Below are positions 1 through 64,000 of a DNA stretch of 64,000 bases, piece after piece (positions within the stretch are counted from its first letter, which is position 1; each line of letters starts with the position of its first letter). This stretch comes from an uncultured bacterium (GTDB lineage Bacteria; Babelota; Babeliae; Babelales; Vermiphilaceae), in contig OY968764.1 of NCBI GenBank assembly GCA_963695335.1, positions 800,001 through 864,000 of the forward strand. Direction: 5' to 3'. Under the pieces are notes generated by a model. That model did not search any database. It was not told the origin of the DNA and saw only the letters and a list, made by a program, of their open reading frames with translations. Made by a program: the position numbers and the translations under genes.

Positions 1-171
1 TCTTTTGCCACCCATCTACTCAATCAAGGTGCTGATTTACGTGCAGTGCAAGAATTGCTTGGACATAAAACTCTTGCAACAACGGAGAAATATACGCATG
101 TTTCTTTAGAAAAAATTTCTCAATTATGTGAAAGTGTTCATCCCATTAATAAGATGATGAAGAAGAAATAA
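1..171 (+). CDS. Tyrosine recombinase XerC/XerD, C-terminal part (truncated by window start)
   Basis: Frame 1 reads [34 protein letters not shown], the Xer box II with LLGH and the catalytic Tyr; stop at 169-171. Confidence 0.9.
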
Positions 172-175
172 CGGT

Positions 176-1894
176 ATGATGTTATCAACTGCAACGATTA
201 ATAAAAAAAATATTATTATTTTTGCTGTGACGGCTTTGAGCTTTGGAATTATTTTTTTGCGTCTTATGTTTTTGCAAATTTATTGTGGTGAATATTTTGT
301 ATCACGCAGTGAGAAAAACTTTATTCGATACACAACGGTTGATTCTCCGCGTGGCAGTATTCGTGATGTGAATGGTAATTTGTTAGCAACAAACCGTCCC
401 GTAGCTGCGCTCTATTGGCAAGGGACGGGCAATAAAACTTTATCGCAAGAACAATTAGTAATTCTAAAAACAGTGGAAGATATTACCGGTACTGTGCTTA
501 CATCAGGAGCATTATATGATGCAATTACAGCTGCTGAAAAGAAGAGAAAAAAAACAGAACTGCTCGTAGACATCGATTTTATTTGTCTGAGTAAATTAGC
601 AGAAGCGTTTCCTAATCATGAAAATATTATTATCGATACTCATTTTAAACGGTTTTATCCGTATAATGCATGTGGAAGTCACATTGTTGGATATTTGGGT
701 AATATGACTGCACGTACACATGGTCAGTTTGGGTTAGAAAAAATATTGAATGATGATTTGACGGGCAAAAAAGGGCTTGTGCGTAATGTGGTTAATTCAA
801 CAGGGCAATGCATATCGCAAGAAGAGCTTGAAAGTGCTCTTATTGGAAGTGATATTCAAACAACTCTTGATATTAATATGCAAGATTTGTGCGAAAAAGT
901 GTTTCCCGAACATTGCACAGGAAGCTTTATTTTGCTCAACCCCGCAGATGGTTCTATTGTTGCGCTTGTGTCTCGTCCTAATTTTGATCCAAATATTTTT
1001 CTTGATCCTATGTCATACCAAACATGGCAGGGATTGCAAGAAAAGAATCCATTTATTAATCGTGCCTTTGACGCAAGTTATCCTTCAGGTTCTACCTTTA
1101 AGCTTGTCACTATTAGCGCTGCACTTGAACATGGAATGATTACTGAACATGATACATGGAATTGCAAAGGGTATACGTTATTTGGCAAGCGCAAATATTG
1201 GTGTGCGCATCGAGCTGGGCATGGTGAAATAAGCATTAAAAAAGCTGTCGCGCAATCGTGTAATACACTGTTTTATGAAATAGGTAAAAAAATAGATATT
1301 GATACGCTTGCTGAGTATGCATATAAATTTGGATTAGGTAAAAAAACGAACATGCTTTTTCCAGAAAAAATGGGATTGATTCCTAACCGAGCATGGAAGT
1401 TTGATTATAAAGGTGAGCGCTGGTGGCCGGGAGAAACATTATCTGTCACCATTGGCCAAAGTTTTTTGCTCGTGACACCAATTCAAATTGCATGTATGAT
1501 TGCGAGTATTTTTAGTGGATATCTTACCGTGCCACGTTTACTTATTGATGAACCTGTTGTGTCGACTCCTTTAGAATTGAAACCAGAGACAATTAATTTT
1601 TTAAAGAAATCGATGAAAGCGGTGATTAAAAGTGGTACAGGTAAAAGTATTAAGGCGGTGAAAGATATTACGATCTATGCAAAGACAAGTACAGCGCAAA
1701 CAAGTGATATTAGTAAACGTAAACTTGATAGAAGGTATTTAGAGCATGGATGGTTTGTGGGCCATTTTCAGTATAAAGAACATGACCCACTTGTTATTGT
1801 TATTCTTGTTGAACATATTGGAACTGCGCAAGTTGCAACAACAGTTGCTAAGAATTTTTTGGTTGAATATAAGAAGTATATGAATGCTTGCTAA
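176..1894 (+). CDS. mrdA: Penicillin-binding protein 2 (class B transpeptidase)
   Basis: N-terminal TM, PRGxIxDxNG dimerisation motif, SxxK (STFK), SCN and KTST motifs. Confidence 0.9.
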   Translation: MMLSTATINKKNIIIFAVTALSFGIIFLRLMFLQIYCGEYFVSRSEKNFIRYTTVDSPRGSIRDVNGNLLATNRPVAALYWQGTGNKTLSQEQLVILKTVEDITGTVLTSGALYDAITAAEKKRKKTELLVDIDFICLSKLAEAFPNHENIIIDTHFKRFYPYNACGSHIVGYLGNMTARTHGQFGLEKILNDDLTGKKGLVRNVVNSTGQCISQEELESALIGSDIQTTLDINMQDLCEKVFPEHCTGSFILLNPADGSIVALVSRPNFDPNIFLDPMSYQTWQGLQEKNPFINRAFDASYPSGSTFKLVTISAALEHGMITEHDTWNCKGYTLFGKRKYWCAHRAGHGEISIKKAVAQSCNTLFYEIGKKIDIDTLAEYAYKFGLGKKTNMLFPEKMGLIPNRAWKFDYKGERWWPGETLSVTIGQSFLLVTPIQIACMIASIFSGYLTVPRLLIDEPVVSTPLELKPETINFLKKSMKAVIKSGTGKSIKAVKDITIYAKTSTAQTSDISKRKLDRRYLEHGWFVGHFQYKEHDPLVIVILVEHIGTAQVATTVAKNFLVEYKKYMNAC

Positions 1895-1895
1895 T

Positions 1896-2903
1896 TCACT
1901 GCACCAAATAACGTCTAAAACTTGCTTCATTCCATTGATTGTACGTACATGAATGATCTGCATTTGTACCGTATCGTGTATCCTGTGTTAATATTGATGT
2001 AGAATAAATAGGCATATCCATTGGTGCTCCATAAAAGAGTGCAATGGTATAACGTTCAATAGCACCATGCGCTTTGTCTACGCGGTGTTCTGTTGCGCGA
2101 ATTGCATCATTTTTCACCAACTGTCCAAATTCTCCCACTTGAAACATCATAACATCCAAATCGTTAGCCATTATTTTTTTAAAAGGAACATCTGCAGATG
2201 TTCTGACAAAAAGCCCAGCTTCTTCTGGTTCAGTGATTTGTTCATCATTTACAAAATAAACAGCAGGAAGAACTACCGTAAATAAACCATGATCAAAATG
2301 TGCGCCACACCAATGAGGATTTTGGTTGTTTTCACTTTTGCGATAATACAACATTCTGCCGGTGCATGCATTATCTTCTAGATGTAATCCTGTAGCATCA
2401 CCCAGAAGGCCTATTTTGTACATGACCATTTCGCCCGTTTCAGCCATTAAGGTTCCTAATGTTTCAAATGGATCTTGTAAATTCACTTCATGTGGCCATT
2501 TATTGTGGGCATAGTTGGGGAGAAGTGCATAGTAAGATGTTTTTAAATCATCAACAATCCAGTTGCCATCTGTATTTTGGAATTTTTCTTTTCCTACTTC
2601 ATATCCAAGAAACGTGTCTCCAGCTTCTCTGTTTGGTTTGTATTGTTCTTTTATCTCTTCAGGTAATGCATGGAATGCTCGTGATGCGCTAATGAACTGT
2701 TCATATTTTTCTTTGTATCCAGGTACACCTCTGACCCCCACAATTCCTTTTGTATGCAAAGCATTGTGTAGTATTTCCAATGCGTGTGGATCTTCTTGTA
2801 TAAGTTGTTCGTATGAAATAATATCAAGATCGAGTATTTCTACTGTTTGCGCTGTTGCAAAACTATTGAGTAATAAAAAAGTCATCAGAAATGATCGCGA
2901 CAT
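1896..2903 (-). CDS. 2-oxoglutarate/Fe(II)-dependent oxygenase (IPNS-like) with signal peptide
   Basis: HFD...H metal triad (GAHFDHGLFT; TEHRV), VGE and ERYTIALF motifs. Confidence 0.8.
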   Translation of the reverse strand: MSRSFLMTFLLLNSFATAQTVEILDLDIISYEQLIQEDPHALEILHNALHTKGIVGVRGVPGYKEKYEQFISASRAFHALPEEIKEQYKPNREAGDTFLGYEVGKEKFQNTDGNWIVDDLKTSYYALLPNYAHNKWPHEVNLQDPFETLGTLMAETGEMVMYKIGLLGDATGLHLEDNACTGRMLYYRKSENNQNPHWCGAHFDHGLFTVVLPAVYFVNDEQITEPEEAGLFVRTSADVPFKKIMANDLDVMMFQVGEFGQLVKNDAIRATEHRVDKAHGAIERYTIALFYGAPMDMPIYSTSILTQDTRYGTNADHSCTYNQWNEASFRRYLVQ

Positions 2904-3056
2904 AGTAATCCTTTGATTTTTTGTGATGTTAATGGTGTATATTGTACTGAGTTTTATAAGAAAATTAAGTATTATTGTTGCGAAAAACTTTTTGATTGAA
3001 TATAAAAAGTATATGGATTTAACTTGTTGATGATATTTTTTATAAGGAGAGAGAGT

Positions 3057-3473
3057 ATGACTAAGAAAATAACTTTATTTGTTGGACTGTTTTTATTATC
3101 AGCTATGCCAGCATCTTGCGATGCAGCACCTACGCTTGCACACAGAAATTTAAAAGATAATGCAACGTTTAAAAGATTTTGTGCATCGTATTTGGGATCA
3201 GCTGTATTGGGTGGTGGAGTAGGGATGATTACTGGGAGCTTAATAAAATATTTAGAAAGTGAAATGCAAAATTATTTTTCACAAAAATTAAAAACAAATG
3301 AATTAGTTACCTTTGCGTTAATATTGTTAGGTTGGGCGCTCGAATCAGAAGTGCGTAATGATATTGTTACAGGATTGCAGGGTGATTTGGATCAATATCA
3401 GATCGATTATAAAAAAATAGTTATGTTGAGATCAGCATGGATTGCTTCATGGATTTCTTATCTTGGGTTATAG
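3057..3473 (+). CDS. Hypothetical membrane/secreted protein
   Basis: ORF with AGGAG upstream of ATG 3057, signal peptide and hydrophobic segments. Confidence 0.6.
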   Translation: MTKKITLFVGLFLLSAMPASCDAAPTLAHRNLKDNATFKRFCASYLGSAVLGGGVGMITGSLIKYLESEMQNYFSQKLKTNELVTFALILLGWALESEVRNDIVTGLQGDLDQYQIDYKKIVMLRSAWIASWISYLGL

Positions 3474-3578
3474 ATGCATTTGCTGAAAATATAATGTATC
3501 CTATTTTTTGATTTTGTATGATAGATGTTTTTGTAATGAAAACATCTATTTTTGTTGTTTTATCATGATAAGTAAAAA

Positions 3579-5234
3579 ATGAATAAAAAAGTTGTACTAG
3601 CTTTGCTGTGTATGAGTAGTCATTGTATTGGAATGCGTCAATTATCCTATTCTAAGTCAGGTCCTGAGCAAAAGCACGTTCGCTATCGCCGTAAAATAAC
3701 TGAGTTTTCAGGTAATGAAAAAAAATATGTTTGTACATTGTTAGATTATGTTCAGCATAATGGAGTGGGCCCTTTGCGAACATGGTTAAAAGATAAAGCT
3801 GAGAGAGCGTGCTGTGGTCCTGGTATGATGATTCCTTTGCCAGATATTTTACAGCGTGTATTGCGTCATCCATCAAGTGCACACATATTGCATGAAGCAG
3901 TGAAGCGTTGTTATTACAATTGTGCTGAATTGTTGCTTACATATAATGCCCATCCGAATGCAGTAGTAAAGGGAGGTGACACACCTCTTCATGTAGTCCG
4001 TAGCAGTGTGATAGTGCAGTTATTAATGGATCATGGTGCGTGTATAGAACAAAAAAATGATGCGGGTGAAACACCGTTTTTTAAATGTATTAAAAATTCG
4101 TGTTTAGATAGAGCGCGTATTTTGTACGACGCTGGTGCAGACGTTAATGCATATAATAAAGCTGGTAACACTCCTTTGCATTATGCAGCTAAGTATTTAA
4201 AGCAGGATGTAATACAATTTTTATTATATCGTGGGTCGAATATTGATTGTGTGAATACAGTTGGCGAAACGCCTTATCAAATTATACACAAACGTGGTGG
4301 ATCTGTTTTAAAAGCATTTCGAGAGTGGAAAAAATTTTTCCGCGTGATTAATGCTACCGCAAAAGAAAATAAATCTTTGTCGATTATGAGTTTGTTAGCT
4401 CATGATGCAAAGCAGTTAAAACATATTCTTATACACAATTCTGATGGATATTGTTCTCAGGATATAGCTATTGCTGAAAAATTATTTAATCAGTGCAGTG
4501 ATGAGGTTTGGGATGCATTAACATCTAACAGTTCTCAGGCTCATAAAAAATCTTTAATGCTTGCACGGTTTATACAAAATAGGTCTCGGCATCGAAAATG
4601 TTTTTTGGATGCATTGCGGAGTAATGATTTTCGTGAGGCTCATCATTATGTAGAAATAAATCCTCATTTGTTACATACATATGAAGGTGAGTATGAAAAA
4701 GATGAAGTTAATGCTCTTTTTGCGGATAAAGTTATTTATTCCTGCATAAATAATGATCAATATCATTATTTGCAAACAATGATGTATAGTGGCTTTTTTG
4801 ATCTTGATTATTGTGATGAATGGGGAACTCCGCTACTTTCTCTAGTTATTCAAAATGCTGATGGTGGTAGTAAATATCTTGAGCTATTAAAAGCTGGTGC
4901 GCCGGTGAATATAAAGGATAACTATGGTAGAACACCACTGTTTTATGCCGTAATACTGGAAAATAAAGATATGATATCACATTTATTATTATACGGTGCA
5001 GTTGTTAATCAAGATTTTGCTGAATTACTTAATTTGTCGGATGAAATGTGGATATTGATGAATGATGCATATGGCAAACAAAAATGTGTTAAATGCGAAA
5101 CTCATGATCATGATCTGGCTAGTATCCCTTGTGTGAATAGACACTTGGGACATTTTATTTGTAAGCATTGTTATAAGAAATGTTTTGGAAGATGTCCCAT
5201 GTGCCGACGTTCTATGGGAACGTTTGGTTTGTAA
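3579..5234 (+). CDS. Secreted ankyrin-repeat protein with C-terminal RING-type zinc finger
   Basis: Repeated GxTPLH/GxTPLF ankyrin motifs; C-terminal CxxC..CxxxH..CxxC..CPMCR; signal peptide. Confidence 0.85.
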   Translation: MNKKVVLALLCMSSHCIGMRQLSYSKSGPEQKHVRYRRKITEFSGNEKKYVCTLLDYVQHNGVGPLRTWLKDKAERACCGPGMMIPLPDILQRVLRHPSSAHILHEAVKRCYYNCAELLLTYNAHPNAVVKGGDTPLHVVRSSVIVQLLMDHGACIEQKNDAGETPFFKCIKNSCLDRARILYDAGADVNAYNKAGNTPLHYAAKYLKQDVIQFLLYRGSNIDCVNTVGETPYQIIHKRGGSVLKAFREWKKFFRVINATAKENKSLSIMSLLAHDAKQLKHILIHNSDGYCSQDIAIAEKLFNQCSDEVWDALTSNSSQAHKKSLMLARFIQNRSRHRKCFLDALRSNDFREAHHYVEINPHLLHTYEGEYEKDEVNALFADKVIYSCINNDQYHYLQTMMYSGFFDLDYCDEWGTPLLSLVIQNADGGSKYLELLKAGAPVNIKDNYGRTPLFYAVILENKDMISHLLLYGAVVNQDFAELLNLSDEMWILMNDAYGKQKCVKCETHDHDLASIPCVNRHLGHFICKHCYKKCFGRCPMCRRSMGTFGL

Positions 5235-5241
5235 AATAAAA

Positions 5242-5266
5242 AAAGGTACCATTTTCAGGTACCTTT
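5242..5266. terminator. Bidirectional intrinsic terminator
   Basis: AAAGGTACC-7nt-GGTACCTTT between convergent genes. Confidence 0.7.
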
Positions 5267-5278
5267 AAATTTTTTAAT

Positions 5279-5299
5279 CCTTCGACAAGCTCAGGACGA
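5279..5299. repeat. REP-like family A, single arm
   Basis: CCTTCGACAAGCTCAGGACGA, identical to the right arm of the 28319-28393 copy. Confidence 0.85.
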
Positions 5300-5312
5300 T
5301 CGGAGGTTGCTT

Positions 5313-5585
5313 TTACGCGTTTTTTGAAGCGGCTGCAACTTTTTGAGCTAATTTGCTGATTTTGCGAGCAGCGGTATTGCGGTGCAATAAACCTTTACCT
5401 TTTGCGCGAGCGATTTTGCTTTCAGCTTCAACAAGCAATGTTTTTGATGCTGCAATATTACCAGCTTCAATTGCTGCGATAACTTTTTTAACAGCAGTTT
5501 TGAGAGAAGATTTTCTTGCTTGGTTGCGAGATTGGCGTTTTACGGTTTGTAAAACACGTTTTTTTGCGGATTTAATATTTGCCAT
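5313..5585 (-). CDS. rpsT: 30S ribosomal protein S20
   Basis: MANIKSAKKR...KGLLHRNTAARKISKL. Confidence 0.97.
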   Translation of the reverse strand: MANIKSAKKRVLQTVKRQSRNQARKSSLKTAVKKVIAAIEAGNIAASKTLLVEAESKIARAKGKGLLHRNTAARKISKLAQKVAAASKNA

Positions 5586-5610
5586 AGTACATCTGACCTT
5601 GACTTAAATT

Positions 5611-5814
5611 TTAGAGAACTTTTTTAACTTTGCCTGATTTGAGGCATTTTGTGCAAACTTTTGTGCGGTGAACGTGATTTTTTGCGTCACCGGTCACAGT
5701 ATAGCGCATTGTATGCACGTTCGGGTATACCCAACGTTTTACTTTGTTATTTGCGTTACTGACCAAATTTGCTACTTGTGGGCCCTTTGAGCACACTCCA
5801 CAGATTCTTGACAT
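5611..5814 (-). CDS. rpmB: 50S ribosomal protein L28
   Basis: [23 protein letters not shown]...[10 protein letters not shown]. Confidence 0.95.
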
Positions 5815-5902
5815 GATGAATACCTTACTTTAAAGCCTATTTATTTATCTTTTAAGATATCAAAAAGAGAAAATTTTACAAGTTTTTTCCCTAATCTCCA
5901 CT

Positions 5903-5936
5903 GGGGTCCCCATTGTAATGAAGTGAAAATGGGGTT
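5903..5936. repeat. REP-like family C hairpin
   Basis: GGGGTCCCCATTGTAATGAAGTGAAAATGGGGTT; related copies at 58938-58997, 60420-60440 and 62072-62103. Confidence 0.65.
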
Positions 5937-5948
5937 TAAAAGATGGGG

Positions 5949-7781
5949 TTAAATTAACTTATGTGCCTGTCTTGGCTCTATACCCAATAAAGCATAGATT
6001 TCATCAGCATGCATGGTCTCTTTTTCAATCAAAGCGTTAGCCAATATATCCAGCTTATCACGATTGTTTTTAAGCAATGCGTACGTCTGTTCGTGATAAA
6101 GTTTGGTTAAACGTTGTACCTCAGCATCGATTTTTTCAGCAGTTTTTTGAGAATATTCAAAATCACCATGTTGCTGGCTATAGATGATGGTACCTAATTC
6201 ATCGGACATACCATAATGGGTTACCATATTACGAACTATGCGGTTTGCTGCCTGAAAATCGCTATATGCGCCCGTGGTGAGCTTATTGAATATTATTTCT
6301 TCTGCCACGCGGCCACCAAGTGCCGACATGACTGATGCTTCCATCTCTTCTTTGCTCGTGATGTATTTTTCACGTTCAGGTAAGAAATGTGTGACACCTA
6401 ATGCAGATCCACGAGGGATAATGGTTACTTTGTGCAGCGGATCAGATGTTTCCGGTAATAAAAGACGCACAAGGGCATGGCCAGCTTCATGGTACGCGAT
6501 GAGTTTTTTGTCTTCATCAGTGAGCATGATACTTTTACTTTCTTTACCGAGCATCACTTTATCGCGTGCTGCATCAAAATCATGGATAGTTACGATATCT
6601 TTATTTTCTTTTGAAGCAATGATAGTAGCTTCATTAACCAAGTTGGCAAGATCTGCGCCAGAAAACCCTGGGGTTCCTTGAGCGATCTTTTTGACATCAA
6701 GACCTTCTTCAGCCATAACATTCTTGATGTGTACGCCAAGAATTGCTTCACGGCTTTTTAAATCTGGGTAAGGAACAGTCACGATGCGGTCAAATCTTCC
6801 TGGGCGCAAGAGTGCTTTATCCAAGACATCTTTTCTATTGGTTGCAGCAATAACAATTACCGGAGTTGGAGATGTTTCAAAACCATCCATTTCAGCAAGG
6901 AGCTGGTTGAGCGTTTGTTCGCGCTCATCATTGCCGCCACCCATGCCACTGCCACGATGACGTCCAACAGCATCAATTTCATCAATAAAGATGATGCTTG
7001 GAGCATGTTTGCGTGCTTGTGCAAAAAGATCACGGACACGTGCAGCGCCTACGCCAACAAATACTTCGATAAAATTTGAACCGCTGATACTAAAGAATGG
7101 ACAGTTTGCTTCACCAGCAACGGCGCGTGCTAATAATGTTTTGCCGTTTCCTGGTTCACCCACCAGTAATACTCCGCGAGTAATTTTGGCACCAAGGCGT
7201 TCGTACTTCTGAGGATTTTTAAGAAAGTCGATAACATCTGCAAGCTCTTCTTTTGCTTCATCAGCACCAGCTACAGAGCTAAAGCGTTCTTTGATGCTTG
7301 CAGGCAAGAACATACGAGCACCACTTTTACCCATAGTAAAAATATTGCCACCACCACCATTGGCACCAGCGCTGCGAGAGCGGATAAAGTACCAAATAGC
7401 CCAGATAGCAACAAATAAACATGAGAATAAAAAGAGGTACCAGATACCCAGTTGATTGGTTGGTGAAATGACTGAAAATTCTACATTATGTTTACGTAGA
7501 CGGTCCCAATCACTCGCATTATTACCAATAACTGTTTCAAAGCGATTACCATCAGTAAAGAGACCTTCAACATCTTGCCCCGAAATATATACTTTTTTAA
7601 TGAGGTTTTGGTCGATCTTTTCTAAGAAGGTGGAATAAGAGATAACTTGAACATTTCTGCCGAGCTCAGTTAATTTATGCAGCACTAAAAGGACGCCTGC
7701 AAGAATAACAAAGGTAACGATAGCATTTTTGAGATTTTTTGGACTTGGGGTCCAGAATTTATTATTTTTGGGTTTTTTCAT
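5949..7781 (-). CDS. ftsH: ATP-dependent zinc metalloprotease FtsH
   Basis: Two TMs, Walker [19 protein letters not shown] and HEAGH. Confidence 0.97.
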
Positions 7782-7869
7782 ACAAATTCATCTGCTTTTT
7801 GAGGTTTATGAGGATATTACGAGTAAAATACCATTCTTATAGTAACACAATCATGAATTTTGTCGATGC

Positions 7870-9168
7870 CTAGCTTACCACAGGAAAATTCTGATACGTT
7901 GGTCCCCAGTGAGGGTAACTGCAAATATCTTGAGCATTTGTTATATATTTTGTTGTATGCGTGAGGAGATTAAGCGTGCAAAGTTGACTGTTTTTACCTG
8001 GAATTTCATGCGCAAACAGCAGCTGCGTTCCACAGGGCGACCAACTGGCTTCATGTTTATCGCCCGCGTTTTTAGTTAATTGTGTATGTGTTTTGGTTGC
8101 GCAATCATAGACCATAACTTGCATGGCACCTTGAATCATTTTGTGATAAGAAATTTTATGAGTCTTTGGGCAGTAGCTTGGTGTGGTGCAATATCCGCCA
8201 TGAGTGATGCGTTGTAAATGTCCTGTTTGCAGATTGCCGATATAAATTTGTGGATTACCTTTTTGAAAATCTGAACAAAAGCAAAGATGATGTTCATCAA
8301 TAAAAATAGGTGACGTATTATTTCCCGTGTTTTGTGTGCACCGTTTTAAGTTGCCATCATCAACAAGATAAATCTGACAACTTCCACTGCCGCGAGAAGA
8401 GCAATAAGAATATGATTTTCCATTCGGGGAATAGCAAGCAAGCATGTTGATACCATCAAAATTGGCAACTGGTTTTCTTTTCTTATTCATAGTAACGGAC
8501 ATCAATTCAACATTGGTGTTGGCATACTCTGAATATAAAATACGTGGTTCTGTGGTGTGCCAACGTGGTGCAACCGTAATAGTTGGTAGATTAACGAGTA
8601 ATTCTTCATTGCTGCCATCAAAATCTGCTATATAAATTTTTCGTAATGATTTACCGGCATCATTTTTTGAATCTTTACAATATGCAATGCGTGAACTGAA
8701 AAAGCCTTGATTCCCGGTTAATTTTTGGAATGTTTCATTTGCAACCGTATGCGCCCATTCACGTGCAAGAGTATTTTTTTTACTTTGTTTTTTTCCACAT
8801 ATCATAGTGCATTGCATGGTATCATATAATCGCCATGCGATACTGTTTTTTGATTCGCTGCTGATACATAAGGCAAGCGGTGTTCCGCAATTGCACAGTT
8901 GTTGCATATTTTTTTTGAGAACTTTGCTTGATGTATTTGCATCGTATTTTGTGATGGTAGCTTTAAATTGATCGGTAAATTGTAAATCTTTTTTGATAGT
9001 TGCGGCAATATCATTGAGCTGATTGTTTTTGCCATCAAGTACGATGATTGCGATTGGCATTTGCGTTTGTTGTGCACCAGAAATGGTTAATGCAATATCA
9101 TTTGCTTGCGCAGAAAATATGATCCATAAAAAGAGATACAATTTTTTCATGAAATTCCTTATATGCAT
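7870..9168 (-). CDS. tolB: Tol-Pal beta-propeller protein TolB
   Basis: TolB N-domain (I..DL..T), LTG..GFF.SRIAY, PD40 repeats (SPNGK, WSPCG); downstream of tolQRA; true start may be the internal MKKLY. Confidence 0.85.
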   Translation of the reverse strand: MHIRNFMKKLYLFLWIIFSAQANDIALTISGAQQTQMPIAIIVLDGKNNQLNDIAATIKKDLQFTDQFKATITKYDANTSSKVLKKNMQQLCNCGTPLALCISSESKNSIAWRLYDTMQCTMICGKKQSKKNTLAREWAHTVANETFQKLTGNQGFFSSRIAYCKDSKNDAGKSLRKIYIADFDGSNEELLVNLPTITVAPRWHTTEPRILYSEYANTNVELMSVTMNKKRKPVANFDGINMLACYSPNGKSYSYCSSRGSGSCQIYLVDDGNLKRCTQNTGNNTSPIFIDEHHLCFCSDFQKGNPQIYIGNLQTGHLQRITHGGYCTTPSYCPKTHKISYHKMIQGAMQVMVYDCATKTHTQLTKNAGDKHEASWSPCGTQLLFAHEIPGKNSQLCTLNLLTHTTKYITNAQDICSYPHWGPTYQNFPVVS

Positions 9169-9791
9169 TCAAGTTCTTTAATTTTTGCATCTATTTTTTG
9201 CAATAGAACTCTACTTTCGTAGAGAGCAAGGTCATTAGTACCAAGAATAAACCAAATGCATTGCTCAAATATTTCATCAATAGACATTTGAGTAAGTTCA
9301 ATAGGGAGATTGCTGTTGCGGCATATTTGACAATGTTTAGTGAAAAGAGACTGTAATAATGTTTGTAACTGTCTTGTTGTGTCTTTATCAAATTTTGACT
9401 TTGCATACGGAAGAAGATGATGAGATATTTCATCGAGAGTAAGAGGTTTTATATGAGTGCATATGAAGTTAAAGGCAGGAGTTACTCGTTCTGATGTCTT
9501 TTGTTGTAAGTGAATAGAGCTTTTGTAAAAATCGTCACTCAGGTTGCAACAAAAAATCATTCCCGTTACTTCTTCTATATCTTCTGGTGATTCGCAATCA
9601 TCGAAATCCAGCATAAGTTCTTCCCATCTATCATGCATAGTTTTCAGATGCTTTTGTAATGTAGCTTTAACATTTTGCAAATGTTTCAATAATTGGGTTT
9701 TGTTTATTTGTTTGCTTGGTATGGGATTGGTAATGGCAAAAAATGAGATAGAGCTCAGTGTTAAAAAAGCTGCGAATAGATGCTTGTTCAT
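9159..9791 (-). CDS. Hypothetical secreted protein
   Basis: 210 aa ORF with signal peptide, overlapping the tolB start. Confidence 0.6.
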   Translation of the reverse strand: MNKHLFAAFLTLSSISFFAITNPIPSKQINKTQLLKHLQNVKATLQKHLKTMHDRWEELMLDFDDCESPEDIEEVTGMIFCCNLSDDFYKSSIHLQQKTSERVTPAFNFICTHIKPLTLDEISHHLLPYAKSKFDKDTTRQLQTLLQSLFTKHCQICRNSNLPIELTQMSIDEIFEQCIWFILGTNDLALYESRVLLQKIDAKIKELECI

Positions 9792-9847
9792 CGTGGTTCT
9801 CCAAATGTTTTAAAAATGTTTGTGCGTAATTGTATCATGCCTGTTTA

Positions 9848-10697
9848 GGTTCTGTTGAGTTTTTGAAAAGATAAGTTTTGAAGTATGATAACACCGAAAA
9901 AGCAAAAACCAAATCACTAAAACGGTGCTATCATGAAAAAAGAGTATATCAGCGAAATGGCCTGGAGCAAAATTTTTAATTTTTTAAAACAGCAAAAAAA
10001 CATTTATATAAAAGAAGAAAAGGACTGTAAAAAGTTTATAGAAGGGACATTTTGGATGGCAAGAACAGGAGCACAATGGAGAGAGTTGCCGGAAAAATAT
10101 GGAAATTGGAATAGTGTGTTCAGCAGATTTAATGCTTGGTCAAAAAAACATATTTGGGAAAAATTACTCAGTTTTTGTGCAGAGGATCCCGATATGGAAT
10201 ATGTAATGATTGATGCCACGATAGTCCGCGCACATGCCTGTTCTGCTGGATATGATCAATTTAAAAATGAAGGACTGGGAAGAAGTAAAGGTGGTTTTAC
10301 AAGTAAGATACATGCAACAGTAGATGCTTTAGGCAATCCTTTAAGATTTGTTATTACTCCTGGTCAGCGTAATGATATTACTCAGGCTGATATTTTATTA
10401 AAAGATATTTCTGAATCATATGTAATAGCGGATAAAGGATATGATTCCACTGAATTACGTTCGAAATTAATAGAAAAAAATTGTGTTCCCGTTATTCCTC
10501 CAAGATCCAATCGTAAAGAACAATATCAATATGATGAACATCTATATAAAGAGAGACATGCGATTGAATGCTTGTTTTCAAAGATAAAACACTTTAGAAG
10601 AGTGTTTGCTCGTTTTGATAAATCGGCACGAAATTTTTTATCTTTTCTTTCTTTTGTGGGAACTTGCATATGGTTACGATGAAAACTCAACAGAACC
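9848..10697 (+). mobile_element. IS5-family insertion sequence (850 bp)
   Basis: Perfect 16-bp terminal inverted repeats GGTTCTGTTGAGTTTT / AAAACTCAACAGAACC, flanked by TA on both sides, enclosing a DDE transposase. Confidence 0.92.
9933..10682 (+). CDS. IS5-family transposase
   Basis: RTGAQWRELP..YG.W, IDAT.VRAH, GRSKGG.TSKIH, ADKGYD and ER..IE..F..IK.FRR motifs. Confidence 0.95.
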   Translation: MKKEYISEMAWSKIFNFLKQQKNIYIKEEKDCKKFIEGTFWMARTGAQWRELPEKYGNWNSVFSRFNAWSKKHIWEKLLSFCAEDPDMEYVMIDATIVRAHACSAGYDQFKNEGLGRSKGGFTSKIHATVDALGNPLRFVITPGQRNDITQADILLKDISESYVIADKGYDSTELRSKLIEKNCVPVIPPRSNRKEQYQYDEHLYKERHAIECLFSKIKHFRRVFARFDKSARNFLSFLSFVGTCIWLR

Positions 10698-10718
10698 TAA
10701 AATCAGTAAGTTTTTCAT

Positions 10719-11519
10719 TTAATCAAATTTATATATTTCTAAAAGATTTTCTTGAGGGTTAGAAAGATTGCTACTTAAGATGACAAAATGATTATCATTA
10801 AGAAATTTTGCTCTTAAAAAGATATAATCTACATGAGGTTTTAAAATAATTTTGTCTTGCTCGTTAATTATTTCTATTTTTTTTTCATGAATAAATAAAA
10901 ATATATTATTACTACATTCAACGTCATGCCATCCCTTACTGAATCCCGTAACAATATGTTGCTTGTCTTGTTGGAAATTAAAAAAACTTACAATACTACT
11001 GCTTTGGAAAATGAAAGATTGTTTGTTTGGATAAAATGTTAAAATATTGTATTTCCTGCATATATTCCAAAAATCAAAAAATGAAGGATAATCTTTTTCT
11101 ACTGTATCGCTAGATACGGGATGTAATTTGTTTGATGTAAAATCCAATTGATAAAAGTTATCATTAAGGGTTGTTAGGATAAGAGTATTATTATTCCAGT
11201 AATAATTTGGTGAAAGTATTTCTTCGTTAAAATCTTTAGGTAGAGTGATGGTATAGGGGGTAGGTGTTTTTAGATCTGTATAAATTATTTGATGAGCATC
11301 TGGTAAATAGAGAATAATAGCGCTACCATCATATTTTTTGTAGACAGAATATATAGAGGCTTTTTGTGGAATAACTAATTTTCTTTGAATGTGTAACGAA
11401 TTATCAAGTAGTAGTAGTCCTTGATTGTTATCGTTAATAATGATTGTGTTATCATAATTATCTAAAATATAGATATCATTTTTTTTAAAGTACAATTCAG
11501 CCGTTTTTTGAGTTGTCAT
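10719..11519 (-). CDS. Hypothetical protein, candidate immunity protein of the upstream toxin
   Basis: Starts 8 bp after the toxin stop, same strand, very AT-rich, no signal peptide. Confidence 0.55.
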   Translation of the reverse strand: MTTQKTAELYFKKNDIYILDNYDNTIIINDNNQGLLLLDNSLHIQRKLVIPQKASIYSVYKKYDGSAIILYLPDAHQIIYTDLKTPTPYTITLPKDFNEEILSPNYYWNNNTLILTTLNDNFYQLDFTSNKLHPVSSDTVEKDYPSFFDFWNICRKYNILTFYPNKQSFIFQSSSIVSFFNFQQDKQHIVTGFSKGWHDVECSNNIFLFIHEKKIEIINEQDKIILKPHVDYIFLRAKFLNDNHFVILSSNLSNPQENLLEIYKFD

Positions 11520-11527
11520 ATTATTGC

Positions 11528-13387
11528 TTATTTCAGATTTAGTTTTTTATTTTTGTCTGCAGTATTTTTGATCAATTGTCCTGTAATAGGATCAGCTTCT
11601 CCAAGATGTATTCCCTGTTTGTTATAAACTTCTAAATGGGCACCTTTTCCTCTGTGAAGAGTGTCTCGGTGATAGAATAAGTTGTCTTTTGTATATACTT
11701 GAGCACCTTTTACTGGGGCTATTTTTGTTTTTTTAAAATGAGTGCTATGCAAAACGATTTCTCGATCTAAAGGTATGCGGTTTTGTTGAATAAATTCTGG
11801 AATTATTTTTTCAATACTATTCTTTAAACCTGATGCCGTAGCTTGTCCCGATCGCTTTAACTTATTGGCATTTGTTGTGGCTTTAAACAGCAACCCTTCA
11901 GGGGTTGTAAGATATTCTTGTGGATTGAACAGAGAACTGTTTTTTGCAAAGGTAATACTTTTTTGTTTAATTGTGTTGCAGAATTTTCCTAATCCACCAA
12001 GTAATCTACTTTGCGCCATTAAGCTGACGCCAACCGCGGTACCATTTTTAACTGCATCGCGTAATGATATTTCTTTGTTATAGATTCTATCAATGACACT
12101 GTTTAATGGTTCAGCGTAATGATTCCATTTATCCTTTGCTTTATCAATATTGGTTATTGCAGTAAACCCAATATCTGCAACGTTATAAAGAACTTTGGAG
12201 AGTTGATATGCAAGTAACGGTTTGCTTGCAACCATAGAAACTGTTGCTTCAATAGGATTGTTCAGAATATCAGTGACTGCTGATTGTATGCCAATTGCAG
12301 CACCTTCAGCAACTGCTTGGCCGTAATCAAGCAGTGTCCAACAAAAATCGGCAATAGTAGTTGCTTTATCGGTAAGACCTTTATGGTTGCAATCAACCAT
12401 TGCCACAGTAAAATCGATTAATGCTTCTTGATGATCATACAAAACTGAAGTTGGTGATAGATGATCAATACGATTAAGTAAATCGAGTGATTCTTGATGA
12501 AGTGCATGTTGTAGTTTATTACCAGAGCATTGTGTAAAACATACTGCGTCATAGTTATATTTATGCAATAATTGCTTAACATTGTTATTGAGATTGTATG
12601 ATGTACTTGTGTAGTGCAGAAAATTATCAGCTCCTGACAAATTATGATATGCATCTAACCGTTTATTAATTGCGGCTGATAATGAAGGCGCATATTCTTG
12701 ATAAATAGATTGTAATTCTTTGTATTCAGATGTTTGTGTTTGAAATGTCTCAAGAGAATGATCGCGCAGAACTGGTTCATTACAAACTGGTTGCTCATGC
12801 TTAAGGTTCTTTAATTGATTGTATAAATAGTGGATGCGTTCTTGTAGGCCTGAGCAATAAGTACCTTTGATGGAGTACCAAATTTTTTGCAACCAATGAA
12901 GATTTTTTAATTCAGCATGTAGCTGTTGGATGGTGCATTTGTAACCTGAATATGTTTGTGTATATTTTACGAATTCATCAAACATATACAAACAGCGCTG
13001 ATTAAGTATTTGGCTTTCTGTGTATCCGTGTGACGAAAAATGTTTTTGAAAATCTTGAGCGTTATATTGTTTAAAATGCTGTTTATAAGAAGGTGATGTG
13101 TTGATATTGTTCCGTAATGGATCATGGGAAAAATCAGCATGTGATGTATGTCTATCATTTTTATAATTTGTTTGATGCCAGGAGTGAACTATTGTGGCAT
13201 GAGAATCTTTTGCAGTGATGGGGATAGATAATAGAGTGACAAAAAATGTATATGATAGATTCCTCTTTGCGCTCGTTCTGAACTTGTTGAAGAATATCTT
13301 CGAGCGCTCTAAGATACCCTTCAACAGGTTCAGGGTGAGCGCATAGATTGTAAAGATAGGTTTATATGGTGCATTCATTTTCATCAC
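11528..13387 (-). CDS. Polymorphic toxin with C-terminal colicin E3-like (cytotoxic rRNase) domain
   Basis: C-terminus YHRDTLH...HLEVYNKQGIHLGEADPITG resembles the ColE3 motif WDxxH.E.E.Y...G.HLG..DP.TG. Confidence 0.75.
   Translation of the reverse strand: MMKMNAPYKPIFTIYALTLNLLKGILERSKIFFNKFRTSAKRNLSYTFFVTLLSIPITAKDSHATIVHSWHQTNYKNDRHTSHADFSHDPLRNNINTSPSYKQHFKQYNAQDFQKHFSSHGYTESQILNQRCLYMFDEFVKYTQTYSGYKCTIQQLHAELKNLHWLQKIWYSIKGTYCSGLQERIHYLYNQLKNLKHEQPVCNEPVLRDHSLETFQTQTSEYKELQSIYQEYAPSLSAAINKRLDAYHNLSGADNFLHYTSTSYNLNNNVKQLLHKYNYDAVCFTQCSGNKLQHALHQESLDLLNRIDHLSPTSVLYDHQEALIDFTVAMVDCNHKGLTDKATTIADFCWTLLDYGQAVAEGAAIGIQSAVTDILNNPIEATVSMVASKPLLAYQLSKVLYNVADIGFTAITNIDKAKDKWNHYAEPLNSVIDRIYNKEISLRDAVKNGTAVGVSLMAQSRLLGGLGKFCNTIKQKSITFAKNSSLFNPQEYLTTPEGLLFKATTNANKLKRSGQATASGLKNSIEKIIPEFIQQNRIPLDREIVLHSTHFKKTKIAPVKGAQVYTKDNLFYHRDTLHRGKGAHLEVYNKQGIHLGEADPITGQLIKNTADKNKKLNLK
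13269..13342. repeat. REP-like family A, full doublet inside the toxin ORF 5' end
   Basis: GCGCTCGTTCTGAACTTGTTGAAG...CTTCAACAGGTTCAGGGTGAGCGC; translated as ALTLNLLKGILERSKIFFNKFRTSA. Confidence 0.85.
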
Positions 13388-14355
13388 TGTTTAAAATCAA
13401 TTGTAAATGGTTTTCCATATGTCCATTGCGGCATTTTCATTGCAAAAAGCGCTTGACGTACAGAGATATCAAACATCATAACACCTGAGTTTTTTATCAT
13501 TTTTATATTTTCTATTTTTCCCTTTGATGTAACAAAAAAAGATATTTCACACATACAATCTGGCGATACTCCAATGGGAGGTTTCCATGTTTGAACAATT
13601 TCTTTCTGCAGCTGTGCTTGTTTGCGCAGTGCTTCTACTTCGCGATAGTTATGAGAAATTTGCGCGTTGTCTGGGATAATTGCTGCGCCCTCTGGAGCTT
13701 TAGCGAAGGATTGCGGGATAATTGTCTGGTTAGTGTCTAAAGCTTGTGCAATAGGTGTAGGATTTATATATGCTGGTTTAACTATTTCTTTTTTTTCTTC
13801 AATCTTTGGTTCTAGTTTTTTCACATCTGTTTTAGCAGATGTGTCCGCCGAAGCTTTAGCGAAGGAGGATGGAGCTTGTTTTGGAAGTGCTGGTTTTACG
13901 GGTTCAGTTTTCTGCGCAATTTCCTGTTTTGGGATTTCTTGTTTAGCTGGTTCTATCTTTTTTATATCCGCCGTCTTGTCCGAAGAAGCCTTGGCGGAGT
14001 CGGAAGTTTTAACGGAGGAGGAGGGTACAGCAGCAACAGTTGTTGGTTTTTTGGTATCAGTTTTACCGGGTGTTGCTGGAGTTGCGGGTTTTGGCTTGTT
14101 CACAGTAGCTTTTTGAGGGACTACTTTTGTTGGAGTTGTTTTTATAGGCGTTGTAGTAATGCCAAGTGGTACAAAAAAAATGGGCGTAGAATAACCCAGT
14201 TTTTTGTTTATAGACAGTGACAGCATGTAACTGTTGTCACGATATACGCAAAACACCCAAAATAAAAAAACAAGATGTAAAAAAAGACAAGAGCCTAAAA
14301 GTTTAACCCAAAGCAGGTGTCTTTTGTGAATGTTTTTGAGTTGCAAGAGCCACAT
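13384..14355 (-). CDS. tolA: TolA/TonB-like energy transducer
   Basis: N-terminal S..LH TM anchor, Lys/Pro-rich linker, TonB_C-like domain (SG..MFD.SV..A), follows tolR. Confidence 0.75.
   Translation of the reverse strand: MWLLQLKNIHKRHLLWVKLLGSCLFLHLVFLFWVFCVYRDNSYMLSLSINKKLGYSTPIFFVPLGITTTPIKTTPTKVVPQKATVNKPKPATPATPGKTDTKKPTTVAAVPSSSVKTSDSAKASSDKTADIKKIEPAKQEIPKQEIAQKTEPVKPALPKQAPSSFAKASADTSAKTDVKKLEPKIEEKKEIVKPAYINPTPIAQALDTNQTIIPQSFAKAPEGAAIIPDNAQISHNYREVEALRKQAQLQKEIVQTWKPPIGVSPDCMCEISFFVTSKGKIENIKMIKNSGVMMFDISVRQALFAMKMPQWTYGKPFTIDFKQ
13687..13710. repeat. REP-like family B, in frame in tolA
   Basis: GCCCTCTGGAGCTTTAGCGAAGGA, translated SFAKAPEG. Confidence 0.75.
13844..13869. repeat. 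REP-like family B, in frame in tolA
   Basis: TCCGCCGAAGCTTTAGCGAAGGAGGA, translated SSFAKASAD. Confidence 0.85.
13967..14022. repeat. Nested family B within family B, in frame in tolA
   Basis: TCCGCCG[TCTTGTCCGAAGAAGCCTTGGCGGAGTCGG]AAGTTTTAACGGAGGAGGA, translated SSVKTSDSAKASSDKTAD. Confidence 0.75.
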
Positions 14356-14749
14356 ATTTTATACCACCAACAGATTTAATATCATCAACTAATTCAATTA
14401 CAGTTCCGTATGAAATTGCTGTATCAGCTTTGACGTATACGGTTTTTTCATGATCATTGCCAACAGTTTTTTTGATATGAGGGATAAGGTCTGCTTTGGC
14501 AATTTTTTCTTTATTAACATAAAAATCACCTTGCTTATCAATAAAGACAATTAACTCAGTTGGTTGATTATTTGTATCTTCTTGAGCATTACCACGTGGC
14601 AACGTTACTTTGATTGCATTTTGCAAAACGGGTGTTGCAACCATAAAAATAATTAATAACGTGAGTGCAGTATCAATCAATGGTGTCATAGAAAGATCGT
14701 GTAAGATGCTTTGTTTTCTGCGAGATCGTCTATTGTTACGTATGCGCAT
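14303..14749 (-). CDS. tolR: TolR/ExbD
   Basis: MTPLID..LTLLIIFMV.TP; ADTAISYG.V. Confidence 0.88.
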   Translation of the reverse strand: MRIRNNRRSRRKQSILHDLSMTPLIDTALTLLIIFMVATPVLQNAIKVTLPRGNAQEDTNNQPTELIVFIDKQGDFYVNKEKIAKADLIPHIKKTVGNDHEKTVYVKADTAISYGTVIELVDDIKSVGGIKYVALATQKHSQKTPALG

Positions 14750-14755
14750 GAGCTA

Positions 14756-15433
14756 TTACCTTTCACGATGATACTGGAAAACAAAAGTGATGCGGTCAGC
14801 GAGTGTAATAAGTTGTTGTTCTAATGCGCGTGTTTTTGTATGTAAATAGTTGAACATAACAAGCGCTGGAATTGCAACAAGTAAACCTGCAAGTGTTGTG
14901 ATAAGAGCTTCTGCAATACCTGGTGCAATAGTGGCAATATCAGCAACTTGTGTTTCACTGATGCGTATGAATGCATGAATAAGTCCCCATACGGTTCCAA
15001 AAAGACCAAGCAATGGCGCCACGGCAGCGCTTGATGATAATATTGGTATGTATTCTTCATTGTGCGTGAGCATTGCATCAATTGTATTATCGATATTTCT
15101 TTCTAACAGTTCCCATTCATAGGGATTGATTTTTTGATTGATGTCACTCACTATTTCTTTTAAAAAACTGAGATTTCTGGAGATAAAATAAGCTGGAGCA
15201 GTATTGCGTGCGCTACTGGTTATTTCAACAAGTGTTGTAACTGTTTTTGCAGCTTGAGCTTTTTTATTGATGTTTTTGAATTGTTGTTCTTTGATGCGCA
15301 GCAGTGCAAGTTTGCCCAAAAATACAGCCCAACATGCAATGGACATGCCGAGTAATATGAGAAGTACAATTTTACTCACCGTATCGGATTGATATACCAG
15401 TTGCCAGAGAGAGTTGCCAGAGAAAATGTTCAT
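14756..15433 (-). CDS. tolQ: TolQ/ExbB (MotA/TolQ/ExbB family)
   Basis: APLLGLFGTVWG...IAPGIAEALITT.AGL.VAIPA. Confidence 0.9.
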   Translation of the reverse strand: MNIFSGNSLWQLVYQSDTVSKIVLLILLGMSIACWAVFLGKLALLRIKEQQFKNINKKAQAAKTVTTLVEITSSARNTAPAYFISRNLSFLKEIVSDINQKINPYEWELLERNIDNTIDAMLTHNEEYIPILSSSAAVAPLLGLFGTVWGLIHAFIRISETQVADIATIAPGIAEALITTLAGLLVAIPALVMFNYLHTKTRALEQQLITLADRITFVFQYHRER

Positions 15434-15638
15434 ATGCGAGTTTCCTTTTTTTATGCTGAAAAATGAAGTTTGAGAAGTGATTTGAGTTTAGCAAAAGGTA
15501 TATGTTTTGAAAAATAAAATAGACAAAATAGCATTGTTAGAGTTGTGATAGGATTGTGTTGTAATTAAATGTATAATGAAAGAATTGTTTTAATAAATAA
15601 TTTAGCTTCTTGTTATTTCGATTGGAATTATAAAAATC

Positions 15639-16955
15639 ATGATAGATGTTTTTAAAAAGATAACTCTTCTGGTTGCTTTATTCGTTGGTGTTGTTAATGC
15701 AATGGATCATAGCATCTCTAGAAAAGAATCAAAATTTGATTTTTTGAAGTTGCATGAATTACAACCTTGGTATGAAACGTTGTCTCATGAACAAAAAGAT
15801 GCAATACAAAGTAATCTGAAAAAGCAGAATGAAAAAACTGTAGCACTTTTTAAAGTTACTACTGAGCTACCATTGGATGTACAAAAACTTGTTATTGCGC
15901 ATATGTTTGATGGTTATAGTTATACACGTTGTTATAAAGATGATCCTAATAAACATTTTGGTAAGTATGAAGGCGCTGTCAATAAATTTTATGCAAAGCC
16001 TATACGAGTTGTTTTTGATAATCAGAATAAGGCAGTAAAATTTCTTAATTTTTTGAAAGAAGATAGAGAGCGAGATTATAAATGTTTACATCCTCTTATA
16101 GATGATCCTAAAGCGCAACAGCATGTTATTTTTGAATTGTTAGAAGATATTCTTGTTTTTAATGCATGGCGGGGGAGTGAATGGCGCGGAATGGAAAGGG
16201 TTTGTTGTAAGAAAAGTGAATTGCAATCTATAGAGCGAGTTGTTAATACGTTCCCTACGATGATGCAACAAGTAAATTGGATAAATTTTAGATGTCATGA
16301 TTTGTCTACGCTTGATAATTTTAAAAAACGGTTTAGTAGAGAGCAATGGGTATTGTTGCCGCTTTGCTTACTTCCATTCGCTTCAAAATTGATTGCAAAA
16401 CCTTGGTATGAAGATTATGACTATATTGATCAAAATATTGTTGAGAAAAATAGTATAAAAAATTTTATTAATGCACATTTACAAGATAAATATAATGAAA
16501 CGGGTGATTTTGTCTGGTTATCTGGAATAAAACAACTCAAAAATCCTTTAGTAGAGACATGGAAGATTAATAGTGATGCTTTAGTTAAAAAAATAGCAAT
16601 ATATGCATCGGGAGGTTTTTTATTGGCTATGATTGGAGATAGCAACTTTTTCTCCAGAATGAAACAAATGAAACAAGATGGGCGTTTGTTGGAGAATGGG
16701 CAAGAAGTTGGAGTGTTTAGTATTATAAGTGGTGGGGTTGTCTTTGGAATAAAAACATTTTTTGAATATATTGCACCAAGAGTCATGGAACCATTATTGG
16801 AGCATCCTTTGTTGAGTATTGGTTGTATAACAGGTTGGTATGCTGTGAATGTTGCTCTTTATAATTTTATAAAAATGAGATCTTGGCGTGAAGATCATAT
16901 TGCAGGTAAGGATCTTTCTGCTTTATTACGACGTACTGATATTGAGATCGAATAG
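15639..16955 (+). CDS. Secreted/membrane protein, paralog family with F-box-like motif
   Basis: Signal peptide, ELPLDVQKLVIAHMF, C-terminal TMs, ends LLRRTDIEIE; homologous to 19615 and 20859. Confidence 0.65.
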   Translation: MIDVFKKITLLVALFVGVVNAMDHSISRKESKFDFLKLHELQPWYETLSHEQKDAIQSNLKKQNEKTVALFKVTTELPLDVQKLVIAHMFDGYSYTRCYKDDPNKHFGKYEGAVNKFYAKPIRVVFDNQNKAVKFLNFLKEDRERDYKCLHPLIDDPKAQQHVIFELLEDILVFNAWRGSEWRGMERVCCKKSELQSIERVVNTFPTMMQQVNWINFRCHDLSTLDNFKKRFSREQWVLLPLCLLPFASKLIAKPWYEDYDYIDQNIVEKNSIKNFINAHLQDKYNETGDFVWLSGIKQLKNPLVETWKINSDALVKKIAIYASGGFLLAMIGDSNFFSRMKQMKQDGRLLENGQEVGVFSIISGGVVFGIKTFFEYIAPRVMEPLLEHPLLSIGCITGWYAVNVALYNFIKMRSWREDHIAGKDLSALLRRTDIEIE

Positions 16956-17010
16956 TATTGCATTGCTATTTTCTGAAAAACTTTTTTATCGTAAGGAAAA
17001 AAGGGAAGAT

Positions 17011-17376
17011 ATGTACGTAAATCCAAAAGAGTTTTTTAATCAAAATATTTTTGATATCGCGATAGAAAATGCATTTTATAGAAAAGAAATTGTAACTGGT
17101 CCGCATAGCCAAGTTGTTATCATGTGCCTTGAACAAGGACAAGAAATTGGTGCAGAAGCGCACACGGTTGATCAGATATTTATTTTTGTGCAAGGGCGCG
17201 GTCAAGTGATTATTAATGATGTTGTTTCTGAGGTGAAAGAACATCATTTAGTTTTTGTGCCTGCGGGAACAACGCATAATATTAAAAATATGGGCGCTGA
17301 TTATCTTAAGTTGATTACTATTTACGCTCCGGCAGAAGATGCAGTTGGGACGCTTGAGCAGAAAAAGGGTGAGTAG
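17011..17376 (+). CDS. Cupin domain protein
   Basis: SQVVIMCL..GQEIG.E.H..DQ....QG.G...VPAGT.HN. Confidence 0.85.
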   Translation: MYVNPKEFFNQNIFDIAIENAFYRKEIVTGPHSQVVIMCLEQGQEIGAEAHTVDQIFIFVQGRGQVIINDVVSEVKEHHLVFVPAGTTHNIKNMGADYLKLITIYAPAEDAVGTLEQKKGE

Positions 17377-17379
17377 AAG

Positions 17380-17934
17380 TTGAAGAAGAAAATAACTGTA
17401 TTCACCATCGGGCATTCAACGCGATCAATTGATGAATTTGTAGAAATTCTTAAGCATTATCATATAACTGAATTGATCGATATTCGTACAATACCAAAAT
17501 CACGCCATAATCCGCAATTTAATGAGCATGAATTGGCGCACGCTTTACGTAATCATCATATTGGTTATCGTCATGAAAAACATTTGGGTGGGCTACGTCA
17601 TGCACATAAAGATTCAATTAATATGGCATGGGAAAATCTTTCCTTTCGTGGTTTTGCTGATTATATGCAGAGGGATGAATTTCATGAAGCTTTGCAAAAA
17701 CTTATAGAAATTGCGCATGAAAAAACAGTTGCAATTATGTGTGCTGAAGCGGTGCCATGGCGGTGTCACCGATCATTAATTGGCGATGCATTATTGGTGT
17801 ATGATATAGATGTTGAAGATATTTTTAGTGTAACATCAGTTAAGCCACACACGTTAACGCCATGGGCTGTTGTGCATGGTAAAAAGATAACATATCCTTT
17901 GCACTTCTACGCAAAAGTTACGAAAGGTGCTTGA
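17380..17934 (+). CDS. DUF488 family protein
   Basis: TIGHSTR, D.R..P.SR.NPQF, LGG.R and MCAE...WRCHR motifs. Confidence 0.9.
   Translation: MKKKITVFTIGHSTRSIDEFVEILKHYHITELIDIRTIPKSRHNPQFNEHELAHALRNHHIGYRHEKHLGGLRHAHKDSINMAWENLSFRGFADYMQRDEFHEALQKLIEIAHEKTVAIMCAEAVPWRCHRSLIGDALLVYDIDVEDIFSVTSVKPHTLTPWAVVHGKKITYPLHFYAKVTKGA
17901..17930. repeat. Degenerate family B element forming the DUF488 C-terminus
   Basis: GCACTTCTACGCAAAAGTTACGAAAGGTGC, translated HFYAKVTKGA. Confidence 0.55.
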
Positions 17935-17952
17935 GATAAAAAAGGGAGATGT

Positions 17953-18459
17953 ATGATCAAGTATCAAGTTGGTTATGGATTAAAAATTGTATTTGTTGGT
18001 ATTAATCCTCATCCAGGTTCATATAAGCGTGGCGTCCCATTTTCTAATAATAAAATGTTTTGGTATTTATTGAGTGATGCAGGACTTATTGATGAACCAC
18101 GAGAATTTTTAAAAGATGATAAAAAATTAAAACATTTTTATACGTATGAATTTAAAAAAAAATATCATTTTGGCATATTGAATTTAGTTGATAGACGAAC
18201 AAAGACAACCTCTGAGCTTAAAAAAAGTGAAGCGATACCTGGAAGAAAGCAGATATTAGCAGCAATACATAAGTATCAACCAGAAGTTGTCTGTTTTGTT
18301 GGTAAAATTACGTATCAATTGTTTAGTGATTTGAACGATGTTTCGTATGGTTGGCAGGCTGATATTGCATCATCGAAAATATATGTCATGCATGCACCTC
18401 ATCGTGGTGCTGCTCAGGAGCGCATTAAACAGCTTAAAGAGATTGCTAGAGCTTTATAG
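17953..18459 (+). CDS. mug: Mismatch-specific uracil-DNA glycosylase (Mug/TDG family)
   Basis: LKIVFVGINP, N.FW..L...G, G..NLV.R.T. Confidence 0.8.
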   Translation: MIKYQVGYGLKIVFVGINPHPGSYKRGVPFSNNKMFWYLLSDAGLIDEPREFLKDDKKLKHFYTYEFKKKYHFGILNLVDRRTKTTSELKKSEAIPGRKQILAAIHKYQPEVVCFVGKITYQLFSDLNDVSYGWQADIASSKIYVMHAPHRGAAQERIKQLKEIARAL

Positions 18460-19534
18460 TGTTGAAATTAATTTCGGTTGAATTGTTTATATCAGATAAA
18501 GCGGCAGTTAGAATACCTGTATTATCTTCATCAAGTTTTTTTAACCAAGCGGTTTTTGCATTAGAGTTGTTTGTTAATGTTTTTATACAGAGTAATTGAT
18601 AATCATTATGGCTTTTCATTTTCAGACTTTGATCATCATCAATATCTGCAGTGGTAACAATATCTGCATGGGCAAACCCGTTTTTTTTCAGAAAATCGTA
18701 ATAACTATCAATTTGATCGTGAATATATAAAGAAATGTGTGCCAGGGGAAATTGTTGTGTTAGCCATGATAAGAATTGTTTACATTGTACTTCTTTGAAA
18801 AGATAGTTCAAGAGGAATTGTTTATATAATTGCCCAGTTGTTAGTGCCCATATATATTGAATTCTTAAAACATCTTTTGTTTGATTGCGTGCATGTTTTA
18901 CGTATTCTTCTACGCGAGAACTTAGATCAAAAGATATTGGATCGGTTGTTATTCTTCGTGAATTGTTCAAGAAGTCTATCGCATTTACATAGCAGGTATT
19001 TCTGTCATCTATGCAATGAATAGTGATGTGTGCCTTTGGTAGCTCTATGAGTGTTTTTGTAGCAGTAATCAGAGTTTGGAATATGTCACCAGAGGCAAAG
19101 TCTGTATACGTAACAGAATTGGTTGGAGACGTTTGTAATTTGTTGATTAATAATTGACTTGCATATTTTTCAAAAGATGCTCTTGAGTGTGGTTTATAAA
19201 GTCTACTTAAGAGGCAATGATCATTATGTTTTGGATTATCATCTTCGGTGCATTCTCTAATGAAAAATAAAGGAAATTCCTGTCCATGTTTTTGAGCGAG
19301 TGTGCTGTAATCTTGTATGAATGCTGTGAGATCAAGGGAATAGTCTTTCTGGTTGAGAAGAATGTGAGCATTTGTGCAAAATTTATCAGATGCCGCTTTG
19401 TTTTTTATAAGATACTCTACGGGATTGGCAACTAATGCATCAGCCGTATAGGCTGTTTCCATGCTTATGAGGTTAAAACTGAGATTGAGTAGAAGAGTAA
19501 TAGATAGTATGAGATTTGTTTTTTGTAATATCAT
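18446..19534 (-). CDS. Hypothetical secreted protein
   Basis: 362 aa ORF with signal peptide. Confidence 0.6.
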   Translation of the reverse strand: MILQKTNLILSITLLLNLSFNLISMETAYTADALVANPVEYLIKNKAASDKFCTNAHILLNQKDYSLDLTAFIQDYSTLAQKHGQEFPLFFIRECTEDDNPKHNDHCLLSRLYKPHSRASFEKYASQLLINKLQTSPTNSVTYTDFASGDIFQTLITATKTLIELPKAHITIHCIDDRNTCYVNAIDFLNNSRRITTDPISFDLSSRVEEYVKHARNQTKDVLRIQYIWALTTGQLYKQFLLNYLFKEVQCKQFLSWLTQQFPLAHISLYIHDQIDSYYDFLKKNGFAHADIVTTADIDDDQSLKMKSHNDYQLLCIKTLTNNSNAKTAWLKKLDEDNTGILTAALSDINNSTEINFNTIKL

Positions 19535-19614
19535 AATGTTCTTTTTCTTTATAATAGTGTATTTTGGTCACCATTATAATGGCATATACGTAAGTAAGCA
19601 ATTGAGAATTTACA

Positions 19615-20856
19615 ATGAAAGTAGTAAGAGTGTCTGTTTTTCAAAAAATAATTATATTGTGTTGTATTTTGGTGCTAAGTTCTACTCATGCAATGGAGTG
19701 TGAACATGAGCTTATCTCTTTTAAATCATTATATGGTGCTCCTTTAATAAGCTTGCATAATGGCAAGCAATGGTTTGCAACATTATCACAAGAAAAACAG
19801 CAACGGATATGTGATCAAATAGAATCGCAAAAAAATAAAGGGCTTACTGCGTTATTGCATATGGTTGCATTACCACAAGATATACAAAAATCTATAGTAG
19901 CGCATTTATTTGAAAATGGTGAATGTCACAAAGCTGCAGATATATTTTGTAAAATTCCTCTCTGTGATGCGCTTAATCGATATCAAGTATCAAGAAAAAT
20001 AGTTCAAAATCCGGAAGCATTTAGTTTTTATAAGGAATCTTCTTTTCCATTGCACGTTATTTTTGAGTATGCAGATGATATCAAGGTATATCATAAGACC
20101 ATGGAGTATCATGACATTGGTTATTCCTCAAGAAAAGAGTTGGAAAGTTTGGAAAGAGTGATGCGAGTATTTAAAAACGCTGTTGGACGAACTAGATATT
20201 TGAAATATCAATTTTATAATAAGCACATTACTTTTGATCATATTAAAAAAGAGTTTTGTGATCAGATGTTGTTGTTGCCGATTGTTATATCGGCATATAT
20301 ATTTTTGATGTTTCCTTTAAGATGGCAGCGAGTTTGTAATCGGTGTAATATTGAGTATAATGCCGCAGCTGATGATTTGAATAAAGCAATCAGTGTTTTT
20401 AATGATAAAGTTGGATATCTGCGTCAAATAACGGGTGGTGATTATGAGTATTGTTCATATACTTACAAGCAAGAGGAAGAACCTATTATTTGGCATGGCG
20501 CGCACTATAAAAAGTGGTCTGGTGTTTTGGGGGTAACGTGGATAGCTTTTCTTTTGGGACTTAAGCATCGAGAGATAGATCGTGCAGTGGGCAAGTTTGG
20601 TGACAAAAATAGTTCTCAAAAAGTACGTTCTATTCTGACTACATTGTCTGGTATGTGTGGTGTGTATACAACAATGTCATGTATTGCGGCACAGTTTGAA
20701 GAAAATTCATTCTATGGGGTTGGTTGTATGACAAGTTTATATATGCTGCTTTGTTCTTGTTATAATGTCTACAAGGTGAAAAGTTTGCAAGAAGATGAGG
20801 TCTCAAGTTGGGATATTCAACCATTATTACAACGTATTAGTATTGAGATAATTTAA
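19615..20856 (+). CDS. Secreted/membrane paralog with F-box-like motif
   Basis: ELISFKSL.G.PLISL.NG, ALPQDIQKSIVAHLF, C-terminal TMs, ends LLQRISIEII. Confidence 0.65.
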   Translation: MKVVRVSVFQKIIILCCILVLSSTHAMECEHELISFKSLYGAPLISLHNGKQWFATLSQEKQQRICDQIESQKNKGLTALLHMVALPQDIQKSIVAHLFENGECHKAADIFCKIPLCDALNRYQVSRKIVQNPEAFSFYKESSFPLHVIFEYADDIKVYHKTMEYHDIGYSSRKELESLERVMRVFKNAVGRTRYLKYQFYNKHITFDHIKKEFCDQMLLLPIVISAYIFLMFPLRWQRVCNRCNIEYNAAADDLNKAISVFNDKVGYLRQITGGDYEYCSYTYKQEEEPIIWHGAHYKKWSGVLGVTWIAFLLGLKHREIDRAVGKFGDKNSSQKVRSILTTLSGMCGVYTTMSCIAAQFEENSFYGVGCMTSLYMLLCSCYNVYKVKSLQEDEVSSWDIQPLLQRISIEII

Positions 20857-20858
20857 TT

Positions 20859-22202
20859 ATGAATAATAAAAATCTGTTGTTACTTATTTTGATGTTTGTG
20901 AATACAGCATCTGCTATGAAGCGTAAAGGTGAGCCACATCGCTGTGAGACTTATGAAAAAAGAAATGAGCTTATTTCGTTTAAATCATTACAAGGTTTTC
21001 CTTTAATAAGTTTGGATAATGGGCAAAAATGGGCAGAAAGATTGTCGGAAACAGAGTTGAAAAAAGTACGTAAACAGATTATGTGGCAAAAAGATGAGCG
21101 GCTTACAGCTTTGTTGCATATGATTGAGCTACCACAAGAGCTACAAAGGCTTATAGCAGCGCATATTTTTGAAGGCTATAAAAAAGTTACCAATCGATCA
21201 AATCCGCTAGAGGTACATATTTTTGACCTTTGTAAAAAAGTTATTAATCTATCAAATCTGCAGGTTTTTGCTGAATATAAAAATGCTGCAGATTTGTTTT
21301 GTACAATGCCTTTATGTGATGTTCTTGATCAATATGATTTATCAATGCAAATATTTCAAGATCCAGAAAAATATAGTGTTAAACCAAATCTTCTTCCATT
21401 GCATCTGATTTTTGAATATGCGCGTGATATCAAGGTGAATCATAATATTCAGGAACGTAAATGCAATATTTGTTCTCAACAAGAGTTGGAGAGCGTGGCA
21501 CGGGTTATGAATGTATTTGGTAAGTATGTTGATCATTATGATTGTCGATATCAATTTTATGATCAACCAATTATGACCATCAATAATTTTAAAAAGCAAT
21601 GGAATGGAGATCAGTTTTGTTTATTACTAGTTTTTTTAGCGACGTATGTGCTTTCAACTTTTCCTGATGGATGCGATTATGTCCTTAATCAAGATAATAT
21701 TGAATTCAATAAGGTGGTATATGAGTTTAATCAAGACCTGAGTCTTTTAGTTCAGAAAACAGGACGCAAATCTTTTTGGGAATCACGTGTTAAAGGGTTG
21801 GATCCGCATGATTGCTTTATAAATGATTTTGGGGCTTGTAAAATTTCTGCTGGAATTGTGATGGCGACCGTGGTTCTCTATTATTGCCATCGGTATCATG
21901 AGTATTGGAGAACAAGTGCTATAGCGATAAGGGAGAGATATTCGCTGAGATTCACCGGAGCTCTTGTGGGATGCTTGGCTTGGGGCACTCTTATTGGATG
22001 GAAAGCTTCATTTTCTATGTTGCTGTACCTTTCATCATGTTTTCCAGGAGGATCTTTTGTTGGCACTGGTTGTATGGCGCTTGTTTATGCAATGGCGTGT
22101 AGTGGTTATAACATACATAAAATGAATCGGTTGCAAGAAGGCTGTGTTTGGCGGCAACATATTCCTGAGTTATTGCAACGTACTGATATTCAAATAATTT
22201 AA
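20859..22202 (+). CDS. Secreted/membrane paralog with F-box-like motif
   Basis: Tandem paralog of 19615; ELPQELQRLIAAHIF; ends LLQRTDIQII. Confidence 0.65.
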   Translation: MNNKNLLLLILMFVNTASAMKRKGEPHRCETYEKRNELISFKSLQGFPLISLDNGQKWAERLSETELKKVRKQIMWQKDERLTALLHMIELPQELQRLIAAHIFEGYKKVTNRSNPLEVHIFDLCKKVINLSNLQVFAEYKNAADLFCTMPLCDVLDQYDLSMQIFQDPEKYSVKPNLLPLHLIFEYARDIKVNHNIQERKCNICSQQELESVARVMNVFGKYVDHYDCRYQFYDQPIMTINNFKKQWNGDQFCLLLVFLATYVLSTFPDGCDYVLNQDNIEFNKVVYEFNQDLSLLVQKTGRKSFWESRVKGLDPHDCFINDFGACKISAGIVMATVVLYYCHRYHEYWRTSAIAIRERYSLRFTGALVGCLAWGTLIGWKASFSMLLYLSSCFPGGSFVGTGCMALVYAMACSGYNIHKMNRLQEGCVWRQHIPELLQRTDIQII

Positions 22203-22211
22203 TACTGTTTT

Positions 22212-23936
22212 CTATCCAAACGTAAATACATATGCATCGATACCTTTTGAACATTGCAGTGTTAGTGTATGTCTGCCATATTTTTCTTTTACATCAATAA
22301 TTTCATACATTTGTGGTTGATGAATTTTGATTGAAGAAACTGGTTTTCCGTCAAGGAAAACCATAATTTGTTGTGGTGTATCGGATTGCGCAACAAGATA
22401 GACATGTGTTGCGATGAAATTTAAGATGATTTCACTGGTATCTTGTTCGCTATGAATATGATCAGGTGCAATGGTCCAGGTGCCTGTTAGGCCAACTTGA
22501 TCATTGCCAAGAGGTTGTGTTGGATATGATTGTTTGCCACGTTCAGAGCCAAGGTAAGTTTCTTGAGTGATGTGTTGTCCTTCGACAGCTTCCGACTTCG
22601 CCAAGGCTTCGTCGGACACGGCAGGACGAGCGGGGGATGGGGTAGGTTTTTTCTCGATAGAAGGCATGTTGAGCAATGCACGGATTGCATTTTCCATTTC
22701 TACGTAATCACCTTCACCAAAATGTGTTTTGACAATGTTGCCATCTTGATTAATCAGATAATGTGCAGGCCAATAATGATTATTGTATGCTTGCCATGTT
22801 TGATAATTATTATCAAGTGCCACAGGATAGGTGATATTAAATCTTTTAACAGCATCTTCTACATGTTGTTTATTTTTTTCAAAAGCAAATTCTGGTGTAT
22901 GAATACCGATGATTTCTAAACCTTTATCTTTGTATTCTTTGTACCATTCAGTAACATGTGGTAATGTGCGAACGCAATTGATACATGAATATGTCCAAAA
23001 ATCGAGAAGTACAACTTTTCCCTTGAGTTGTGCAAGCGTGAGTGGTTTTGAATTAATCCAATCAGTGATGCCAACAAGTTCAGGAGCTTGACGTTCGCTT
23101 TCAGAGCGAACGTAATTTGATTTTTTGAGCATAGTAAGTTCCTTTTGTAGTTTGCTACTGTTTTCGATAGTAATGGAGGGGAATAGGTGCGCAACTTTTT
23201 CTTGGATGAATGTATCAACGTGGAATATCATCGCGAGAGCACTTACGATAATAATGATTCCAAAAATTTGTCTGATGGTATGAGTGTAAGGTGTAAGGGC
23301 AGTCGTTGATTGTATAATTTTTGTGCCACCAAAAGAGATTAATAACATTGGTATTGCTGCGCCGAGGCTATAAGAAAGTGTCATAAGTATGGTGGTAAGC
23401 GTAATTCCTTTTGTTGCAGCAATGACGGTGATGGTTGCCAAAATGGGCCCTGCACAGGGAGTCCAGATAAGACCAAGAGCAATTCCTACAATAAGGCCAG
23501 TAAAAAATTCTACGTACCCCTTGTTTTGCGGTTCAATGTTGGCAGGGGTTTGGCTTGAAGCATTTATTGGTGAGCTTGACGATGTATCGGGAACAATTTT
23601 CTTTTCGATTGAACTGCCAAGTTGCGCTATAAAACTGGTCATTATAGTAAACTTATTTTCTAACCATGGAATGATCATGGTAAGTCCAAAGAAAATTACA
23701 ATCCCGAGTGCAATAGCGCGGAAGATATCAGGAGATATGCCAGTTGCTTCTACAATTGCAGTCATTGCAAGGGTAAAGAATGAGAAGCTTGTAACAAAGC
23801 CGGCAATAATTCCAAATGGTTTAGAATGTGTTCCGTTGCTGCTTGTTGCAAGCAAAAGGGGCGCAATAGAGAGAATGCATGGTGAAAGTATGGTAATAAA
23901 ACCGGCTATAAATGCGAAGATGAGAAGTATGATCAT
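22212..23936 (-). CDS. dipZ: DipZ-type cytochrome c biogenesis protein (CcdA/DsbD TM domain + thioredoxin)
   Basis: SPCIL and WTPCAGPIL TM cysteines; DFWTYSCINC thioredoxin motif; ETYLG; ends AYVFTFG. Confidence 0.88.
   Translation of the reverse strand: MIILLIFAFIAGFITILSPCILSIAPLLLATSSNGTHSKPFGIIAGFVTSFSFFTLAMTAIVEATGISPDIFRAIALGIVIFFGLTMIIPWLENKFTIMTSFIAQLGSSIEKKIVPDTSSSSPINASSQTPANIEPQNKGYVEFFTGLIVGIALGLIWTPCAGPILATITVIAATKGITLTTILMTLSYSLGAAIPMLLISFGGTKIIQSTTALTPYTHTIRQIFGIIIIVSALAMIFHVDTFIQEKVAHLFPSITIENSSKLQKELTMLKKSNYVRSESERQAPELVGITDWINSKPLTLAQLKGKVVLLDFWTYSCINCVRTLPHVTEWYKEYKDKGLEIIGIHTPEFAFEKNKQHVEDAVKRFNITYPVALDNNYQTWQAYNNHYWPAHYLINQDGNIVKTHFGEGDYVEMENAIRALLNMPSIEKKPTPSPARPAVSDEALAKSEAVEGQHITQETYLGSERGKQSYPTQPLGNDQVGLTGTWTIAPDHIHSEQDTSEIILNFIATHVYLVAQSDTPQQIMVFLDGKPVSSIKIHQPQMYEIIDVKEKYGRHTLTLQCSKGIDAYVFTFG
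22578..22632. repeat. Family B nested in family A, in frame in dipZ
   Basis: TCCTTCGACAGCT[TCCGACTTCGCCAAGGCTTCGTCGGACACGG]CAGGACGAGCG, translated ARPAVSDEALAKSEAVEG. Confidence 0.85.
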
Positions 23937-23942
23937 ATCTAT

Positions 23943-24143
23943 TTATTTTTTAAACCATGCGTAGTGGATGAGGAAAACTGCTATAGCTGCCCAAATTATT
24001 AACATCCAAAAATTGTAATCAGTAGAAATAGTAAATCCTAAAAGCGTGATTGGTAATACATTGCTTGCTGCTAATACACCATGAAATCCTACTTTAGCAA
24101 CGGCTACGCCAGAAAAAAATTTAGCGAGTTCTCTTTTATGCAT
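23943..24143 (-). CDS. Small two-TM membrane protein
   Basis: MHKRELAKFFSG...IHYAWFKK with AAGGA upstream. Confidence 0.6.
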   Translation of the reverse strand: MHKRELAKFFSGVAVAKVGFHGVLAASNVLPITLLGFTISTDYNFWMLIIWAAIAVFLIHYAWFKK

Positions 24144-24296
24144 ATTCGATCCTTTTTTTTGAAGAAAATGTACTTTGATTACGTTATATAATGAATATGT
24201 TCCTAAAATCAATAGAATTGTTCTTTAGGACAAATTGAAAATTTTAATAAAAATGATACGATAAAGGGAGCAAGTTATTGGATTGTCAGGGGAAAA

Positions 24297-25346
24297 ATGA
24301 AAAAAATGAAGGTTGCGGTTCTTGTTTCTGGTGGAGTTGATAGCTCCGTTGCGCTGCAATTGCTCAAAAACCAGGGGCATGATGTAACCGCCTTTTATCT
24401 TAAAATTTGGCTTGAAGATGAACTTTCTTATTTGGGTGATTGCCCATGGGAAAATGATTTGAACTTTGTAAAACAGGTGTGCGATCAGCTGGAAGTTCCG
24501 CTTGAAGTGGTATCTTTGCAAAAAGAGTATAAAGATGAAGTGGTAGCCTATACTGTTGCAGAGGTTGAGGCAGGCCGCACCCCAAATCCTGATATTTTAT
24601 GTAATCAACGTATTAAATTTGGTCTTTTCTTGGATAAAATAGATGCAAGCTTTGAAAAAGTTGCTTCTGGGCATTATGCACAAAGCCGTGAAAAAGATGG
24701 CATTGTTGAACTTGTGCAATCGCCGGATCCAGTTAAAGATCAAACTTATTTTTTATCCCATTTGAGTCAACAACAGTTGCAACGTGTGATGTTCCCCATT
24801 GGCCATTTACAAAAAAGTGAAGTGCGTGCATTAGCGCATGAATTTAATTTACCCAATAAAGATCGCAAAGATAGCCAGGGAATATGCTTTTTAGGCAAGT
24901 TTAAGTTTAGTGATTTTATTAAACATCATCTTGGTACGCAAACTGGTGCTATGATAGAAGTTGAAACCGGTAAACTCATGGGAACTCACAATGGATTCTG
25001 GTTTTATACCATTGGCCAACGGCAAGGTCTTGGGCTTGGTGGCGGACCGTGGTATGTTGTTGCAAAAGATATTGATAAAAATATCGTTTTCATTTCCCGT
25101 AATTATTATGATGATGCAAAAGAACGTAATAGTTTCAGTATCAAAAAAATTCACTGGTTGAGTGAGTTGCATTCAGGGAAAAACAATTTTGCAGTTAAAT
25201 TGCGTCACGGAGCACAGCGTTATGAATGTATTATTAACGGGCAAGTAGTGACACTTTCTGGGCGTGACCAGGGGATTGCTCCGGGGCAGTATGCAGTGTT
25301 TTATGATGGTGATGTATGTGTGGGTAGTGCGGTAATTACACAGTAG
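24297..25346 (+). CDS. mnmA: tRNA 2-thiouridylase MnmA
   Basis: SGGVDSS, TPNPD..CN..IKF, SGHYA, KDQTYFL, DSQGICF. Confidence 0.96.
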   Translation: MKKMKVAVLVSGGVDSSVALQLLKNQGHDVTAFYLKIWLEDELSYLGDCPWENDLNFVKQVCDQLEVPLEVVSLQKEYKDEVVAYTVAEVEAGRTPNPDILCNQRIKFGLFLDKIDASFEKVASGHYAQSREKDGIVELVQSPDPVKDQTYFLSHLSQQQLQRVMFPIGHLQKSEVRALAHEFNLPNKDRKDSQGICFLGKFKFSDFIKHHLGTQTGAMIEVETGKLMGTHNGFWFYTIGQRQGLGLGGGPWYVVAKDIDKNIVFISRNYYDDAKERNSFSIKKIHWLSELHSGKNNFAVKLRHGAQRYECIINGQVVTLSGRDQGIAPGQYAVFYDGDVCVGSAVITQ

Positions 25347-25350
25347 TATC

Positions 25351-25962
25351 ATGAAAAAAATTAATCTTAAAAAATTTACGCTTGCCATATTTCAGCATCT
25401 GCCTGAAACAGAAAAGCGTATCACTATTCCAACACTTTTCACGCTTTCACGCATTGTTGTTATTCCGATTATCATTGGCGCTATGATTACAAATTCATGG
25501 GGATGTGCATTTTTTTTCTTTGTTTTCGCATGTTTGACTGATGTTGTTGATGGTCTTTTGGCGCGCTATTTGAATGAGAAAACATTTCTTGGTGCATGTC
25601 TTGATCCAATAGCGGATAAACTGTTATTGATATCATGTTTTTTTACATTGGCTTTTATATCAACGCCACTGTTTTCTATTCCACGCTGGTTTGTTTTGTT
25701 TGTCGTAAGTAAAGAAGTTATTCAAATAGCTGGAGCAATTATTATTTATGCGATTCGTGGTCACCTGAATGTGCAGCCGACAATTTTGGGTAAAACAACA
25801 ACTTTTATCCAGATGCTTTTTATTATATGGCTTTTTGCATGCTACTTTTTTTGTTGGGTGCCTATTAAAACGTATTACACAATGCTTGGTATTATGATAT
25901 TTTTTATGAGTGGTACATTTATGCAATATGCACGCATTGGTTTATTTAAAACAGTAAGATAA
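25351..25962 (+). CDS. CDP-alcohol phosphatidyltransferase (PgsA-like)
   Basis: TD..DG..AR......LGA.LDPIADK signature. Confidence 0.9.
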   Translation: MKKINLKKFTLAIFQHLPETEKRITIPTLFTLSRIVVIPIIIGAMITNSWGCAFFFFVFACLTDVVDGLLARYLNEKTFLGACLDPIADKLLLISCFFTLAFISTPLFSIPRWFVLFVVSKEVIQIAGAIIIYAIRGHLNVQPTILGKTTTFIQMLFIIWLFACYFFCWVPIKTYYTMLGIMIFFMSGTFMQYARIGLFKTVR

Positions 25963-25965
25963 TTC

Positions 25966-26385
25966 ATGAAAAAATACGTTGGTTTTTTTGCCCTTATGAT
26001 TGGCATCTGTAGTGCTTGTTCTTTGGAGCAAGAGCAAGAGCTTATTATTGTTCCCAAAAATAAAAAAAAATATGTTTCAAAAGAGCAATGTATAGAGCTT
26101 AAAATAGATGCAGTTGTTGTGTTGAACGAACTTAATAGATCACTTAATAATTTGCGGCAAACCGTTGATGCTATTCAAAAAGAAGATCTGCAGATGTTGA
26201 GTGATTATGCTGATGGTGAAAAGGAATGCTTTTTCAAGCGTGCAGGTAAAGTTGGGTTGACCAATTATCATGCTAAAGAAACAAAAAAAACGCATGATTT
26301 AGAGCGATATGCACGTAAAATTAATAAAATACAGCAAGATCTTCATTTTCTCTGCATGGAAATGCAAAAAATTCAGTCTGAATAA
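25966..26385 (+). CDS. Hypothetical secreted protein or lipoprotein
   Basis: Signal peptide with Cys; coiled-coil-like. Confidence 0.55.
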   Translation: MKKYVGFFALMIGICSACSLEQEQELIIVPKNKKKYVSKEQCIELKIDAVVVLNELNRSLNNLRQTVDAIQKEDLQMLSDYADGEKECFFKRAGKVGLTNYHAKETKKTHDLERYARKINKIQQDLHFLCMEMQKIQSE

Positions 26386-26447
26386 ATCACTATCCCCATT
26401 TCTTAATTTCGGCTTTTCTGGTATAATATACTGTATAATACGTAGTT

Positions 26448-28250
26448 TTGCATGCATTTTATACAAGGAAAACAGCCGTGAATAGAGTAAGAAATTTATT
26501 ATTATTTTTATCTTTGGTCATAGTACCTTTTTGTGGTGCATCTTATGCATCTTCCCCTCTCGAATTTAAGCAGGCAGTAGCACGATATATAAAACATACA
26601 GATATTGATTGTTTGCAACATGTTCAACGCCATGTTGATGACAATGTGCCGTATAAAAAAGAGTTACGATATTTACTGAAAAACTATAATACCATTTCTA
26701 CGTCTGCTTTGCTTTCTCGTCTCCGTTCAGCTCATCAAGAAATGGTCAAGTATGAATCTGATGTTACGAGTGATGTTTATAAAAAATATGAGCAAATATC
26801 AAGCGCACTTTTATTAATTTGTGCGCAATCTTTTTTTTATGATGTGCGTAACCAAATTTTGAATGCATTGGATGAAATTGATCAGCTTATGATGTATTGG
26901 CGCTATCAGCAGCATCATCAACTGAGTTATTTTTTTAGCAAATCTCCAACCAAATGGATTATGGGAAAGTCTCAAGCAAAAGAGATTGCATATAATATTG
27001 TTCAATTAGAGCGTAAGCAGAGTGAATTATATACATTGTTGGGAGCATTAGCTGGGCATGCGCATGCGTTAACGGTTTGTAATGTTACGTATGATGAATG
27101 TTATAAGTGGGTAAATGGATTGTTGACGGTTTTATCTCATAATCATGATGCTTCTGCTGATAATGTTCAATTTGATGATATTGCAGCTCAATTAGCATTG
27201 AGAATGAAAAAGGTAGATTCATTTGCGCATGATCTTTTACGATCGCTTAATGCTGTAAGAAAATCGAGTCATTTTACGCAACATTGGATGGCATATACAG
27301 CAATGTTGGCGGCAACTGGATATGTGGCGCATTATCATGCGAATAATCCTGATGTTATACCAGCCGCAGTTCAAAGAACAGGGGCTTTTGCACAAGGCGT
27401 AGTTACGAGTGTGGTTGTTGATCCATTGACCGATCTTTATAAAGTCTTCTTTGGAATAGATGCTAAAGGAGCAGTTGATAATATAGAGAAACGCGTTGAT
27501 GAGATAGAAAAGTTAGCAAGTAATGTCAAAGCAAATGTAGCAAATATAAGTAAAGATAATGCTAAATCTTTACGGCAATATGCTGAAGATATTTTAGAGC
27601 AAACACTGACAAAAATGAATATTGCTAATAAAGATCAGATACTTTCAGATGTAGCAAATAATGATTTAGCTTCATTGAACGCATTGTGTGAAAAAACTGG
27701 CTGGTCAGCATGGACGTTTGATAATCGTCTTGATCAAGAGACTGTTCGTATTCTTTTGTTGGTGGATGAAATATTGAATTTATTGATACCATATCTTGAT
27801 TTATTAGACCAAAATATTTTGCCATTAACTCAGGAAATAGGATTGTTATTTGTTGATTTGGGGCATATCGTTGGTGATTTTATTAAAAATAATTTTTGGA
27901 CGGCTAAACTTACTGCATTTACCCCATTAGCTGCTGCATGTATTGGTACGGTTAAAACATATAAATGGGCAACAGCTCGTGATTATTCACCAATACGTAT
28001 TGCACTTGCAGATGTTAATGCTTTATTAATAGAATCGGGAACACAGCTGAATGATTATGCTTACGGGAAATTGCTGTATTTGGTATTTAAATTACGTCAT
28101 AGAGCAAGTTCATTAAAAGATCCGTTAGCGCATGAATTTTTAGCTGATGTAGCAAAACTTGAATCTAAACAGTATGGATCGGATACAAAACATAGTATTG
28201 TTGAGAACATGTTTAATAAGTATGCGTTTTTAGGACGTATTTCTGTGTAA
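26448..28250 (+). CDS. Nca2/DGS1-like membrane protein, paralog 1
   Basis: YW..........SP.KW; RKSSHFTQHW + TM; V.DPL; C-terminal IR.AL.DV..LL...YGKLLY.V..L...EFL.D...L...K..IV..M...Y; probable start at GTG 26478. Confidence 0.65.
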   Translation: MHAFYTRKTAVNRVRNLLLFLSLVIVPFCGASYASSPLEFKQAVARYIKHTDIDCLQHVQRHVDDNVPYKKELRYLLKNYNTISTSALLSRLRSAHQEMVKYESDVTSDVYKKYEQISSALLLICAQSFFYDVRNQILNALDEIDQLMMYWRYQQHHQLSYFFSKSPTKWIMGKSQAKEIAYNIVQLERKQSELYTLLGALAGHAHALTVCNVTYDECYKWVNGLLTVLSHNHDASADNVQFDDIAAQLALRMKKVDSFAHDLLRSLNAVRKSSHFTQHWMAYTAMLAATGYVAHYHANNPDVIPAAVQRTGAFAQGVVTSVVVDPLTDLYKVFFGIDAKGAVDNIEKRVDEIEKLASNVKANVANISKDNAKSLRQYAEDILEQTLTKMNIANKDQILSDVANNDLASLNALCEKTGWSAWTFDNRLDQETVRILLLVDEILNLLIPYLDLLDQNILPLTQEIGLLFVDLGHIVGDFIKNNFWTAKLTAFTPLAAACIGTVKTYKWATARDYSPIRIALADVNALLIESGTQLNDYAYGKLLYLVFKLRHRASSLKDPLAHEFLADVAKLESKQYGSDTKHSIVENMFNKYAFLGRISV

Positions 28251-28272
28251 AAAAAATGATTTGATGACGAGT

Positions 28273-28302
28273 AAAGGTGTAACTTTGAGTTGCACCTTTT
28301 TT
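28273..28302 (+). terminator. Intrinsic terminator
   Basis: AAAGGTGTAAC-TTTGA-GTTGCACCTTTTTT. Confidence 0.7.
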
Positions 28303-28318
28303 AATGAATTTTTATTCC

Positions 28319-28393
28319 GCGCTCGTCCTGAGCTTGTCGAAGGATTTCTTCGAGCGCTCGAAAGATATCCTTCGACAAGCTCAGGACGAGCGC
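28319..28393. repeat. REP-like family A, near-perfect 75-bp palindrome (intergenic reference copy)
   Basis: GCGCTCGTCCTGAGCTTGTCGAAGGAT...TCGAGCGCTCGA...ATCCTTCGACAAGCTCAGGACGAGCGC. Confidence 0.92.
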
Positions 28394-28505
28394 AGAGAGT
28401 AGTATGTTGTTTAGTGAAAGATGTTATAAGCTAGCTTGTTCAGCAGTATATTGACTATACTGCTTGTAAGATATTTTATTCTTATATAAAAAAAGGGGGG
28501 TAGTC

Positions 28506-30023
28506 GTGAAATTATATAGTAAAAGTTTATCTATTTTGTTGGTAATCATTTCTTTTTCTCTGTACACATCTCAAAGGCTACCAGTTGTTCCCATTATTTC
28601 AACCGTTCCAGAAGCAATTGTTGCGTTGCGAAAGATTATTATAAGTGTTCCAATTGATGATGCTGTAGCTTTACAAAGTTATGAAAAAGCACAAAGTAAT
28701 GCGATTGTTCAGTGTGCAAAAGTTTTATATGATGCTGCTTATGCGCAAATTTTAGATGCATTGCAAGAAATAGATGCTCGTCTTGTGTATTGGAGATACC
28801 AAAAGAATCATCCATGGAGATATTTTGTGACAAAAAACCCGGTGAAATGGGTTACGGGCGCTTCTCAGGATGTTGAGATCAATAATAATATTGAGCAATT
28901 ACAAAGCCATCAGGGAGAGCTGTATGTTCTTTTGGGACAACTTTCTGAGTATGGTAATGTGTACGATCATAAACATAAAACTTTATTCAGGAGCGATTAC
29001 GTACAAGGTTATGCGTGGGTTGATGGATTGTTGGATATATTGGTACGCATAAAAGTTTCAGTAAAAAGTTTTGATGGCATGTCAGCATTTATTGCTCGAG
29101 TAACGCTGTTAAAAGCAAAACTTGAACGCGTGCGTTTTTTCAAAAATCAGATTTTATCAGAGATGAATGATACCCAAATGCCAGCGCATCTTGAGCGTAA
29201 TTGGTTAAAGTATGGTGCTGTAGCAGCCATGTTAGGATGGGGATATCAAGCAAATGCATTGGAAAAATTATCAAATGCTTTTGCGTATGTAACAAATGGA
29301 ATGAAAGAATATGTTATTACTCCTGTGGAAAATGTGATGAAAGATGTTTTTGGTAGAAGTAATCATGATGTGAGTAATGAATTATTGGTATCTCAAGAAG
29401 AAATTACTATAGCTCAAAATACAATTGCAAAGTTTCTTTCAGATTTAGTGACTAGTGGTGATATTACTGCAGAACAAGAGAAAGTAATGCTGAGTACAAT
29501 AGAATCAGGTAAAAGTGAATCTTTATATGCATTAATGAATGAGTTGTGGGATAAGGGTCTTTTTTATAAAAGTAAATTTTTGACTTCGGGGCTTTTGTGG
29601 GGAGAGTTTAAATTTTTAATGACAGGAAAACGGTTACAAGAGAAGCTTGCAAATATTGAAAATCAGTATATTGGAATTGGTAAAATTGCAGTTTTAACAC
29701 CGACTCTTTTGAGCAGTTGGCTTGCTTATAGAGGTTATAAAGTCTTTACCGAAAAAGATTATACACCAATACGCCGAGCACTTGTTGATATTAATTCTCT
29801 TTTTGTTGATGCAACAAGACCACTCGATGATGAACAGTATGGTAAAATGTTGTATTTAATTTTTGATCTTAAAAAACGAGCAGTGATTGATGTGCCATTA
29901 ACAGATCGTGCTGATTTTATTAATGATTTAAATCGTATTGAATCAAAAGAGTTTAATGTTGCTGCTAAGCGAGCGATTGTCGATGATATGTTTAGAAAAT
30001 ATTCATTTCTGAAGTTAAGTTAA
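28506..30023 (+). CDS. Nca2/DGS1-like membrane protein, paralog 2
   Basis: Aligns with the 26448 gene (YWRYQ, LYxLLG, DYxPIRxAL, YGKxLYLxF, MFxKYxFL). Confidence 0.65.
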   Translation: MKLYSKSLSILLVIISFSLYTSQRLPVVPIISTVPEAIVALRKIIISVPIDDAVALQSYEKAQSNAIVQCAKVLYDAAYAQILDALQEIDARLVYWRYQKNHPWRYFVTKNPVKWVTGASQDVEINNNIEQLQSHQGELYVLLGQLSEYGNVYDHKHKTLFRSDYVQGYAWVDGLLDILVRIKVSVKSFDGMSAFIARVTLLKAKLERVRFFKNQILSEMNDTQMPAHLERNWLKYGAVAAMLGWGYQANALEKLSNAFAYVTNGMKEYVITPVENVMKDVFGRSNHDVSNELLVSQEEITIAQNTIAKFLSDLVTSGDITAEQEKVMLSTIESGKSESLYALMNELWDKGLFYKSKFLTSGLLWGEFKFLMTGKRLQEKLANIENQYIGIGKIAVLTPTLLSSWLAYRGYKVFTEKDYTPIRRALVDINSLFVDATRPLDDEQYGKMLYLIFDLKKRAVIDVPLTDRADFINDLNRIESKEFNVAAKRAIVDDMFRKYSFLKLS

Positions 30024-30162
30024 AGAAAAATACCGCTTAGCAAAAGATATTTTTTTGCTATTATCAGAAAAGGTGATATCGTAAAAATGGTATAACGATA
30101 TCATCTTTTTTTTGATAAAATATAAGTATTATACACATCCTAGTATTAGTGAAAGGCCAAAC

Positions 30163-30723
30163 ATGGCAGCATTTAATCGTATTATTATTGTTGGTAATTT
30201 AACCAGAGATCCTGAGTATCGCACACTTCCGTCTGGACAAGGCGTATCTCGTCTTGGATTAGCAACTAATCGTCAATTTAAAAATAAGCAAACTGGCAGC
30301 TTGGTACAAGAAGTATGCTACATCGATGTTGATGTGTGGGGAGCACAAGCAGAAAGTTGTCGTCAGTATTTGCAAAAAGGTCGTCCAGTGTTGATTGAAG
30401 GTCGTCTTAAATTAGATTCATGGGATGATCAAACAGGGCAAAAGCGCAGCAAGCATTCTATTGTTGCAGAACGTGTTGTGTTTTTATCAAATGGAGCTTC
30501 TGCTGAAGCATCATTTGGTGGATCTATGGCAGATGATGCTGACAATGGTGTTCAGCTTAACCCAAATAATCCGGTTGAACGTGATTTGCTTGCGCAATTA
30601 GAAAAAGCACAAACAAGGGTGAAAGCAACTAAAGCTGCTAAAAAAGAAGAAGCTCCTGCCCCTTCAACAGGTGAAATTGATTTTCAGGATGAGCCCCCAT
30701 TTGAAGATAACTTACCATTCTAA
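30163..30723 (+). CDS. ssb: Single-stranded DNA-binding protein
   Basis: N...I.GNLTRDPE, YL.KG..V.IEGRL, acidic tail DNLPF. Confidence 0.96.
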   Translation: MAAFNRIIIVGNLTRDPEYRTLPSGQGVSRLGLATNRQFKNKQTGSLVQEVCYIDVDVWGAQAESCRQYLQKGRPVLIEGRLKLDSWDDQTGQKRSKHSIVAERVVFLSNGASAEASFGGSMADDADNGVQLNPNNPVERDLLAQLEKAQTRVKATKAAKKEEAPAPSTGEIDFQDEPPFEDNLPF

Positions 30724-30751
30724 GTTACTTTTTTTGAGTAATTAGTATATG

Positions 30752-30778
30752 CCCCGCTCCACAAAAGCGGGGTTTTTT
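30752..30778 (+). terminator. Intrinsic terminator after ssb
   Basis: CCCCGCT-7nt-AGCGGGG-TTTTTT. Confidence 0.8.
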
Positions 30779-30879
30779 ATGTTAAGACAAATTTCTAACT
30801 GAAAATTTTCATTGACTATAAAGTCCAATATTTGTAATAATAAAAGCGAAAAGGGGCGTTGTAATAAAGAAGGATTATC

Positions 30880-31308
30880 ATGAAAAGAATAGGTTTTTTG
30901 ACGAGTTTTGTAATGCTTTTTTGCGTAACATCGGTAAAAACCTATCAGGTTAATCTTTCTTTTGACTCTCTTTTTCCTAAAACATGGTATCAAAAGGGGT
31001 TAGAAGCATCGATGCATGTGTGGCAATCGTTGGCTACTGTGTTTGAAAAGCAGAGCGACGGGGCAATGCTATCGTTGGATTTATTGTTAGGACGTTTGGC
31101 TTTTGCACAATTTTGCATTAATCGTATGCATAAAGAGGGTGCGCAGCAATTGGCAGATGATACTGCTTATTTTTCTGCTGTTTTAGATAGAGTTAAGCGG
31201 TTACTTGCATTAGTGAATCTTACTCCCAAAACATATGATTTTGTTCTGTGTGCTGAAGATATGATTGAAGAGATGGAGAGACAGTTGGGTTCTACATACT
31301 TAAACTAA
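30880..31308 (+). CDS. Hypothetical secreted protein
   Basis: AAGGA RBS, signal peptide, 142 aa. Confidence 0.6.
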   Translation: MKRIGFLTSFVMLFCVTSVKTYQVNLSFDSLFPKTWYQKGLEASMHVWQSLATVFEKQSDGAMLSLDLLLGRLAFAQFCINRMHKEGAQQLADDTAYFSAVLDRVKRLLALVNLTPKTYDFVLCAEDMIEEMERQLGSTYLN

Positions 31309-32590
31309 TATCAAGCCCGTACATTCCGCCCGCAATATTTGTGTTAAATGTTCTTTTACCCGCTATTTCGAGATTATAAAATACGCCAATTCGGTTGCCA
31401 ACCTTGTTTCCTTCACGTGCAAAATCATATTCAAGAATAAAGTTAAATGTATGCATATTCCATCCAGCAAGCGTTGGATCGCTGTTGATGATAGCACAAT
31501 TAAATTGTGTTGAGTCGCATAGCCTGCCCGTCGAAGCCTTGGCGAAGTCGGGGGTTAAGTTGGATTTTTGTTGGGAAGCAAAAGAATATGCTGAAGTAAA
31601 TGAAAATCCATGACCAAAGTGATCTGCTTTAAGATAAAGTCCAGTGTGAACCAATGGTCCCCTGTGGACTGAAACATTGCCAGATGCAAGTTTGATGATA
31701 CCGCTCTGGTCTGCATCTGTTTTCAGGCGCATTGTTTTGTCTTTGTTGAGGAAAAACAGTGAGTTTACATATCCACCAAACGTAATCCATTCATAGTGTC
31801 CTATAGAGAGCATAGCGCAGAGGGGGAATGCCCAGTGCCCATTATAGCCTGTTGGCAATGAAAATGGGTTGAGTTCGTTTTTTTGTTTGCCGGTAGGGCT
31901 GAGCAAGCCTGCCATCAAGGTAACATCAACAAAATCGATTGTGGTTGTTTCTTGGTAGTTATGTGTCCAGCCCAGGTAAGAAGAAAAGTCCCCAACACCA
32001 ATTTCTGTTGTGCCGGATGTGCGGATGCCATAATTGTTGAGCAATGGATTAAAGTTTTGTAACACCGCCTGCCATTCAGGTGTATTTTTATTGGGGAATA
32101 TATCATCATTTGGTGAAAGATCGGTAAATGTTATGTTGTTGATTTTTAATTTTCTGACGGGCAAATAGAAGAAAAGCAGCAACCCGTGAGAAAGATTTTG
32201 AGTAAATGAAAGGTTTGATTCGATGATATGGAATTTTCCATCGATTGAAACTGTTGCAAAATCAGTTCTTTTAGGCAATGCTGCAAGATTGTTTAAAAGT
32301 GCGTTATATTGATTGTCTGGGTTAGTGAATATAGTATTAACGTTAAGTTCTTGGATATTCTGTAAGCCATAAATATCGAGTAAAGGAACAATACTGTTGT
32401 TGGCGGAGCGGCCTTGGCTGGTTGAACCTCCCTCTACGTTTGCTTCAAATGTTGAGAGGTAATCATGTTCTAGGCGTGGCTCTGGGAACATGTTGGTTGC
32501 ACGATAAAAATGAGGATTGTCGATAGCGCTCAGATAAACTGAGCTCATGCCTGCAAGGCAGGCAATAAGTAGATAGTTTTTATATTTCAT
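31292..32590 (-). CDS. Putative outer-membrane beta-barrel protein
   Basis: Signal peptide, alternating beta-strand pattern, G.GD..SYLGW and PTG...P.G..GHW motifs shared with the 60479 gene. Confidence 0.5.
   Translation of the reverse strand: MKYKNYLLIACLAGMSSVYLSAIDNPHFYRATNMFPEPRLEHDYLSTFEANVEGGSTSQGRSANNSIVPLLDIYGLQNIQELNVNTIFTNPDNQYNALLNNLAALPKRTDFATVSIDGKFHIIESNLSFTQNLSHGLLLFFYLPVRKLKINNITFTDLSPNDDIFPNKNTPEWQAVLQNFNPLLNNYGIRTSGTTEIGVGDFSSYLGWTHNYQETTTIDFVDVTLMAGLLSPTGKQKNELNPFSLPTGYNGHWAFPLCAMLSIGHYEWITFGGYVNSLFFLNKDKTMRLKTDADQSGIIKLASGNVSVHRGPLVHTGLYLKADHFGHGFSFTSAYSFASQQKSNLTPDFAKASTGRLCDSTQFNCAIINSDPTLAGWNMHTFNFILEYDFAREGNKVGNRIGVFYNLEIAGKRTFNTNIAGGMYGLDISLSM
31527..31552. repeat. 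Family B element in frame in the putative beta-barrel gene
   Basis: CCCGTCGAAGCCTTGGCGAAGTCGGG, translated PDFAKASTG. Confidence 0.85.
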
Positions 32591-32708
32591 AATTGGTCCC
32601 GCGTTTGTCCGGTATTTTTTTTCAGTATAAGGAATTTATCAAAAAAAGGAAAAAGTGATATACTAAAACAGTGTATTACAGTAAAGAATATTGATATAAG
32701 GGGGAATT

Positions 32709-33266
32709 ATGGCTATAAACGACAACGATAAATTTAAAAAGTTTTTTGGTTTTGGTGGCGGTAACGATTCAGATGCAGCAACAGAAGGTACCAATGAACC
32801 GGTTTTGAGTGAAAAAGAGCAACTGGATAAAGCAAACGCAGCCGTTGCTGAATGGGCTGAAAAATATTTGTCTTTAACGGCAGATTTCCAAAATTATAAA
32901 AAACGTGTGACTCAAGAAAGAACAGATTGGGCGCAAGATTCACAAAAACAGGTTATTTTGGGTCTTCTTGATGTTATTGATAATTTTGAACGTGCACTTG
33001 AACAAGAAAAAAAGCGTGAAGACACTGCGCATGTTGCATGGCTTGCTGGTTTTGAAATGATTTACCAATCTCTTGAAAAACTTTTAGCTAAATTTGGTGT
33101 CCAACCAATCACTGATTTTTCTGTGTTTAATCCAAAATATCATGAAGCTTTGGTACAAGTTGAATCTGGTAAACATAAATCAGGTGAGATTGTACAAGCG
33201 CTACAAAAAGGTTATACAATGCACGACAAAGTAATTCGTCCTGCTATTGTGAGTGTTGCAAAATAA
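32709..33266 (+). CDS. grpE: Nucleotide exchange factor GrpE
   Basis: ADFQNYKKR, LL.VIDNFERAL, FNP..HEA, LQKGY.....VIRPA.V.V. Confidence 0.95.
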   Translation: MAINDNDKFKKFFGFGGGNDSDAATEGTNEPVLSEKEQLDKANAAVAEWAEKYLSLTADFQNYKKRVTQERTDWAQDSQKQVILGLLDVIDNFERALEQEKKREDTAHVAWLAGFEMIYQSLEKLLAKFGVQPITDFSVFNPKYHEALVQVESGKHKSGEIVQALQKGYTMHDKVIRPAIVSVAK

Positions 33267-33290
33267 ATAAATCTCAATAAAATTGAATAA

Positions 33291-33319
33291 AAAAAGAACG
33301 GTTTTTAGCCGTTCTTTTT
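33291..33319. terminator. Bidirectional intrinsic terminator
   Basis: AAAAAGAACGG-7nt-CCGTTCTTTTT between convergent genes. Confidence 0.8.
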
Positions 33320-33324
33320 GATTT

Positions 33325-34476
33325 TTACCCCTTCAGGTAACTTAATGCACCAAACATAAGTTCAATAAAAATGAGAATGATGATAAGCACAGAAAGTAAA
33401 TCTTCTCGCGTAGCATCAATCTTTTCTTGAAACACTGTCTGCACATCTTCAACAATGCGTAATTTTCTATCAATTCCATCATGCCAATTTTTTAAATCTA
33501 ACTTTTCAGCCAATAAATTATGAATTTCTGAATAATACGGTTCACCAGCAATTTTAATACTACTTTCTAAACGTTCAGTGATCACAGAGATATCAACTTT
33601 TAATTTACGCAGTTGTCCAACCGGATCGCTAAAGAATGTCCCAAAAAATGGTAAATAAGCGCCCCATGAAAGTTTTGTTTCTTTGCGTTCATAAATCATG
33701 TTGATTTGTTGATCAAGAAGACGGTCAAAAAAGCGTAATTCAAGTTGTTGAATATTGGCAAATTCAAAGAGATCAATAATATCACTATAATCTTCTTCAT
33801 ATACAAATGCCGCATCGATATCAATAACTATCAAACTGCCACGGAAATAACCAATTGCAGAATCAAGCATTTCATTTTTTTGAAATTCAGATAATATTTC
33901 TGTTTCAAAACGGAGTGTGGAGGCAATTGTGCTGCCGTATTCTTTTTGCAGTTGTGTTAAATCGAGCACTGTTGGTTGTGGATCAACCTGCACAATAACG
34001 TAAGAAGCTTTTGTTTGAAAGAATTTTGGTTGCGTAACAAATTGCTCAATTTTTTTATAAACTATTTCAGCGTCGTTAATACTTTGTTGTTGGTATTTGT
34101 CTGCAAGCTGATCACAATTCACTCGTAAATTTTCAAGCGTGTCTGAAAATGGAATTTTATATGTCAGTGAGATTGCGCCAAAATTATGTATTTTGCTGCT
34201 TGTTAAATATGTATCAGAAGGTGCTGGGTGTTCAATGGCAAGAGGAACATTGTATTGCTTGAAATGTTTTGGAAGGTGAAGTGGCACTTTAACAATGTCT
34301 GGTGATTGTTCAATTTTATCAAGATTAATATCTTCACCAATATCATATGCCCATAATATAAGAATATTGCCAGAGAATATAAGATCGCTTTTTGGTTTTT
34401 CAAGGTCTGGAGTGAGAGATGGCATGGTCAGTTCCCTTTGGTTGAATGGGTGGTTGTTGTTACTGAGCATAGCCAA
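33325..34476 (-). CDS. Conserved protein, RMD1/DUF155-like with C-terminal TM
   Basis: YDIG..I.L, FGAIS, EFAN.Q.LELR.FD, W...IDRKL and C-terminal LIIILIFIE; true start may be ATG 34425. Confidence 0.55.
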   Translation of the reverse strand: MAMLSNNNHPFNQRELTMPSLTPDLEKPKSDLIFSGNILILWAYDIGEDINLDKIEQSPDIVKVPLHLPKHFKQYNVPLAIEHPAPSDTYLTSSKIHNFGAISLTYKIPFSDTLENLRVNCDQLADKYQQQSINDAEIVYKKIEQFVTQPKFFQTKASYVIVQVDPQPTVLDLTQLQKEYGSTIASTLRFETEILSEFQKNEMLDSAIGYFRGSLIVIDIDAAFVYEEDYSDIIDLFEFANIQQLELRFFDRLLDQQINMIYERKETKLSWGAYLPFFGTFFSDPVGQLRKLKVDISVITERLESSIKIAGEPYYSEIHNLLAEKLDLKNWHDGIDRKLRIVEDVQTVFQEKIDATREDLLSVLIIILIFIELMFGALSYLKG

Positions 34477-34493
34477 GCTTGTAAAAAAAATAA

Positions 34494-34517
34494 AGGCGCA
34501 CCATTGAAGGTGCGCCT
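34494..34517 (-). terminator. Intrinsic terminator after the Gly-rich gene
   Basis: AGGCGCACC-6nt-GGTGCGCCT with an adjacent A tract on the + strand. Confidence 0.7.
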
Positions 34518-34541
34518 CTTTTATAAGCTTAACGTTAGTGG

Positions 34542-35210
34542 TTATCCTCGAGCAGCAGCTCCTGCAGCGTAACCAGCTGAATAGTCAGCGCTTTGCGCTG
34601 AACCTTCAGCTCTATCAGCCGCATCCATAGCATCTTGCGCTGCTTGCGCCGCTCTATCTGCTTCTTCTTGAGATGCATAGTAGTAACCATCATAACCAGA
34701 TTGGTACGGATATGCAGTACTCCATGCAAGTGCATATGTAAGACCAAGGGTACCTAAGAACAATCCATAGCCACCCCAAGCTCCCCATCCACCCCAGTCG
34801 CCGCCATGACCATAATAATTGTTAACGGTCGTGTTACGGTTACCTCTGTTACCACGATTACCTTGGCCGCGATTTCCTCTGTTGCCTTGACCTCTACCAG
34901 CACCAGTACCTCTACCACCTCTATGTGCAACGTTTGCGCCGCCTCTACCTGCAGTACCTCTACCTCTGTTTGCTACGCCTGCACCACCTCTACCACGAGC
35001 ACCGCCCATACGGCCGCCACCCATGCTTCTACCACCGCCACCACCAAATCCTCTACCTCCACCACCCATACTTCTACCACCGCCACCACGTCCTCCACCA
35101 CCGCCGCCTCTACCGCCGCCACCTCCGCCACCGCGTGGGAATGCATTTTGTGTAACTAATAGTATGCTAGCAAGTATGCATACCATATTCATTAATTTTT
35201 TTCTGTTCAT
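34542..35210 (-). CDS. Secreted Gly/Arg-rich low-complexity protein
   Basis: Signal peptide, RGG repeats, NR repeats, Gly/Trp/Tyr segment, Ala-rich tail. Confidence 0.7.
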   Translation of the reverse strand: MNRKKLMNMVCILASILLVTQNAFPRGGGGGGGRGGGGGGRGGGGRSMGGGGRGFGGGGGRSMGGGRMGGARGRGGAGVANRGRGTAGRGGANVAHRGGRGTGAGRGQGNRGNRGQGNRGNRGNRNTTVNNYYGHGGDWGGWGAWGGYGLFLGTLGLTYALAWSTAYPYQSGYDGYYYASQEEADRAAQAAQDAMDAADRAEGSAQSADYSAGYAAGAAARG

Positions 35211-35252
35211 GAAATCTTCCTTTTTTAATTGTATGTATAGAATGAACTTTTT

Positions 35253-35594
35253 TTATTCATTAATAATTGCTTCTTCTGTAGCAAGTATCGGTAATATTGC
35301 ATATTCACCATCATCATAATCATCATAGTAGCCATCTCCATAATATCCGCCATCATATCCATGACCATGTTCATGACCATATCTACTTCTATGCTCATGA
35401 CCTCTGCTCACATGACCTCTATTACCAGCGTGGCTTGTTCCACTTACATGGCTTTCACCACCTCTGCTACCGTGTGCACTGCCAGTGCTATGTCCGCCAC
35501 TGTTTCCACCGCCTCGAGTTAATGTATCTTGTGCTAGAAAGAGCATACTCATAAATATGCTCATTATTCCTAGCCTTTTAATGTTTTTATTCAT
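35253..35594 (-). CDS. Secreted Gly/His/Tyr-rich protein
   Basis: Signal peptide followed by RGGG, as in the neighbouring gene; AAGGA RBS. Confidence 0.65.
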   Translation of the reverse strand: MNKNIKRLGIMSIFMSMLFLAQDTLTRGGGNSGGHSTGSAHGSRGGESHVSGTSHAGNRGHVSRGHEHRSRYGHEHGHGYDGGYYGDGYYDDYDDGEYAILPILATEEAIINE

Positions 35595-35631
35595 AATAAT
35601 TCCTTTTTAAGCTATGTTTACTTGTGGTTTT

Positions 35632-35847
35632 TTAGTCGCAACAATGCCCTTTAGGCATTGCATTACAATTACAGCTGTTACAGCCGCATCCACATGTTTT
35701 TTTTCCATCGCAATCATTGCAACGGCATTTACATTTATCTTTGCAAGAAGTAGAGCTACACGCTGATTTGCCATAGTTTCCGAAGTATTTGCTTTTTTCG
35801 CCTGGATTAGAACTATTGCCATTGTCGGCCTTGATATGCTTTTTCAT
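35632..35847 (-). CDS. Small Cys-rich, metallothionein-like protein
   Basis: AGGAG RBS before ATG 35847; 13 Cys in CxC/CxxC/CC pattern. Confidence 0.6.
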   Translation of the reverse strand: MKKHIKADNGNSSNPGEKSKYFGNYGKSACSSTSCKDKCKCRCNDCDGKKTCGCGCNSCNCNAMPKGHCCD

Positions 35848-35982
35848 AAAAAGCACTCCTTTTTTGGGGTTATAGATTAAAAATATATCCTTCACCTCTA
35901 ACCATAATCAAAAAAGTGGTCATAACTCAATAATTTGTTTAACTTTTAGGGTAGAAATGCGTGTGGATGAGGTTAAAAAATA

Positions 35983-36008
35983 ACCCCCGGAGTAAATCCA
36001 GGGGGGGT
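35983..36008 (-). terminator. Intrinsic terminator after lepA
   Basis: CCCCCGGA-GTAAA-TCCAGGGGG stem with an A tract on the + strand. Confidence 0.65.
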
Positions 36009-36009
36009 G

Positions 36010-37830
36010 TTATTTCTTGAGGAGGGATAAGAACGCCTCTTGGGGAACTTCAACAGAGCCGACCTGTTTCATCTTCTTTTTACCCTCTTTTTGTTTTTCA
36101 AGAAGTTTACGTTTACGGCTAATATCGCCACCATAACATTTTGCAGTTACATCTTTACGCAATGGAGCAACGCGTTCTTTGGCGATAATTTTTGAGCCAA
36201 TGGCTGCTTGAATAACAACTTCAAACAGTTGGCGATGAATAACCTTTTGTAAGCGTTGCGTGAGGTCTCTGCCGATATAAAACGCTCTATCACGGTGAAT
36301 AATAATAGAAAGCGCGTCCACAGCCTTGCCATTCAGGAGGATATCCATTTTAACAAGATCTGCTGGTTCATACCCAGCAACCTCATAATCAAAGCTTGCG
36401 TACCCAGAGCTGAGGCCTTTGAGCTCTCCATAGAATTCCATGGCAACTTCATTGAGTGGTAAACGGTATTTAAGAATAACGCGTGTATCATCAAGATAAG
36501 TAAGGTTTTCTTGTCTGCCCCGTTTTTCTTCACAGAGCTTAATAACATTGCCAAGATATTGTTGTGGAACAATAATCGTTGCATTAATCATTGGTTCAAG
36601 AATTTCATCAATATAGTTGCGTTCAGGGAAATCTGACGGATTTTCGATAGTGATCATCTTGCCCGTTCCAGCCATTTTTATTTGATACAACACGCTCGGA
36701 GCTGTTGCAATAACGGTGAGATTATATTCTTGTTCAAGACGTTGTTTGAACACTTCCATATGGAGCATACCCAAAAATCCGCATCTGAAGCCAATTCCAA
36801 GCGCTGCAGATGTCTTTTTTTCAACTGATATACTTGCATCATTAAGGGTAAGTTTTTCAATTGCTTCTTCCAGTAGGCCAATCTCTTCACTATCCACAGG
36901 GAATATTCCCGCAAAAACCATCTGTTTTGCAGGTTTAAAACCAGGGAACAGCTCAACCGGTTTTTTGTTGTGATAAATAGTATCACCAATTTGTGCTTCT
37001 TTGATGGTTTTCATACCAGTGATTAAATACCCAACTTGCCCCGCATAGAGCACATTGGTTGGGGTTGGTTCTGGGTACATTAAGCCCACTTCCAGTACTT
37101 CATAATTTGAGCTTGCTTGCGCGAGGCTTATGATATCACCTTTTTTGATAATTCCATCATGTAATGCAATCAAGCAAATAACACCACGGTAATCATCAAA
37201 CCATGAATCAAAAAGCAGTGCACGCAGAGGTTTATCAGACGATACATGTAAACTTGGAATGCGTTCAATAACCGCCTCAAAAATATCAGTAACACCAATA
37301 TTTGCCTTTGCAGAAGCTTTGATCACTTCATCTGCTTTAAAATCAAATAAGTTAACAAATTGATTGGTTACTTTTTCTGGATCAGCATTGGGAAGATCAA
37401 TTTTGTTAATGACAGGGATAATTTTTAAATCTTGATCAAATGCAAGATAGAAGTTTGCCATAGTTTGCGCTTGCACACCTTGTGCAGCATCAATGAGGAG
37501 CAATGCGCCTTGGCAGGCATATAATGAACGAGAAACTTCATACGTAAAATCAACGTGCCCCGGGGTATCAATAAGATTAAGCAGATATTTTACCCCTTTG
37601 TATTCATAGAACATAGAAGCAGTTTGTGCTTTAACGGTAATGCCACGCTCACGTTCCACTTGGAGTTTGTCGAGAAATTGCTCTTTTTTTTGCCGCTCAG
37701 TGATAGTGCCTGATATTTCTAATAATCTATCAGATAATGTTGATTTACCATGATCGATATGGGCAATAATGGAAAAATTTCTGATTCTATCTGGGGTAAA
37801 TTCTTGTAAATTAGGAATGCGTTGACTCAT
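36010..37830 (-). CDS. lepA: Elongation factor 4 (LepA)
   Basis: IRNFSIIAHIDHGKSTL, DTPGHVDF, KCYGGDISRKRKLLEKQKEGKK. Confidence 0.98.
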   Translation of the reverse strand: MSQRIPNLQEFTPDRIRNFSIIAHIDHGKSTLSDRLLEISGTITERQKKEQFLDKLQVERERGITVKAQTASMFYEYKGVKYLLNLIDTPGHVDFTYEVSRSLYACQGALLLIDAAQGVQAQTMANFYLAFDQDLKIIPVINKIDLPNADPEKVTNQFVNLFDFKADEVIKASAKANIGVTDIFEAVIERIPSLHVSSDKPLRALLFDSWFDDYRGVICLIALHDGIIKKGDIISLAQASSNYEVLEVGLMYPEPTPTNVLYAGQVGYLITGMKTIKEAQIGDTIYHNKKPVELFPGFKPAKQMVFAGIFPVDSEEIGLLEEAIEKLTLNDASISVEKKTSAALGIGFRCGFLGMLHMEVFKQRLEQEYNLTVIATAPSVLYQIKMAGTGKMITIENPSDFPERNYIDEILEPMINATIIVPQQYLGNVIKLCEEKRGRQENLTYLDDTRVILKYRLPLNEVAMEFYGELKGLSSGYASFDYEVAGYEPADLVKMDILLNGKAVDALSIIIHRDRAFYIGRDLTQRLQKVIHRQLFEVVIQAAIGSKIIAKERVAPLRKDVTAKCYGGDISRKRKLLEKQKEGKKKMKQVGSVEVPQEAFLSLLKK

Positions 37831-37938
37831 GCGTTTCTCATTCTATGGTTTTAAGGGTGTTTTTAAAGGAAAAACCTTAAGGATAAGTATAAAGGATGCT
37901 AGTTTTTTGTAAAATGCAGGCCAATTTGAATCAATTAT

Positions 37939-38043
37939 CGCTAAAATAGACCCCTTTTGCGGCATTTGCTGGTTTTATGGTAGTCTTAAAATATAGGGAT
38001 ATTTTGTTATAAACGGGGGTTTTTTATGAAAAAGTTATTATTG
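37939..38043 (+). repeat. Duplicated upstream/promoter + start region (second copy 39838-39941)
   Basis: CGCTAAA..AG.CCCTTTTGCGG..TTT..GG.TTTATGGTA.TCTTAAAATATAG.GAT...GGGGGTTTTTATGAAAAAGTTATTA in both copies. Confidence 0.8.
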
Positions 38044-38697
38044 TTTAATGTATTATTGTTGGTTGCTTCGCTGAGTTATTCAATGGAAGAAAATAAAGAG
38101 ATAGACCCAAGCAAACCTTTATTAGAACAGCTAGAGGGTTTAGGGGGTACTGACAGAAAAGATTGTATAGCATTCTGGTGCGATGCGTTTAAAGGAAAAT
38201 TGAGCAAAATTGAAAAAGAATCGTGTAATATTCGTAATGGTTTTGAATGGATTACGATAGAATATTATGAACTGTTATATGCAAAAAAGATGAAGGCCCA
38301 TAGTCATGAGTTAAATGATACAGATAATAAGGAATATATTGATACTCTTTTGATGCTAGAAGCAACTAAAAACTTTATGAAGCGTGATTTGAATAATGTT
38401 TCTTGGTTCCAGAGGTTGTGGAATTATGGAGTATACCAAAATTATCAAAAATCAACTCAAACATTAGATGAAGAAATTGCTTTGTTTAAAGATCAAGACA
38501 AAGTTGTGTCTCCAGAAAAAACTGTGAATACTTCAAGTTCTACAGAAACAATTGTGAACGAGTTAACAGGGCAAATAAAAATAGATGCTCAAATAACAGG
38601 TTCATATTTAAAACCACAATTAACGCGTCGTGATGTTTTCACAAGATCAAGGATGCCGCGCAGCAGGTTTGAGCAAGTAAAAACAGCTCGCGAGTAA
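38026..38697 (+). CDS. Hypothetical secreted protein (cassette 1)
   Basis: MKKLLL...ASLSYS-MEE; ends ARE. Confidence 0.7.
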   Translation: MKKLLLFNVLLLVASLSYSMEENKEIDPSKPLLEQLEGLGGTDRKDCIAFWCDAFKGKLSKIEKESCNIRNGFEWITIEYYELLYAKKMKAHSHELNDTDNKEYIDTLLMLEATKNFMKRDLNNVSWFQRLWNYGVYQNYQKSTQTLDEEIALFKDQDKVVSPEKTVNTSSSTETIVNELTGQIKIDAQITGSYLKPQLTRRDVFTRSRMPRSRFEQVKTARE

Positions 38698-38779
38698 TTG
38701 TTTGAGATAGCTTATTAAAAATATAAAAATGGAACATTGGGTTAATCAGAAATGGTTAATGAGGTTCCATTTTTTGTTG
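38687..38779 (+). repeat. Duplicated gene end + terminator (second copy 39706-39801; diverged copy about 40260-40347)
   Basis: CTCGCGAGTAATTGTTT.AGATAGCTTATTAAAA.ATAAAAATGGAACATTGGG...GTTCC.TTTTTTGTT. Confidence 0.8.
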
Positions 38780-38906
38780 TTTGAGAAAAGGCTGGATGTA
38801 AGTTATACAAAAGAAAGTTTTAAAAACATCTGTTTTGACTTAATTCATCTGCAATGTTATGGTTAAATTATAAAGTTATTGTTTATATACATAGAGGTTA
38901 ATTTTT

Positions 38907-39716
38907 ATGAAGAAGTTATTATTGCTGAGTTCCTTATTATCGATCGCTTCATTGAGTTATTCAATGGATAATGAGCGTGCAAAAAAAATTGCAGAGCAAA
39001 ACCAAGAGATGGATAGAATGCTCGATGAAGCTAAGGCAATGAAGGCTGGCATGGAAGATATGTCACGTAAACTTGGTGTGCCTGTGGATCAAGATAAACA
39101 AGAAAAAAAGACAGGTGGTAAGTTAGCACAGCTGAATGCTAGTGCACAAAGTTTTGCGGATAGAGTAAGAAATTTAAATAATCCCAATCGAAAAGTACAA
39201 AAAGAAGAAGAGAAAAGAGAAGTGTTAAAAACGCTTGATGAGTTAAAAATAAAGAGAGATTATTCTTTATTTGTAGCATCATTAGATAAAATAAGACAGG
39301 AAAGAAAAAGTAAAAAAGGTTCGAACGAAGAATTTGTAGAATTGGAACAACAGATTAAGCCAACAGGAATATATTATTGTTTCAGGGATATGAAAGCAAT
39401 TGAAATGATATTTGGTGCGCGTTCAGAAAAGAAGGAAGCGCAGGCAAAATTGTATGCTATGTTTAGCGATCATTTAGGAAATCGTTTCAGTCATCAGTTG
39501 AATGAATTACAAGAATCTTCCAGAAATGTTAGACGAAGTTTACAAAAAGATCCTAAGAATGAAACGCTTATTAAACAAAAAGAACTGATTAAAAATGAAA
39601 TTAAGTCATTTTCTGATTTAAGAAATTATGATAGTTTTTATCGATCATCTATCAAAGGAACTAAATTTGATCTTTTTAAACAGAGTGAAGCCGCTACAAG
39701 AGCATCTCGCGAGTAA
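38907..39716 (+). CDS. Hypothetical secreted coiled-coil protein (cassette 2)
   Basis: MKKLLL...ASLSYS-MDN; ends SRE. Confidence 0.7.
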   Translation: MKKLLLLSSLLSIASLSYSMDNERAKKIAEQNQEMDRMLDEAKAMKAGMEDMSRKLGVPVDQDKQEKKTGGKLAQLNASAQSFADRVRNLNNPNRKVQKEEEKREVLKTLDELKIKRDYSLFVASLDKIRQERKSKKGSNEEFVELEQQIKPTGIYYCFRDMKAIEMIFGARSEKKEAQAKLYAMFSDHLGNRFSHQLNELQESSRNVRRSLQKDPKNETLIKQKELIKNEIKSFSDLRNYDSFYRSSIKGTKFDLFKQSEAATRASRE

Positions 39717-39923
39717 TTGTTTAAGATAGCTTATTAAAATATAAAAAATGGAACATTGGGGTTAATTAGCAATGGTTACGCAACGTTCCCTTTTTTTGTT
39801 GGTTTTTGGCAAAAACAGCTAAAAATGCTCAAAAAGCCGCTAAATATAGGCCCTTTTGCGGTGTTTATGGGTTTATGGTAATCTTAAAATATAGAGATTA
39901 TTTGTATATATATGGGGGTTTTT

Positions 39924-40268
39924 ATGAAAAAGTTATTATTAGTTTCTATGGTTGCGGTTGGCTTTGCGCAGCAGGTAAATGCAGAGGCATTGTCTTCTAA
40001 GCTTGAGCCATATCTTTTTAGGTATCCAACTTCGTATATGTGTAAAGCGATGTATGATTTGTGTGTAATGCATGAAACGGTAGAACAAATGCGTAAAGAA
40101 GCGCAGCAGCAAGAAGAAGCGCAAGAGCAACAAAGAATTAAAAAAATAAGATTTATATCAAATTTTTTTAGTAAAGCACGTTCACGTGATGAACGAATTA
40201 TTTTCATTGAAAAGAAAGAGGGTATGTTGGCTCGTACGTTTAATGTACACGATAAGAATAGAGAATAG
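39924..40268 (+). CDS. Hypothetical secreted protein (cassette 3)
   Basis: MKKLLL signal peptide; ends NRE. Confidence 0.6.
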   Translation: MKKLLLVSMVAVGFAQQVNAEALSSKLEPYLFRYPTSYMCKAMYDLCVMHETVEQMRKEAQQQEEAQEQQRIKKIRFISNFFSKARSRDERIIFIEKKEGMLARTFNVHDKNRE

Positions 40269-40388
40269 TCATTTGAGCTATTCTTAGTTTTTAAAAAATT
40301 ATAAAAATGGATTGTGGTAATAATTGATTACTGCAGCCCATTTTTTTATAGTAATAAACCATAATTATGTAAAGTGAAAGGTTGTTGT

Positions 40389-41204
40389 ATGAAAAGAAGA
40401 ATAATTATAGCATCATTGTTTGGTTTATCATTTTTTGCCGTTTTAGCAGCAGAGTTGAAGGTAACGTATGGCATTGCTATGCACCAAAATAAGCGTCCAT
40501 ATCAAGAAGATAGATTTGCTTATGCAGATCTTAATGGAGGGCATTTTTTTGGTGTATATGATGGGCATGGCGGTGACAAAACATCATCTTTTCTAAAAAC
40601 CAATCTGCATGCTTATTTTCAGGAATGTTTGGGTAAAAGTAGAAAAGAGTGTTTTGAATATGCATTTGCACAAGCTGAAAAATATGCTCTTGAAAACTAT
40701 AAAGATGGTTCAACTGCTGTTGTTGCGTACATAGACAATGAACATGTATTGCATTTTTCGTGGGCTGGCGATTCGCGGGCTGTTCTTGAATGTAATGGCA
40801 AATCATATTTGTTTACAGATGATCATAAGCCTAACAGAGTCGATGAAAAAGAGCGTATAGAACGTGCGGGTGGTGTGGTGCGGTTTAATAGAGTGTGGCG
40901 TGTTAACGGATTAGCAGTATCACGCTCAATTGGTGATGAACCATTGAAATGTAAAATGGGTCAGATTATTGCAACGCCAGAATATAAGTACATGCAATTG
41001 AACTCTGATAATCATTTTGTAATCATAGCATCTGATGGTTTGTGGGATGTTGTGAGTACTGAAGAGGCAGTTGCTATAGTTAAAGAGGAATTAGAAGATG
41101 ATCAACAATCTGTAGGTGATGTTGCGCAGATATTACAAAGTGAAGCTATCAGCAGTGGCAGTCATGATAATATCACGGTTTGTGTGATTAAATTTGATTG
41201 GTAG
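40389..41204 (+). CDS. PP2C/PPM-family Ser/Thr phosphatase with signal peptide
   Basis: R.YQED, GVYDGHGG, GSTA, GDSRAV, DHKP....E..RI..AGG, LAVSRSIGD, ASDGLWD, DNITV. Confidence 0.92.
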   Translation: MKRRIIIASLFGLSFFAVLAAELKVTYGIAMHQNKRPYQEDRFAYADLNGGHFFGVYDGHGGDKTSSFLKTNLHAYFQECLGKSRKECFEYAFAQAEKYALENYKDGSTAVVAYIDNEHVLHFSWAGDSRAVLECNGKSYLFTDDHKPNRVDEKERIERAGGVVRFNRVWRVNGLAVSRSIGDEPLKCKMGQIIATPEYKYMQLNSDNHFVIIASDGLWDVVSTEEAVAIVKEELEDDQQSVGDVAQILQSEAISSGSHDNITVCVIKFDW

Positions 41205-41351
41205 ATTTGATATGTTGTTTGTCATATTTTTGCGTTAAATCTTAAACCATTAGATAAGAATTAAATTTATTTATTTAATACGCCTGTTATAATAGCAATT
41301 ATAAAAATATTATTGGTGGTTTTTTAAATATATTTACATAAAGGTGTTTCT

Positions 41352-42170
41352 GTGAAAATAAAATTAATGATTATTGCTTTGGTAGCTGTTTCAGGGTTGC
41401 ATGGTTCTGAAAGAGGTCAGATGGTGTCTGCTAAGGATGAGAAAGCATTAACAAAAAGTTTTGAGGATTGTGTTAATAGTAGGTCTTATGCTTTTAATAA
41501 TTGCAAACGACCAGTAGTTGTTTGTTGTTTGAAAGAGACGAACAATAAAGAAACAATACATTGTCTGACTCAAAAAGTTATTGATAAAGAGTGCCAAAGC
41601 ATAGATGGAAACTTTGCTCGTATAACAAAGGTTCATTGGTATCCTGCTACAGAGAAAGTGACAAAAATTAAGAATGTAGAAAGTGATCAGTGGATAGATC
41701 AAAATGATACTAAAAGAGTAATGTTATGCACTGTTTATAATATTGGTAGTAACACTGAAAAAGAAGATATTTTAAACGTTAATCAATTACTTGTTAGCCA
41801 TCCAAGAATACCTATGTTAGTTATAGTAACGAGTTCTGATTTAAAATCTATTTGTGAAGCAGTAGAAGCAGATATGACAAGTTTTAATGTTGATTTTTCT
41901 GCCGCGATTCTTCAATCAGCCAAAGAACTAGCTATTAGTAAACTTGATAATATTGTAAATAGTGGTGACTCAATTGATGAATTATTGAAAAAATTAGAAG
42001 AGTTAAGTTGTCAGAGTAAAGTTTTTCAATCTAAGAATGATGAAAAAAAGCTAGTCGATTCTTTAAGTGCTTTCTATTCTTTCACCAAATTTTTCACCAA
42101 TCACTGGGGAAAATTAGCAGGAGTTTCTTTGATAGGTATACTTGCTTGCTATTATAAAGTTACTCATTAA
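41352..42170 (+). CDS. Secreted protein with C-terminal membrane anchor
   Basis: Signal peptide and C-terminal FFTNHWGKLAGVSLIGILA shared with the next gene. Confidence 0.65.
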   Translation: MKIKLMIIALVAVSGLHGSERGQMVSAKDEKALTKSFEDCVNSRSYAFNNCKRPVVVCCLKETNNKETIHCLTQKVIDKECQSIDGNFARITKVHWYPATEKVTKIKNVESDQWIDQNDTKRVMLCTVYNIGSNTEKEDILNVNQLLVSHPRIPMLVIVTSSDLKSICEAVEADMTSFNVDFSAAILQSAKELAISKLDNIVNSGDSIDELLKKLEELSCQSKVFQSKNDEKKLVDSLSAFYSFTKFFTNHWGKLAGVSLIGILACYYKVTH

Positions 42171-42210
42171 AAAATAACATTATTGATGGGTTGCTAATAA
42201 AGGTGTTGCT

Positions 42211-42924
42211 GTGAAAATAAAGGTAATGATTATTGCTTTGATGGCTGTTTCAAGATTGCATGGAATGGAAAGTTCTCATGGATATACATTAAAGTCAGCT
42301 TTGAATCACTGCATAGAGAGCGGACAAGGATCAATGGTAGCTTGTTTTTATAGCGATGAAGATAAGAAGCGTTCTCCTGATACTAAGATTGAAGATTTGG
42401 TTGCAGGTTTATGGAAGTCTGATATTGGAACTAAGTTTTCTGAATCATCAACTATTCAGTTACATTCTGGTATAGAAAATGGTGTTTTGTTGGCGAAATT
42501 TTTGAGTAAGGATCGTACAGAGTGGATAGACTCTAGAGACTATAAGTATGATGGTGATAATAGAGTATCAATAGAGTGTAATTTTTGTGATATTGTTGAT
42601 GATAAATCTGCGGAACATTTTATTTTTGATATTCTTAGAAAGCGTCGTGCTTTTAACATCCAAACTCCCATTTTAATTTATTTTAATACTTCAAGAGTAA
42701 TTGATGAATTTGACATTGTGAGTATATTGAGCAAATGTGATGTGCAATTTGGTCGAGCTCCAGAAAATATTGTGAGGCTATGCAATTCACAGGGGCAAGA
42801 ATTAAATAATAAAGATTTTCAATCAAATAATAGTATTGTCTGTTTTTTCACCAATCACTGGGGAAAATTAGCAGGGGTTTCTTTGATAGGTATACTTGCT
42901 TTTTACTATAAGTTTGTTCGTTAA
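42211..42924 (+). CDS. Secreted protein with C-terminal membrane anchor (paralog)
   Basis: Same termini as 41352; 58-bp block with 1 mismatch (42090-42147 vs 42844-42901). Confidence 0.65.
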   Translation: MKIKVMIIALMAVSRLHGMESSHGYTLKSALNHCIESGQGSMVACFYSDEDKKRSPDTKIEDLVAGLWKSDIGTKFSESSTIQLHSGIENGVLLAKFLSKDRTEWIDSRDYKYDGDNRVSIECNFCDIVDDKSAEHFIFDILRKRRAFNIQTPILIYFNTSRVIDEFDIVSILSKCDVQFGRAPENIVRLCNSQGQELNNKDFQSNNSIVCFFTNHWGKLAGVSLIGILAFYYKFVR

Positions 42925-42957
42925 TAATTAAATTTTTTACTTTTTGAGATAGATGGT

Positions 42958-42989
42958 AAAAGAGCGCTGATTGTTGTCAGCGCTCTTTT
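42958..42989. terminator. Bidirectional intrinsic terminator
   Basis: AAAAGAGCGCTGA-6nt-TCAGCGCTCTTTT between convergent genes. Confidence 0.8.
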
Positions 42990-43013
42990 TGTGTAAGAAA
43001 TAATTGCTTAGTT

Positions 43014-43619
43014 TTATTTCTTGCTATTAAGTTCATATATAATATGCGCATGTGGTAAGCGCTCATCTAAAGTAATTAGTTCTTTGGTGCTTGTAAATCC
43101 ATACCGTTCGTAAAATGCTTGCGTTTGCGCATTGGATTGTGCAGCGAGTGTTGCAAGTGTATATCTATAAATTTCTGGATACGTTGATAGCGTATAGTCT
43201 AATAATGCCTTACCAATTCCTTTGCCGCGTGATTCTTGTGAAACAATAAGATATTCAATATGTATGCAATCGCTTTCTTTTTTAAAAAGACAAAGACCCA
43301 GAATGTTATCTGGATCTTTTTGCTCTGATGCTATCAAAATATGGCAATTTTCATGTTTTTCTTTGTTTGCTACTTGAGTGAGGGCTGTTTTATATGCGTT
43401 GTCAGCTTCATTAAAAAATTCATTACATAGCGTTTTATTGTGAGCAAACTGTGGGTATCCTGTGCGTATAGTCGGTTTAAAGTATTCTTCTAATACTGTT
43501 GAGCTTAAAGTAAGTATGCCGGGTATATCTTGTTGTTCAGCAAAGCGGATAGAAGTGTCATGCGCGTGGGTAATGGTTATGCATAGGATAAAGGATAGGG
43601 TAATAGTTTTTAACATCAT
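43014..43619 (-). CDS. GNAT-family N-acetyltransferase with signal peptide
   Basis: V..ESRGKGIGKALL motif A; N..TQAFYERYGF. Confidence 0.85.
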   Translation of the reverse strand: MMLKTITLSFILCITITHAHDTSIRFAEQQDIPGILTLSSTVLEEYFKPTIRTGYPQFAHNKTLCNEFFNEADNAYKTALTQVANKEKHENCHILIASEQKDPDNILGLCLFKKESDCIHIEYLIVSQESRGKGIGKALLDYTLSTYPEIYRYTLATLAAQSNAQTQAFYERYGFTSTKELITLDERLPHAHIIYELNSKK

Positions 43620-43769
43620 ACGAATTTCCTTTTCTGTTTTTTATACCACGCATAATGCAGCAATGCAAACTATCATCCATGATGATTTCATTATTTTTGT
43701 AGAGTCCTGTATCTTGTAAATTATATAATAGTACGCAATATCACATATATTTTTATAAGGGGATGCGCT

Positions 43770-44621
43770 GTGAATAAAATATTATTTTTTTTATCTGTAT
43801 ACGTTGTAGTGCCATTGTGTTCTGCAATGGAGCGAGAACAATTAATTAAGCCTAAAAAAATTGGCATTTTTTCTGAAATAAATCAAAGAAAACAACAGGA
43901 AGATTTTTTTTATCATAACATTGTTGATGGTGGGCATTTGTATGTGGTATGTGATGGGCATTATTGTCATAGAGTTGGTGAACATAATAATGATGATTGC
44001 GATGGTTCTATAGTTTCAAAATTTGTGGCAGAGAATTTGCGTGATTATTTTGTAAAAACATCAGGCTCGATAAAAGCGCGCATGAAAGCAATGATTAAAG
44101 GTATTGATGAAAGTGAATTTGTAAGACAAAACGGTGCTTGCGGATCTACGGCTGTGGTTGTTTTTATTAAAGATAATACAGTTCATGTTGCACATACAGG
44201 TCATTCTCGTGCAGTAGTAGCGTCTGGTGGTAAAGTGATCCTTACAACAAACGATCATACGCCAGATAGAGCAGATGAGTATATTAGGATAGAAGATGCT
44301 AAAGGAATAGTTTTTAATAATCGTGTTAATGGATTCCTTTCTGTATCACGAGCGATTGGCGATTATAATCTTGGTAAAAATATTGTTATTGCAAAACCAG
44401 ATTATCAAGAGATAGAGTTAGCAAAAGAAGATAAGTTTTTGATTTTAGGTTCTAATGGTTTATGGAATTTTGTGAGTAATGAAGAAGCAGCCTGTATCTT
44501 GCATGCAAAACAGTCTGAAATACAAGATATGAATTTACTTGCTAAGATGTTGGGTATGTTTGCGGTGAAGAGAAATTCAAAAGATAATATAACCGTTATG
44601 CTTGTGGATTTGTTGTCATAA
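43770..44621 (+). CDS. PP2C-like protein, possibly catalytically impaired
   Basis: QED, VCDGH, GSTA, LSVSRAIGD and DNITV present, but GHSR and GSNGLWN replace GDSR and SDGLWD. Confidence 0.85.
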   Translation: MNKILFFLSVYVVVPLCSAMEREQLIKPKKIGIFSEINQRKQQEDFFYHNIVDGGHLYVVCDGHYCHRVGEHNNDDCDGSIVSKFVAENLRDYFVKTSGSIKARMKAMIKGIDESEFVRQNGACGSTAVVVFIKDNTVHVAHTGHSRAVVASGGKVILTTNDHTPDRADEYIRIEDAKGIVFNNRVNGFLSVSRAIGDYNLGKNIVIAKPDYQEIELAKEDKFLILGSNGLWNFVSNEEAACILHAKQSEIQDMNLLAKMLGMFAVKRNSKDNITVMLVDLLS

Positions 44622-44702
44622 CCACGCTTTTATGCTATACTAATTGTATAATTTTAGATAAATTTTGATACAAGTTTTTGATCTCTAGAAAAGGGCTAAC
44701 TG

Positions 44703-47339
44703 ATGGAACGTCCCACTTCACCTGTGAATAATAAAAATATGCATATTCGACCAATTTTAATCGAAAAAGAGTTGAAAGATTCTTTTCTTGATTATGCAAT
44801 GTCCGTTGTGGTGAGTCGTGCATTACCTGATATTCGTGATGGTTTAAAGCCGGTGCATCGTCGTATTTTATATACTATGCATCAGCTTGGTTTTTTTTAT
44901 AACAAACCGTATCACAAATCAGTACGTGTGGTGGGTGATGTGCTTGGTAAATTTCACCCTCATGGTGACCAAGCAGTGTATCAATCAATGGTTGGTATAG
45001 TTCAAGATTTCTCCAAACGTTATCCATTACTTGATGGGCAAGGTAACTGGGGTTCTGTTGATGGTGATAATGCGGCGGCGATGCGTTATACTGAAGTTCG
45101 CATGGCTCGAATAGCACAAGAAATTTTAGCAGATATTGAAAAAGAAACAGTTGGTTTTACCCCCAACTTTGATGAATCAACCGTAGAACCTGTTGTGCTT
45201 CCAAGTAAACTGCCAAACTTGCTCATTAATGGTGTTGCAGGTATTGCAGTTGGTATGGCAACTTCCATTCCACCTCACAACTTGGGTGAAGTAGTTAACG
45301 CCTTGCTTGCAATGATCAAAAATGAATTTATTACAGAAGAAGAGTTGTTTGCATATATTCCAGGTCCAGATTTTCCAACAGGCGGTGTTATTTGCGGCCG
45401 CGCGGGGATTGTCAAAGCATATAAAACGGGCCGTGGTAATTTAATTTTACGCGGTGTTACTGAGTTTGAAGAAAAACAAGGTAAGGGTGCGAGTATTATT
45501 ATCACTGAGCTTCCGTATCAAGTGAACAAAGCTGATCTTACCATTAAAATTGCAGATCTTGTTAAAAACAAAATTATTGATGGTATTTCTAATATTAAAG
45601 ATGAATCAGATAAAAAAGGTATGCGCTTAGTGATTGATCTTAAGCGTGGTGAAATTCCAAGTGTTGTCTTGAATCAGTTGTATAAGCATACCAATTTACA
45701 AACATCAGTTTCTATTTTGATGTTAGGTCTTTTGGATAATCAGCCGCTTATTTTTACGTTACGTCAATTACTTGATGAATTTTTATACCATCGTAAACAG
45801 ATTATTTATCGCCGCACGCAGTATGATTTGAGTAAAGCGCAAGAACGTGAACATATCTTGGCTGGTTTTATTATTGCACTTACAAGCATTGATGAAGTTA
45901 TTGCATTGATTAAAAAATCACCATCCGCTAACGAAGCAATTGTTGAACTCAATAAACGTTTCTTGTTGACTGAAAAACAAGGTAAAGCGATTTTGGAAAT
46001 GCGTTTGCAACGTTTAACTGGTCTTGAACAAGAAAAAATTTATGGTGAAATGGCTGATATCAAAGTGAATATTGCACAGTTACGATCTATTATTGAAAAC
46101 GAAACTGTTCTTAAAGAAGAAATTGTTAAAGAGTTAGAAGATATTAAAGCTAACTATAATGATGTGCGTCTCACTAAAATTGAAGGTGCGATTGATATTT
46201 TAACTGAAGCTGATTTGATACCTGATGAAGAAGCGGTGGTTACATTGACCATGAAAGGTTATGTAAAACGCGTTCCAATTGAAGCGTATGGTGTTCAGCA
46301 CCGCGGTGGTAAAGGTAAGATGGGTCTTACAGCGCTTGAAGGTGATATTGTGCAAGACGTGTTTGTTGCAAAAGCGCATGACATGTTGCTCTTCTTTACC
46401 AACCTTGGACGTGTGTACAGCTTAAATACATTTGAAGTTCCTGAAGCATCACGTATTGCACGTGGGCGCGCAATTATTAACTTGCTTCCACTACAAGAAG
46501 GTGAATATGTAGTAAAACTACTTCCTTCTCGTGTTATGGAAGGTAAATTTATGGTGATGGTAACGCGTCAAGGTATTATTAAACGTACTGATGCATCTGA
46601 TTTTGCAAAAATTCGTGCAACGGGTATTCGTGCAATTACATTGCGTGAAGGTGATGAACTTGTGTTCTGTTCATTGAGTAATGGTGACAACACTATTGTT
46701 CTTGCAACATCAAAAGGGCAAGGAATTCGCTTTAAAGAAACTGAAGTGCGTTCTATGGGCCGTCAAGCGAGTGGTGTGATGGGTATTCGTGTTAAAAAAG
46801 GTGATCGTGTTATTGGCATGGAAGTTATTGCCGATCATGGTGAAATTCTTTTTGCAACAGAACATGGTTACGGCAAAAAGGTTCGCATAGAAGATTTCCG
46901 TGTTGCGCATCGTGGTGGTATGGGTGTGAGAACCATTCCAACAGATAAACGTAATGGTCCTGTTATTGGCCTTACTATTGTTCATGAAGATTCACATATT
47001 CTTCTTATTGATCAAGCGGGTAAAATTATCTGCCTTTCAGCTAAAGATATTCGCACAATGGGTCGTCAAGCAAAAGGTGTTCGTCTGATTAGACTTGATG
47101 ATGATCAAAAACTGCACAATGTTGTCGCCTTTGAGGCTGCTGATGATGAATCAGGTGAATCTGGTGATGAAACAGGCGCGGTGATTGAAACGCGTTCATT
47201 GCCAGTGACTGAAGATGCTGGTGATGATGATGAGTCTGATGACGAAGAGCTTGAAGATGAAGATGAAATTGCTTCTGACTTAGAATATGAAGATGAAGAC
47301 GCAGATGATATTGATGAGGATGAAGAAGTAGAATTATAG
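44703..47339 (+). CDS. gyrA: DNA gyrase subunit A
   Basis: RALPD.RDGLKPVHRR, AAAMRYTE, GyrA-box QHRGGKG, acidic tail. Confidence 0.97.
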   Translation: MERPTSPVNNKNMHIRPILIEKELKDSFLDYAMSVVVSRALPDIRDGLKPVHRRILYTMHQLGFFYNKPYHKSVRVVGDVLGKFHPHGDQAVYQSMVGIVQDFSKRYPLLDGQGNWGSVDGDNAAAMRYTEVRMARIAQEILADIEKETVGFTPNFDESTVEPVVLPSKLPNLLINGVAGIAVGMATSIPPHNLGEVVNALLAMIKNEFITEEELFAYIPGPDFPTGGVICGRAGIVKAYKTGRGNLILRGVTEFEEKQGKGASIIITELPYQVNKADLTIKIADLVKNKIIDGISNIKDESDKKGMRLVIDLKRGEIPSVVLNQLYKHTNLQTSVSILMLGLLDNQPLIFTLRQLLDEFLYHRKQIIYRRTQYDLSKAQEREHILAGFIIALTSIDEVIALIKKSPSANEAIVELNKRFLLTEKQGKAILEMRLQRLTGLEQEKIYGEMADIKVNIAQLRSIIENETVLKEEIVKELEDIKANYNDVRLTKIEGAIDILTEADLIPDEEAVVTLTMKGYVKRVPIEAYGVQHRGGKGKMGLTALEGDIVQDVFVAKAHDMLLFFTNLGRVYSLNTFEVPEASRIARGRAIINLLPLQEGEYVVKLLPSRVMEGKFMVMVTRQGIIKRTDASDFAKIRATGIRAITLREGDELVFCSLSNGDNTIVLATSKGQGIRFKETEVRSMGRQASGVMGIRVKKGDRVIGMEVIADHGEILFATEHGYGKKVRIEDFRVAHRGGMGVRTIPTDKRNGPVIGLTIVHEDSHILLIDQAGKIICLSAKDIRTMGRQAKGVRLIRLDDDQKLHNVVAFEAADDESGESGDETGAVIETRSLPVTEDAGDDDESDDEELEDEDEIASDLEYEDEDADDIDEDEEVEL

Positions 47340-47340
47340 T

Positions 47341-47417
47341 GTTCGTATGTTTCGACAAGCTCAACACGAACGGTTTTATATGATCCGTTCGCACTGAGCC
47401 TGTCGAAGTGAGCGAAC
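47341..47417. repeat. REP-like family A doublet (intergenic)
   Basis: GTTCGTATGTTTCGACAAGCTCAACACGAACGG...CCGTTCGCACTGAGCCTGTCGAAGTGAGCGAAC. Confidence 0.85.
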
Positions 47418-47431
47418 GTAAAACAAAAACT

Positions 47432-48712
47432 ATGAACAACAAACATTTCATTCTCCACCTAACCCTTATAGAAAATATTGGCCCTGCAATAATTCAAAAA
47501 ATCATAAGATCTGACATTTCGGTGTCAGATCTTTATTCATTCTCACAAGCAGATTGGATAAACAATTTTGGATTTTCTGAGGGTACAGCAGAAAAATTGG
47601 CTGATGGCCTTGCCAATACCAAAATGCTTCAAGCAGAACTTACTCTTATTGAACAACACGATATTCAATGGGTCACATTTGAAGATGAATCTTATCCGCA
47701 ACTGTTAAAAAATATTTACTTACCTCCGGCAGTTTTATATTGGCAGGGGGCTTCATTATGCGCTCATCCTGAACTTGTTGAAGAATATCCTCGAGCGCCT
47801 GAAAAAAAATTGGCAATTGTTGGTGCGCGTAAGGCAGATAATTACGGTCAGCATGCTATTGATCTGCTAGTTCCAGATCTTGTTGCAGCGGATTATACAA
47901 TTGTGAGTGGCGGTGCGCGTGGCATTGATACTATGGCGCATCAAGCAACGCTTAATCATAATGGTAAAACTATTGCTGTACTTGGCTCTGGTCTGTTACG
48001 TCCGTATCCTTATCAAAACACAAAATTATTTAAATTAATTGCTGAAAATGGTGGGACTGTGGTGAGTTCTTTTCCATTAACAATGGAAGGGTTACCAGGA
48101 AATTTCCCTGCACGCAATCGCATTATTACAGGATTGTCACACGGGTGTTTGGTTGTGCAGGCAGCGCAAAAAAGTGGCGCATTAATTTCTGCGCATTATG
48201 CAATGGAGCAAGGCAGAGAAGTGTTTGCAATTCCTGGGCCTCTTGGCAGTGAGTTGAGTGCTGGGTGCAATACATTAATTCAACAAGGCGCAAAACTTGT
48301 TACGTGCACTGCTGATATTCTGCAGGAGTTTGGTGATCGGGTGATACTTCCTGATAAGAAGGTAGTAGAAGAAAAAGCGAAACAGATGTCTTTAGAGTCT
48401 TTCCAGTGCGCTCGCCCTGAACCTGTTGAAGGGTATCTTGGAGCGCTCAAAGACAGTCTTCAACAAGTTCAGACCGAGCGCGAGAGAGCGCAAAGATCAG
48501 ATAAACTTCGTGATACACATGTTGATAAATACTCAAACTATTCCCCGCAACAAAAAAGTATTATCATCGCATGTAAAAAACCAATATCATTTGATGATAT
48601 TATTGCCAGCACACAATTGCCACTAGAGATTCTGCAATCAGAACTGTTTAACTTGCAACTTGATGGTGTTATATCACAAGATTTTACTGGGATGTGGGTA
48701 GTGCATTCATGA
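47432..48712 (+). CDS. dprA: DNA-processing protein DprA with two in-frame palindromic inserts
   Basis: YP..L..I..PP..LY..G, AIVGAR, IVSGGARGID..AH, FPARNRII.GLS, SGALISA..A.EQGREVF. Confidence 0.93.
   Translation: MNNKHFILHLTLIENIGPAIIQKIIRSDISVSDLYSFSQADWINNFGFSEGTAEKLADGLANTKMLQAELTLIEQHDIQWVTFEDESYPQLLKNIYLPPAVLYWQGASLCAHPELVEEYPRAPEKKLAIVGARKADNYGQHAIDLLVPDLVAADYTIVSGGARGIDTMAHQATLNHNGKTIAVLGSGLLRPYPYQNTKLFKLIAENGGTVVSSFPLTMEGLPGNFPARNRIITGLSHGCLVVQAAQKSGALISAHYAMEQGREVFAIPGPLGSELSAGCNTLIQQGAKLVTCTADILQEFGDRVILPDKKVVEEKAKQMSLESFQCARPEPVEGYLGALKDSLQQVQTERERAQRSDKLRDTHVDKYSNYSPQQKSIIIACKKPISFDDIIASTQLPLEILQSELFNLQLDGVISQDFTGMWVVHS
47760..47798. repeat. Family A half element (39 bp) in frame in dprA
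   Basis: GCGCTCATCCTGAACTTGTTGAAGAATATCCTCGAGCGC, translated CAHPELVEEYPRA. Confidence 0.85.
48408..48481. repeat. Family A full doublet in frame in dprA
   Basis: GCGCTCGCCCTGAACCTGTTGAAGGG...CTTCAACAAGTTCAGACCGAGCGC, translated CARPEPVEGYLGALKDSLQQVQTER. Confidence 0.85.
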
Positions 48713-49662
48713 AAAAATTAGTAATAGCTTTATTCTTGGGTGGTGCAATGGGCACCATTTTTTTTTCGGGATATCAATCACATGATATAAAAATGCAACA
48801 AACCTACTTCGCTAAAGCTACGAAGGTCAAGAAAACTTTAATAATTGTTGCAACAACAAGTATGCTTGCAGATGCAGCGCGTAATATTGTTGGAGATAAT
48901 ATCACGGTATACGGTTTGATGGGCGCCGGTGTTGATCCGCATTTGTATCGCGCCAGAGAAAGTGATGTGCACAAGTTAGCAGCGGCAGACATGGTGATTT
49001 ATAATGGATTGCATTTGGAAGGTAAAATGGGGCAGGTGTTGCAAGGCATGCAACGTTTTACTAACGTGTGTGCAGTAGCAAATACACTTAAAAAAGAGCA
49101 GTTGCGCTCATCTGAATTTGATGATCTGTATGATCCGCATATTTGGTTTGATGTTCTTTTGTGGATAGAGCTTGTGCGTTATATGCAGCAACAGATTATT
49201 GCGCTTGATCCTGAGCATGCAGATGTATATCAAAAAAATGGCGATGATTATATTGATGAACTTGAACAACTGCATGAATATGTGCAGCGACGAGTGAACG
49301 AGCTTGATGTGGATAAAAGAATTTTAATCACCGCGCATGATGCGTTTGGTTATTTTGGTGCGCGATATGGTTTTGAAGTTATTGGTCTGCAAGGTTTGAG
49401 TACCGATTGTGATATTAGCACAAAAGATATTCAGCAGCTTGCAGATTTTATTGTTGAAAAACAAATTTCTACTATGTTTGTTGAATCATCAATTCCACAA
49501 CGTGCTTTGGTTGCAGCGCAAAATGCTGTGTGCGCACGTGGATGGAATATTGCAATTGGCCCTGAATTGTATTCTGATGCGCTTGGTGATGAACAGAGTG
49601 GCGCGTCATCATATATTGCAATGGTGAAATATAATGTTAATGCGATTGTTGATTCTCTTTAA
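48709..49662 (+). CDS. Mn/Zn ABC transporter substrate-binding protein (TroA-like)
   Basis: GVDPHLY, YNGLHLEG, DPHIWFD, TAHDAFGYF, LYSDALG. Confidence 0.92.
   Translation: MKKLVIALFLGGAMGTIFFSGYQSHDIKMQQTYFAKATKVKKTLIIVATTSMLADAARNIVGDNITVYGLMGAGVDPHLYRARESDVHKLAAADMVIYNGLHLEGKMGQVLQGMQRFTNVCAVANTLKKEQLRSSEFDDLYDPHIWFDVLLWIELVRYMQQQIIALDPEHADVYQKNGDDYIDELEQLHEYVQRRVNELDVDKRILITAHDAFGYFGARYGFEVIGLQGLSTDCDISTKDIQQLADFIVEKQISTMFVESSIPQRALVAAQNAVCARGWNIAIGPELYSDALGDEQSGASSYIAMVKYNVNAIVDSL
48803..48828. repeat. Family B element in frame in the troA-like gene
   Basis: CCTACTTCGCTAAAGCTACGAAGGTC, translated TYFAKATKV. Confidence 0.85.
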
Positions 49663-50450
49663 ACAGCGTATGATTTAAGCCATGCGAGTTCTGCATATAT
49701 TTTGTCAATTGTTCTTATTTCTTTATAAAGATCAATAGGTATATTGCGTGTTTCTTTTACAAATGTATTAAATAGATCAATATATTTTTCACTTTTTGCG
49801 GCAAGTCCAATAAATAATTCTTTATTCCTTTCATCTAATAAAATAGTGTTATGCGTAAAATCTGATTTTCTATGCATCGCAATAGTAATCAAATAAAGAC
49901 ACCAAGCTTCTTGTGCTTTAAGAGAAAGCTTTTTCATAAAATGAGAATCAGCGTTGACAGAATATTGAGGTGGGGAGCTGAAATGAAAATCTTCATTATA
50001 TGGAGGACAAAGAAAATACGAAGTTTTTTCTGCTAAAAACAGGGAAAATTTGTCTTTATGAATATTATTTTGTTTGATGATTTTCTTTAACATGGCATGA
50101 CAATGCTGTGGTATATCATTATCATAAAGAATGGTGCGGTATTCATGTTGATCGGTATATGGTACTGTGCTTGCTTTTTTTCGAAAGCTTTCTAATGTTT
50201 TGTTGTGATCCATAAAGGCTTGATTTGTGTTTTTTGGGTTCCAGTCAAAAGAATCATTATTTTTATATACTGTTTCATCAAAGATTCTTCGTTCATCAGG
50301 GATTTTATGTGACTTTTTGCGTTTATGAGACTTTTTTGAAGGTGTTTTTGTTATATTTTGTGTATATTCATTCTCCATGCTAGTAGCTATTTGTGAACAA
50401 CATAGTAATAATATAATTAAGAATTTTTTTGATGTGAACTTCATTGTCAC
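49659..50450 (-). CDS. Hypothetical secreted protein interrupting the tro operon
   Basis: Signal peptide followed by MEN; basic stretch KKSHKRKKSHK. Confidence 0.6.
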   Translation of the reverse strand: MTMKFTSKKFLIILLLCCSQIATSMENEYTQNITKTPSKKSHKRKKSHKIPDERRIFDETVYKNNDSFDWNPKNTNQAFMDHNKTLESFRKKASTVPYTDQHEYRTILYDNDIPQHCHAMLKKIIKQNNIHKDKFSLFLAEKTSYFLCPPYNEDFHFSSPPQYSVNADSHFMKKLSLKAQEAWCLYLITIAMHRKSDFTHNTILLDERNKELFIGLAAKSEKYIDLFNTFVKETRNIPIDLYKEIRTIDKIYAELAWLKSYAV

Positions 50451-50505
50451 CTTTTATTTAAAGAAATTTTTGTATAATATCTACTATTTTTTTATACTTA
50501 AAGCA

Positions 50506-51327
50506 ATGAAAAATATATCAAAAATACCAGCATTAGATGTTTCTCATCTTACTGTTGAATACAACCCTACTTCGCTAAAGCTACGAAGGGCAAGTCCCAA
50601 TTTAATTCTAGCCAATTTTTCAGTCACTATTCCACAAGGTGTGATGTGTGGCATTATTGGGCCCAATGGTGCAGGTAAAACAACGCTCATGAAAGCGTTG
50701 CTCCAATTAATACCCATTTCTGCAGGCAATGTGCAAATTTTGGGAAATTCTTTTAAAAATGTGCGCAATAAAATTGCATACATCCCTCAACGCAGTTCTG
50801 TTGATTGGGATTTTCCGATCACCGTGTTTGATATGGTATTAATGGGTTGTTATGGAAGATTAGGCTGGTTTAAGCGTCCAACAAATGCTGATCGTATTAA
50901 AGTATATGAGTCTCTTGCTGCCGTAGGCTTGTGCGAATATGCAGATAAATCAATTAGTGTACTATCTGGCGGGCAACAACAACGAGCGTTTTTAGCACGT
51001 GCGCTCATGCAAGATGCGCATATTTATTTTTTGGATGAACCATTCGCTGGTGTGGATATTGAAGCTGAAAAAATTATTATTACTCTTTTTAAGAAATTAC
51101 GTGATGAAGGCAAAACAGTTATTGTTGTTCATCACGATCTTTTTACGGCATCAACATATTTTGATTATATTTTATTACTGAATAAAACGTGTATTGCTTC
51201 TGGGCCTACTGAGCAAGTGTTAAATGCATTCAATCTTGAATGCACATATGGCCGCATACCCTTCGATACATTTTTTGAAGACAAAAAACACTCAGGGCGA
51301 GCGGAAAGAGAATTCTTAGAGCAATAA
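50506..51327 (+). CDS. Mn/Zn ABC transporter ATPase (TroB-like)
   Basis: GPNGAGKTT, YIPQR..VDWDFP, LSGGQQQR, LDEPF, VHHDL. Confidence 0.92.
   Translation: MKNISKIPALDVSHLTVEYNPTSLKLRRASPNLILANFSVTIPQGVMCGIIGPNGAGKTTLMKALLQLIPISAGNVQILGNSFKNVRNKIAYIPQRSSVDWDFPITVFDMVLMGCYGRLGWFKRPTNADRIKVYESLAAVGLCEYADKSISVLSGGQQQRAFLARALMQDAHIYFLDEPFAGVDIEAEKIIITLFKKLRDEGKTVIVVHHDLFTASTYFDYILLLNKTCIASGPTEQVLNAFNLECTYGRIPFDTFFEDKKHSGRAEREFLEQ
50565..50594. repeat. Family B element (30 bp) in frame in the troB-like gene
   Basis: CCCTACTTCGCTAAAGCTACGAAGGGCAAG, translated PTSLKLRRAS (different frame from the troA copy). Confidence 0.85.
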
Positions 51328-51403
51328 AAGAAGAGTTAATCCCCGCTCGCCCTGAGTGTTCTTCGTAGCTTTAGCGAAGAAGAATGTATCGAAGGGTATG
51401 CGG
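51252..51403. repeat. Family A variant doublet with family B nested in the right arm; left arm encodes the TroB C-terminus
   Basis: CCGCATACCCTTCGATACA...CACTCAGGGCGAGCGG / CCGCTCGCCCTGAGTG..[CTTCGTAGCTTTAGCGAAG]..TGTATCGAAGGGTATGCGG. Confidence 0.85.
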
Positions 51404-51419
51404 GAAAAAGAAAGTTAAA

Positions 51420-52262
51420 ATGATTGCATGTATAGATTACACCTTACTACTCGTCTTGCAAGGAGCCGCACTGCTGGGAATAACAGCAGGGGCGCTCGGC
51501 TCTTTTGCATTATTACGCCAACAAAGTTTACTTGGTGATGCAATATCACATGCAGCATTGCCAGGAATTGTATTGATGTTTTTATGCACGCATAGTAAAA
51601 ACCCATGGGTGTTGTTAGCAGGCGGTGCATTTGCAGGAGTTATAGGTGTAGTGAGTATGCATTATATTCTTGCACGCACAACCCTTAAGAAAGATGCAGT
51701 GCTTGGCATTATTTTATCAGTGTTTTTTGGTTTTGGTCTTGTACTGATGACGGTTGCACAAAAAATACCAAGTAGTAATCAAGCTATTTTAAACAAATTT
51801 TTATTTGGTAATGTATCAACGTTGCTTTATCAAGATATAAGTGCAATCGCACTCATATCTTGTTTTATTATGATTATATTAATGTTGTGTTGGAAAGAGT
51901 GCACCATGTATGTTTTTGATCCAATTTTTGCGCAATCATTAGGATTTAAAACAATAATTATAGAAACAATTATTACGGTGTTGCTGATACTTGCAATTGT
52001 CATCGGTTTGCAAACTGTTGGTGTTATTTTGATGAGTACTATGCTCATTGCACCCGCAGCAGCAGCACGTCAGTGGGTGACACAATTATTGCACATGGTT
52101 GTGCTTGCAAGTTTTTTTGGCGCTTGTGCCGCAATTATTGGTGTGTGTGCAAGTAGTGTCATTGATCATCTGCCAACAGGTCCGGCGATTGTAGTTGCAG
52201 CAAGTTGTATTGTATTTTTTTCTTTATTGTGTGCACCGCACAGAGGTGTTGCATGGCGATAA
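51420..52262 (+). CDS. Mn/Zn ABC transporter permease (TroC-like)
   Basis: LR.QSLLGDAISHAALPG, LFGN, GLQTVG.ILM..MLIAPAAAAR. Confidence 0.9.
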   Translation: MIACIDYTLLLVLQGAALLGITAGALGSFALLRQQSLLGDAISHAALPGIVLMFLCTHSKNPWVLLAGGAFAGVIGVVSMHYILARTTLKKDAVLGIILSVFFGFGLVLMTVAQKIPSSNQAILNKFLFGNVSTLLYQDISAIALISCFIMIILMLCWKECTMYVFDPIFAQSLGFKTIIIETIITVLLILAIVIGLQTVGVILMSTMLIAPAAAARQWVTQLLHMVVLASFFGACAAIIGVCASSVIDHLPTGPAIVVAASCIVFFSLLCAPHRGVAWR

Positions 52263-53125
52263 ATATGTTGCATCTGGAAATTATAACCATTGCAATTTTG
52301 GCGGCTGTTACATGCTGTTTGCCTGGTTTATTTTTGGTGTTGCGTGGTGTTGCCATGATGAGTGATGCAATTAGCCATGCCATTTTATTAGGCATTGTGG
52401 TGATGTTTTTGTGTGTTCAAAGTTTAACTTCGCCATTGCTGATTGTGGGTGCGGCATTGACAGGTGTGTTAACCGTGCTGTGTACAGAGATGATTATTAA
52501 AAGTAAGCGTTTAAAACAAGATGCGGCGATTGGTCTTGTATTTCCTCTCTTTTTTTCCGTTGGTGTTATTTTGGTTTCTCAGTGTGCGCGCAACGTGCAC
52601 CTGGACACGGATATGGTTTTATTGGGAGAACTTGCCTTCGCGCCATTCAACCGTTTTATGGTGAATGGCATGGATTGTGGCCCGCGGGCATTGTGGGTGA
52701 TGGGTATTGCGCTTATTATTAATATTGTGTTTGTGCGACTGTTCTATAAAGAATTAGTGATCACCACGTTTGATGCTACTCTTGCAACTATGACCGGTTT
52801 TTCCCCCGCTTTGTTCTATTATCTGCTGATGATCGTTACAAGTATCACCACAGTTGCCACATTTGATGCTGTGGGAGCTATTATGGTGGTTGCGTTGATG
52901 ATTACACCTCCATCTAGTGCATATTTATTGACCCAAAGAGTCAGCGATATGCTCTTTTTAACTGTTATTTTTGCTGTTTTATCAGCCATTTTAGGCTATA
53001 TTTTCGCTTCCTACGCTGATGTTTCTATTGCTGGTTCTATTGCCTCCATGACGGGGGTTTTTTTTATTGGGGCGCTGATTTCGCGCCCGATACGGCTAAA
53101 AACCATAAATATGATTTCAAATTGA
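52253..53125 (+). CDS. Mn/Zn ABC transporter permease (TroD-like)
   Basis: FLVLR..AMMSDAISHAILLG, VHLD.D.VLLGE.AFAPF. Confidence 0.9.
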   Translation: MAINMLHLEIITIAILAAVTCCLPGLFLVLRGVAMMSDAISHAILLGIVVMFLCVQSLTSPLLIVGAALTGVLTVLCTEMIIKSKRLKQDAAIGLVFPLFFSVGVILVSQCARNVHLDTDMVLLGELAFAPFNRFMVNGMDCGPRALWVMGIALIINIVFVRLFYKELVITTFDATLATMTGFSPALFYYLLMIVTSITTVATFDAVGAIMVVALMITPPSSAYLLTQRVSDMLFLTVIFAVLSAILGYIFASYADVSIAGSIASMTGVFFIGALISRPIRLKTINMISN

Positions 53126-53198
53126 TCATTTTTGAGAAATCTATATACTGGATAGTATATAATGAAGTGTTAGGGGAATTATCAATTTGGAGACAATT

Positions 53199-54101
53199 AT
53201 GAATAAGAAATATTTCATTTGCAGCCTTTTAATGATGTTTTTGATGATTTCTAAGCCATCTTTTTCTATGGACAATAACGATAAAAACAGTGGATATTTA
53301 TGGCAGAGTTTTGCTATTGGTGCAACCTTAGGAGCTGCTTTGCCACATTTGTTGGGTAAAATGATGGCTTCTATTTATGAAGACGTTACTCCTGAAACAC
53401 AAAAGTGGGCAATAAAGGTTTTAGAGGAAAGTGGTATAAAGGGTGTAGACAAGATTTCATTTAAAAAAGCAAAAGATGAGCAAGGTTGGGAGGCACGCTA
53501 TGATTATTTTATTACTATTCCTGAAGATTTTGATCCCCTCAAATGTGCTCGTCAAAAATGCTTGGAAGGTGAATTTCTTTTAAAACATGAAGTTAAACAT
53601 GTTCAAAATTATGATATAACTAAAAGAACAGCTCTTATGGTTGGAATAATTGCAGTAAGTTGTGTTCTTGCTAAAGAAAAATCATTTATTACAATACCTT
53701 TTGTGCCTCTTGGATATGGAACTAATATGGTTTATTGTAAATATCAAGAAAGCGAAGCAGATCGATTTGCTTATGAGAGAGCAAGAAGCAGGGAAGAACT
53801 TATAGCTGCTAAAAATTATTTTATACAAATACGTACGAAATATGAGAAAGAATTTTTACAAAGGCGTGAGGATGATTTATTAAAATTAAAATCACTGAGA
53901 GCAACTAATGGTATAGAAGAGAAAGAATTTCAGAATAAAAAAGATAAGATTTTTTCTATGCTACGTAATAAAGATATGCTGTTGGACATTACCGAGTTCA
54001 TAGGAGATCGTGAGCATCCATCTTTGAAAAGTAGAGCTGGAATGGCTCAAGATTATATACAGAAGTGGGATAAGGATCATTCTGTGGGTGAAAGAAGTTA
54101 G
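53199..54101 (+). CDS. Putative zinc metallopeptidase (M48-like), paralog 1
   Basis: LKHEVKH, E.EADRFA and HPSL..R motifs; signal peptide. Confidence 0.7.
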   Translation: MNKKYFICSLLMMFLMISKPSFSMDNNDKNSGYLWQSFAIGATLGAALPHLLGKMMASIYEDVTPETQKWAIKVLEESGIKGVDKISFKKAKDEQGWEARYDYFITIPEDFDPLKCARQKCLEGEFLLKHEVKHVQNYDITKRTALMVGIIAVSCVLAKEKSFITIPFVPLGYGTNMVYCKYQESEADRFAYERARSREELIAAKNYFIQIRTKYEKEFLQRREDDLLKLKSLRATNGIEEKEFQNKKDKIFSMLRNKDMLLDITEFIGDREHPSLKSRAGMAQDYIQKWDKDHSVGERS

Positions 54102-54110
54102 AGGCAATTT

Positions 54111-55034
54111 ATGAATAGAAAATATTTAAAACATGCGGCTTTAATGCTGCTTTTTACGTTTATTAGCCCATCCTCTTCCATGGATCAGGAGAATGTGGGG
54201 TATGGGAAAAAGATTGCCAAGACGTTTAAAGCTTTTTTTAATAAACCTTGTGTTAAGTATGAAGATGTTTCAAGGGAAACAGAAAGTTGGGCAAGGCAAG
54301 AATTGCGTAAGAGTAATATAGACAATGCTGCAACTGTCCCATTAAAAAAAGCATTGAAATATGAAGGTTGGCATGTGCGTAGCAATACCATTTTTATTCC
54401 CGAAACTTTCAATCCAAATAAATGTAGTTCCGGTGAATTACTAGAGGCAGCATGGTCTCTAAAACATGAAGTGAAGCATTTTAATAATAAAGATGGCCTT
54501 AAACGCCAGTTATTTGTGGGACCTATAGCAACAACAGGAATTTTGGCAGCATTACTTGCAGACAAATATCCCCGTTATATTCCGAGGGTTACACTTTTTG
54601 TTTGGGGGCTTATACCTTTGGCTTGTGGGGGACCGCTTTTCCATATTAGATATCAAGAAAAAGAAGCAGACCGATTTGCTTTTGAGCATGCAAACACAAG
54701 ACAAGAAATTGTTGCGGTTAAAGAAAAATTGGATAAGGCTATAGTATATTTTGAAGATAATTTGTTGCGAAATAAATTTTATGGCAATAAGGTTCAGAGA
54801 AGTTCATATTCATATATCGCTCCCATAATAACTGATATTAATACACAACTTTCTGATAATAATATTTCTGATGAAGATAAAATTGTGCTTCATAGAAAAA
54901 AAACGAAAATTCTAAAAATGGCTTATTTTGTTTTTGACCCTGATCATCCTTCCCTGAGAAGTAGAGCTGGAATGGCCCAAGATTATATAAATAAGTGGGA
55001 TAGAGAGCATCCAGGGGATGAAAAAAGAGCTTAA
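54111..55034 (+). CDS. Putative zinc metallopeptidase (M48-like), paralog 2
   Basis: LKHEVKH, EKEADRFA, HPSLRSRAGMAQDYI. Confidence 0.7.
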   Translation: MNRKYLKHAALMLLFTFISPSSSMDQENVGYGKKIAKTFKAFFNKPCVKYEDVSRETESWARQELRKSNIDNAATVPLKKALKYEGWHVRSNTIFIPETFNPNKCSSGELLEAAWSLKHEVKHFNNKDGLKRQLFVGPIATTGILAALLADKYPRYIPRVTLFVWGLIPLACGGPLFHIRYQEKEADRFAFEHANTRQEIVAVKEKLDKAIVYFEDNLLRNKFYGNKVQRSSYSYIAPIITDINTQLSDNNISDEDKIVLHRKKTKILKMAYFVFDPDHPSLRSRAGMAQDYINKWDREHPGDEKRA

Positions 55035-55133
55035 TCATTTGATTTTGCGTTATTTAAAGAAATCTCGTATAATAATGTATATTCCTTAGTTTAAAACATA
55101 AATTTATATTTTTTTAGTTTTTAGGATGATGTC

Positions 55134-55391
55134 ATGCCAGTACCAAAACGAAAACGCTCCAGAGCCCGCCGTGATTCACGCTTTGCAAATAAGGGTCTTA
55201 AAGTTAAAGCAATCACTGGTTGCTCTAATTGCAAAGAACCAATAGCTCCTCATACTCCATGCAAAACATGTGGTTTTTATAAAGGCGCTAAGGTCTTAGT
55301 AACCAAAGCAGACAGAAAAGTAAAACGTCTTGCTTTAAAAGCAGTTAAAACACCAGCAAAAAAAGCATCTGCAGAATCACAAGCTGAGTAA
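55134..55391 (+). CDS. rpmF: 50S ribosomal protein L32
   Basis: MPVPKRKRS..RRD.R; CxxC...PH..CxxCG.YKG. Confidence 0.95.
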   Translation: MPVPKRKRSRARRDSRFANKGLKVKAITGCSNCKEPIAPHTPCKTCGFYKGAKVLVTKADRKVKRLALKAVKTPAKKASAESQAE

Positions 55392-55423
55392 TTAATGAGT
55401 TATATAGTACGGGGAAAACCACA

Positions 55424-56479
55424 ATGATTGCGGTTGATGTTATGGGGGGCGATTATGCCCCGCAAGAAACTGTTCAAGGCGCATTAGCAGCAGCAAAAAA
55501 AGGTGTTCCCCTTATTTTATTTGGCAATCAAGATAAAGTGTTGCCTTTATTAACGCAATATTGCCCACGTTGGCGATCCCTTCCCATTGAACTTGTTCAC
55601 TGTTCTGATGTTATTGAAATGGATGAAGATCCAATTCGTGGCATGTTACGTAAAAAAGATTCTTCTATTGTTCGCGCATTGCAAGCAGTTCATGCTGGCA
55701 AAGCGCATGCTTTTGTTTCAGCAGGTAATTCCGGAGCGGTCATGGCAGCGGCATCAGTTACTGTTGGTCGTGTGCCGGGAGTTCTTCGTCCTGCAATTGG
55801 CAGTTTTTTGCCAACAACCCATGGATCATTGTTTTGTCTTGATTTGGGAGCCAATCCTGATTGCAAGCCAGAATATTTGGTCCAGTTTGCGTATATGGGG
55901 TATGCGTATGTTCGCATAGCCAAAGCCATTGCGCAGCCACGAGTTGCATTACTTTCTAACGGGCATGAATCGTATAAAGGTTCAGCTTTAGTAAAACAAG
56001 CTTTTGAATTGATTGCACAAACAGGTCTTGAATTTGTTGGCAACATTGAATCGCGTGATATTTTTTCTGGTCGTGCCGAAGTTATTGTTACTGATGGTTT
56101 TACCGGAAATGTTTTATTAAAGAGTATTCAAGGAACTGCAAAAGCTGTGATCGAGTGGATGAAAGATGAAGCTCAGCGTTCAATTATTTTAAAAATATTG
56201 CTTGCGTGTGCGTATCCGGTGTTGCGTTGTGTAAAGAATAGAATTGATTATGCGCGAACCGGTGGTGCGTTGCTACTAGGTATTAATAAACCAGTTGTGA
56301 TTGCACATGGTTCTTCAAAAGAGCTTGCAATTACTCAGGCGATACTATTTGCGCAAAAAACAGTTGATGAAAATATTATGCCAACGTTTAATGAAACGTT
56401 ACAAGCGTTGTTAGAAAAAGGCAAAGTGACTATGACAACTGTTAAGCAGGCTGCATCCACGCAACAGGCGCAGGTGTAG
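55424..56479 (+). CDS. plsX: Phosphate acyltransferase PlsX
   Basis: IAVDVMGGDYAP, VSAGNSGA, LDLGAN, DGFTGNV.LK, GGA.LLG....V.IAHGSS. Confidence 0.95.
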   Translation: MIAVDVMGGDYAPQETVQGALAAAKKGVPLILFGNQDKVLPLLTQYCPRWRSLPIELVHCSDVIEMDEDPIRGMLRKKDSSIVRALQAVHAGKAHAFVSAGNSGAVMAAASVTVGRVPGVLRPAIGSFLPTTHGSLFCLDLGANPDCKPEYLVQFAYMGYAYVRIAKAIAQPRVALLSNGHESYKGSALVKQAFELIAQTGLEFVGNIESRDIFSGRAEVIVTDGFTGNVLLKSIQGTAKAVIEWMKDEAQRSIILKILLACAYPVLRCVKNRIDYARTGGALLLGINKPVVIAHGSSKELAITQAILFAQKTVDENIMPTFNETLQALLEKGKVTMTTVKQAASTQQAQV

Positions 56480-56519
56480 CACTTTATTTTTTTCTTGAAG
56501 TATGATACGTTGCTGCTTA

Positions 56520-56546
56520 TCCGCCGAAGCTTTATGCGTAGGAGGA
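56520..56546. repeat. Family B element upstream of the TPR gene
   Basis: TCCGCCGAAGCTTTATGCGTAGGAGGA. Confidence 0.8.
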
Positions 56547-56582
56547 AATAAGTTTAACAATAGTTTTTTGGAGTTATGTACT

Positions 56583-57260
56583 ATGGCTATTCAAAATACA
56601 CATTCAGTAGTAAAAAATATTTCTCGATTCATGTACGCAAATGATAAAAACATTCTCAGAGCTGTTATTTTTGTAGCTCTTTTGATTGTTTTATTTTTTG
56701 CTCGTAAACTGTGGATCATTAATAAAGAACAATCAGCGCAATATGATTTTGCAGCATTAATGACAGAGTTTGAAACAGTATCGCGTGAAAAAGATCCGCA
56801 ATGGTCACCATTGCTTGAAAAATTTGAGACACAATATCAAAAACATTCAAGTTCATCAGTTCTGCCGTATTATTTGGGTTACAAAGTTCAGATTTTATTA
56901 GCGCAAGATAAAAAAGAAGAAGCGCTTGTTACATTGGATAAAATGATTGCGGATATGTTACCAGAATCTGCGTTGATTGCATTGTATGAAATGGAACGTG
57001 CGTTAATTCAGTTGGATATTGATGATGCAAAATTGAATGAAATTGGTTTAGACATGTTAAAGATGTTAGCGCAAGATAAAGGTAATATCTACCGTGATAG
57101 CGCGCAATATTATTTAGGCCGTTATTATTGGTCGAATAATCAGGTTGCTGATGCGCGTGCAATTTGGCAGCAACTTGTTGATGAACAACGTGATGAAAAA
57201 ATGGCGCCATCTCCGTGGGTTGATCAAGTACAACAACAATTGGCATTAACAATAGTATAA
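56583..57260 (+). CDS. Membrane-anchored TPR-like protein (YfgM-like)
   Basis: Single N-terminal TM, then helical TPR-like motifs (AQYYLGRYY....Q...A..IWQ). Confidence 0.6.
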   Translation: MAIQNTHSVVKNISRFMYANDKNILRAVIFVALLIVLFFARKLWIINKEQSAQYDFAALMTEFETVSREKDPQWSPLLEKFETQYQKHSSSSVLPYYLGYKVQILLAQDKKEEALVTLDKMIADMLPESALIALYEMERALIQLDIDDAKLNEIGLDMLKMLAQDKGNIYRDSAQYYLGRYYWSNNQVADARAIWQQLVDEQRDEKMAPSPWVDQVQQQLALTIV

Positions 57261-57284
57261 TAAATTTTATTTATAATTATGAAT

Positions 57285-57426
57285 GTTCGTATGTTTCGAC
57301 AAGCTCAACACGAACGGAGAGAGCGTTGAGCGCAGTGTTTACTACTGAGCTTGACGAAGTATCAACACGAACGGATTAGAAAATTTTATATCTCCGTTCG
57401 TACTGAGCCTGTCGAAGTAAACGAAC
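57285..57426. repeat. Composite cluster of family A arms upstream of gltX
   Basis: TTCGACAAGCTCAACACGAACGG, CTGAGCTTGACGAAGT, CAACACGAACGG, CCGTTCGTACTGAGCCTGTCGAAGTAAACGAAC. Confidence 0.85.
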
Positions 57427-57442
57427 ACAACTGGAAGTTTAC

Positions 57443-58858
57443 ATGAAAAATAACACGGTGCGCGTTCGCTTTGCACCATCACCAACAGGGCATTTGCACA
57501 TTGGTGGGCTGCGAACAGCATTATTTAATTGGCTTTTTGCGCGTCATCATGGTGGCGCGTTTTTACTTCGCATAGAAGATACAGATTTTGATCGTTCAAC
57601 GCAGGAATATCGTGATTCAATTTTACATTCCTTTGCATGGACGCAATTGGAACATGATGAAGAAATTATCACGCAAAGTGAACGTTTTTCTGAATATCAT
57701 AAAATTGCTCAGCAATTGATTGATGCAAAAAAAGCATACCGTTGTTTTTGCTCACCGGAAGATCTTGCATCCCGTTATGATAAAGAAACAGGCGGAGATT
57801 TTTTTGTTACCTATGATGGTTATTGCCGTGATCGTGCTGAACAACCTGGTGATGAGAACACACAGCATGTTGTTCGCTTTAAGCTTCCAGAAAATCGCAC
57901 GGAAATAACTTTCCAGGACCTTATTAAAGGTCCCATCACTATCAGTTTAGAAAATATGGATGATTTTATTATTGTCCGTTCCGGTGGTTTTCCGATGTAT
58001 AATTTTGCAGTTGTTGTTGATGATGCATTTATGCATATCACGCACATTATTCGTGGTGAAGAACACATTGTTAATACACCAAAACAAATTTTGTTAAATG
58101 AAGCGTGCGGATACACTAATCCACAATTTGGTCATTTACCTCTTATTTTAGGCCCAAGCGGTGATAAACTGAGTAAACGTGATGGTGCAACTTCGGTGAT
58201 TGAATATCGCAAAGAAGGTTATTTGCCGCATGCATTGCTGAACTATTTAGCACGTCTTGGCTGGTCACATGGTGATCAAGAAATTTTTTCATTATCAGAA
58301 CTGATTGAACATTTTACGTTGGATACTATTGGCACAAAGAGTGCTATTTTTGATTTTGAAAAACTTGCATGGGTTAACACGGTTTACTTAAAAGCGTTAT
58401 CTGAAGAACAAATTATTGATGCAATTGTTGCTGATGTTAATACTCATTTTTTAACAAAGTTCAGTTGGAGTGTTGATACAATCAAACAAGCAGTTACTTT
58501 GTACAAAGAACGCGTTAAAACATTGCGAATGCTTGTTGATGAATTAGTGCTTGTGCACAACGGTCCACAAGAATATAATTCTGAAGATATTCAGAAATGG
58601 GTTACTGCCGATACGGCACAGCACCTTGATGCTGCAATAGAAGCGTTTGGAAAATGTGACGTGTTTACGCATGATAATTGTGCTGCAGTTGGAAAAGAGT
58701 TGGCTGCAACACTTGGTATTAAATTAGTAAACTTGCTGCAACCCATTCGTCTTGCTTTGATTGGAAAAGCTTCTGGTCCTGGTGTGTTTGATTTGATGAC
58801 TGTTGTAGGAAAAGAAAAAACTGTTGCGCGATTGAAAGCATTACGTGCTAGTTTATAA
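57443..58858 (+). CDS. gltX: Glutamate--tRNA ligase
   Basis: RFAPSPTG.LHIGG, LRIEDTD, IRGEEH, KLSKR. Confidence 0.96.
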   Translation: MKNNTVRVRFAPSPTGHLHIGGLRTALFNWLFARHHGGAFLLRIEDTDFDRSTQEYRDSILHSFAWTQLEHDEEIITQSERFSEYHKIAQQLIDAKKAYRCFCSPEDLASRYDKETGGDFFVTYDGYCRDRAEQPGDENTQHVVRFKLPENRTEITFQDLIKGPITISLENMDDFIIVRSGGFPMYNFAVVVDDAFMHITHIIRGEEHIVNTPKQILLNEACGYTNPQFGHLPLILGPSGDKLSKRDGATSVIEYRKEGYLPHALLNYLARLGWSHGDQEIFSLSELIEHFTLDTIGTKSAIFDFEKLAWVNTVYLKALSEEQIIDAIVADVNTHFLTKFSWSVDTIKQAVTLYKERVKTLRMLVDELVLVHNGPQEYNSEDIQKWVTADTAQHLDAAIEAFGKCDVFTHDNCAAVGKELAATLGIKLVNLLQPIRLALIGKASGPGVFDLMTVVGKEKTVARLKALRASL

Positions 58859-58862
58859 AGAC

Positions 58863-59011
58863 GTTCGTTTCTTTCGACAGGCTCAAGACGAACGGATAAA
58901 TGCAAGTTTTATATCTCCGTTCGTGCTGAGCTTGTTTAACCCCATCTTCAGTTTCTTTCGATGGGGACCCTGATTGGAACGGAGTGGAAATTGGGGCAAA
59001 AGTAAACGAAC
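58863..59011. repeat. Family A doublet whose right arm is split by family C hairpins
   Basis: Right arm CCGTTCGTGCTGAGCTTGT|...|AAGTAAACGAAC interrupted by AACCCCATC...ATGGGGACCC and GGAACGGAGTGGAAATTGGGG. Confidence 0.75.
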
Positions 59012-59023
59012 GTGGAGATTATT

Positions 59024-59989
59024 ATGAAAACAGCATTATTATTTCCTGGATACGGTAGTCAGTTTGTTGGTATGGGTAAAGAGTTGTACGATGAATATCG
59101 CATTGTACAAGAATATTTTGAAGAAGCTTCGCATGTATTAGATATTAATTTCGTCAAGCTTTGTTTTGCGTCGTCAGACAGTGAAATAAGTCAATTAACC
59201 AACGCTTACACATCTCTTTTTTTAATTGGGGCTTGTGTTGCTGCAGTACTCAAAGAGCAAGGTATCAATGTTGATGTAGTCGCTGGATATAATAATGGTG
59301 AAACAACCGCGCTTTTTGCAGCAGGTTGTTTTTCTCTTCCTGATGGTCTTTATTTATTGAATAAATTTTGTTCATTTTATGAAGAAACTGTTGATCAAAT
59401 GAATGTGGATGCATTGCATGTTGTTGGCATTGCTACTGTGCAACTTGAAAAAACATGTGAACAACTGAGCACAGAAGAAAATAAAATTTTTGTAGCGATT
59501 TATAACAGCCCAACTGATCATATTGTTGCGGGAAATCGTGATCACCTTTCGCAATTGCATGATATATTCGAAGGCCAGGCTGAAATGGAATATGTTGGCA
59601 CAGAAGTTGGATTACATTCATCATTAGTGAATGGTGTTGTGGATCTGTTTAAAAATTTTTTAGAAAAAGTTGATTTTAAAGATTTAAAAATTCCTCTTAT
59701 CAGTTGTATTGATGGTAACATTGTTACCATGGGAGATGATACTAAAGAGCGATTTATTAGTCATATTAATTCACCATTGGAATGGTTTAAAGCAAGCAGA
59801 ATGCTTGCTTCTTACGATTGTATTTTTATTGCAACACCATCAAAGCAGCTTTATGATATGATTAAAAATCAGTATCCTGAAAAAACGGTGATATCAATTG
59901 CAACAAAAGATGATATTGAAAAAATTAAAGAAATAGTAAATGTAACACATGAAAATATAGGATTAGTTGATGGCAATAGAAATGAATGA
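59024..59989 (+). CDS. fabD: FabD (malonyl-CoA:ACP transacylase)-like protein lacking the catalytic Ser
   Basis: ALLFPG.GSQ.VGMGKELY, N.P....VAG and LHS motifs; GYNNGE in place of GHSLGE. Confidence 0.8.
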   Translation: MKTALLFPGYGSQFVGMGKELYDEYRIVQEYFEEASHVLDINFVKLCFASSDSEISQLTNAYTSLFLIGACVAAVLKEQGINVDVVAGYNNGETTALFAAGCFSLPDGLYLLNKFCSFYEETVDQMNVDALHVVGIATVQLEKTCEQLSTEENKIFVAIYNSPTDHIVAGNRDHLSQLHDIFEGQAEMEYVGTEVGLHSSLVNGVVDLFKNFLEKVDFKDLKIPLISCIDGNIVTMGDDTKERFISHINSPLEWFKASRMLASYDCIFIATPSKQLYDMIKNQYPEKTVISIATKDDIEKIKEIVNVTHENIGLVDGNRNE

Positions 59990-60218
59990 GACTGCACAAA
60001 AAATAAAATCTATTATCGCTGAAAAATTACATGAAGATGCAGCAAGCATAAATTCGCAAGCAACATTGCAAGATCTTGGTGCTGATTCACTTGATATGGT
60101 TGATATTGTGATGAAAGTTGAAGAAGAGTTTGGTATTGAAATTAATGATGAAGACGCTGAGAAACTTCATACGGTCCAAGATTTTATTAACTATGTTCAT
60201 GATTTAAGAACGAAATAA
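59970..60218 (+). CDS. acpP: Acyl carrier protein
   Basis: DLGADSLD.V..VM..EEEFGIEI.DE.AEK..TV.D. Confidence 0.95.
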   Translation: MAIEMNETAQKIKSIIAEKLHEDAASINSQATLQDLGADSLDMVDIVMKVEEEFGIEINDEDAEKLHTVQDFINYVHDLRTK

Positions 60219-60224
60219 AGAAAA

Positions 60225-60265
60225 GAGCGCTCGAAGATATCCTTCAACAGGTTCAGGACGAGCGC
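60225..60265. repeat. Family A half element after acpP
   Basis: GAGCGCTCGAAGATATCCTTCAACAGGTTCAGGACGAGCGC. Confidence 0.85.
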
Positions 60266-60286
60266 AGGATAGAATTAATTAAATAA

Positions 60287-60470
60287 GTACCTACACATTT
60301 CGTATGATGGTTTAGGCTGCTTCTTAGCAGACTGTGGCCTGAATTCGAAATGATCTAAGGAATCCAAGGGAACCATTGGTGTGCAGTGCAGAGGGTCACA
60401 AGACCCTTTGCAAAAAAACAACCGTAACGAAGTGAAGGTTTAGGTCTCCGGCGTTAAGCTGGAGATTTTG
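60287..60470. ncRNA. Candidate structured non-coding element of unknown class
   Basis: GC-richer intergenic stretch with several stems (CATTTCG/CGAAATG, TTTAGGC/GCCTGAA, TGATGGTT/AACCATTG, TGCAGAGGGTC/GACCCTTTGCA, TCTCCGGC/GCTGGAGA). Confidence 0.3.
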
Positions 60471-60478
60471 TCTTTTCT

Positions 60479-62053
60479 TTAAAATGCCGCCCCACCTTTA
60501 AGCCAAAAGCTTGCTTGTCCCATAGTAGTATCAGCGGGTTGGTAAGAGTTCCTTGTATTAATCCCTTCAAATTCAATTTCTGCACCAGCCCCAAAAAATG
60601 GTGTTGCACAATCACAACAATCTGGCCATGAATATGATAAATTTAAGAAAAATTTTTGTGTTACAAGCAATGGTGATGCAGCTGATTTTAAGTTAAGATC
60701 TTTGGTGTTAATGAATACTGGCATTAATCCATCCGGCACTATTTGTTCTGTTTCAAAAATGGTTGCACTACTTTCAGTTGTATTGTTCGGTTGACCTGTG
60801 ATTGGGTTTACAGCAAATTGTACACCTTTTAAGCCATATTTATTGGGTGTAATGCCTTCACGTAATGAAATTTTTTCTCTACTTCTAATCCATCCATTGT
60901 ATCCAATATCAAAAAGAAAATTTTTATACGTGTATCCAAACATAAATACCATATCAACCTGTATATCCACGCGTACATCGCATGCAAGTGTGGTGACGTT
61001 GATTGCGGGAAGCATTCTTTGAGCGAAGACTCCGTCTTCGTCGAATTCTTTAAGAAGGATGTAGCGGCTGAAGAATCCATTTTTACAAAAATCAAATGAG
61101 CGATGTTGTTTTGCTTTGAGCATGTTGGTGAAGTTTGCATCAACCCAAATGATAAGATTTTGTTCATTATCGCTTTCCCACAGTTGATGGTGGCCGGTGA
61201 ACCCAACACCAATTTGCCAATGTTTGCCACAACCTATGCGCGGTTCAAAAAGAAATTCACCTTTGGGGCGTGATCCCGTTGGTGCAGATGCACGGAAATT
61301 GATTCCGGCATGTGATGTTTCTCTATGAATAAAATCGTAACCAAGAACCATTTCTAATGCAGCAAGACCACTGAGCGTTTGTGAGCCACATATTTTCCCA
61401 TACTTTAATTTCTCAACTTCACCAAATGGGTATATGCCGCGCATTGCTTGTGTGTATGAACTGTATGGAGGTGTGACTGCATCTGCTGCCATGTAACCAG
61501 CAGGAAAAGGACTGTTACTTTCATCAATATTTTCTTCAGAAAGTTTGAGATTCCATTTCGTCCACACACCTGGTCCACGGAACTGCATGTATAATCCTGG
61601 AAGCCATTTATTAAGGCCAATATACAGAGCCATATCACATTCAAGATTTTGAATCAGTGGTTTAAAGAATGCATTACTTGCAAATTCAGGAGAAAGACCA
61701 AAGTAATCTGCAAGGAGTTCTTGAGTGCCTTCACGGCCAGGAATTTCACTGCCAGAAAGAGAGAATGTATCAGAATTAAAAAGAGCTAAGGAAATATTTT
61801 TTGGTCTAAGGGATTGGTTGTATTGTGGCGTGAATGCAAGAGCAGAATAATTTTTGTTGGTGTCGTAGCGGTGAATAAAAGGATGCCACCCAACCACGTC
61901 ACGCGCAGCGTTAATATCTTGTGAGCGCGGACTGAAAATAGAAAGACTGCGCAGTTGGTTTACCGCATTAACTTCCGGTTGTTCTGATGAATAAAGGAAT
62001 GATGATGGTAGTGAAGTGAGTAAGAGTACATTTATTATATTTTTTTTCATCAT
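60479..62053 (-). CDS. Putative outer-membrane beta-barrel protein
   Basis: Signal peptide, beta-strand periodicity, APTG..P..E.LFEP..G.GKHW, C-terminal Phe (WLKGGAAF). Confidence 0.55.
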   Translation of the reverse strand: MMKKNIINVLLLTSLPSSFLYSSEQPEVNAVNQLRSLSIFSPRSQDINAARDVVGWHPFIHRYDTNKNYSALAFTPQYNQSLRPKNISLALFNSDTFSLSGSEIPGREGTQELLADYFGLSPEFASNAFFKPLIQNLECDMALYIGLNKWLPGLYMQFRGPGVWTKWNLKLSEENIDESNSPFPAGYMAADAVTPPYSSYTQAMRGIYPFGEVEKLKYGKICGSQTLSGLAALEMVLGYDFIHRETSHAGINFRASAPTGSRPKGEFLFEPRIGCGKHWQIGVGFTGHHQLWESDNEQNLIIWVDANFTNMLKAKQHRSFDFCKNGFFSRYILLKEFDEDGVFAQRMLPAINVTTLACDVRVDIQVDMVFMFGYTYKNFLFDIGYNGWIRSREKISLREGITPNKYGLKGVQFAVNPITGQPNNTTESSATIFETEQIVPDGLMPVFINTKDLNLKSAASPLLVTQKFFLNLSYSWPDCCDCATPFFGAGAEIEFEGINTRNSYQPADTTMGQASFWLKGGAAF

Positions 62054-62191
62054 GACAGCTCCTTTTTGTAATCCCCAATTACCATTTTATTTTAATTGGG
62101 GACTTCATTGAAAGAGAATTGATGATGAACTTATTTTCCAGCGCGCTACTTTTTAGTTTTTGGCATCTGTTTCACAAACTCTCAGTATTTA

Positions 62192-62647
62192 TTAATACAT
62201 ACTTTCATCTTGAGTTACAAATTCCGAGGCTTTTAAGCCGTGGTTGTTTTTATCTGATTGTGACGTGGTGTTTATGGGTCTTTGTGGTGATGGAAGTTCT
62301 GGCAATGGTCTTTGTGGCGGTGTGTTGTATTCACTTGTAGAAGAACTCGTTGTTGTAGGTTCCATGTCATTTGGGTGTACTGTGGCATCTATTGGATGAT
62401 GCGTTGATGGAGCGGCTGATGATGGTCTTTGAGGAGGTTGAGTAGAAGAGCTCGTTGTTGTAGGTTCCATGTCCTTTGATTGTACTGTGGTTCTTTTTGG
62501 TTTGGATGATGGAGCTGATGATAATGGCCTTTCAGGGGTGTTAGTATTGGATTGTTTGTTCTGAGTAGGAGAATGAATTGCCATTGGACTCATTGAGCTT
62601 ATGGTACATAATATTATGATTGCAACTATATTTTTAAAACAGTTCAT
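62192..62647 (-). CDS. Secreted Ser/Thr/Pro-rich disordered protein with internal repeats
   Basis: Signal peptide; DMEPTTTSSST twice (32-bp repeat at 62337-62368 and 62442-62473, 1 mismatch); P[QE]RP repeats. Confidence 0.65.
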   Translation of the reverse strand: MNCFKNIVAIIILCTISSMSPMAIHSPTQNKQSNTNTPERPLSSAPSSKPKRTTVQSKDMEPTTTSSSTQPPQRPSSAAPSTHHPIDATVHPNDMEPTTTSSSTSEYNTPPQRPLPELPSPQRPINTTSQSDKNNHGLKASEFVTQDESMY

Positions 62648-62663
62648 GAAAATCCCTTATTAT

Positions 62664-63998
62664 TTATTTGTGCATCTCTTTTACAAATTCACTCAACTCT
62701 TTTTTCACCGCAGTATCTTTGAGTGATGGTTGTTGCGTATCAATTTTTTTATCAATCAATTGTGCAATAGATTCCAGAGTTATTGGTTGTTTGAGTTTTT
62801 TAATCTCTTGCGATGTTAAAAATTTCTTACTGAGATAATTCATATCCGTTGTTGGTGCAAAGTTAAGAGAGTAAATGAATTTCGCCAGATGAGGATCTTC
62901 AAAGTTATTGATTTCTGTTTCGCATTGATACATATTTCCATTGAATTCAAAAGCGACTTCTAAATGTGCGCGTATAGTCTGTCCAGGAATATGTTTTATC
63001 TGAATAATAAGATTGTTGATGACATTGGTGGCACTTTGTTTGATAGATATACCAGTTACCTTTTTTACTATAAATGTTTGTGGATGAATGCGAGCATTGA
63101 AAGATATAAAGTTAAAGATGAGTGCCTGTAATGGATTTTCAAAACTTATTTCTTTAAATAGGTGAATTGCTTCATGAGATGGATTAATGAGGGCAGGCGT
63201 TGGTGATATTATTGCACAATGCATATTTTTACCAAAATTAAGTGAAGCGTTGATACGCGATGGAGTAATGGTAATAAGGTCAATATTTGTATCACTCAGA
63301 TCTATTGGTCTGTTTTCAATTTCATGAGCTTTAATGAGTGTGTTGGTTATATTTTTTGTTTTTTTACCAAGGGACAGTGCACCAAAAACACCAACACCAG
63401 GAAAACGAATAAAGGGTTGATTTTGTGGATTCATAGCAGGGACAATAGCACTCAGAACATAAGCAAATGGCTCTTGTTCTGTTTTATCTTTTTTTGTTTC
63501 CACAAACGTTTCTGGTCTATCAATAAATATTTTTAAAACTTTGAAGAATGCAGAGAATGGTTTTTTTGATACTACCGTATACGGTGCTTTTGAGTTGAAT
63601 GTTAAGATTAAATGTGGTCCCTGGGTTGGTCTTTCATCCAACCCTTGGGTTGAAACAATAAAATTAACATTAAGTGATGAGAGTGTTTCATTAACAAAAG
63701 TTTGCTTGTATCCACCATCAAGACAACTTGTATAATGTACGTAATACATATATAAGTTGTGGTCAAAGAATGTCATGAGAGATGAAAAATCATCCATTGT
63801 GGTTCCTGCAATGTTCGCTTGTCCTATTACAAGTTGTGAGTCTGGCCAATCTGATTTCCCTTGTAATATTTTTTCGTATTTTTTAATGTTTTCTTCAGCG
63901 ATAATTATATTTTGTTGAGCATCATGGTGTTTTCTATTGTTTTGTAATGCTTCCTGATAAAAAGCAAGATTTTGTTGGTTGATATCTAATTGTTCACG
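62664..63998 (-). CDS. Hypothetical protein, 5' end beyond the window
   Basis: The frame stays open upstream of ATG 63797 to the window end (REQLDINQQ...AGTT-MDDFSS). Confidence 0.65.
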   Translation of the reverse strand, partial: REQLDINQQNLAFYQEALQNNRKHHDAQQNIIIAEENIKKYEKILQGKSDWPDSQLVIGQANIAGTTMDDFSSLMTFFDHNLYMYYVHYTSCLDGGYKQTFVNETLSSLNVNFIVSTQGLDERPTQGPHLILTFNSKAPYTVVSKKPFSAFFKVLKIFIDRPETFVETKKDKTEQEPFAYVLSAIVPAMNPQNQPFIRFPGVGVFGALSLGKKTKNITNTLIKAHEIENRPIDLSDTNIDLITITPSRINASLNFGKNMHCAIISPTPALINPSHEAIHLFKEISFENPLQALIFNFISFNARIHPQTFIVKKVTGISIKQSATNVINNLIIQIKHIPGQTIRAHLEVAFEFNGNMYQCETEINNFEDPHLAKFIYSLNFAPTTDMNYLSKKFLTSQEIKKLKQPITLESIAQLIDKKIDTQQPSLKDTAVKKELSEFVKEMHK

Positions 63999-64000
63999 AA

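Follow-up and report, generated by a model that had tools for sequence, protein, structure and literature searches.

How palindromic repeats enter coding sequence has been an open question since Rickettsia palindromic elements (RPEs) were reported, and it is raised again by the locus studied here, a 64-kb window (the whole stretch of DNA analysed) from a Dependentiae-type genome of 1.37 Mb, labelled G000. The initial annotation of this window described two palindromic families, A and B, lying between genes and in frame within intact ones. Both families proved real: the core of family A matches 17 times in the window against 0.89 expected, and that of family B five times against 0.01. Our sequence comparisons and the analogy with known systems suggest that A and B probably derive, as non-autonomous elements, from the hairpin ends of small GIY-YIG nuclease cassettes, of which there are two kinds; the nucleases are candidate agents of their spread.

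Scanning of the genome with profiles trained on it, which the initial annotation had proposed for counting coding and intergenic copies, yielded 361 strong repeat copies, 64 of them inside 52 gene models, including the single-copy pheT, polA, ftsZ, ftsK and pgk. Codon-shuffled controls gave at most two hits per genome per profile, with scores far below those of real copies. Another 34 of the 361 lie in open frame upstream of a modelled start and are probably non-coding, and about 10 weak internal matches look like chance. Family B, with a unit of 30–31 nt (often 30 nt), is the chief gene invader (47 of 105 genomic copies lie in genes), while family A units span 30–75 nt; both are modular and nested. 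Their arms have stems of 4–6 bp on either side of internal loops rich in GA, an inner hairpin that varies, and a tag-like 5′ head, which is sharp in B; B also recurs at one site within the A arm. We counted 25 A dimers genome-wide, 13 of which span 74 nt (palindrome size, 74–75 bp). In DNA nearest-neighbour folding, single-arm hairpins are weak (−2 to −8 kcal/mol) in comparison with the dimer (−40); sheared G·A pairs may stabilise such single arms. Family C is often nested inside A arms, and all seven genome copies of family D are intergenic. A fixed-length target-site duplication, the classical MITE trait, is absent from all nine B-in-A nested insertions and from clean coding junctions. No replication-strand bias was found for the genome copies of family A, family B leans towards leading-strand sequence (57/89), and the orientation of single copies between genes shows no link with the direction of transcription.

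In the window, the profiles agree with the initial annotation in placing copies in open frames of a toxin-like ORF, a tolA-like gene, a DUF488 gene (weakly), dipZ, the gene at 31292, dprA, troA and troB. The leftmost copies, a single family A arm (5274–5303, minus strand, profile score 41) and a family C element (5873–5941), are intergenic. The toxin-like ORF (11528–13387, minus strand), which has a weak C-terminal match to Pfam Cytotoxic, carries an A1 dimer (13269–13342) in its N-terminal signal-peptide-like region; by homologue comparison, eight of nine homologues lack the approximately 30 residues at the dimer and start at an aligned Met, and in G002 this site also has the dimer, with nested insertions that mirror each other in its two arms. 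Three plus-strand B sites fall in the tolA-like gene. The decayed copy at 13683–13713 (site 3) adds 11 aa, corresponds to a 33-nt gap in G005 and is absent from 5/5 orthologues. Site 2 (13839–13869, score 41) lies in a low-complexity linker where exact boundaries are not readable, and G002 has its own B copies nearby; the double B unit of linker site 1 (13974–14023, scores 34 and 17) is not resolvable as an indel. A decayed B-like unit (17901–17926, minus strand, weak score 16) forms a C-terminal extension of about 10 aa in the DUF488 gene, and 3/3 orthologues end earlier. The insert reported in dipZ is present and can be refined as a B unit nested in an A arm (22578–22634, minus strand); it adds 17 aa and is absent from 7/7 orthologues. 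The 75-bp palindrome noted at 28319 occupies 28319–28393 in intergenic DNA as an A1 dimer. Inside the gene at 31292–32590 (minus strand), a plus-strand B copy (31522–31552) adds 10 aa, matches a 30-nt gap in G005 and G002, and is absent from 5/5 orthologues.

Towards the right of the window, an A3 arm pair between gyrA and dprA (47344–47414) contains a GTG start that is probably false. DprA itself bears an A1 arm in a loop (site 1; 47760–47803, plus strand), 27 nt longer than in G005 and G002, and the same loop holds a full dimer in G008 and other repeat forms in G003 and G004. Its second site, an A1 dimer (48408–48481) facing a 96-nt gap in G002, lies in the linker before the winged helix, between Pfam domains 74–292 and 384–417. 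In troA, a minus-strand B copy (48802–48832) follows the signal/anchor region, adds 12 aa, is absent from 10/10 orthologues and matches a 36-nt gap in G005. Near the troB N-terminus, another (50565–50595, minus strand) adds 10 aa, with a 30-nt gap in G005, G008 and G002 and absence from 6/6 orthologues, and a minus-strand A2 arm (51254–51305), read as the troB C-terminal tail, has an A2 counterpart at the same place in G005. Between troB and a permease gene, an A2 arm with a B-like inner loop (51342–51401, plus strand) is probably non-coding, and a B copy with a 5-nt loop (56515–56547, plus strand) probably lies upstream of the true start at 56583. Starts 47408, 51384 and 56502 lie in or beside repeats, later starts are modelled for two of them, and orthologue DprA starts align at 47429. 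These three starts are probably false, so the three copies there are probably non-coding. The profiles further mark an A3 arm cluster upstream of gltX (57284–57423) and, in the spacer between gltX and a fabD-like gene, A3 arms in which family C is nested (58862–59001); in the corresponding spacer of G006 a complete A1 nuclease cassette appears to sit (L068, flanks read by eye). An A1 arm with half of the dimer centre (60225–60266, minus strand, intergenic) and a family D repeat (60423–60463, plus strand) complete the set.

For the orthologue alignments, proposed earlier as a check for clean indels, we chose 23 sites in 17 genes, a set weighted to conserved genes. The repeat adds length at 16/23 sites and replaces native codons at two, in pgk and pfkB, which look like recombination; the other five are not assignable. 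G001, a relative poor in repeats, has no such peptide in any of the genes aligned, which goes against the refuting condition named in the initial annotation, that repeat-free relatives carry the same peptides. Judged from their sequences, the copies sit in frame in intact genes under purifying selection: dN/dS was 0.08–0.21 in 12/12 genes, and 8/8 were single copy. The alignments bear out the proposed placement in loops, linkers and termini, and with it the parallel with RPEs. This placement is based on indel position, Pfam bounds (in single-copy genes, inserts fall inside a Pfam domain or in the stretch between two) and flank composition (25% hydrophobic vs. 36% proteome-wide); an AlphaFold model of DprA made without alignment had a mean pLDDT of 44.7 and was left out. 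Sister genomes differ in insertion sites, and one loop may hold different repeat types. Some inserts are common to independent assemblies, and some are shared with a sister species at a distance of about 0.5 synonymous differences per site, so that the activity proposed in the initial annotation is no more than possible for this genome. The A dimer in a ddl-containing gene is common to G000, G005 and G008. No contig with an empty allele across an insertion site was found in three DNA sequencing runs, in which cover is sparse.

Copies are indeed read in different frames, but the frames are not evenly used. One frame accounts for 31 of 47 coding B units (p ~1e-12, and still ≤2e-8 after weighting for target codon phase, both values being overstated by the dependence among kin genomes and among related copies). 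Target codon phase as the source of the bias was ruled out under three target models. This usage points to selection on the predicted B peptide, which in one frame is a linker-like sequence rich in Ser, Ala, Lys and Glu. That B is the main gene invader would follow from its unit being often 30 nt and linker-like in one frame.

Outside the window, the genome offers candidate mobilising enzymes. The claim that the window holds none has to be amended, since an IS5-type transposase lies at 9933–10682, but the ends of this element are neither A nor B. Nor did we find in G000 a repeat-flanked RAYT/TnpA-REP gene, which the initial annotation had suggested looking for, or any Y1 HUH transposase gene flanked by A or B; it is small GIY-YIG genes that are flanked. 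G000 has three intact ones, at C1:565521–565808 on the minus strand and at 895128–895367 and 205100–205342 on the plus strand, with Tyr/Tyr/Glu at the positions of SsnA Y6, Y17 and E64 (PMC11893778), and PF01541 scores above cut-off in frames of 80–95 aa. In a tree of 46 nuclease proteins, built without SsnA, clades I and II branch apart from the clade with a member matching the published SRM pattern. Family A arms form the inverted termini of cassettes with a UPF0213-like GIY-YIG gene (~95 aa) of clade I, an A arm being present on at least one side in 20/24 and on both sides in 17/24; read from the flanks, arm subtypes A1, A2 and A3 each go with a separate nuclease subclade. Clade III has neither A nor B (4/4). 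Two near-identical cassette genes occupy different loci in G010, and G008 and G009 have several cassettes at different loci. The dimer at 28319–28393 matches cassette ends in L073 and L275 in each of its halves and in its central 8-mer, and the 74–75-bp palindrome resembles a cassette without its gene. Nested insertions that mirror each other between the two arms are seen in L267 and L276 as well as in the G002 toxin-gene dimer. Nuclease genes of the A1 and A3 subclades were not found in G000, though A1 and A3 are the commonest arms there, a point against the cassette explanation; the A2 cassette of G000 looks stationary, given that it shares its locus with G002 and has non-identical arms. Most relatives that lack small nucleases have few repeats: the only GIY-YIG match in G001 and G013 is of UvrC length, and these genomes have 0–1 exact A or B cores. 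Against this, no small GIY-YIG gene was found in G017 (8 A, 3 B cores) or G034 (2 B cores).

Family B is associated with the separate clade II, where a pair of B units lies upstream of a GIY-YIG gene of about 80 aa, just behind tRNA or tmRNA 3′ ends. The fixed-loop profile finds B upstream in 10/18 clade II genes and A in 0/18. Among metagenome relatives of the clade II protein, B-type architecture is upstream in 48/68 (vs. 0.6% of shuffles), a tRNA or tmRNA lies within 350 nt in 44/68, and A occurs in 0/68; B is mostly one-sided, with a downstream copy in 2/68. At 16 of 35 tRNA/tmRNA genes a B hairpin pairs with the gene's own CCA, which raises a question on tRNA maturation.

The A/B system resembles the Ssn/NTS system but, judged from its sequences, has distinct repeats and probably distinct nuclease clades. 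As described in the main text of the Ssn paper (PMC11893778; Chenal et al., 2025), the common traits are a single-domain GIY-YIG gene of 80–100 aa adjoined or bracketed by oriented hairpin repeats that number in the hundreds, a correspondence between repeat and nuclease variants, and the aligned Tyr/Tyr/Glu; flanking by the cognate hairpin is two-sided in 17/24 clade I genes and mostly upstream only in clade II. By contrast, A and B do not match the SRM degenerate pattern, which has 0 hits in G000 and does match clade III locus L081; only 2% of NTS are intragenic, compared with 47/105 B copies, and that main text makes no mention of tRNA. With RPEs, going by the descriptions available (PMC10969869; PMC3733652), the system has in common in-frame palindromes in housekeeping genes unrelated to one another, a bacterium with a small genome that probably depends on a host, coding copies forming about half of one family, and in-frame insertion into intact genes whose orthologues lack the insert. 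RPE-1-type elements, as described there, differ in being ~150 bp with a conserved peptide and in belonging to a different phylum. CGTC/GTAG REPs and REPIN-like dimers, as far as their description goes (PMC3733652; Di Nocera et al., 2013), are likewise 20–40-nt hairpins with a short TGTC/CGTC-like 5′ tag, often unlike-armed dimers, and intragenic copies in DNA-metabolism genes and tRNA synthetases; the CGTC families are described with 8–9-bp stems, 4–5-nt loops and a CCA tail, and differ from A and B, whose stems are short and interrupted. CGTC-type REPs are described there as having no dedicated transposase.

By analogy with SsnA, each nuclease would bind its cognate hairpin in single-stranded DNA and cut near the short 5′ head, and repair copying from another hairpin would write a new copy into the cut site, as a rule with no duplication of the target and in some cases at the expense of native codons. 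The same repair could copy one cassette arm onto the other. An insertion in a gene would survive if it changes the net length by whole codons, keeps the frame open and falls in a loop or linker, and the predicted peptides are most likely tolerated passengers. Against this explanation, junctions follow no single rule, as the two replacements and five unassignable sites show, and B stands on one side only in most clade II genes. What has been demonstrated for SsnA is cutting and restriction of transformation, its mobility being a hypothesis (PMC11893778; Chenal et al., 2025). A farther-reaching version, possible rather than probable in our view, takes the two uncharacterised GIY-YIG clades as transposases of distinct minimal single-strand mobile elements, one bracketed by A arms and the other homing to tRNA 3′ ends with CCA as hairpin base; their 30-nt gene-less ends would act as a codon-sized mutagen, repeatedly writing a linker-like decapeptide into essential proteins. 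If true, this would give RPE-like coding palindromes the mobiliser they have long lacked and add two new specificities to the site-specific ssDNA nucleases. The Ssn toolbox would be enlarged by clade II nucleases if these prove sequence-specific on ssDNA. The candidate enzyme–substrate pairs named here are testable with short oligos and 80–95-aa proteins, and the genome amounts to a natural insertion-tolerance scan, with dozens of copies of one 10-codon unit in many proteins and a measurable frame preference.

It is also conceivable, though rather unlikely, that the nucleases recognise the hairpins as domesticated enzymes of single-strand restriction or repair without spreading them, and that copies multiply through gene conversion between hairpins, template switching and recombination by the host. 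SsnA does act on transforming DNA in Neisseria (PMC11893778), the host has dprA, the G000 A2 cassette stays at a shared locus, fold-back repair alone suffices for arm mirroring and the pgk and pfkB replacements are recombination-like; but the multiple cassette loci of G008–G010, the repeat poverty of most small-nuclease-free relatives, and the sharp head of B with its recurrence within the A arm argue for nuclease-driven spread. Mobilisation by a HUH Y1 transposase (IS200/RAYT type) or an IS5 enzyme, with GIY-YIG genes as passengers between copies, appears very improbable. G000 does contain six IS5-type elements as well as an IS200-type tnpA in three identical copies, and RAYTs are linked to GTAG REPs (PMC3733652). 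However, the tnpA copies bear hairpins of their own, Y1_Tnp occurs in 10/41 genomes and was not found in repeat-bearing G005, G007, G008 and G009, and arm subtype tracks GIY-YIG subclade; with ends unlike A or B and a patchy distribution, both enzyme types were rejected as mobilisers.

Retention for a host function (RNA stability, tRNA 3′ processing or nucleoid binding), or adaptive peptides, is only marginally less improbable. The CCA-pairing hairpins and the shared dimer in the ddl-containing gene would fit such a role, but not the differing sites of sister genomes, the exchange of repeat types within one loop, the indifference of intergenic single copies to transcription, or G001, which does without repeats. 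Hardly credible is the view that coding copies are artefacts of chance codon patterns, miscalled starts or pseudogenes. Translation is read from the DNA sequence, and the copies upstream of modelled starts and the chance-like weak matches fit this view, but the shuffled controls, the position of inserts relative to Pfam domains and their presence in independent assemblies do not.

As for earlier records, our literature search, with incomplete coverage of subscription papers, found nothing on these repeats in Dependentiae, though supplements of PMC11893778 and PMC3733652 may list them; in PMC4776705 the term "palindrom" was not found. No specific NCBIfam family was found for four small GIY-YIGs, only generic GIY-YIG clusters were matched in the ESM Atlas, and Rfam gave only tRNA and tmRNA above threshold in five cassette loci. 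In viral contigs, clade I relatives were not found and clade II had five weak matches. A search for UPF0213 with GIY-YIG, equally incomplete for subscription papers, returned no paper. The best solved relatives of the A-linked nuclease are the UPF0213 structures 1zg2 and 1ywl (E 6e-15 and 2.5e-13), deposited in the PDB as hypothetical proteins.

In the window, the core of family A (hairpin arms A1, A2 and A3, the dimer forming a 74-75-bp palindrome with its reference copy at 28319-28393) is matched 17 times against 0.89 expected by chance, and that of family B (a 30-31-nt hairpin unit) five times against 0.01. De novo clustering resolved the repeats more finely: A divides into A1 (which makes the dimer), A2 (whose arm has an inner hairpin that varies) and A3, and besides B there are C, a longer unit that nests within A arms, and D. 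Repeat profiles, which gave at most two matches per genome in codon-shuffled controls, detected 404 merged elements (21 kb in total) in the source genome, a single contig of 1,366,684 bases (G+C 35.7%) from the Dependentiae (TM6), whose host dependence is described as phylum-wide in a part of PMC4776705. Every palindromic copy that the initial annotation had named within window ORFs was recovered in an open frame, the DUF488 copy with a weak score. The genome-wide count it had proposed places 64 of the 361 elements retained at a score cut-off of 25 (43 weaker ones were removed) inside gene models (n = 1275, covering 86.6% of the genome; a simple hexamer model that tends to call starts late) and 241 in intergenic DNA. 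The former, distributed over 52 genes, comprise 54 internal copies, eight near the N-terminus and two near the C-terminus; another 22 elements lie across a start or stop and 34 upstream in an open frame. The coding share is 47/105 copies for family B and 15/216 for the A types. Family C, a 70-nt multi-hairpin unit often found in place of part of an A arm, occurs in the window at 5873-5941, 58936-59001 and 62068-62108, and family D (window copy at 60423-60463) has seven copies, all intergenic.

Comparison with orthologues covered 23 sites in 17 genes. At 16 sites length is added relative to repeat-free orthologues: troA (+12), troB (+10), dipZ (+17), the 31292 gene (+10), tolA site 3 (+11), pheT (+28), both dprA sites, the toxin-like ORF, polA, ftsK, ftsZ, ddl site 1, DUF488, where it forms a tail, and two sites of a 1178-aa protein. 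Native codons are replaced, with length nearly unchanged, in pgk and pfkB (two sites), and five sites are assignable to neither class (tolA sites 1 and 2, the mutL linker, ddl site 2 and the troB tail). The alignment of DprA, TroA/B, DipZ and TolA with orthologues, suggested earlier as a check for clean indels, thus bears out the expectation except at tolA sites 1 and 2 and the troB tail, which show no clear indel. The repeat-poor relative G001 (one exact A core, no B core) lacks the peptide in every alignment, contrary to the possibility that repeat-free relatives carry the same segments. In DprA, TolA, PfkB and FtsZ, the same loop holds different repeat types in different genomes. Part of the inserts is old, e.g., that at ddl site 1, common to the source genome, the sister species G005 and the relative G008, with a synonymous difference to G005 of ~0.5. 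Compared with seven orthologues, dipZ (22212-23936) also has a second insert of ~23 aa at residues ~117-140, present in the source genome only and unmatched by any repeat profile; further along, the gene has a deletion of 14 aa.

The Pfam set comprised 45 proteins, 34 from insert-bearing genes outside the window (of 43 with internal copies genome-wide) and 11 window ORFs; 16 were without a family, and the identities include PolA, PheT, Rho, FtsZ, FtsK, PGK, MutL, a Ddl-containing protein, PfkB, Maf, DprA, DipZ and ZnuA/TroA. All eight insert-bearing genes tested are single copy, and all 12 compared with G005 have a dN/dS of 0.08-0.21 by rough counting. As essential domains lie downstream of inserts in such genes, it follows from their established function that the inserts are predicted to be translated.

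Family B consists of a 5-6-nt head followed by a hairpin whose stem pairs covary. Exact empty/filled pairs come from nine copies nested at a single A-arm site and show a gain of 30 or 31 nt and no target duplication, and the relative G046 carries tandem copies with a 31-nt period. The 30-nt head type accounts for 28/47 coding vs. 16/48 non-coding units and the 31-nt type for 4/47 vs. 12/48; in three coding composites whose B unit is 31 nt long, the A arm, read by eye, is shorter by one base. The FAKAS-like frame is used by 31 of the 47 coding units, and two other frames, more often stop-free in intergenic copies (43/44 and 41/44), three times each. This bias (p ~1e-12, overstated since related copies are not independent) persists after weighting by target codon phase, which was therefore rejected as its source. 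The simplest interpretation is selection acting on the peptide.

Besides UvrC, the source genome encodes three stand-alone GIY-YIG proteins, their genes lying between A2 arms, behind B copies, and behind tRNA-Arg and a B-type pair. A tree of 46 small nucleases (26 best-per-genome loci and 20 hand-chosen from same-genus genomes), in which support for the clade I node is weak (85/84) and long branches join near the root, links nuclease and repeat. Clade I (~95-aa UPF0213-like proteins, n = 24) has an A arm on at least one side in 20 cases and on both in 17; clade II (~80 aa, n = 18) has B upstream in 10 by profile and A in none; clade III (n = 4) has neither, one member matching the SRM pattern of Ssn nuclease repeats. 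Within clade I, the A1, A2 and A3 arms go with separate subclades by eye. At loci L073 and L275, A1 cassette ends (a cassette being nuclease gene plus hairpin ends) fused at their common central 8-mer give the layout of the window dimer, which thus reads as an empty cassette. The relative G010 carries two nearly identical cassette genes at separate loci. In one of these, in L276 and in the copy of the toxin-gene dimer in the relative G002, the two arms share their nested insertion, a mirroring that shows apparent copying from one arm to the other. Loci L077, L078, L081 and L088 of other Dependentiae (G018, G035, G033 and G039) represent a third clade of small GIY-YIG proteins, whose arms are of CGTC/SRM type; these are probably true Ssn members. 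Clade I nucleases at L085 (G020), L083 (G029) and L070 (G038) have further arm variants that score poorly with our profiles, which suggests additional enzyme-repeat pairs.

Among the best 80 of 189 clade II metagenome relatives, 68 had at least 200 nt upstream (64 distinct proteins, G+C 30-64%): 48 of these show B-type architecture there, vs. 0.6% of shuffles, 44 lie no more than 350 nt from a tRNA or tmRNA, and none has an A arm. In the source genome, a B hairpin lies directly 3' of 16/35 tRNA/tmRNA genes, its stem starting at or pairing with the encoded CCA (e.g., C1:1153551, 1108093 and 445161), and about five more genes seem to bear nested or altered B hairpins. The pattern, drawn up post hoc with the flanks already seen, occurs at 25 of 36,796 CCA sites genome-wide. 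Such pairing could affect 3' processing. In the order, 43 of 61 genomes have exact B cores and 22 have A cores. In 16 order-level genomes searched for cores and nucleases, B cores were found in 9/9 with a small GIY-YIG gene and 1/7 without, G017 being an exception; the link is loose because the nucleases counted are not all clade II.

The Neisseria nuclease SsnA is described, in a part of PMC11893778, as binding its own hairpin as ssDNA only and cleaving a few bases 5' of it. By analogy, we consider it probable that the cognate nuclease cuts near the hairpin head and that repair templated on the hairpin would then plant new copies. That the host drives the spread beside a non-mobilising nuclease seems unlikely. 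No A1- or A3-subclade nuclease was found in the source genome, its A2 cassette shares its locus with that of G002, and contigs of three DNA runs, with sparse cover, showed no filled/empty polymorphism; present activity is therefore conjectural. The initial annotation, which saw no mobilising enzyme in the window, had suggested looking for a RAYT/TnpA-REP or other nuclease flanked by the repeats; no RAYT/TnpA link emerged, and the candidates that do exist are the three GIY-YIG genes, all outside the window. IS200-type and IS5-type enzymes were rejected because their element ends differ from A/B, and Y1 enzymes because several repeat-bearing relatives lack them. The window contains one of six near-identical copies of an IS5-family element (9891-10698; DDE_Tnp_1, DUF4096), and the genome also has another IS, ~980 bp long, and an IS200-type tnpA in three identical copies.

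The parallel drawn earlier with Rickettsia palindromic elements (RPEs) holds for the effect on proteins, while the gene-repeat layout resembles Ssn and its NTS repeats. As the system shows no SRM pattern, CGTC stem, RAYT link or target duplication, it is placed in none of those families. Both intragenic REPs and the Ssn system have been described in the literature; we found no paper on clade I/II nucleases with A/B hairpins or with tRNA-end targeting.

The top direct-repeat families of the window derive from Gly/Arg-rich low-complexity ORFs (34542-35822). A 126-bp periodic repeat from k-mer clustering (C1:72677-75170) was rejected as a CRISPR array, its period falling inside genes for tandem WD40-like repeat proteins. 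Tandem paralogous gene runs at 15639-22202, 38026-42924 and 53187-55034 have upstream and terminal DNA in common. A polymorphic-toxin-like gene (11528-13387) follows tolQ/tolR/tolA-like genes; its N-terminal region is conserved, with several paralogues in relatives, and its C-terminus carries a weak colicin-E3-type Cytotoxic domain.

Follow-up and report, generated by a model that had tools for sequence, protein, structure and literature searches.

The gene pair and its family

The window analysed here, a 64,000-nucleotide stretch of contig OY968764.1, carries two neighboring genes on the forward strand, referred to below as A and B. Gene A (26448..28250, +) can be read as a 600-aa frame from TTG 26448; the start more likely lies at GTG 26478, which has AAGGA eight bases upstream and gives 590 aa. 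Gene B (28506..30023, +) encodes 505 aa from a GTG preceded by GGGGGG. A first-pass annotation had described two paralogs of 600 and 505 aa, and their pairwise identity agrees with this (32% over 237 residues, E 5e-34, plus 39% over 112 residues, E 2e-22). Upstream, in a context conserved only in the bacterial family to which the window belongs, lie mnmA, a pgsA-like CDP-alcohol phosphatidyltransferase and a 139-aa ORF (together 24297..26385, +); downstream lies ssb (30112..30723, +), a context likewise conserved in that family. The phosphatidyltransferase, to which the annotation had drawn attention, is present at 25351..25962 (+), one ORF upstream of the pair. Between A and B sits an 81-base palindromic repeat (28316..28396, strand not given), which is not part of the system and is 1 of 71 related loci genome-wide. 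Promoter-like sites are rarer than chance (14 observed against 30.9 expected), and a complex prediction for A with B scored 0.00, giving no answer.

Nca2/DGS1 is regarded as a eukaryotic mitochondrial protein, and profile searches place both A and B in this family, as had been proposed. On the Pfam NCA2 model (PF08637) they score 23.2 and 24.7 bits, above the gathering score of 20.6; a six-frame genome search on its own reached 19.6 bits, below the cut-off. The model is matched by 38 of 52 bacterial members (best E 8.4e-22), and relatives reach up to 118 bits over model positions 9-289. A bacterial profile aligned with a fungal one at probability 100 (E 1.7e-39, 448 columns), the fungal profile aligned with A at probability 94 (427 columns) and with B at 96 (410 columns), and a bacteria-only profile retrieved fungal Nca2 at E 3.8e-32. 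With an HMM built from fungi only, A and B (43.2 and 48.6 bits) were the sole two significant matches in the genome; the next best of 2,038 ORFs scored 8.0, and 402 shuffled or reversed sequences reached a maximum of 2.8 bits. The least diverged bacterial members score 75-149 bits on this HMM, compared with 43-49 for A and B. An embedding search also supported the family, though with a low recognition value, and NCBIfam holds no family for either protein. A search of representative sequences gave 1,693 clusters at E<=0.001, and since the best 150 of the 1,693 are all of bacterial type, it contributes no eukaryotic rows. Sequence comparison confirms that A and B are full-length homologues of eukaryotic Nca2/DGS1, and we class them as homologues and variants rather than as functional orthologues.

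Conserved and lost features of the proteins

The motif blocks quoted in the annotation recur in the stated order. Read strictly, all 9 patterns match A and 7 match B; the two missed in B are off by one residue or spacing, with the residues themselves present. The YW...YF..K.P.KW block lies at 26895..26957 (+) in A and 28788..28850 (+) in B, and its Y, W and P are invariant in 10 full-length eukaryotic rows as well. From this block to the C-terminal RMY..Y.FL end, A and B are collinear with fungal and plant Nca2/DGS1, as compared through fungal profiles and eukaryotic rows rather than with yeast Nca2 or Arabidopsis DGS1 directly. Residues kept as in the eukaryotic members are, in B numbering, Y95, W96, P112, G144, P226, R231, W233, P273, P399, G446, D474, M495 and F501. 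The C-terminal part is a conserved helical domain in A (27984..28238, +; Pfam, motifs and fungus-only HMM) and is predicted to be a four-helix bundle in B (29754..30020, +; pLDDT above 90).

Eukaryotic Nca2/DGS1 has two membrane-spanning segments. The bacterial proteins have hydrophobic helices at the same two positions, which the annotation had marked as TM; in this pair they are only weakly hydrophobic. By the best 19-residue Kyte-Doolittle mean, the first position, which in A follows a P.H..R.W motif, scores 0.51 in A (27285..27341, +) and 0.57 in B (29202..29258, +), and the second, around a near-invariant proline in A, scores 1.11 (27900..27956, +) and 1.38 (29670..29726, +), compared with eukaryotic means of 1.04 and 1.73. 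Across Babelota the second position averages 1.55-1.59. Just before this second position of A, the eukaryotes' most conserved motif, the central core QVQK.KVD...DKLLK.NELNF (..QK.KVD...DKLLK.N.LNF), is missing, as it is from B. Of 15 eukaryotic rows, 14 show the pattern N.LN..L..P, compared with none of 13 rows from this genus, none of 19 further rows of the window's family and 8 of 25 rows from other Babelota families. The bacterial proteins also lack the fungal insert after the K.P motif, carry variable central insertions (lengths 416-794 aa) and, in this pair, differ by tandem duplication.

At the opposite end, the eukaryotic N-terminal region is replaced by a signal-peptide-like N-terminus, called here by a simple hydropathy rule rather than a dedicated predictor. 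In A it comprises a basic start, a hydrophobic stretch and a small-residue cleavage-like site (26478..26549, +; hydropathy 1.99), and B has a similar segment (28506..28568, +; 1.61). Of 57 bacterial members taken from genomes, 55 have such an N-terminus, compared with 1 of 66 full-length fungal members; a lipoprotein signal was rejected, since its pattern is present in only 2 of the 57. The same rule picks out 310 of the 556 ORFs in this genome that are at least 300 aa long, and 44% of CDS are described as having such an N-terminus in C. destructans (PMC6561590).

For the predicted structure of B, Foldseek against the PDB returned nothing at E<=0.001, VIA gave a best Z of 9.3 onto a generic four-helix bundle, viral models offered no clear fold match, and no solved relative was found by sequence. 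A fungal model gave matches of the same kind (best Z 12.3). Both models are all-helical and end in a four-helix bundle; the comparison between them ran through the matches of each to the same generic bundles.

Distribution and descent in Babelota

The genome is that of a member of Babelota, a group of obligate protist parasites, and named relatives belong to Candidatus Babeliales. The gene is present in 100 of 261 Babelota genomes, mostly as a single copy in conserved housekeeping neighborhoods; retention is nearly complete in several families (14/14, 10/10, 15/16), whereas the remaining 161 genomes gave no match and whole families are empty. We conclude that the gene is old within Babelota. 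Tandem copies occur in three genera, and the tandem state of A and B is a duplication inside this genus, not a trait of the family.

Beyond Babelota, a sample of about 1,270 genomes from other, largely host-associated groups gave no relative; it was not aimed at Legionellales or Asgard archaea, and two of its searches covered the same 41 genomes. Samples of 301 Alphaproteobacteria-centred, 251 Rickettsiales-centred and 62 and 22 further alphaproteobacterial genomes gave no match, so that a mitochondrial source is not evident. One marginal match in a Chlamydiae-centred sample (E 4.1e-4, 18 bits) was rejected as an unrelated coiled-coil ORF. A scan of a prokaryote genome collection seeded with the fungal core motif yielded 116 candidates, none of them confirmed, and is weak because it finds exact motifs only. 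Viral contigs (four queries) and plasmids (two queries) held no relative. In an unrooted tree a single branch separates the bacterial members, whose branches are long, from a narrow sample of eukaryotic ones. The sequences show homology along the entire mature protein and one bacterial branch, inherited vertically under purifying selection, that has gained a hydrophobic N-terminus, and the suggestion of a bacterial branch in a family regarded as eukaryotic holds up on profile, embedding and tree evidence.

The gene evolves faster than its surroundings, with a dN/dS of 0.16-0.34 compared with 0.05-0.13 for mnmA, pgsA, ssb and grpE. A link to lipids through the nearby phosphatidyltransferase, to which the annotation had pointed, is not supported. 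The pgsA-like neighbor occurs at 18 of 20 loci of the window's family. It is present at none of 20 loci from five other families; there the NCA2/DGS1 gene lies beside rplU or other housekeeping genes, and Babela massiliensis has the pgsA-ORF-ssb cluster without the gene (PMC4378268 supplement 9). We therefore rejected the linkage as functional evidence. In B. massiliensis both the pgsA-ORF-ssb and rplU slots lack the gene, while the rest of the genome could hold one.

Possible roles at host and parasite membranes

Our preferred reading, tentative and at a little less than even confidence, is that A and B derive from the host, are exported and act on the membranes of its mitochondria. A host Nca2/DGS1 gene would have been acquired once, long ago, by an ancestor of part of Babelota, a Sec signal peptide would have been placed before it, and vertical descent would have followed until a duplication in the window's genus produced A and B. 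The protein would be exported through Sec, its weak internal hydrophobic helices might spare it retention in the inner membrane of the bacterium, and it could leave by type II secretion or membrane vesicles; the genome has two genes for secretin, the type II component looked for. It would then insert into or dock on the outer membrane of host mitochondria, as its eukaryotic relatives do, and mimic or disturb the contact-site role of Nca2/DGS1 and its link to TOM and MICOS, which may help the parasite to keep mitochondria nearby and to take up ATP and lipid. DGS1 is described as bridging TOM40/20 and MIC60 from the mitochondrial outer membrane (PMC7865480; PMC10069894). Five Babelota genomes gave no mitofilin-family match, so any MICOS-type partner would be the host's. 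The genome encodes two ATP/ADP translocases. A and B are a derived form that has lost the eukaryotic core motif, so a tether or modulator is more likely than a complete functional substitute.

The faster evolution, patchy presence in Babelota, tandem copies and absence from other prokaryote samples suggest a host-facing role. A mitochondrial role is suggested by a contrast between two organisms: the slots are empty in Babela massiliensis, and a copy (PF08637, E 5.7e-10) is present in P0112, named Ca. Chromulinivorax destructor. In Chromulinavorax destructans a host mitochondrion is described as surrounding the bacterium (PMC6561590). A mitofilin-like candidate proposed in that study would likewise act on host MICOS contact sites, but its resemblance to mitofilin is only distant, whereas the Nca2/DGS1 homologue, which the main text does not mention, has firm statistics. 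A and B resemble the ankyrin and ubiquitin-system proteins of Babelota, the mitochondrial carrier of Babela and the eukaryotic-like effectors of Legionella in that an intracellular bacterium encodes a family of host type; they begin with a Sec-like signal, and type II secretion is the export route known from their lineage. Those other proteins are expanded repeat families or enzymes, whereas Nca2/DGS1 is a structural contact-site protein of the outer membrane, and many families retain it as a single syntenic copy. The first-pass idea of secreted effectors acting on host mitochondria is plausible, with secretion and target being what we infer. Against it, a hydrophobic N-terminus is common genome-wide and by itself reaches only the periplasm, and single-copy syntenic retention in housekeeping clusters points to a core function of the cell more than to a typical effector. 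In addition, none of the 32 aligned rows of the window's family, A and B included, has the best conserved motif of the eukaryotes, and the Chromulinavorax/Babela contrast extends to two organisms only.

The main rival, possible but distinctly less probable, shares this origin and keeps the protein in the parasite envelope, in the periplasm or as an inner-membrane hairpin, where it would serve a fatty-acid auxotroph as a membrane-contact or lipid-uptake scaffold. It fits a signal-peptide-like start without further sorting evidence, the hydropathy kept at the second helix across Babelota and the vertical inheritance in housekeeping clusters. It also fits the metabolism: at 94% completeness the genome has no ketoacyl synthase and no fatty-acid synthase, while it does encode CdsA and an acyltransferase for later phospholipid steps, and it has been proposed that TM6 bacteria make use of lipids from the host (PMC4776705). 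Set against this are the 161 equally dependent relatives in which the gene was not found, its faster evolution than that of housekeeping neighbors and the confinement of the pgsA linkage to one family. Export followed by repurposing, in which the diverged protein would work at a different membrane (vacuole, ER) or serve as a generic scaffold of helices, is unlikely; the lost core motif, long branches, low scores of A and B on the fungal model and variable insertions would suit it, but eukaryotic residues persist at both ends and at both hydrophobic positions. The reverse direction, a family of bacterial origin passed to eukaryotes by a Babelota-like partner of the early eukaryote, is very improbable. 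It could draw on the rootless single branch, a bacterial diversity exceeding that of the sampled eukaryotes and the empty alphaproteobacterial and Rickettsiales-centred samples, but fungi, plants and a jakobid carry the family against part of one bacterial order, faster parasite evolution fits the longer bacterial branches, and host-to-parasite transfer is a reported pattern in Babelota (PMC4378268). Chance likeness of helical proteins or eukaryotic contamination, which the near-threshold Pfam scores and low embedding value might suggest, is refuted by intron-free genes beside conserved bacterial neighbors in a single-contig bacterial genome, by the bacterial-fungal profile matches and by the fungus-only HMM with its clean controls.

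Intracellular bacteria of single-celled eukaryotes have their own versions of a protein known elsewhere from the mitochondrial outer membrane, and these apparently exported versions are a testable candidate for how some Babelota reshape host mitochondria. The bacterial branch has several hundred members, so far known only from these protist parasites. The only species for which self-wrapping in the mitochondrion is known carries a copy, which makes the branch a specific candidate for that phenotype. A bolder version, which we consider rather doubtful, is that the gene was captured from an early protist host, that its product is exported to tether and remodel host mitochondria, that the Chromulinavorax copy drives the wrapping and that these simpler proteins expose the activity of Nca2/DGS1. 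The branch marks residues conserved across the domain boundary, and its compact, well-predicted proteins should be useful for structure and complementation work. Family members had surfaced before: we found no published analysis of their range, origin, export or role, and the main text of PMC4776705 does not mention the label, but its Table S5 (2016) gives proteins of the TM6 genomes SOIL31 and SOIL82, of the same family and phylum as A and B, the automatic pipeline label "ATP synthase regulation protein NCA2", and protein collections already annotate PF08637 on many members.

Two paralogues of a bacterial Nca2/DGS1 branch

The adjacent plus-strand genes at 26448-28250 (paralogue A) and 28506-30023 (paralogue B) are part of a real and old bacterial branch of the Nca2/DGS1 family, restricted to Babelota in what was searched, and the pair is a derived, duplicated form of that branch. 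ORF reading bore out the first-pass annotation, which had described tandem paralogous reading frames sharing a series of motif blocks: the two ORFs exist, are mutually paralogous, and carry the blocks in the order described. Gene A probably starts at a GTG at 26478, with AAGGA eight bases upstream. A third copy was not found in the whole 1.37 Mb single-contig genome. Selection on A and B is purifying (dN/dS of 0.16-0.34 versus 0.05-0.13 in housekeeping neighbours, from three genome pairs, with dS near saturation in two), a constraint weaker than on those neighbours and similar to that on nearby uncharacterised exported ORFs.

Both proteins score above the Pfam NCA2 (PF08637) cut-off by a narrow margin, in agreement with the proposed family membership, and the assignment stands independently of these scores. 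PF08637 is matched by 38 of 52 diverse bacterial homologues (E<=0.01), the least diverged of which score 118 bits and cover the model almost entirely. A profile built from 22 bacterial sequences retrieved two proteins among 8,000 candidates, one of them a fungal PF08637 protein (E 3.8e-32) that in turn, as a query, gave 76 matches, mostly named fungal Nca2. Nineteen of these made up the fungal alignment (A4), and this fungal Nca2 set was used in the homology comparisons. The bacterial and fungal profiles aligned over 448 columns (probability 100, E 1.7e-39), from upstream of the YW block through the C-terminus, which upholds the homology first recognized from motifs; single proteins aligned end to end with the fungal profile at probabilities of 94 (A) and 96 (B). 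A fungus-only model ranked A and B first among 2,038 ORFs of the genome, at 43.2 and 48.6 bits, with the next ORF at 8.0 and a maximum of 2.8 among 402 shuffled or reversed sequences. In an embedding search, clusters of eukaryotic NCA2 proteins came up at 0.92-0.97, and one carried the name DGS1; the recognition value of the search is low, so we treat it as supporting evidence only.

The predicted model of B (mean pLDDT 81.7) consists of helices throughout: a long helical bundle at the N-terminus is followed by a poorly packed central part and then by a four-helix bundle at the C-terminus. A fungal model has its elements in the same order at lower confidence (68.0). A search of solved folds with both models returned only generic bundles. 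About a dozen residues are conserved across the boundary between bacteria and eukaryotes; W, Y, P, G, F, R, and D make up most of them, and the residue types kept suggest a scaffold, not a catalytic site. The block most conserved among eukaryotes is missing in A, B, and all 32 rows tested from the family of the window genome (the home family), and is partly retained in 8 of 25 rows from other Babelota families.

Range and history of the gene

The existence of an NCA2 label in Babelota is already on record, in automatic labels for two TM6 genomes (Table S5 of PMC4776705) and in PF08637 annotations on many bacterial members of the protein collection. The term does not appear in the body text of PMC4776705, PMC4378268, or PMC12172432, and we found no published discussion of bacterial members in the literature searched, which left most subscription papers outside. 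So the label itself has been published, but how widely the gene occurs, its homology over the full length, its export signal, its history, and its tie to the mitochondrion-wrapping species appear to be unrecorded.

With a mixed bacterial and eukaryotic profile, the gene was found in 100 of 261 Babelota genomes (83 of 189 high-quality ones). Nine families were positive (15/16, 14/14, 10/10, 11/12, 5/5, 2/2, 1/1, 2/4, and 39/79 genomes), and it was not found in the remaining twelve, including 0/41 and 0/35 genomes. The same profile found nothing in samples centred on Rickettsiales (0/251), Paracaedibacter (0/301 for the class, 0/62 for the order), Francisellaceae (0/250 for the class, 0/41 for the order), Holospora (0/22), or a Bacteroidota endosymbiont-like genome (0/48), and one marginal match in 300 genomes of a Chlamydiae-centred sample. 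That match was rejected as a family member after inspection. These samples partly overlap, are named from the central genome's title, include two unscored genomes, and were aimed at groups other than Legionellales or archaea.

An unrooted tree of 52 rows (an 86-row set minus 34 long, partial, or redundant rows) parts eukaryotic from bacterial rows by a single branch with support of 100, as expected for the bacterial branch that had been proposed. The 86-row tree has the same split except for one misplaced, long, partial eukaryotic fragment; in it, five Babelota families each form a single group, and the home family and one other do not resolve cleanly. Because the trees are unrooted and their eukaryotic side is narrow (fifteen rows, ten of them fungal-type proteins and the rest fragments from metagenomes), the direction of transfer is argued by parsimony alone. 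The family is reported in fungi, plants, and the jakobid Andalucia (PMC7050145), and eukaryotic occurrence is also seen in the embedding-search clusters, but bacterial occurrence covers only part of one order.

In the 86-row tree the A and B groups are sisters with the single copy of a related genome, G007, outside, which places the duplication within the genus; the A group does not resolve in the 52-row tree. Of 11 genomes in the home genus, 9 carry two full copies side by side, and in a tenth the pair is broken by contig ends. Tandem copies also occur in two further genera (L239:2092-5652 and L075:6383-10481), where the second copies are very divergent, at 20-25% identity to their neighbour or less. 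Across 40 loci from six families (taken from 40 of the 97 genomes that were positive in one genome search), the gene is embedded among conserved housekeeping genes. In the home family its neighbours are pgsA (18 of 20 loci) and ssb (19 of 20); pgsA is present at none of the 20 loci outside that family, and in four other families the gene directly follows rplU (14 of 14 loci).

Two public labels touch on the family. In the ESM Atlas, the nearest cluster has 57 members, is 479 aa long, and carries mainly Rotifera labels, although animals reportedly have no DGS1 orthologues; a transfer into rotifers, or bacterial sequence inside rotifer assemblies, is possible. Several Nca2 proteins of Kickxellales (P0215, P0228, P0229, P0232, and others) are publicly named "Intraflagellar transport protein 88," apparently a mis-annotation.

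A possible role at host mitochondria

Named close relatives of the window genome are Candidatus Babeliales. The genome (94% complete) encodes two ATP/ADP translocases, two secretins, CdsA, and one acyltransferase, and no ketoacyl synthase was found in it, a complement that agrees with the account of this protist-parasitic phylum in PMC4776705. Late phospholipid enzymes are kept, namely CdsA and the acyltransferase (G000:C1:481755-482492 and 694981-695361, G000 being the window genome) and a PgsA-like protein (window 25351-25962), and fatty-acid synthesis was not found; this fits uptake of host acyl chains.

Plant DGS1 resides in the mitochondrial outer membrane, connects TOM40/20 with MIC60, and influences lipid composition, according to PMC7865480 and PMC10069894. 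Compared with it, the bacterial proteins retain the frame and gain a predicted export signal: by a simple rule, a hydrophobic N-terminal stretch is present in 55 of 57 bacterial members versus 1 of 66 full-length fungal proteins. One member (P0112) is recorded under Ca. Chromulinivorax destructor. According to PMC6561590, this parasite lacks lipid synthesis, sheds outer-membrane vesicles, and replicates within invaginations of a mitochondrion that is enlarged but intact. For Babela massiliensis, the published annotation (supplement 9 of PMC4378268) gives pgsA, a 136-aa ORF, and ssb as contiguous, with unrelated genes after rplU, and none of that paper's nine supplements carries an NCA2 label; both slots are without the gene in that annotation, and a copy may lie elsewhere in the genome.

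The retained DGS1 frame with its export signal, the Chromulinivorax member, and the empty Babela slots lead us to favour, at somewhat less than an even chance, a role resembling the first-pass proposal of secreted effectors: a putatively host-derived Nca2/DGS1 protein would be exported by the parasite and would act on host mitochondrial membranes. A strong rival, which we consider less likely, is that the protein works in the parasite's own envelope. It stays strong because inheritance is stable and single-copy and because a signal peptide by itself says little in this genome, where 310 of 556 long ORFs pass the same hydrophobic-start rule.

Other features of the window

The 255-base gap between A and B contains an 81-base palindromic repeat (28316-28396), which has no bearing on the proteins. 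It recurs at 5276-5299, 13268-13314, and 60225-60267 and belongs to a repeat with 71 related loci genome-wide, of which 7 fall within ORFs of 200 aa or more; in L062, two copies likewise lie between paralogues A and B. A DipZ-like thiol-disulfide protein (22212-23936, minus strand) contains an unusual short stretch around residues 430-455, possibly a palindrome of a different repeat type inserted in frame. A second tandem pair of 413 and 447 aa (19615-22202, plus strand), recognized by a common N-terminal block, has signal-like starts and hydrophobic C-terminal segments and matches no Pfam family above cut-off. Two small proteins (34542-35594, minus strand) carry glycine/arginine-rich or glycine/histidine-rich repeats after signal-like starts.
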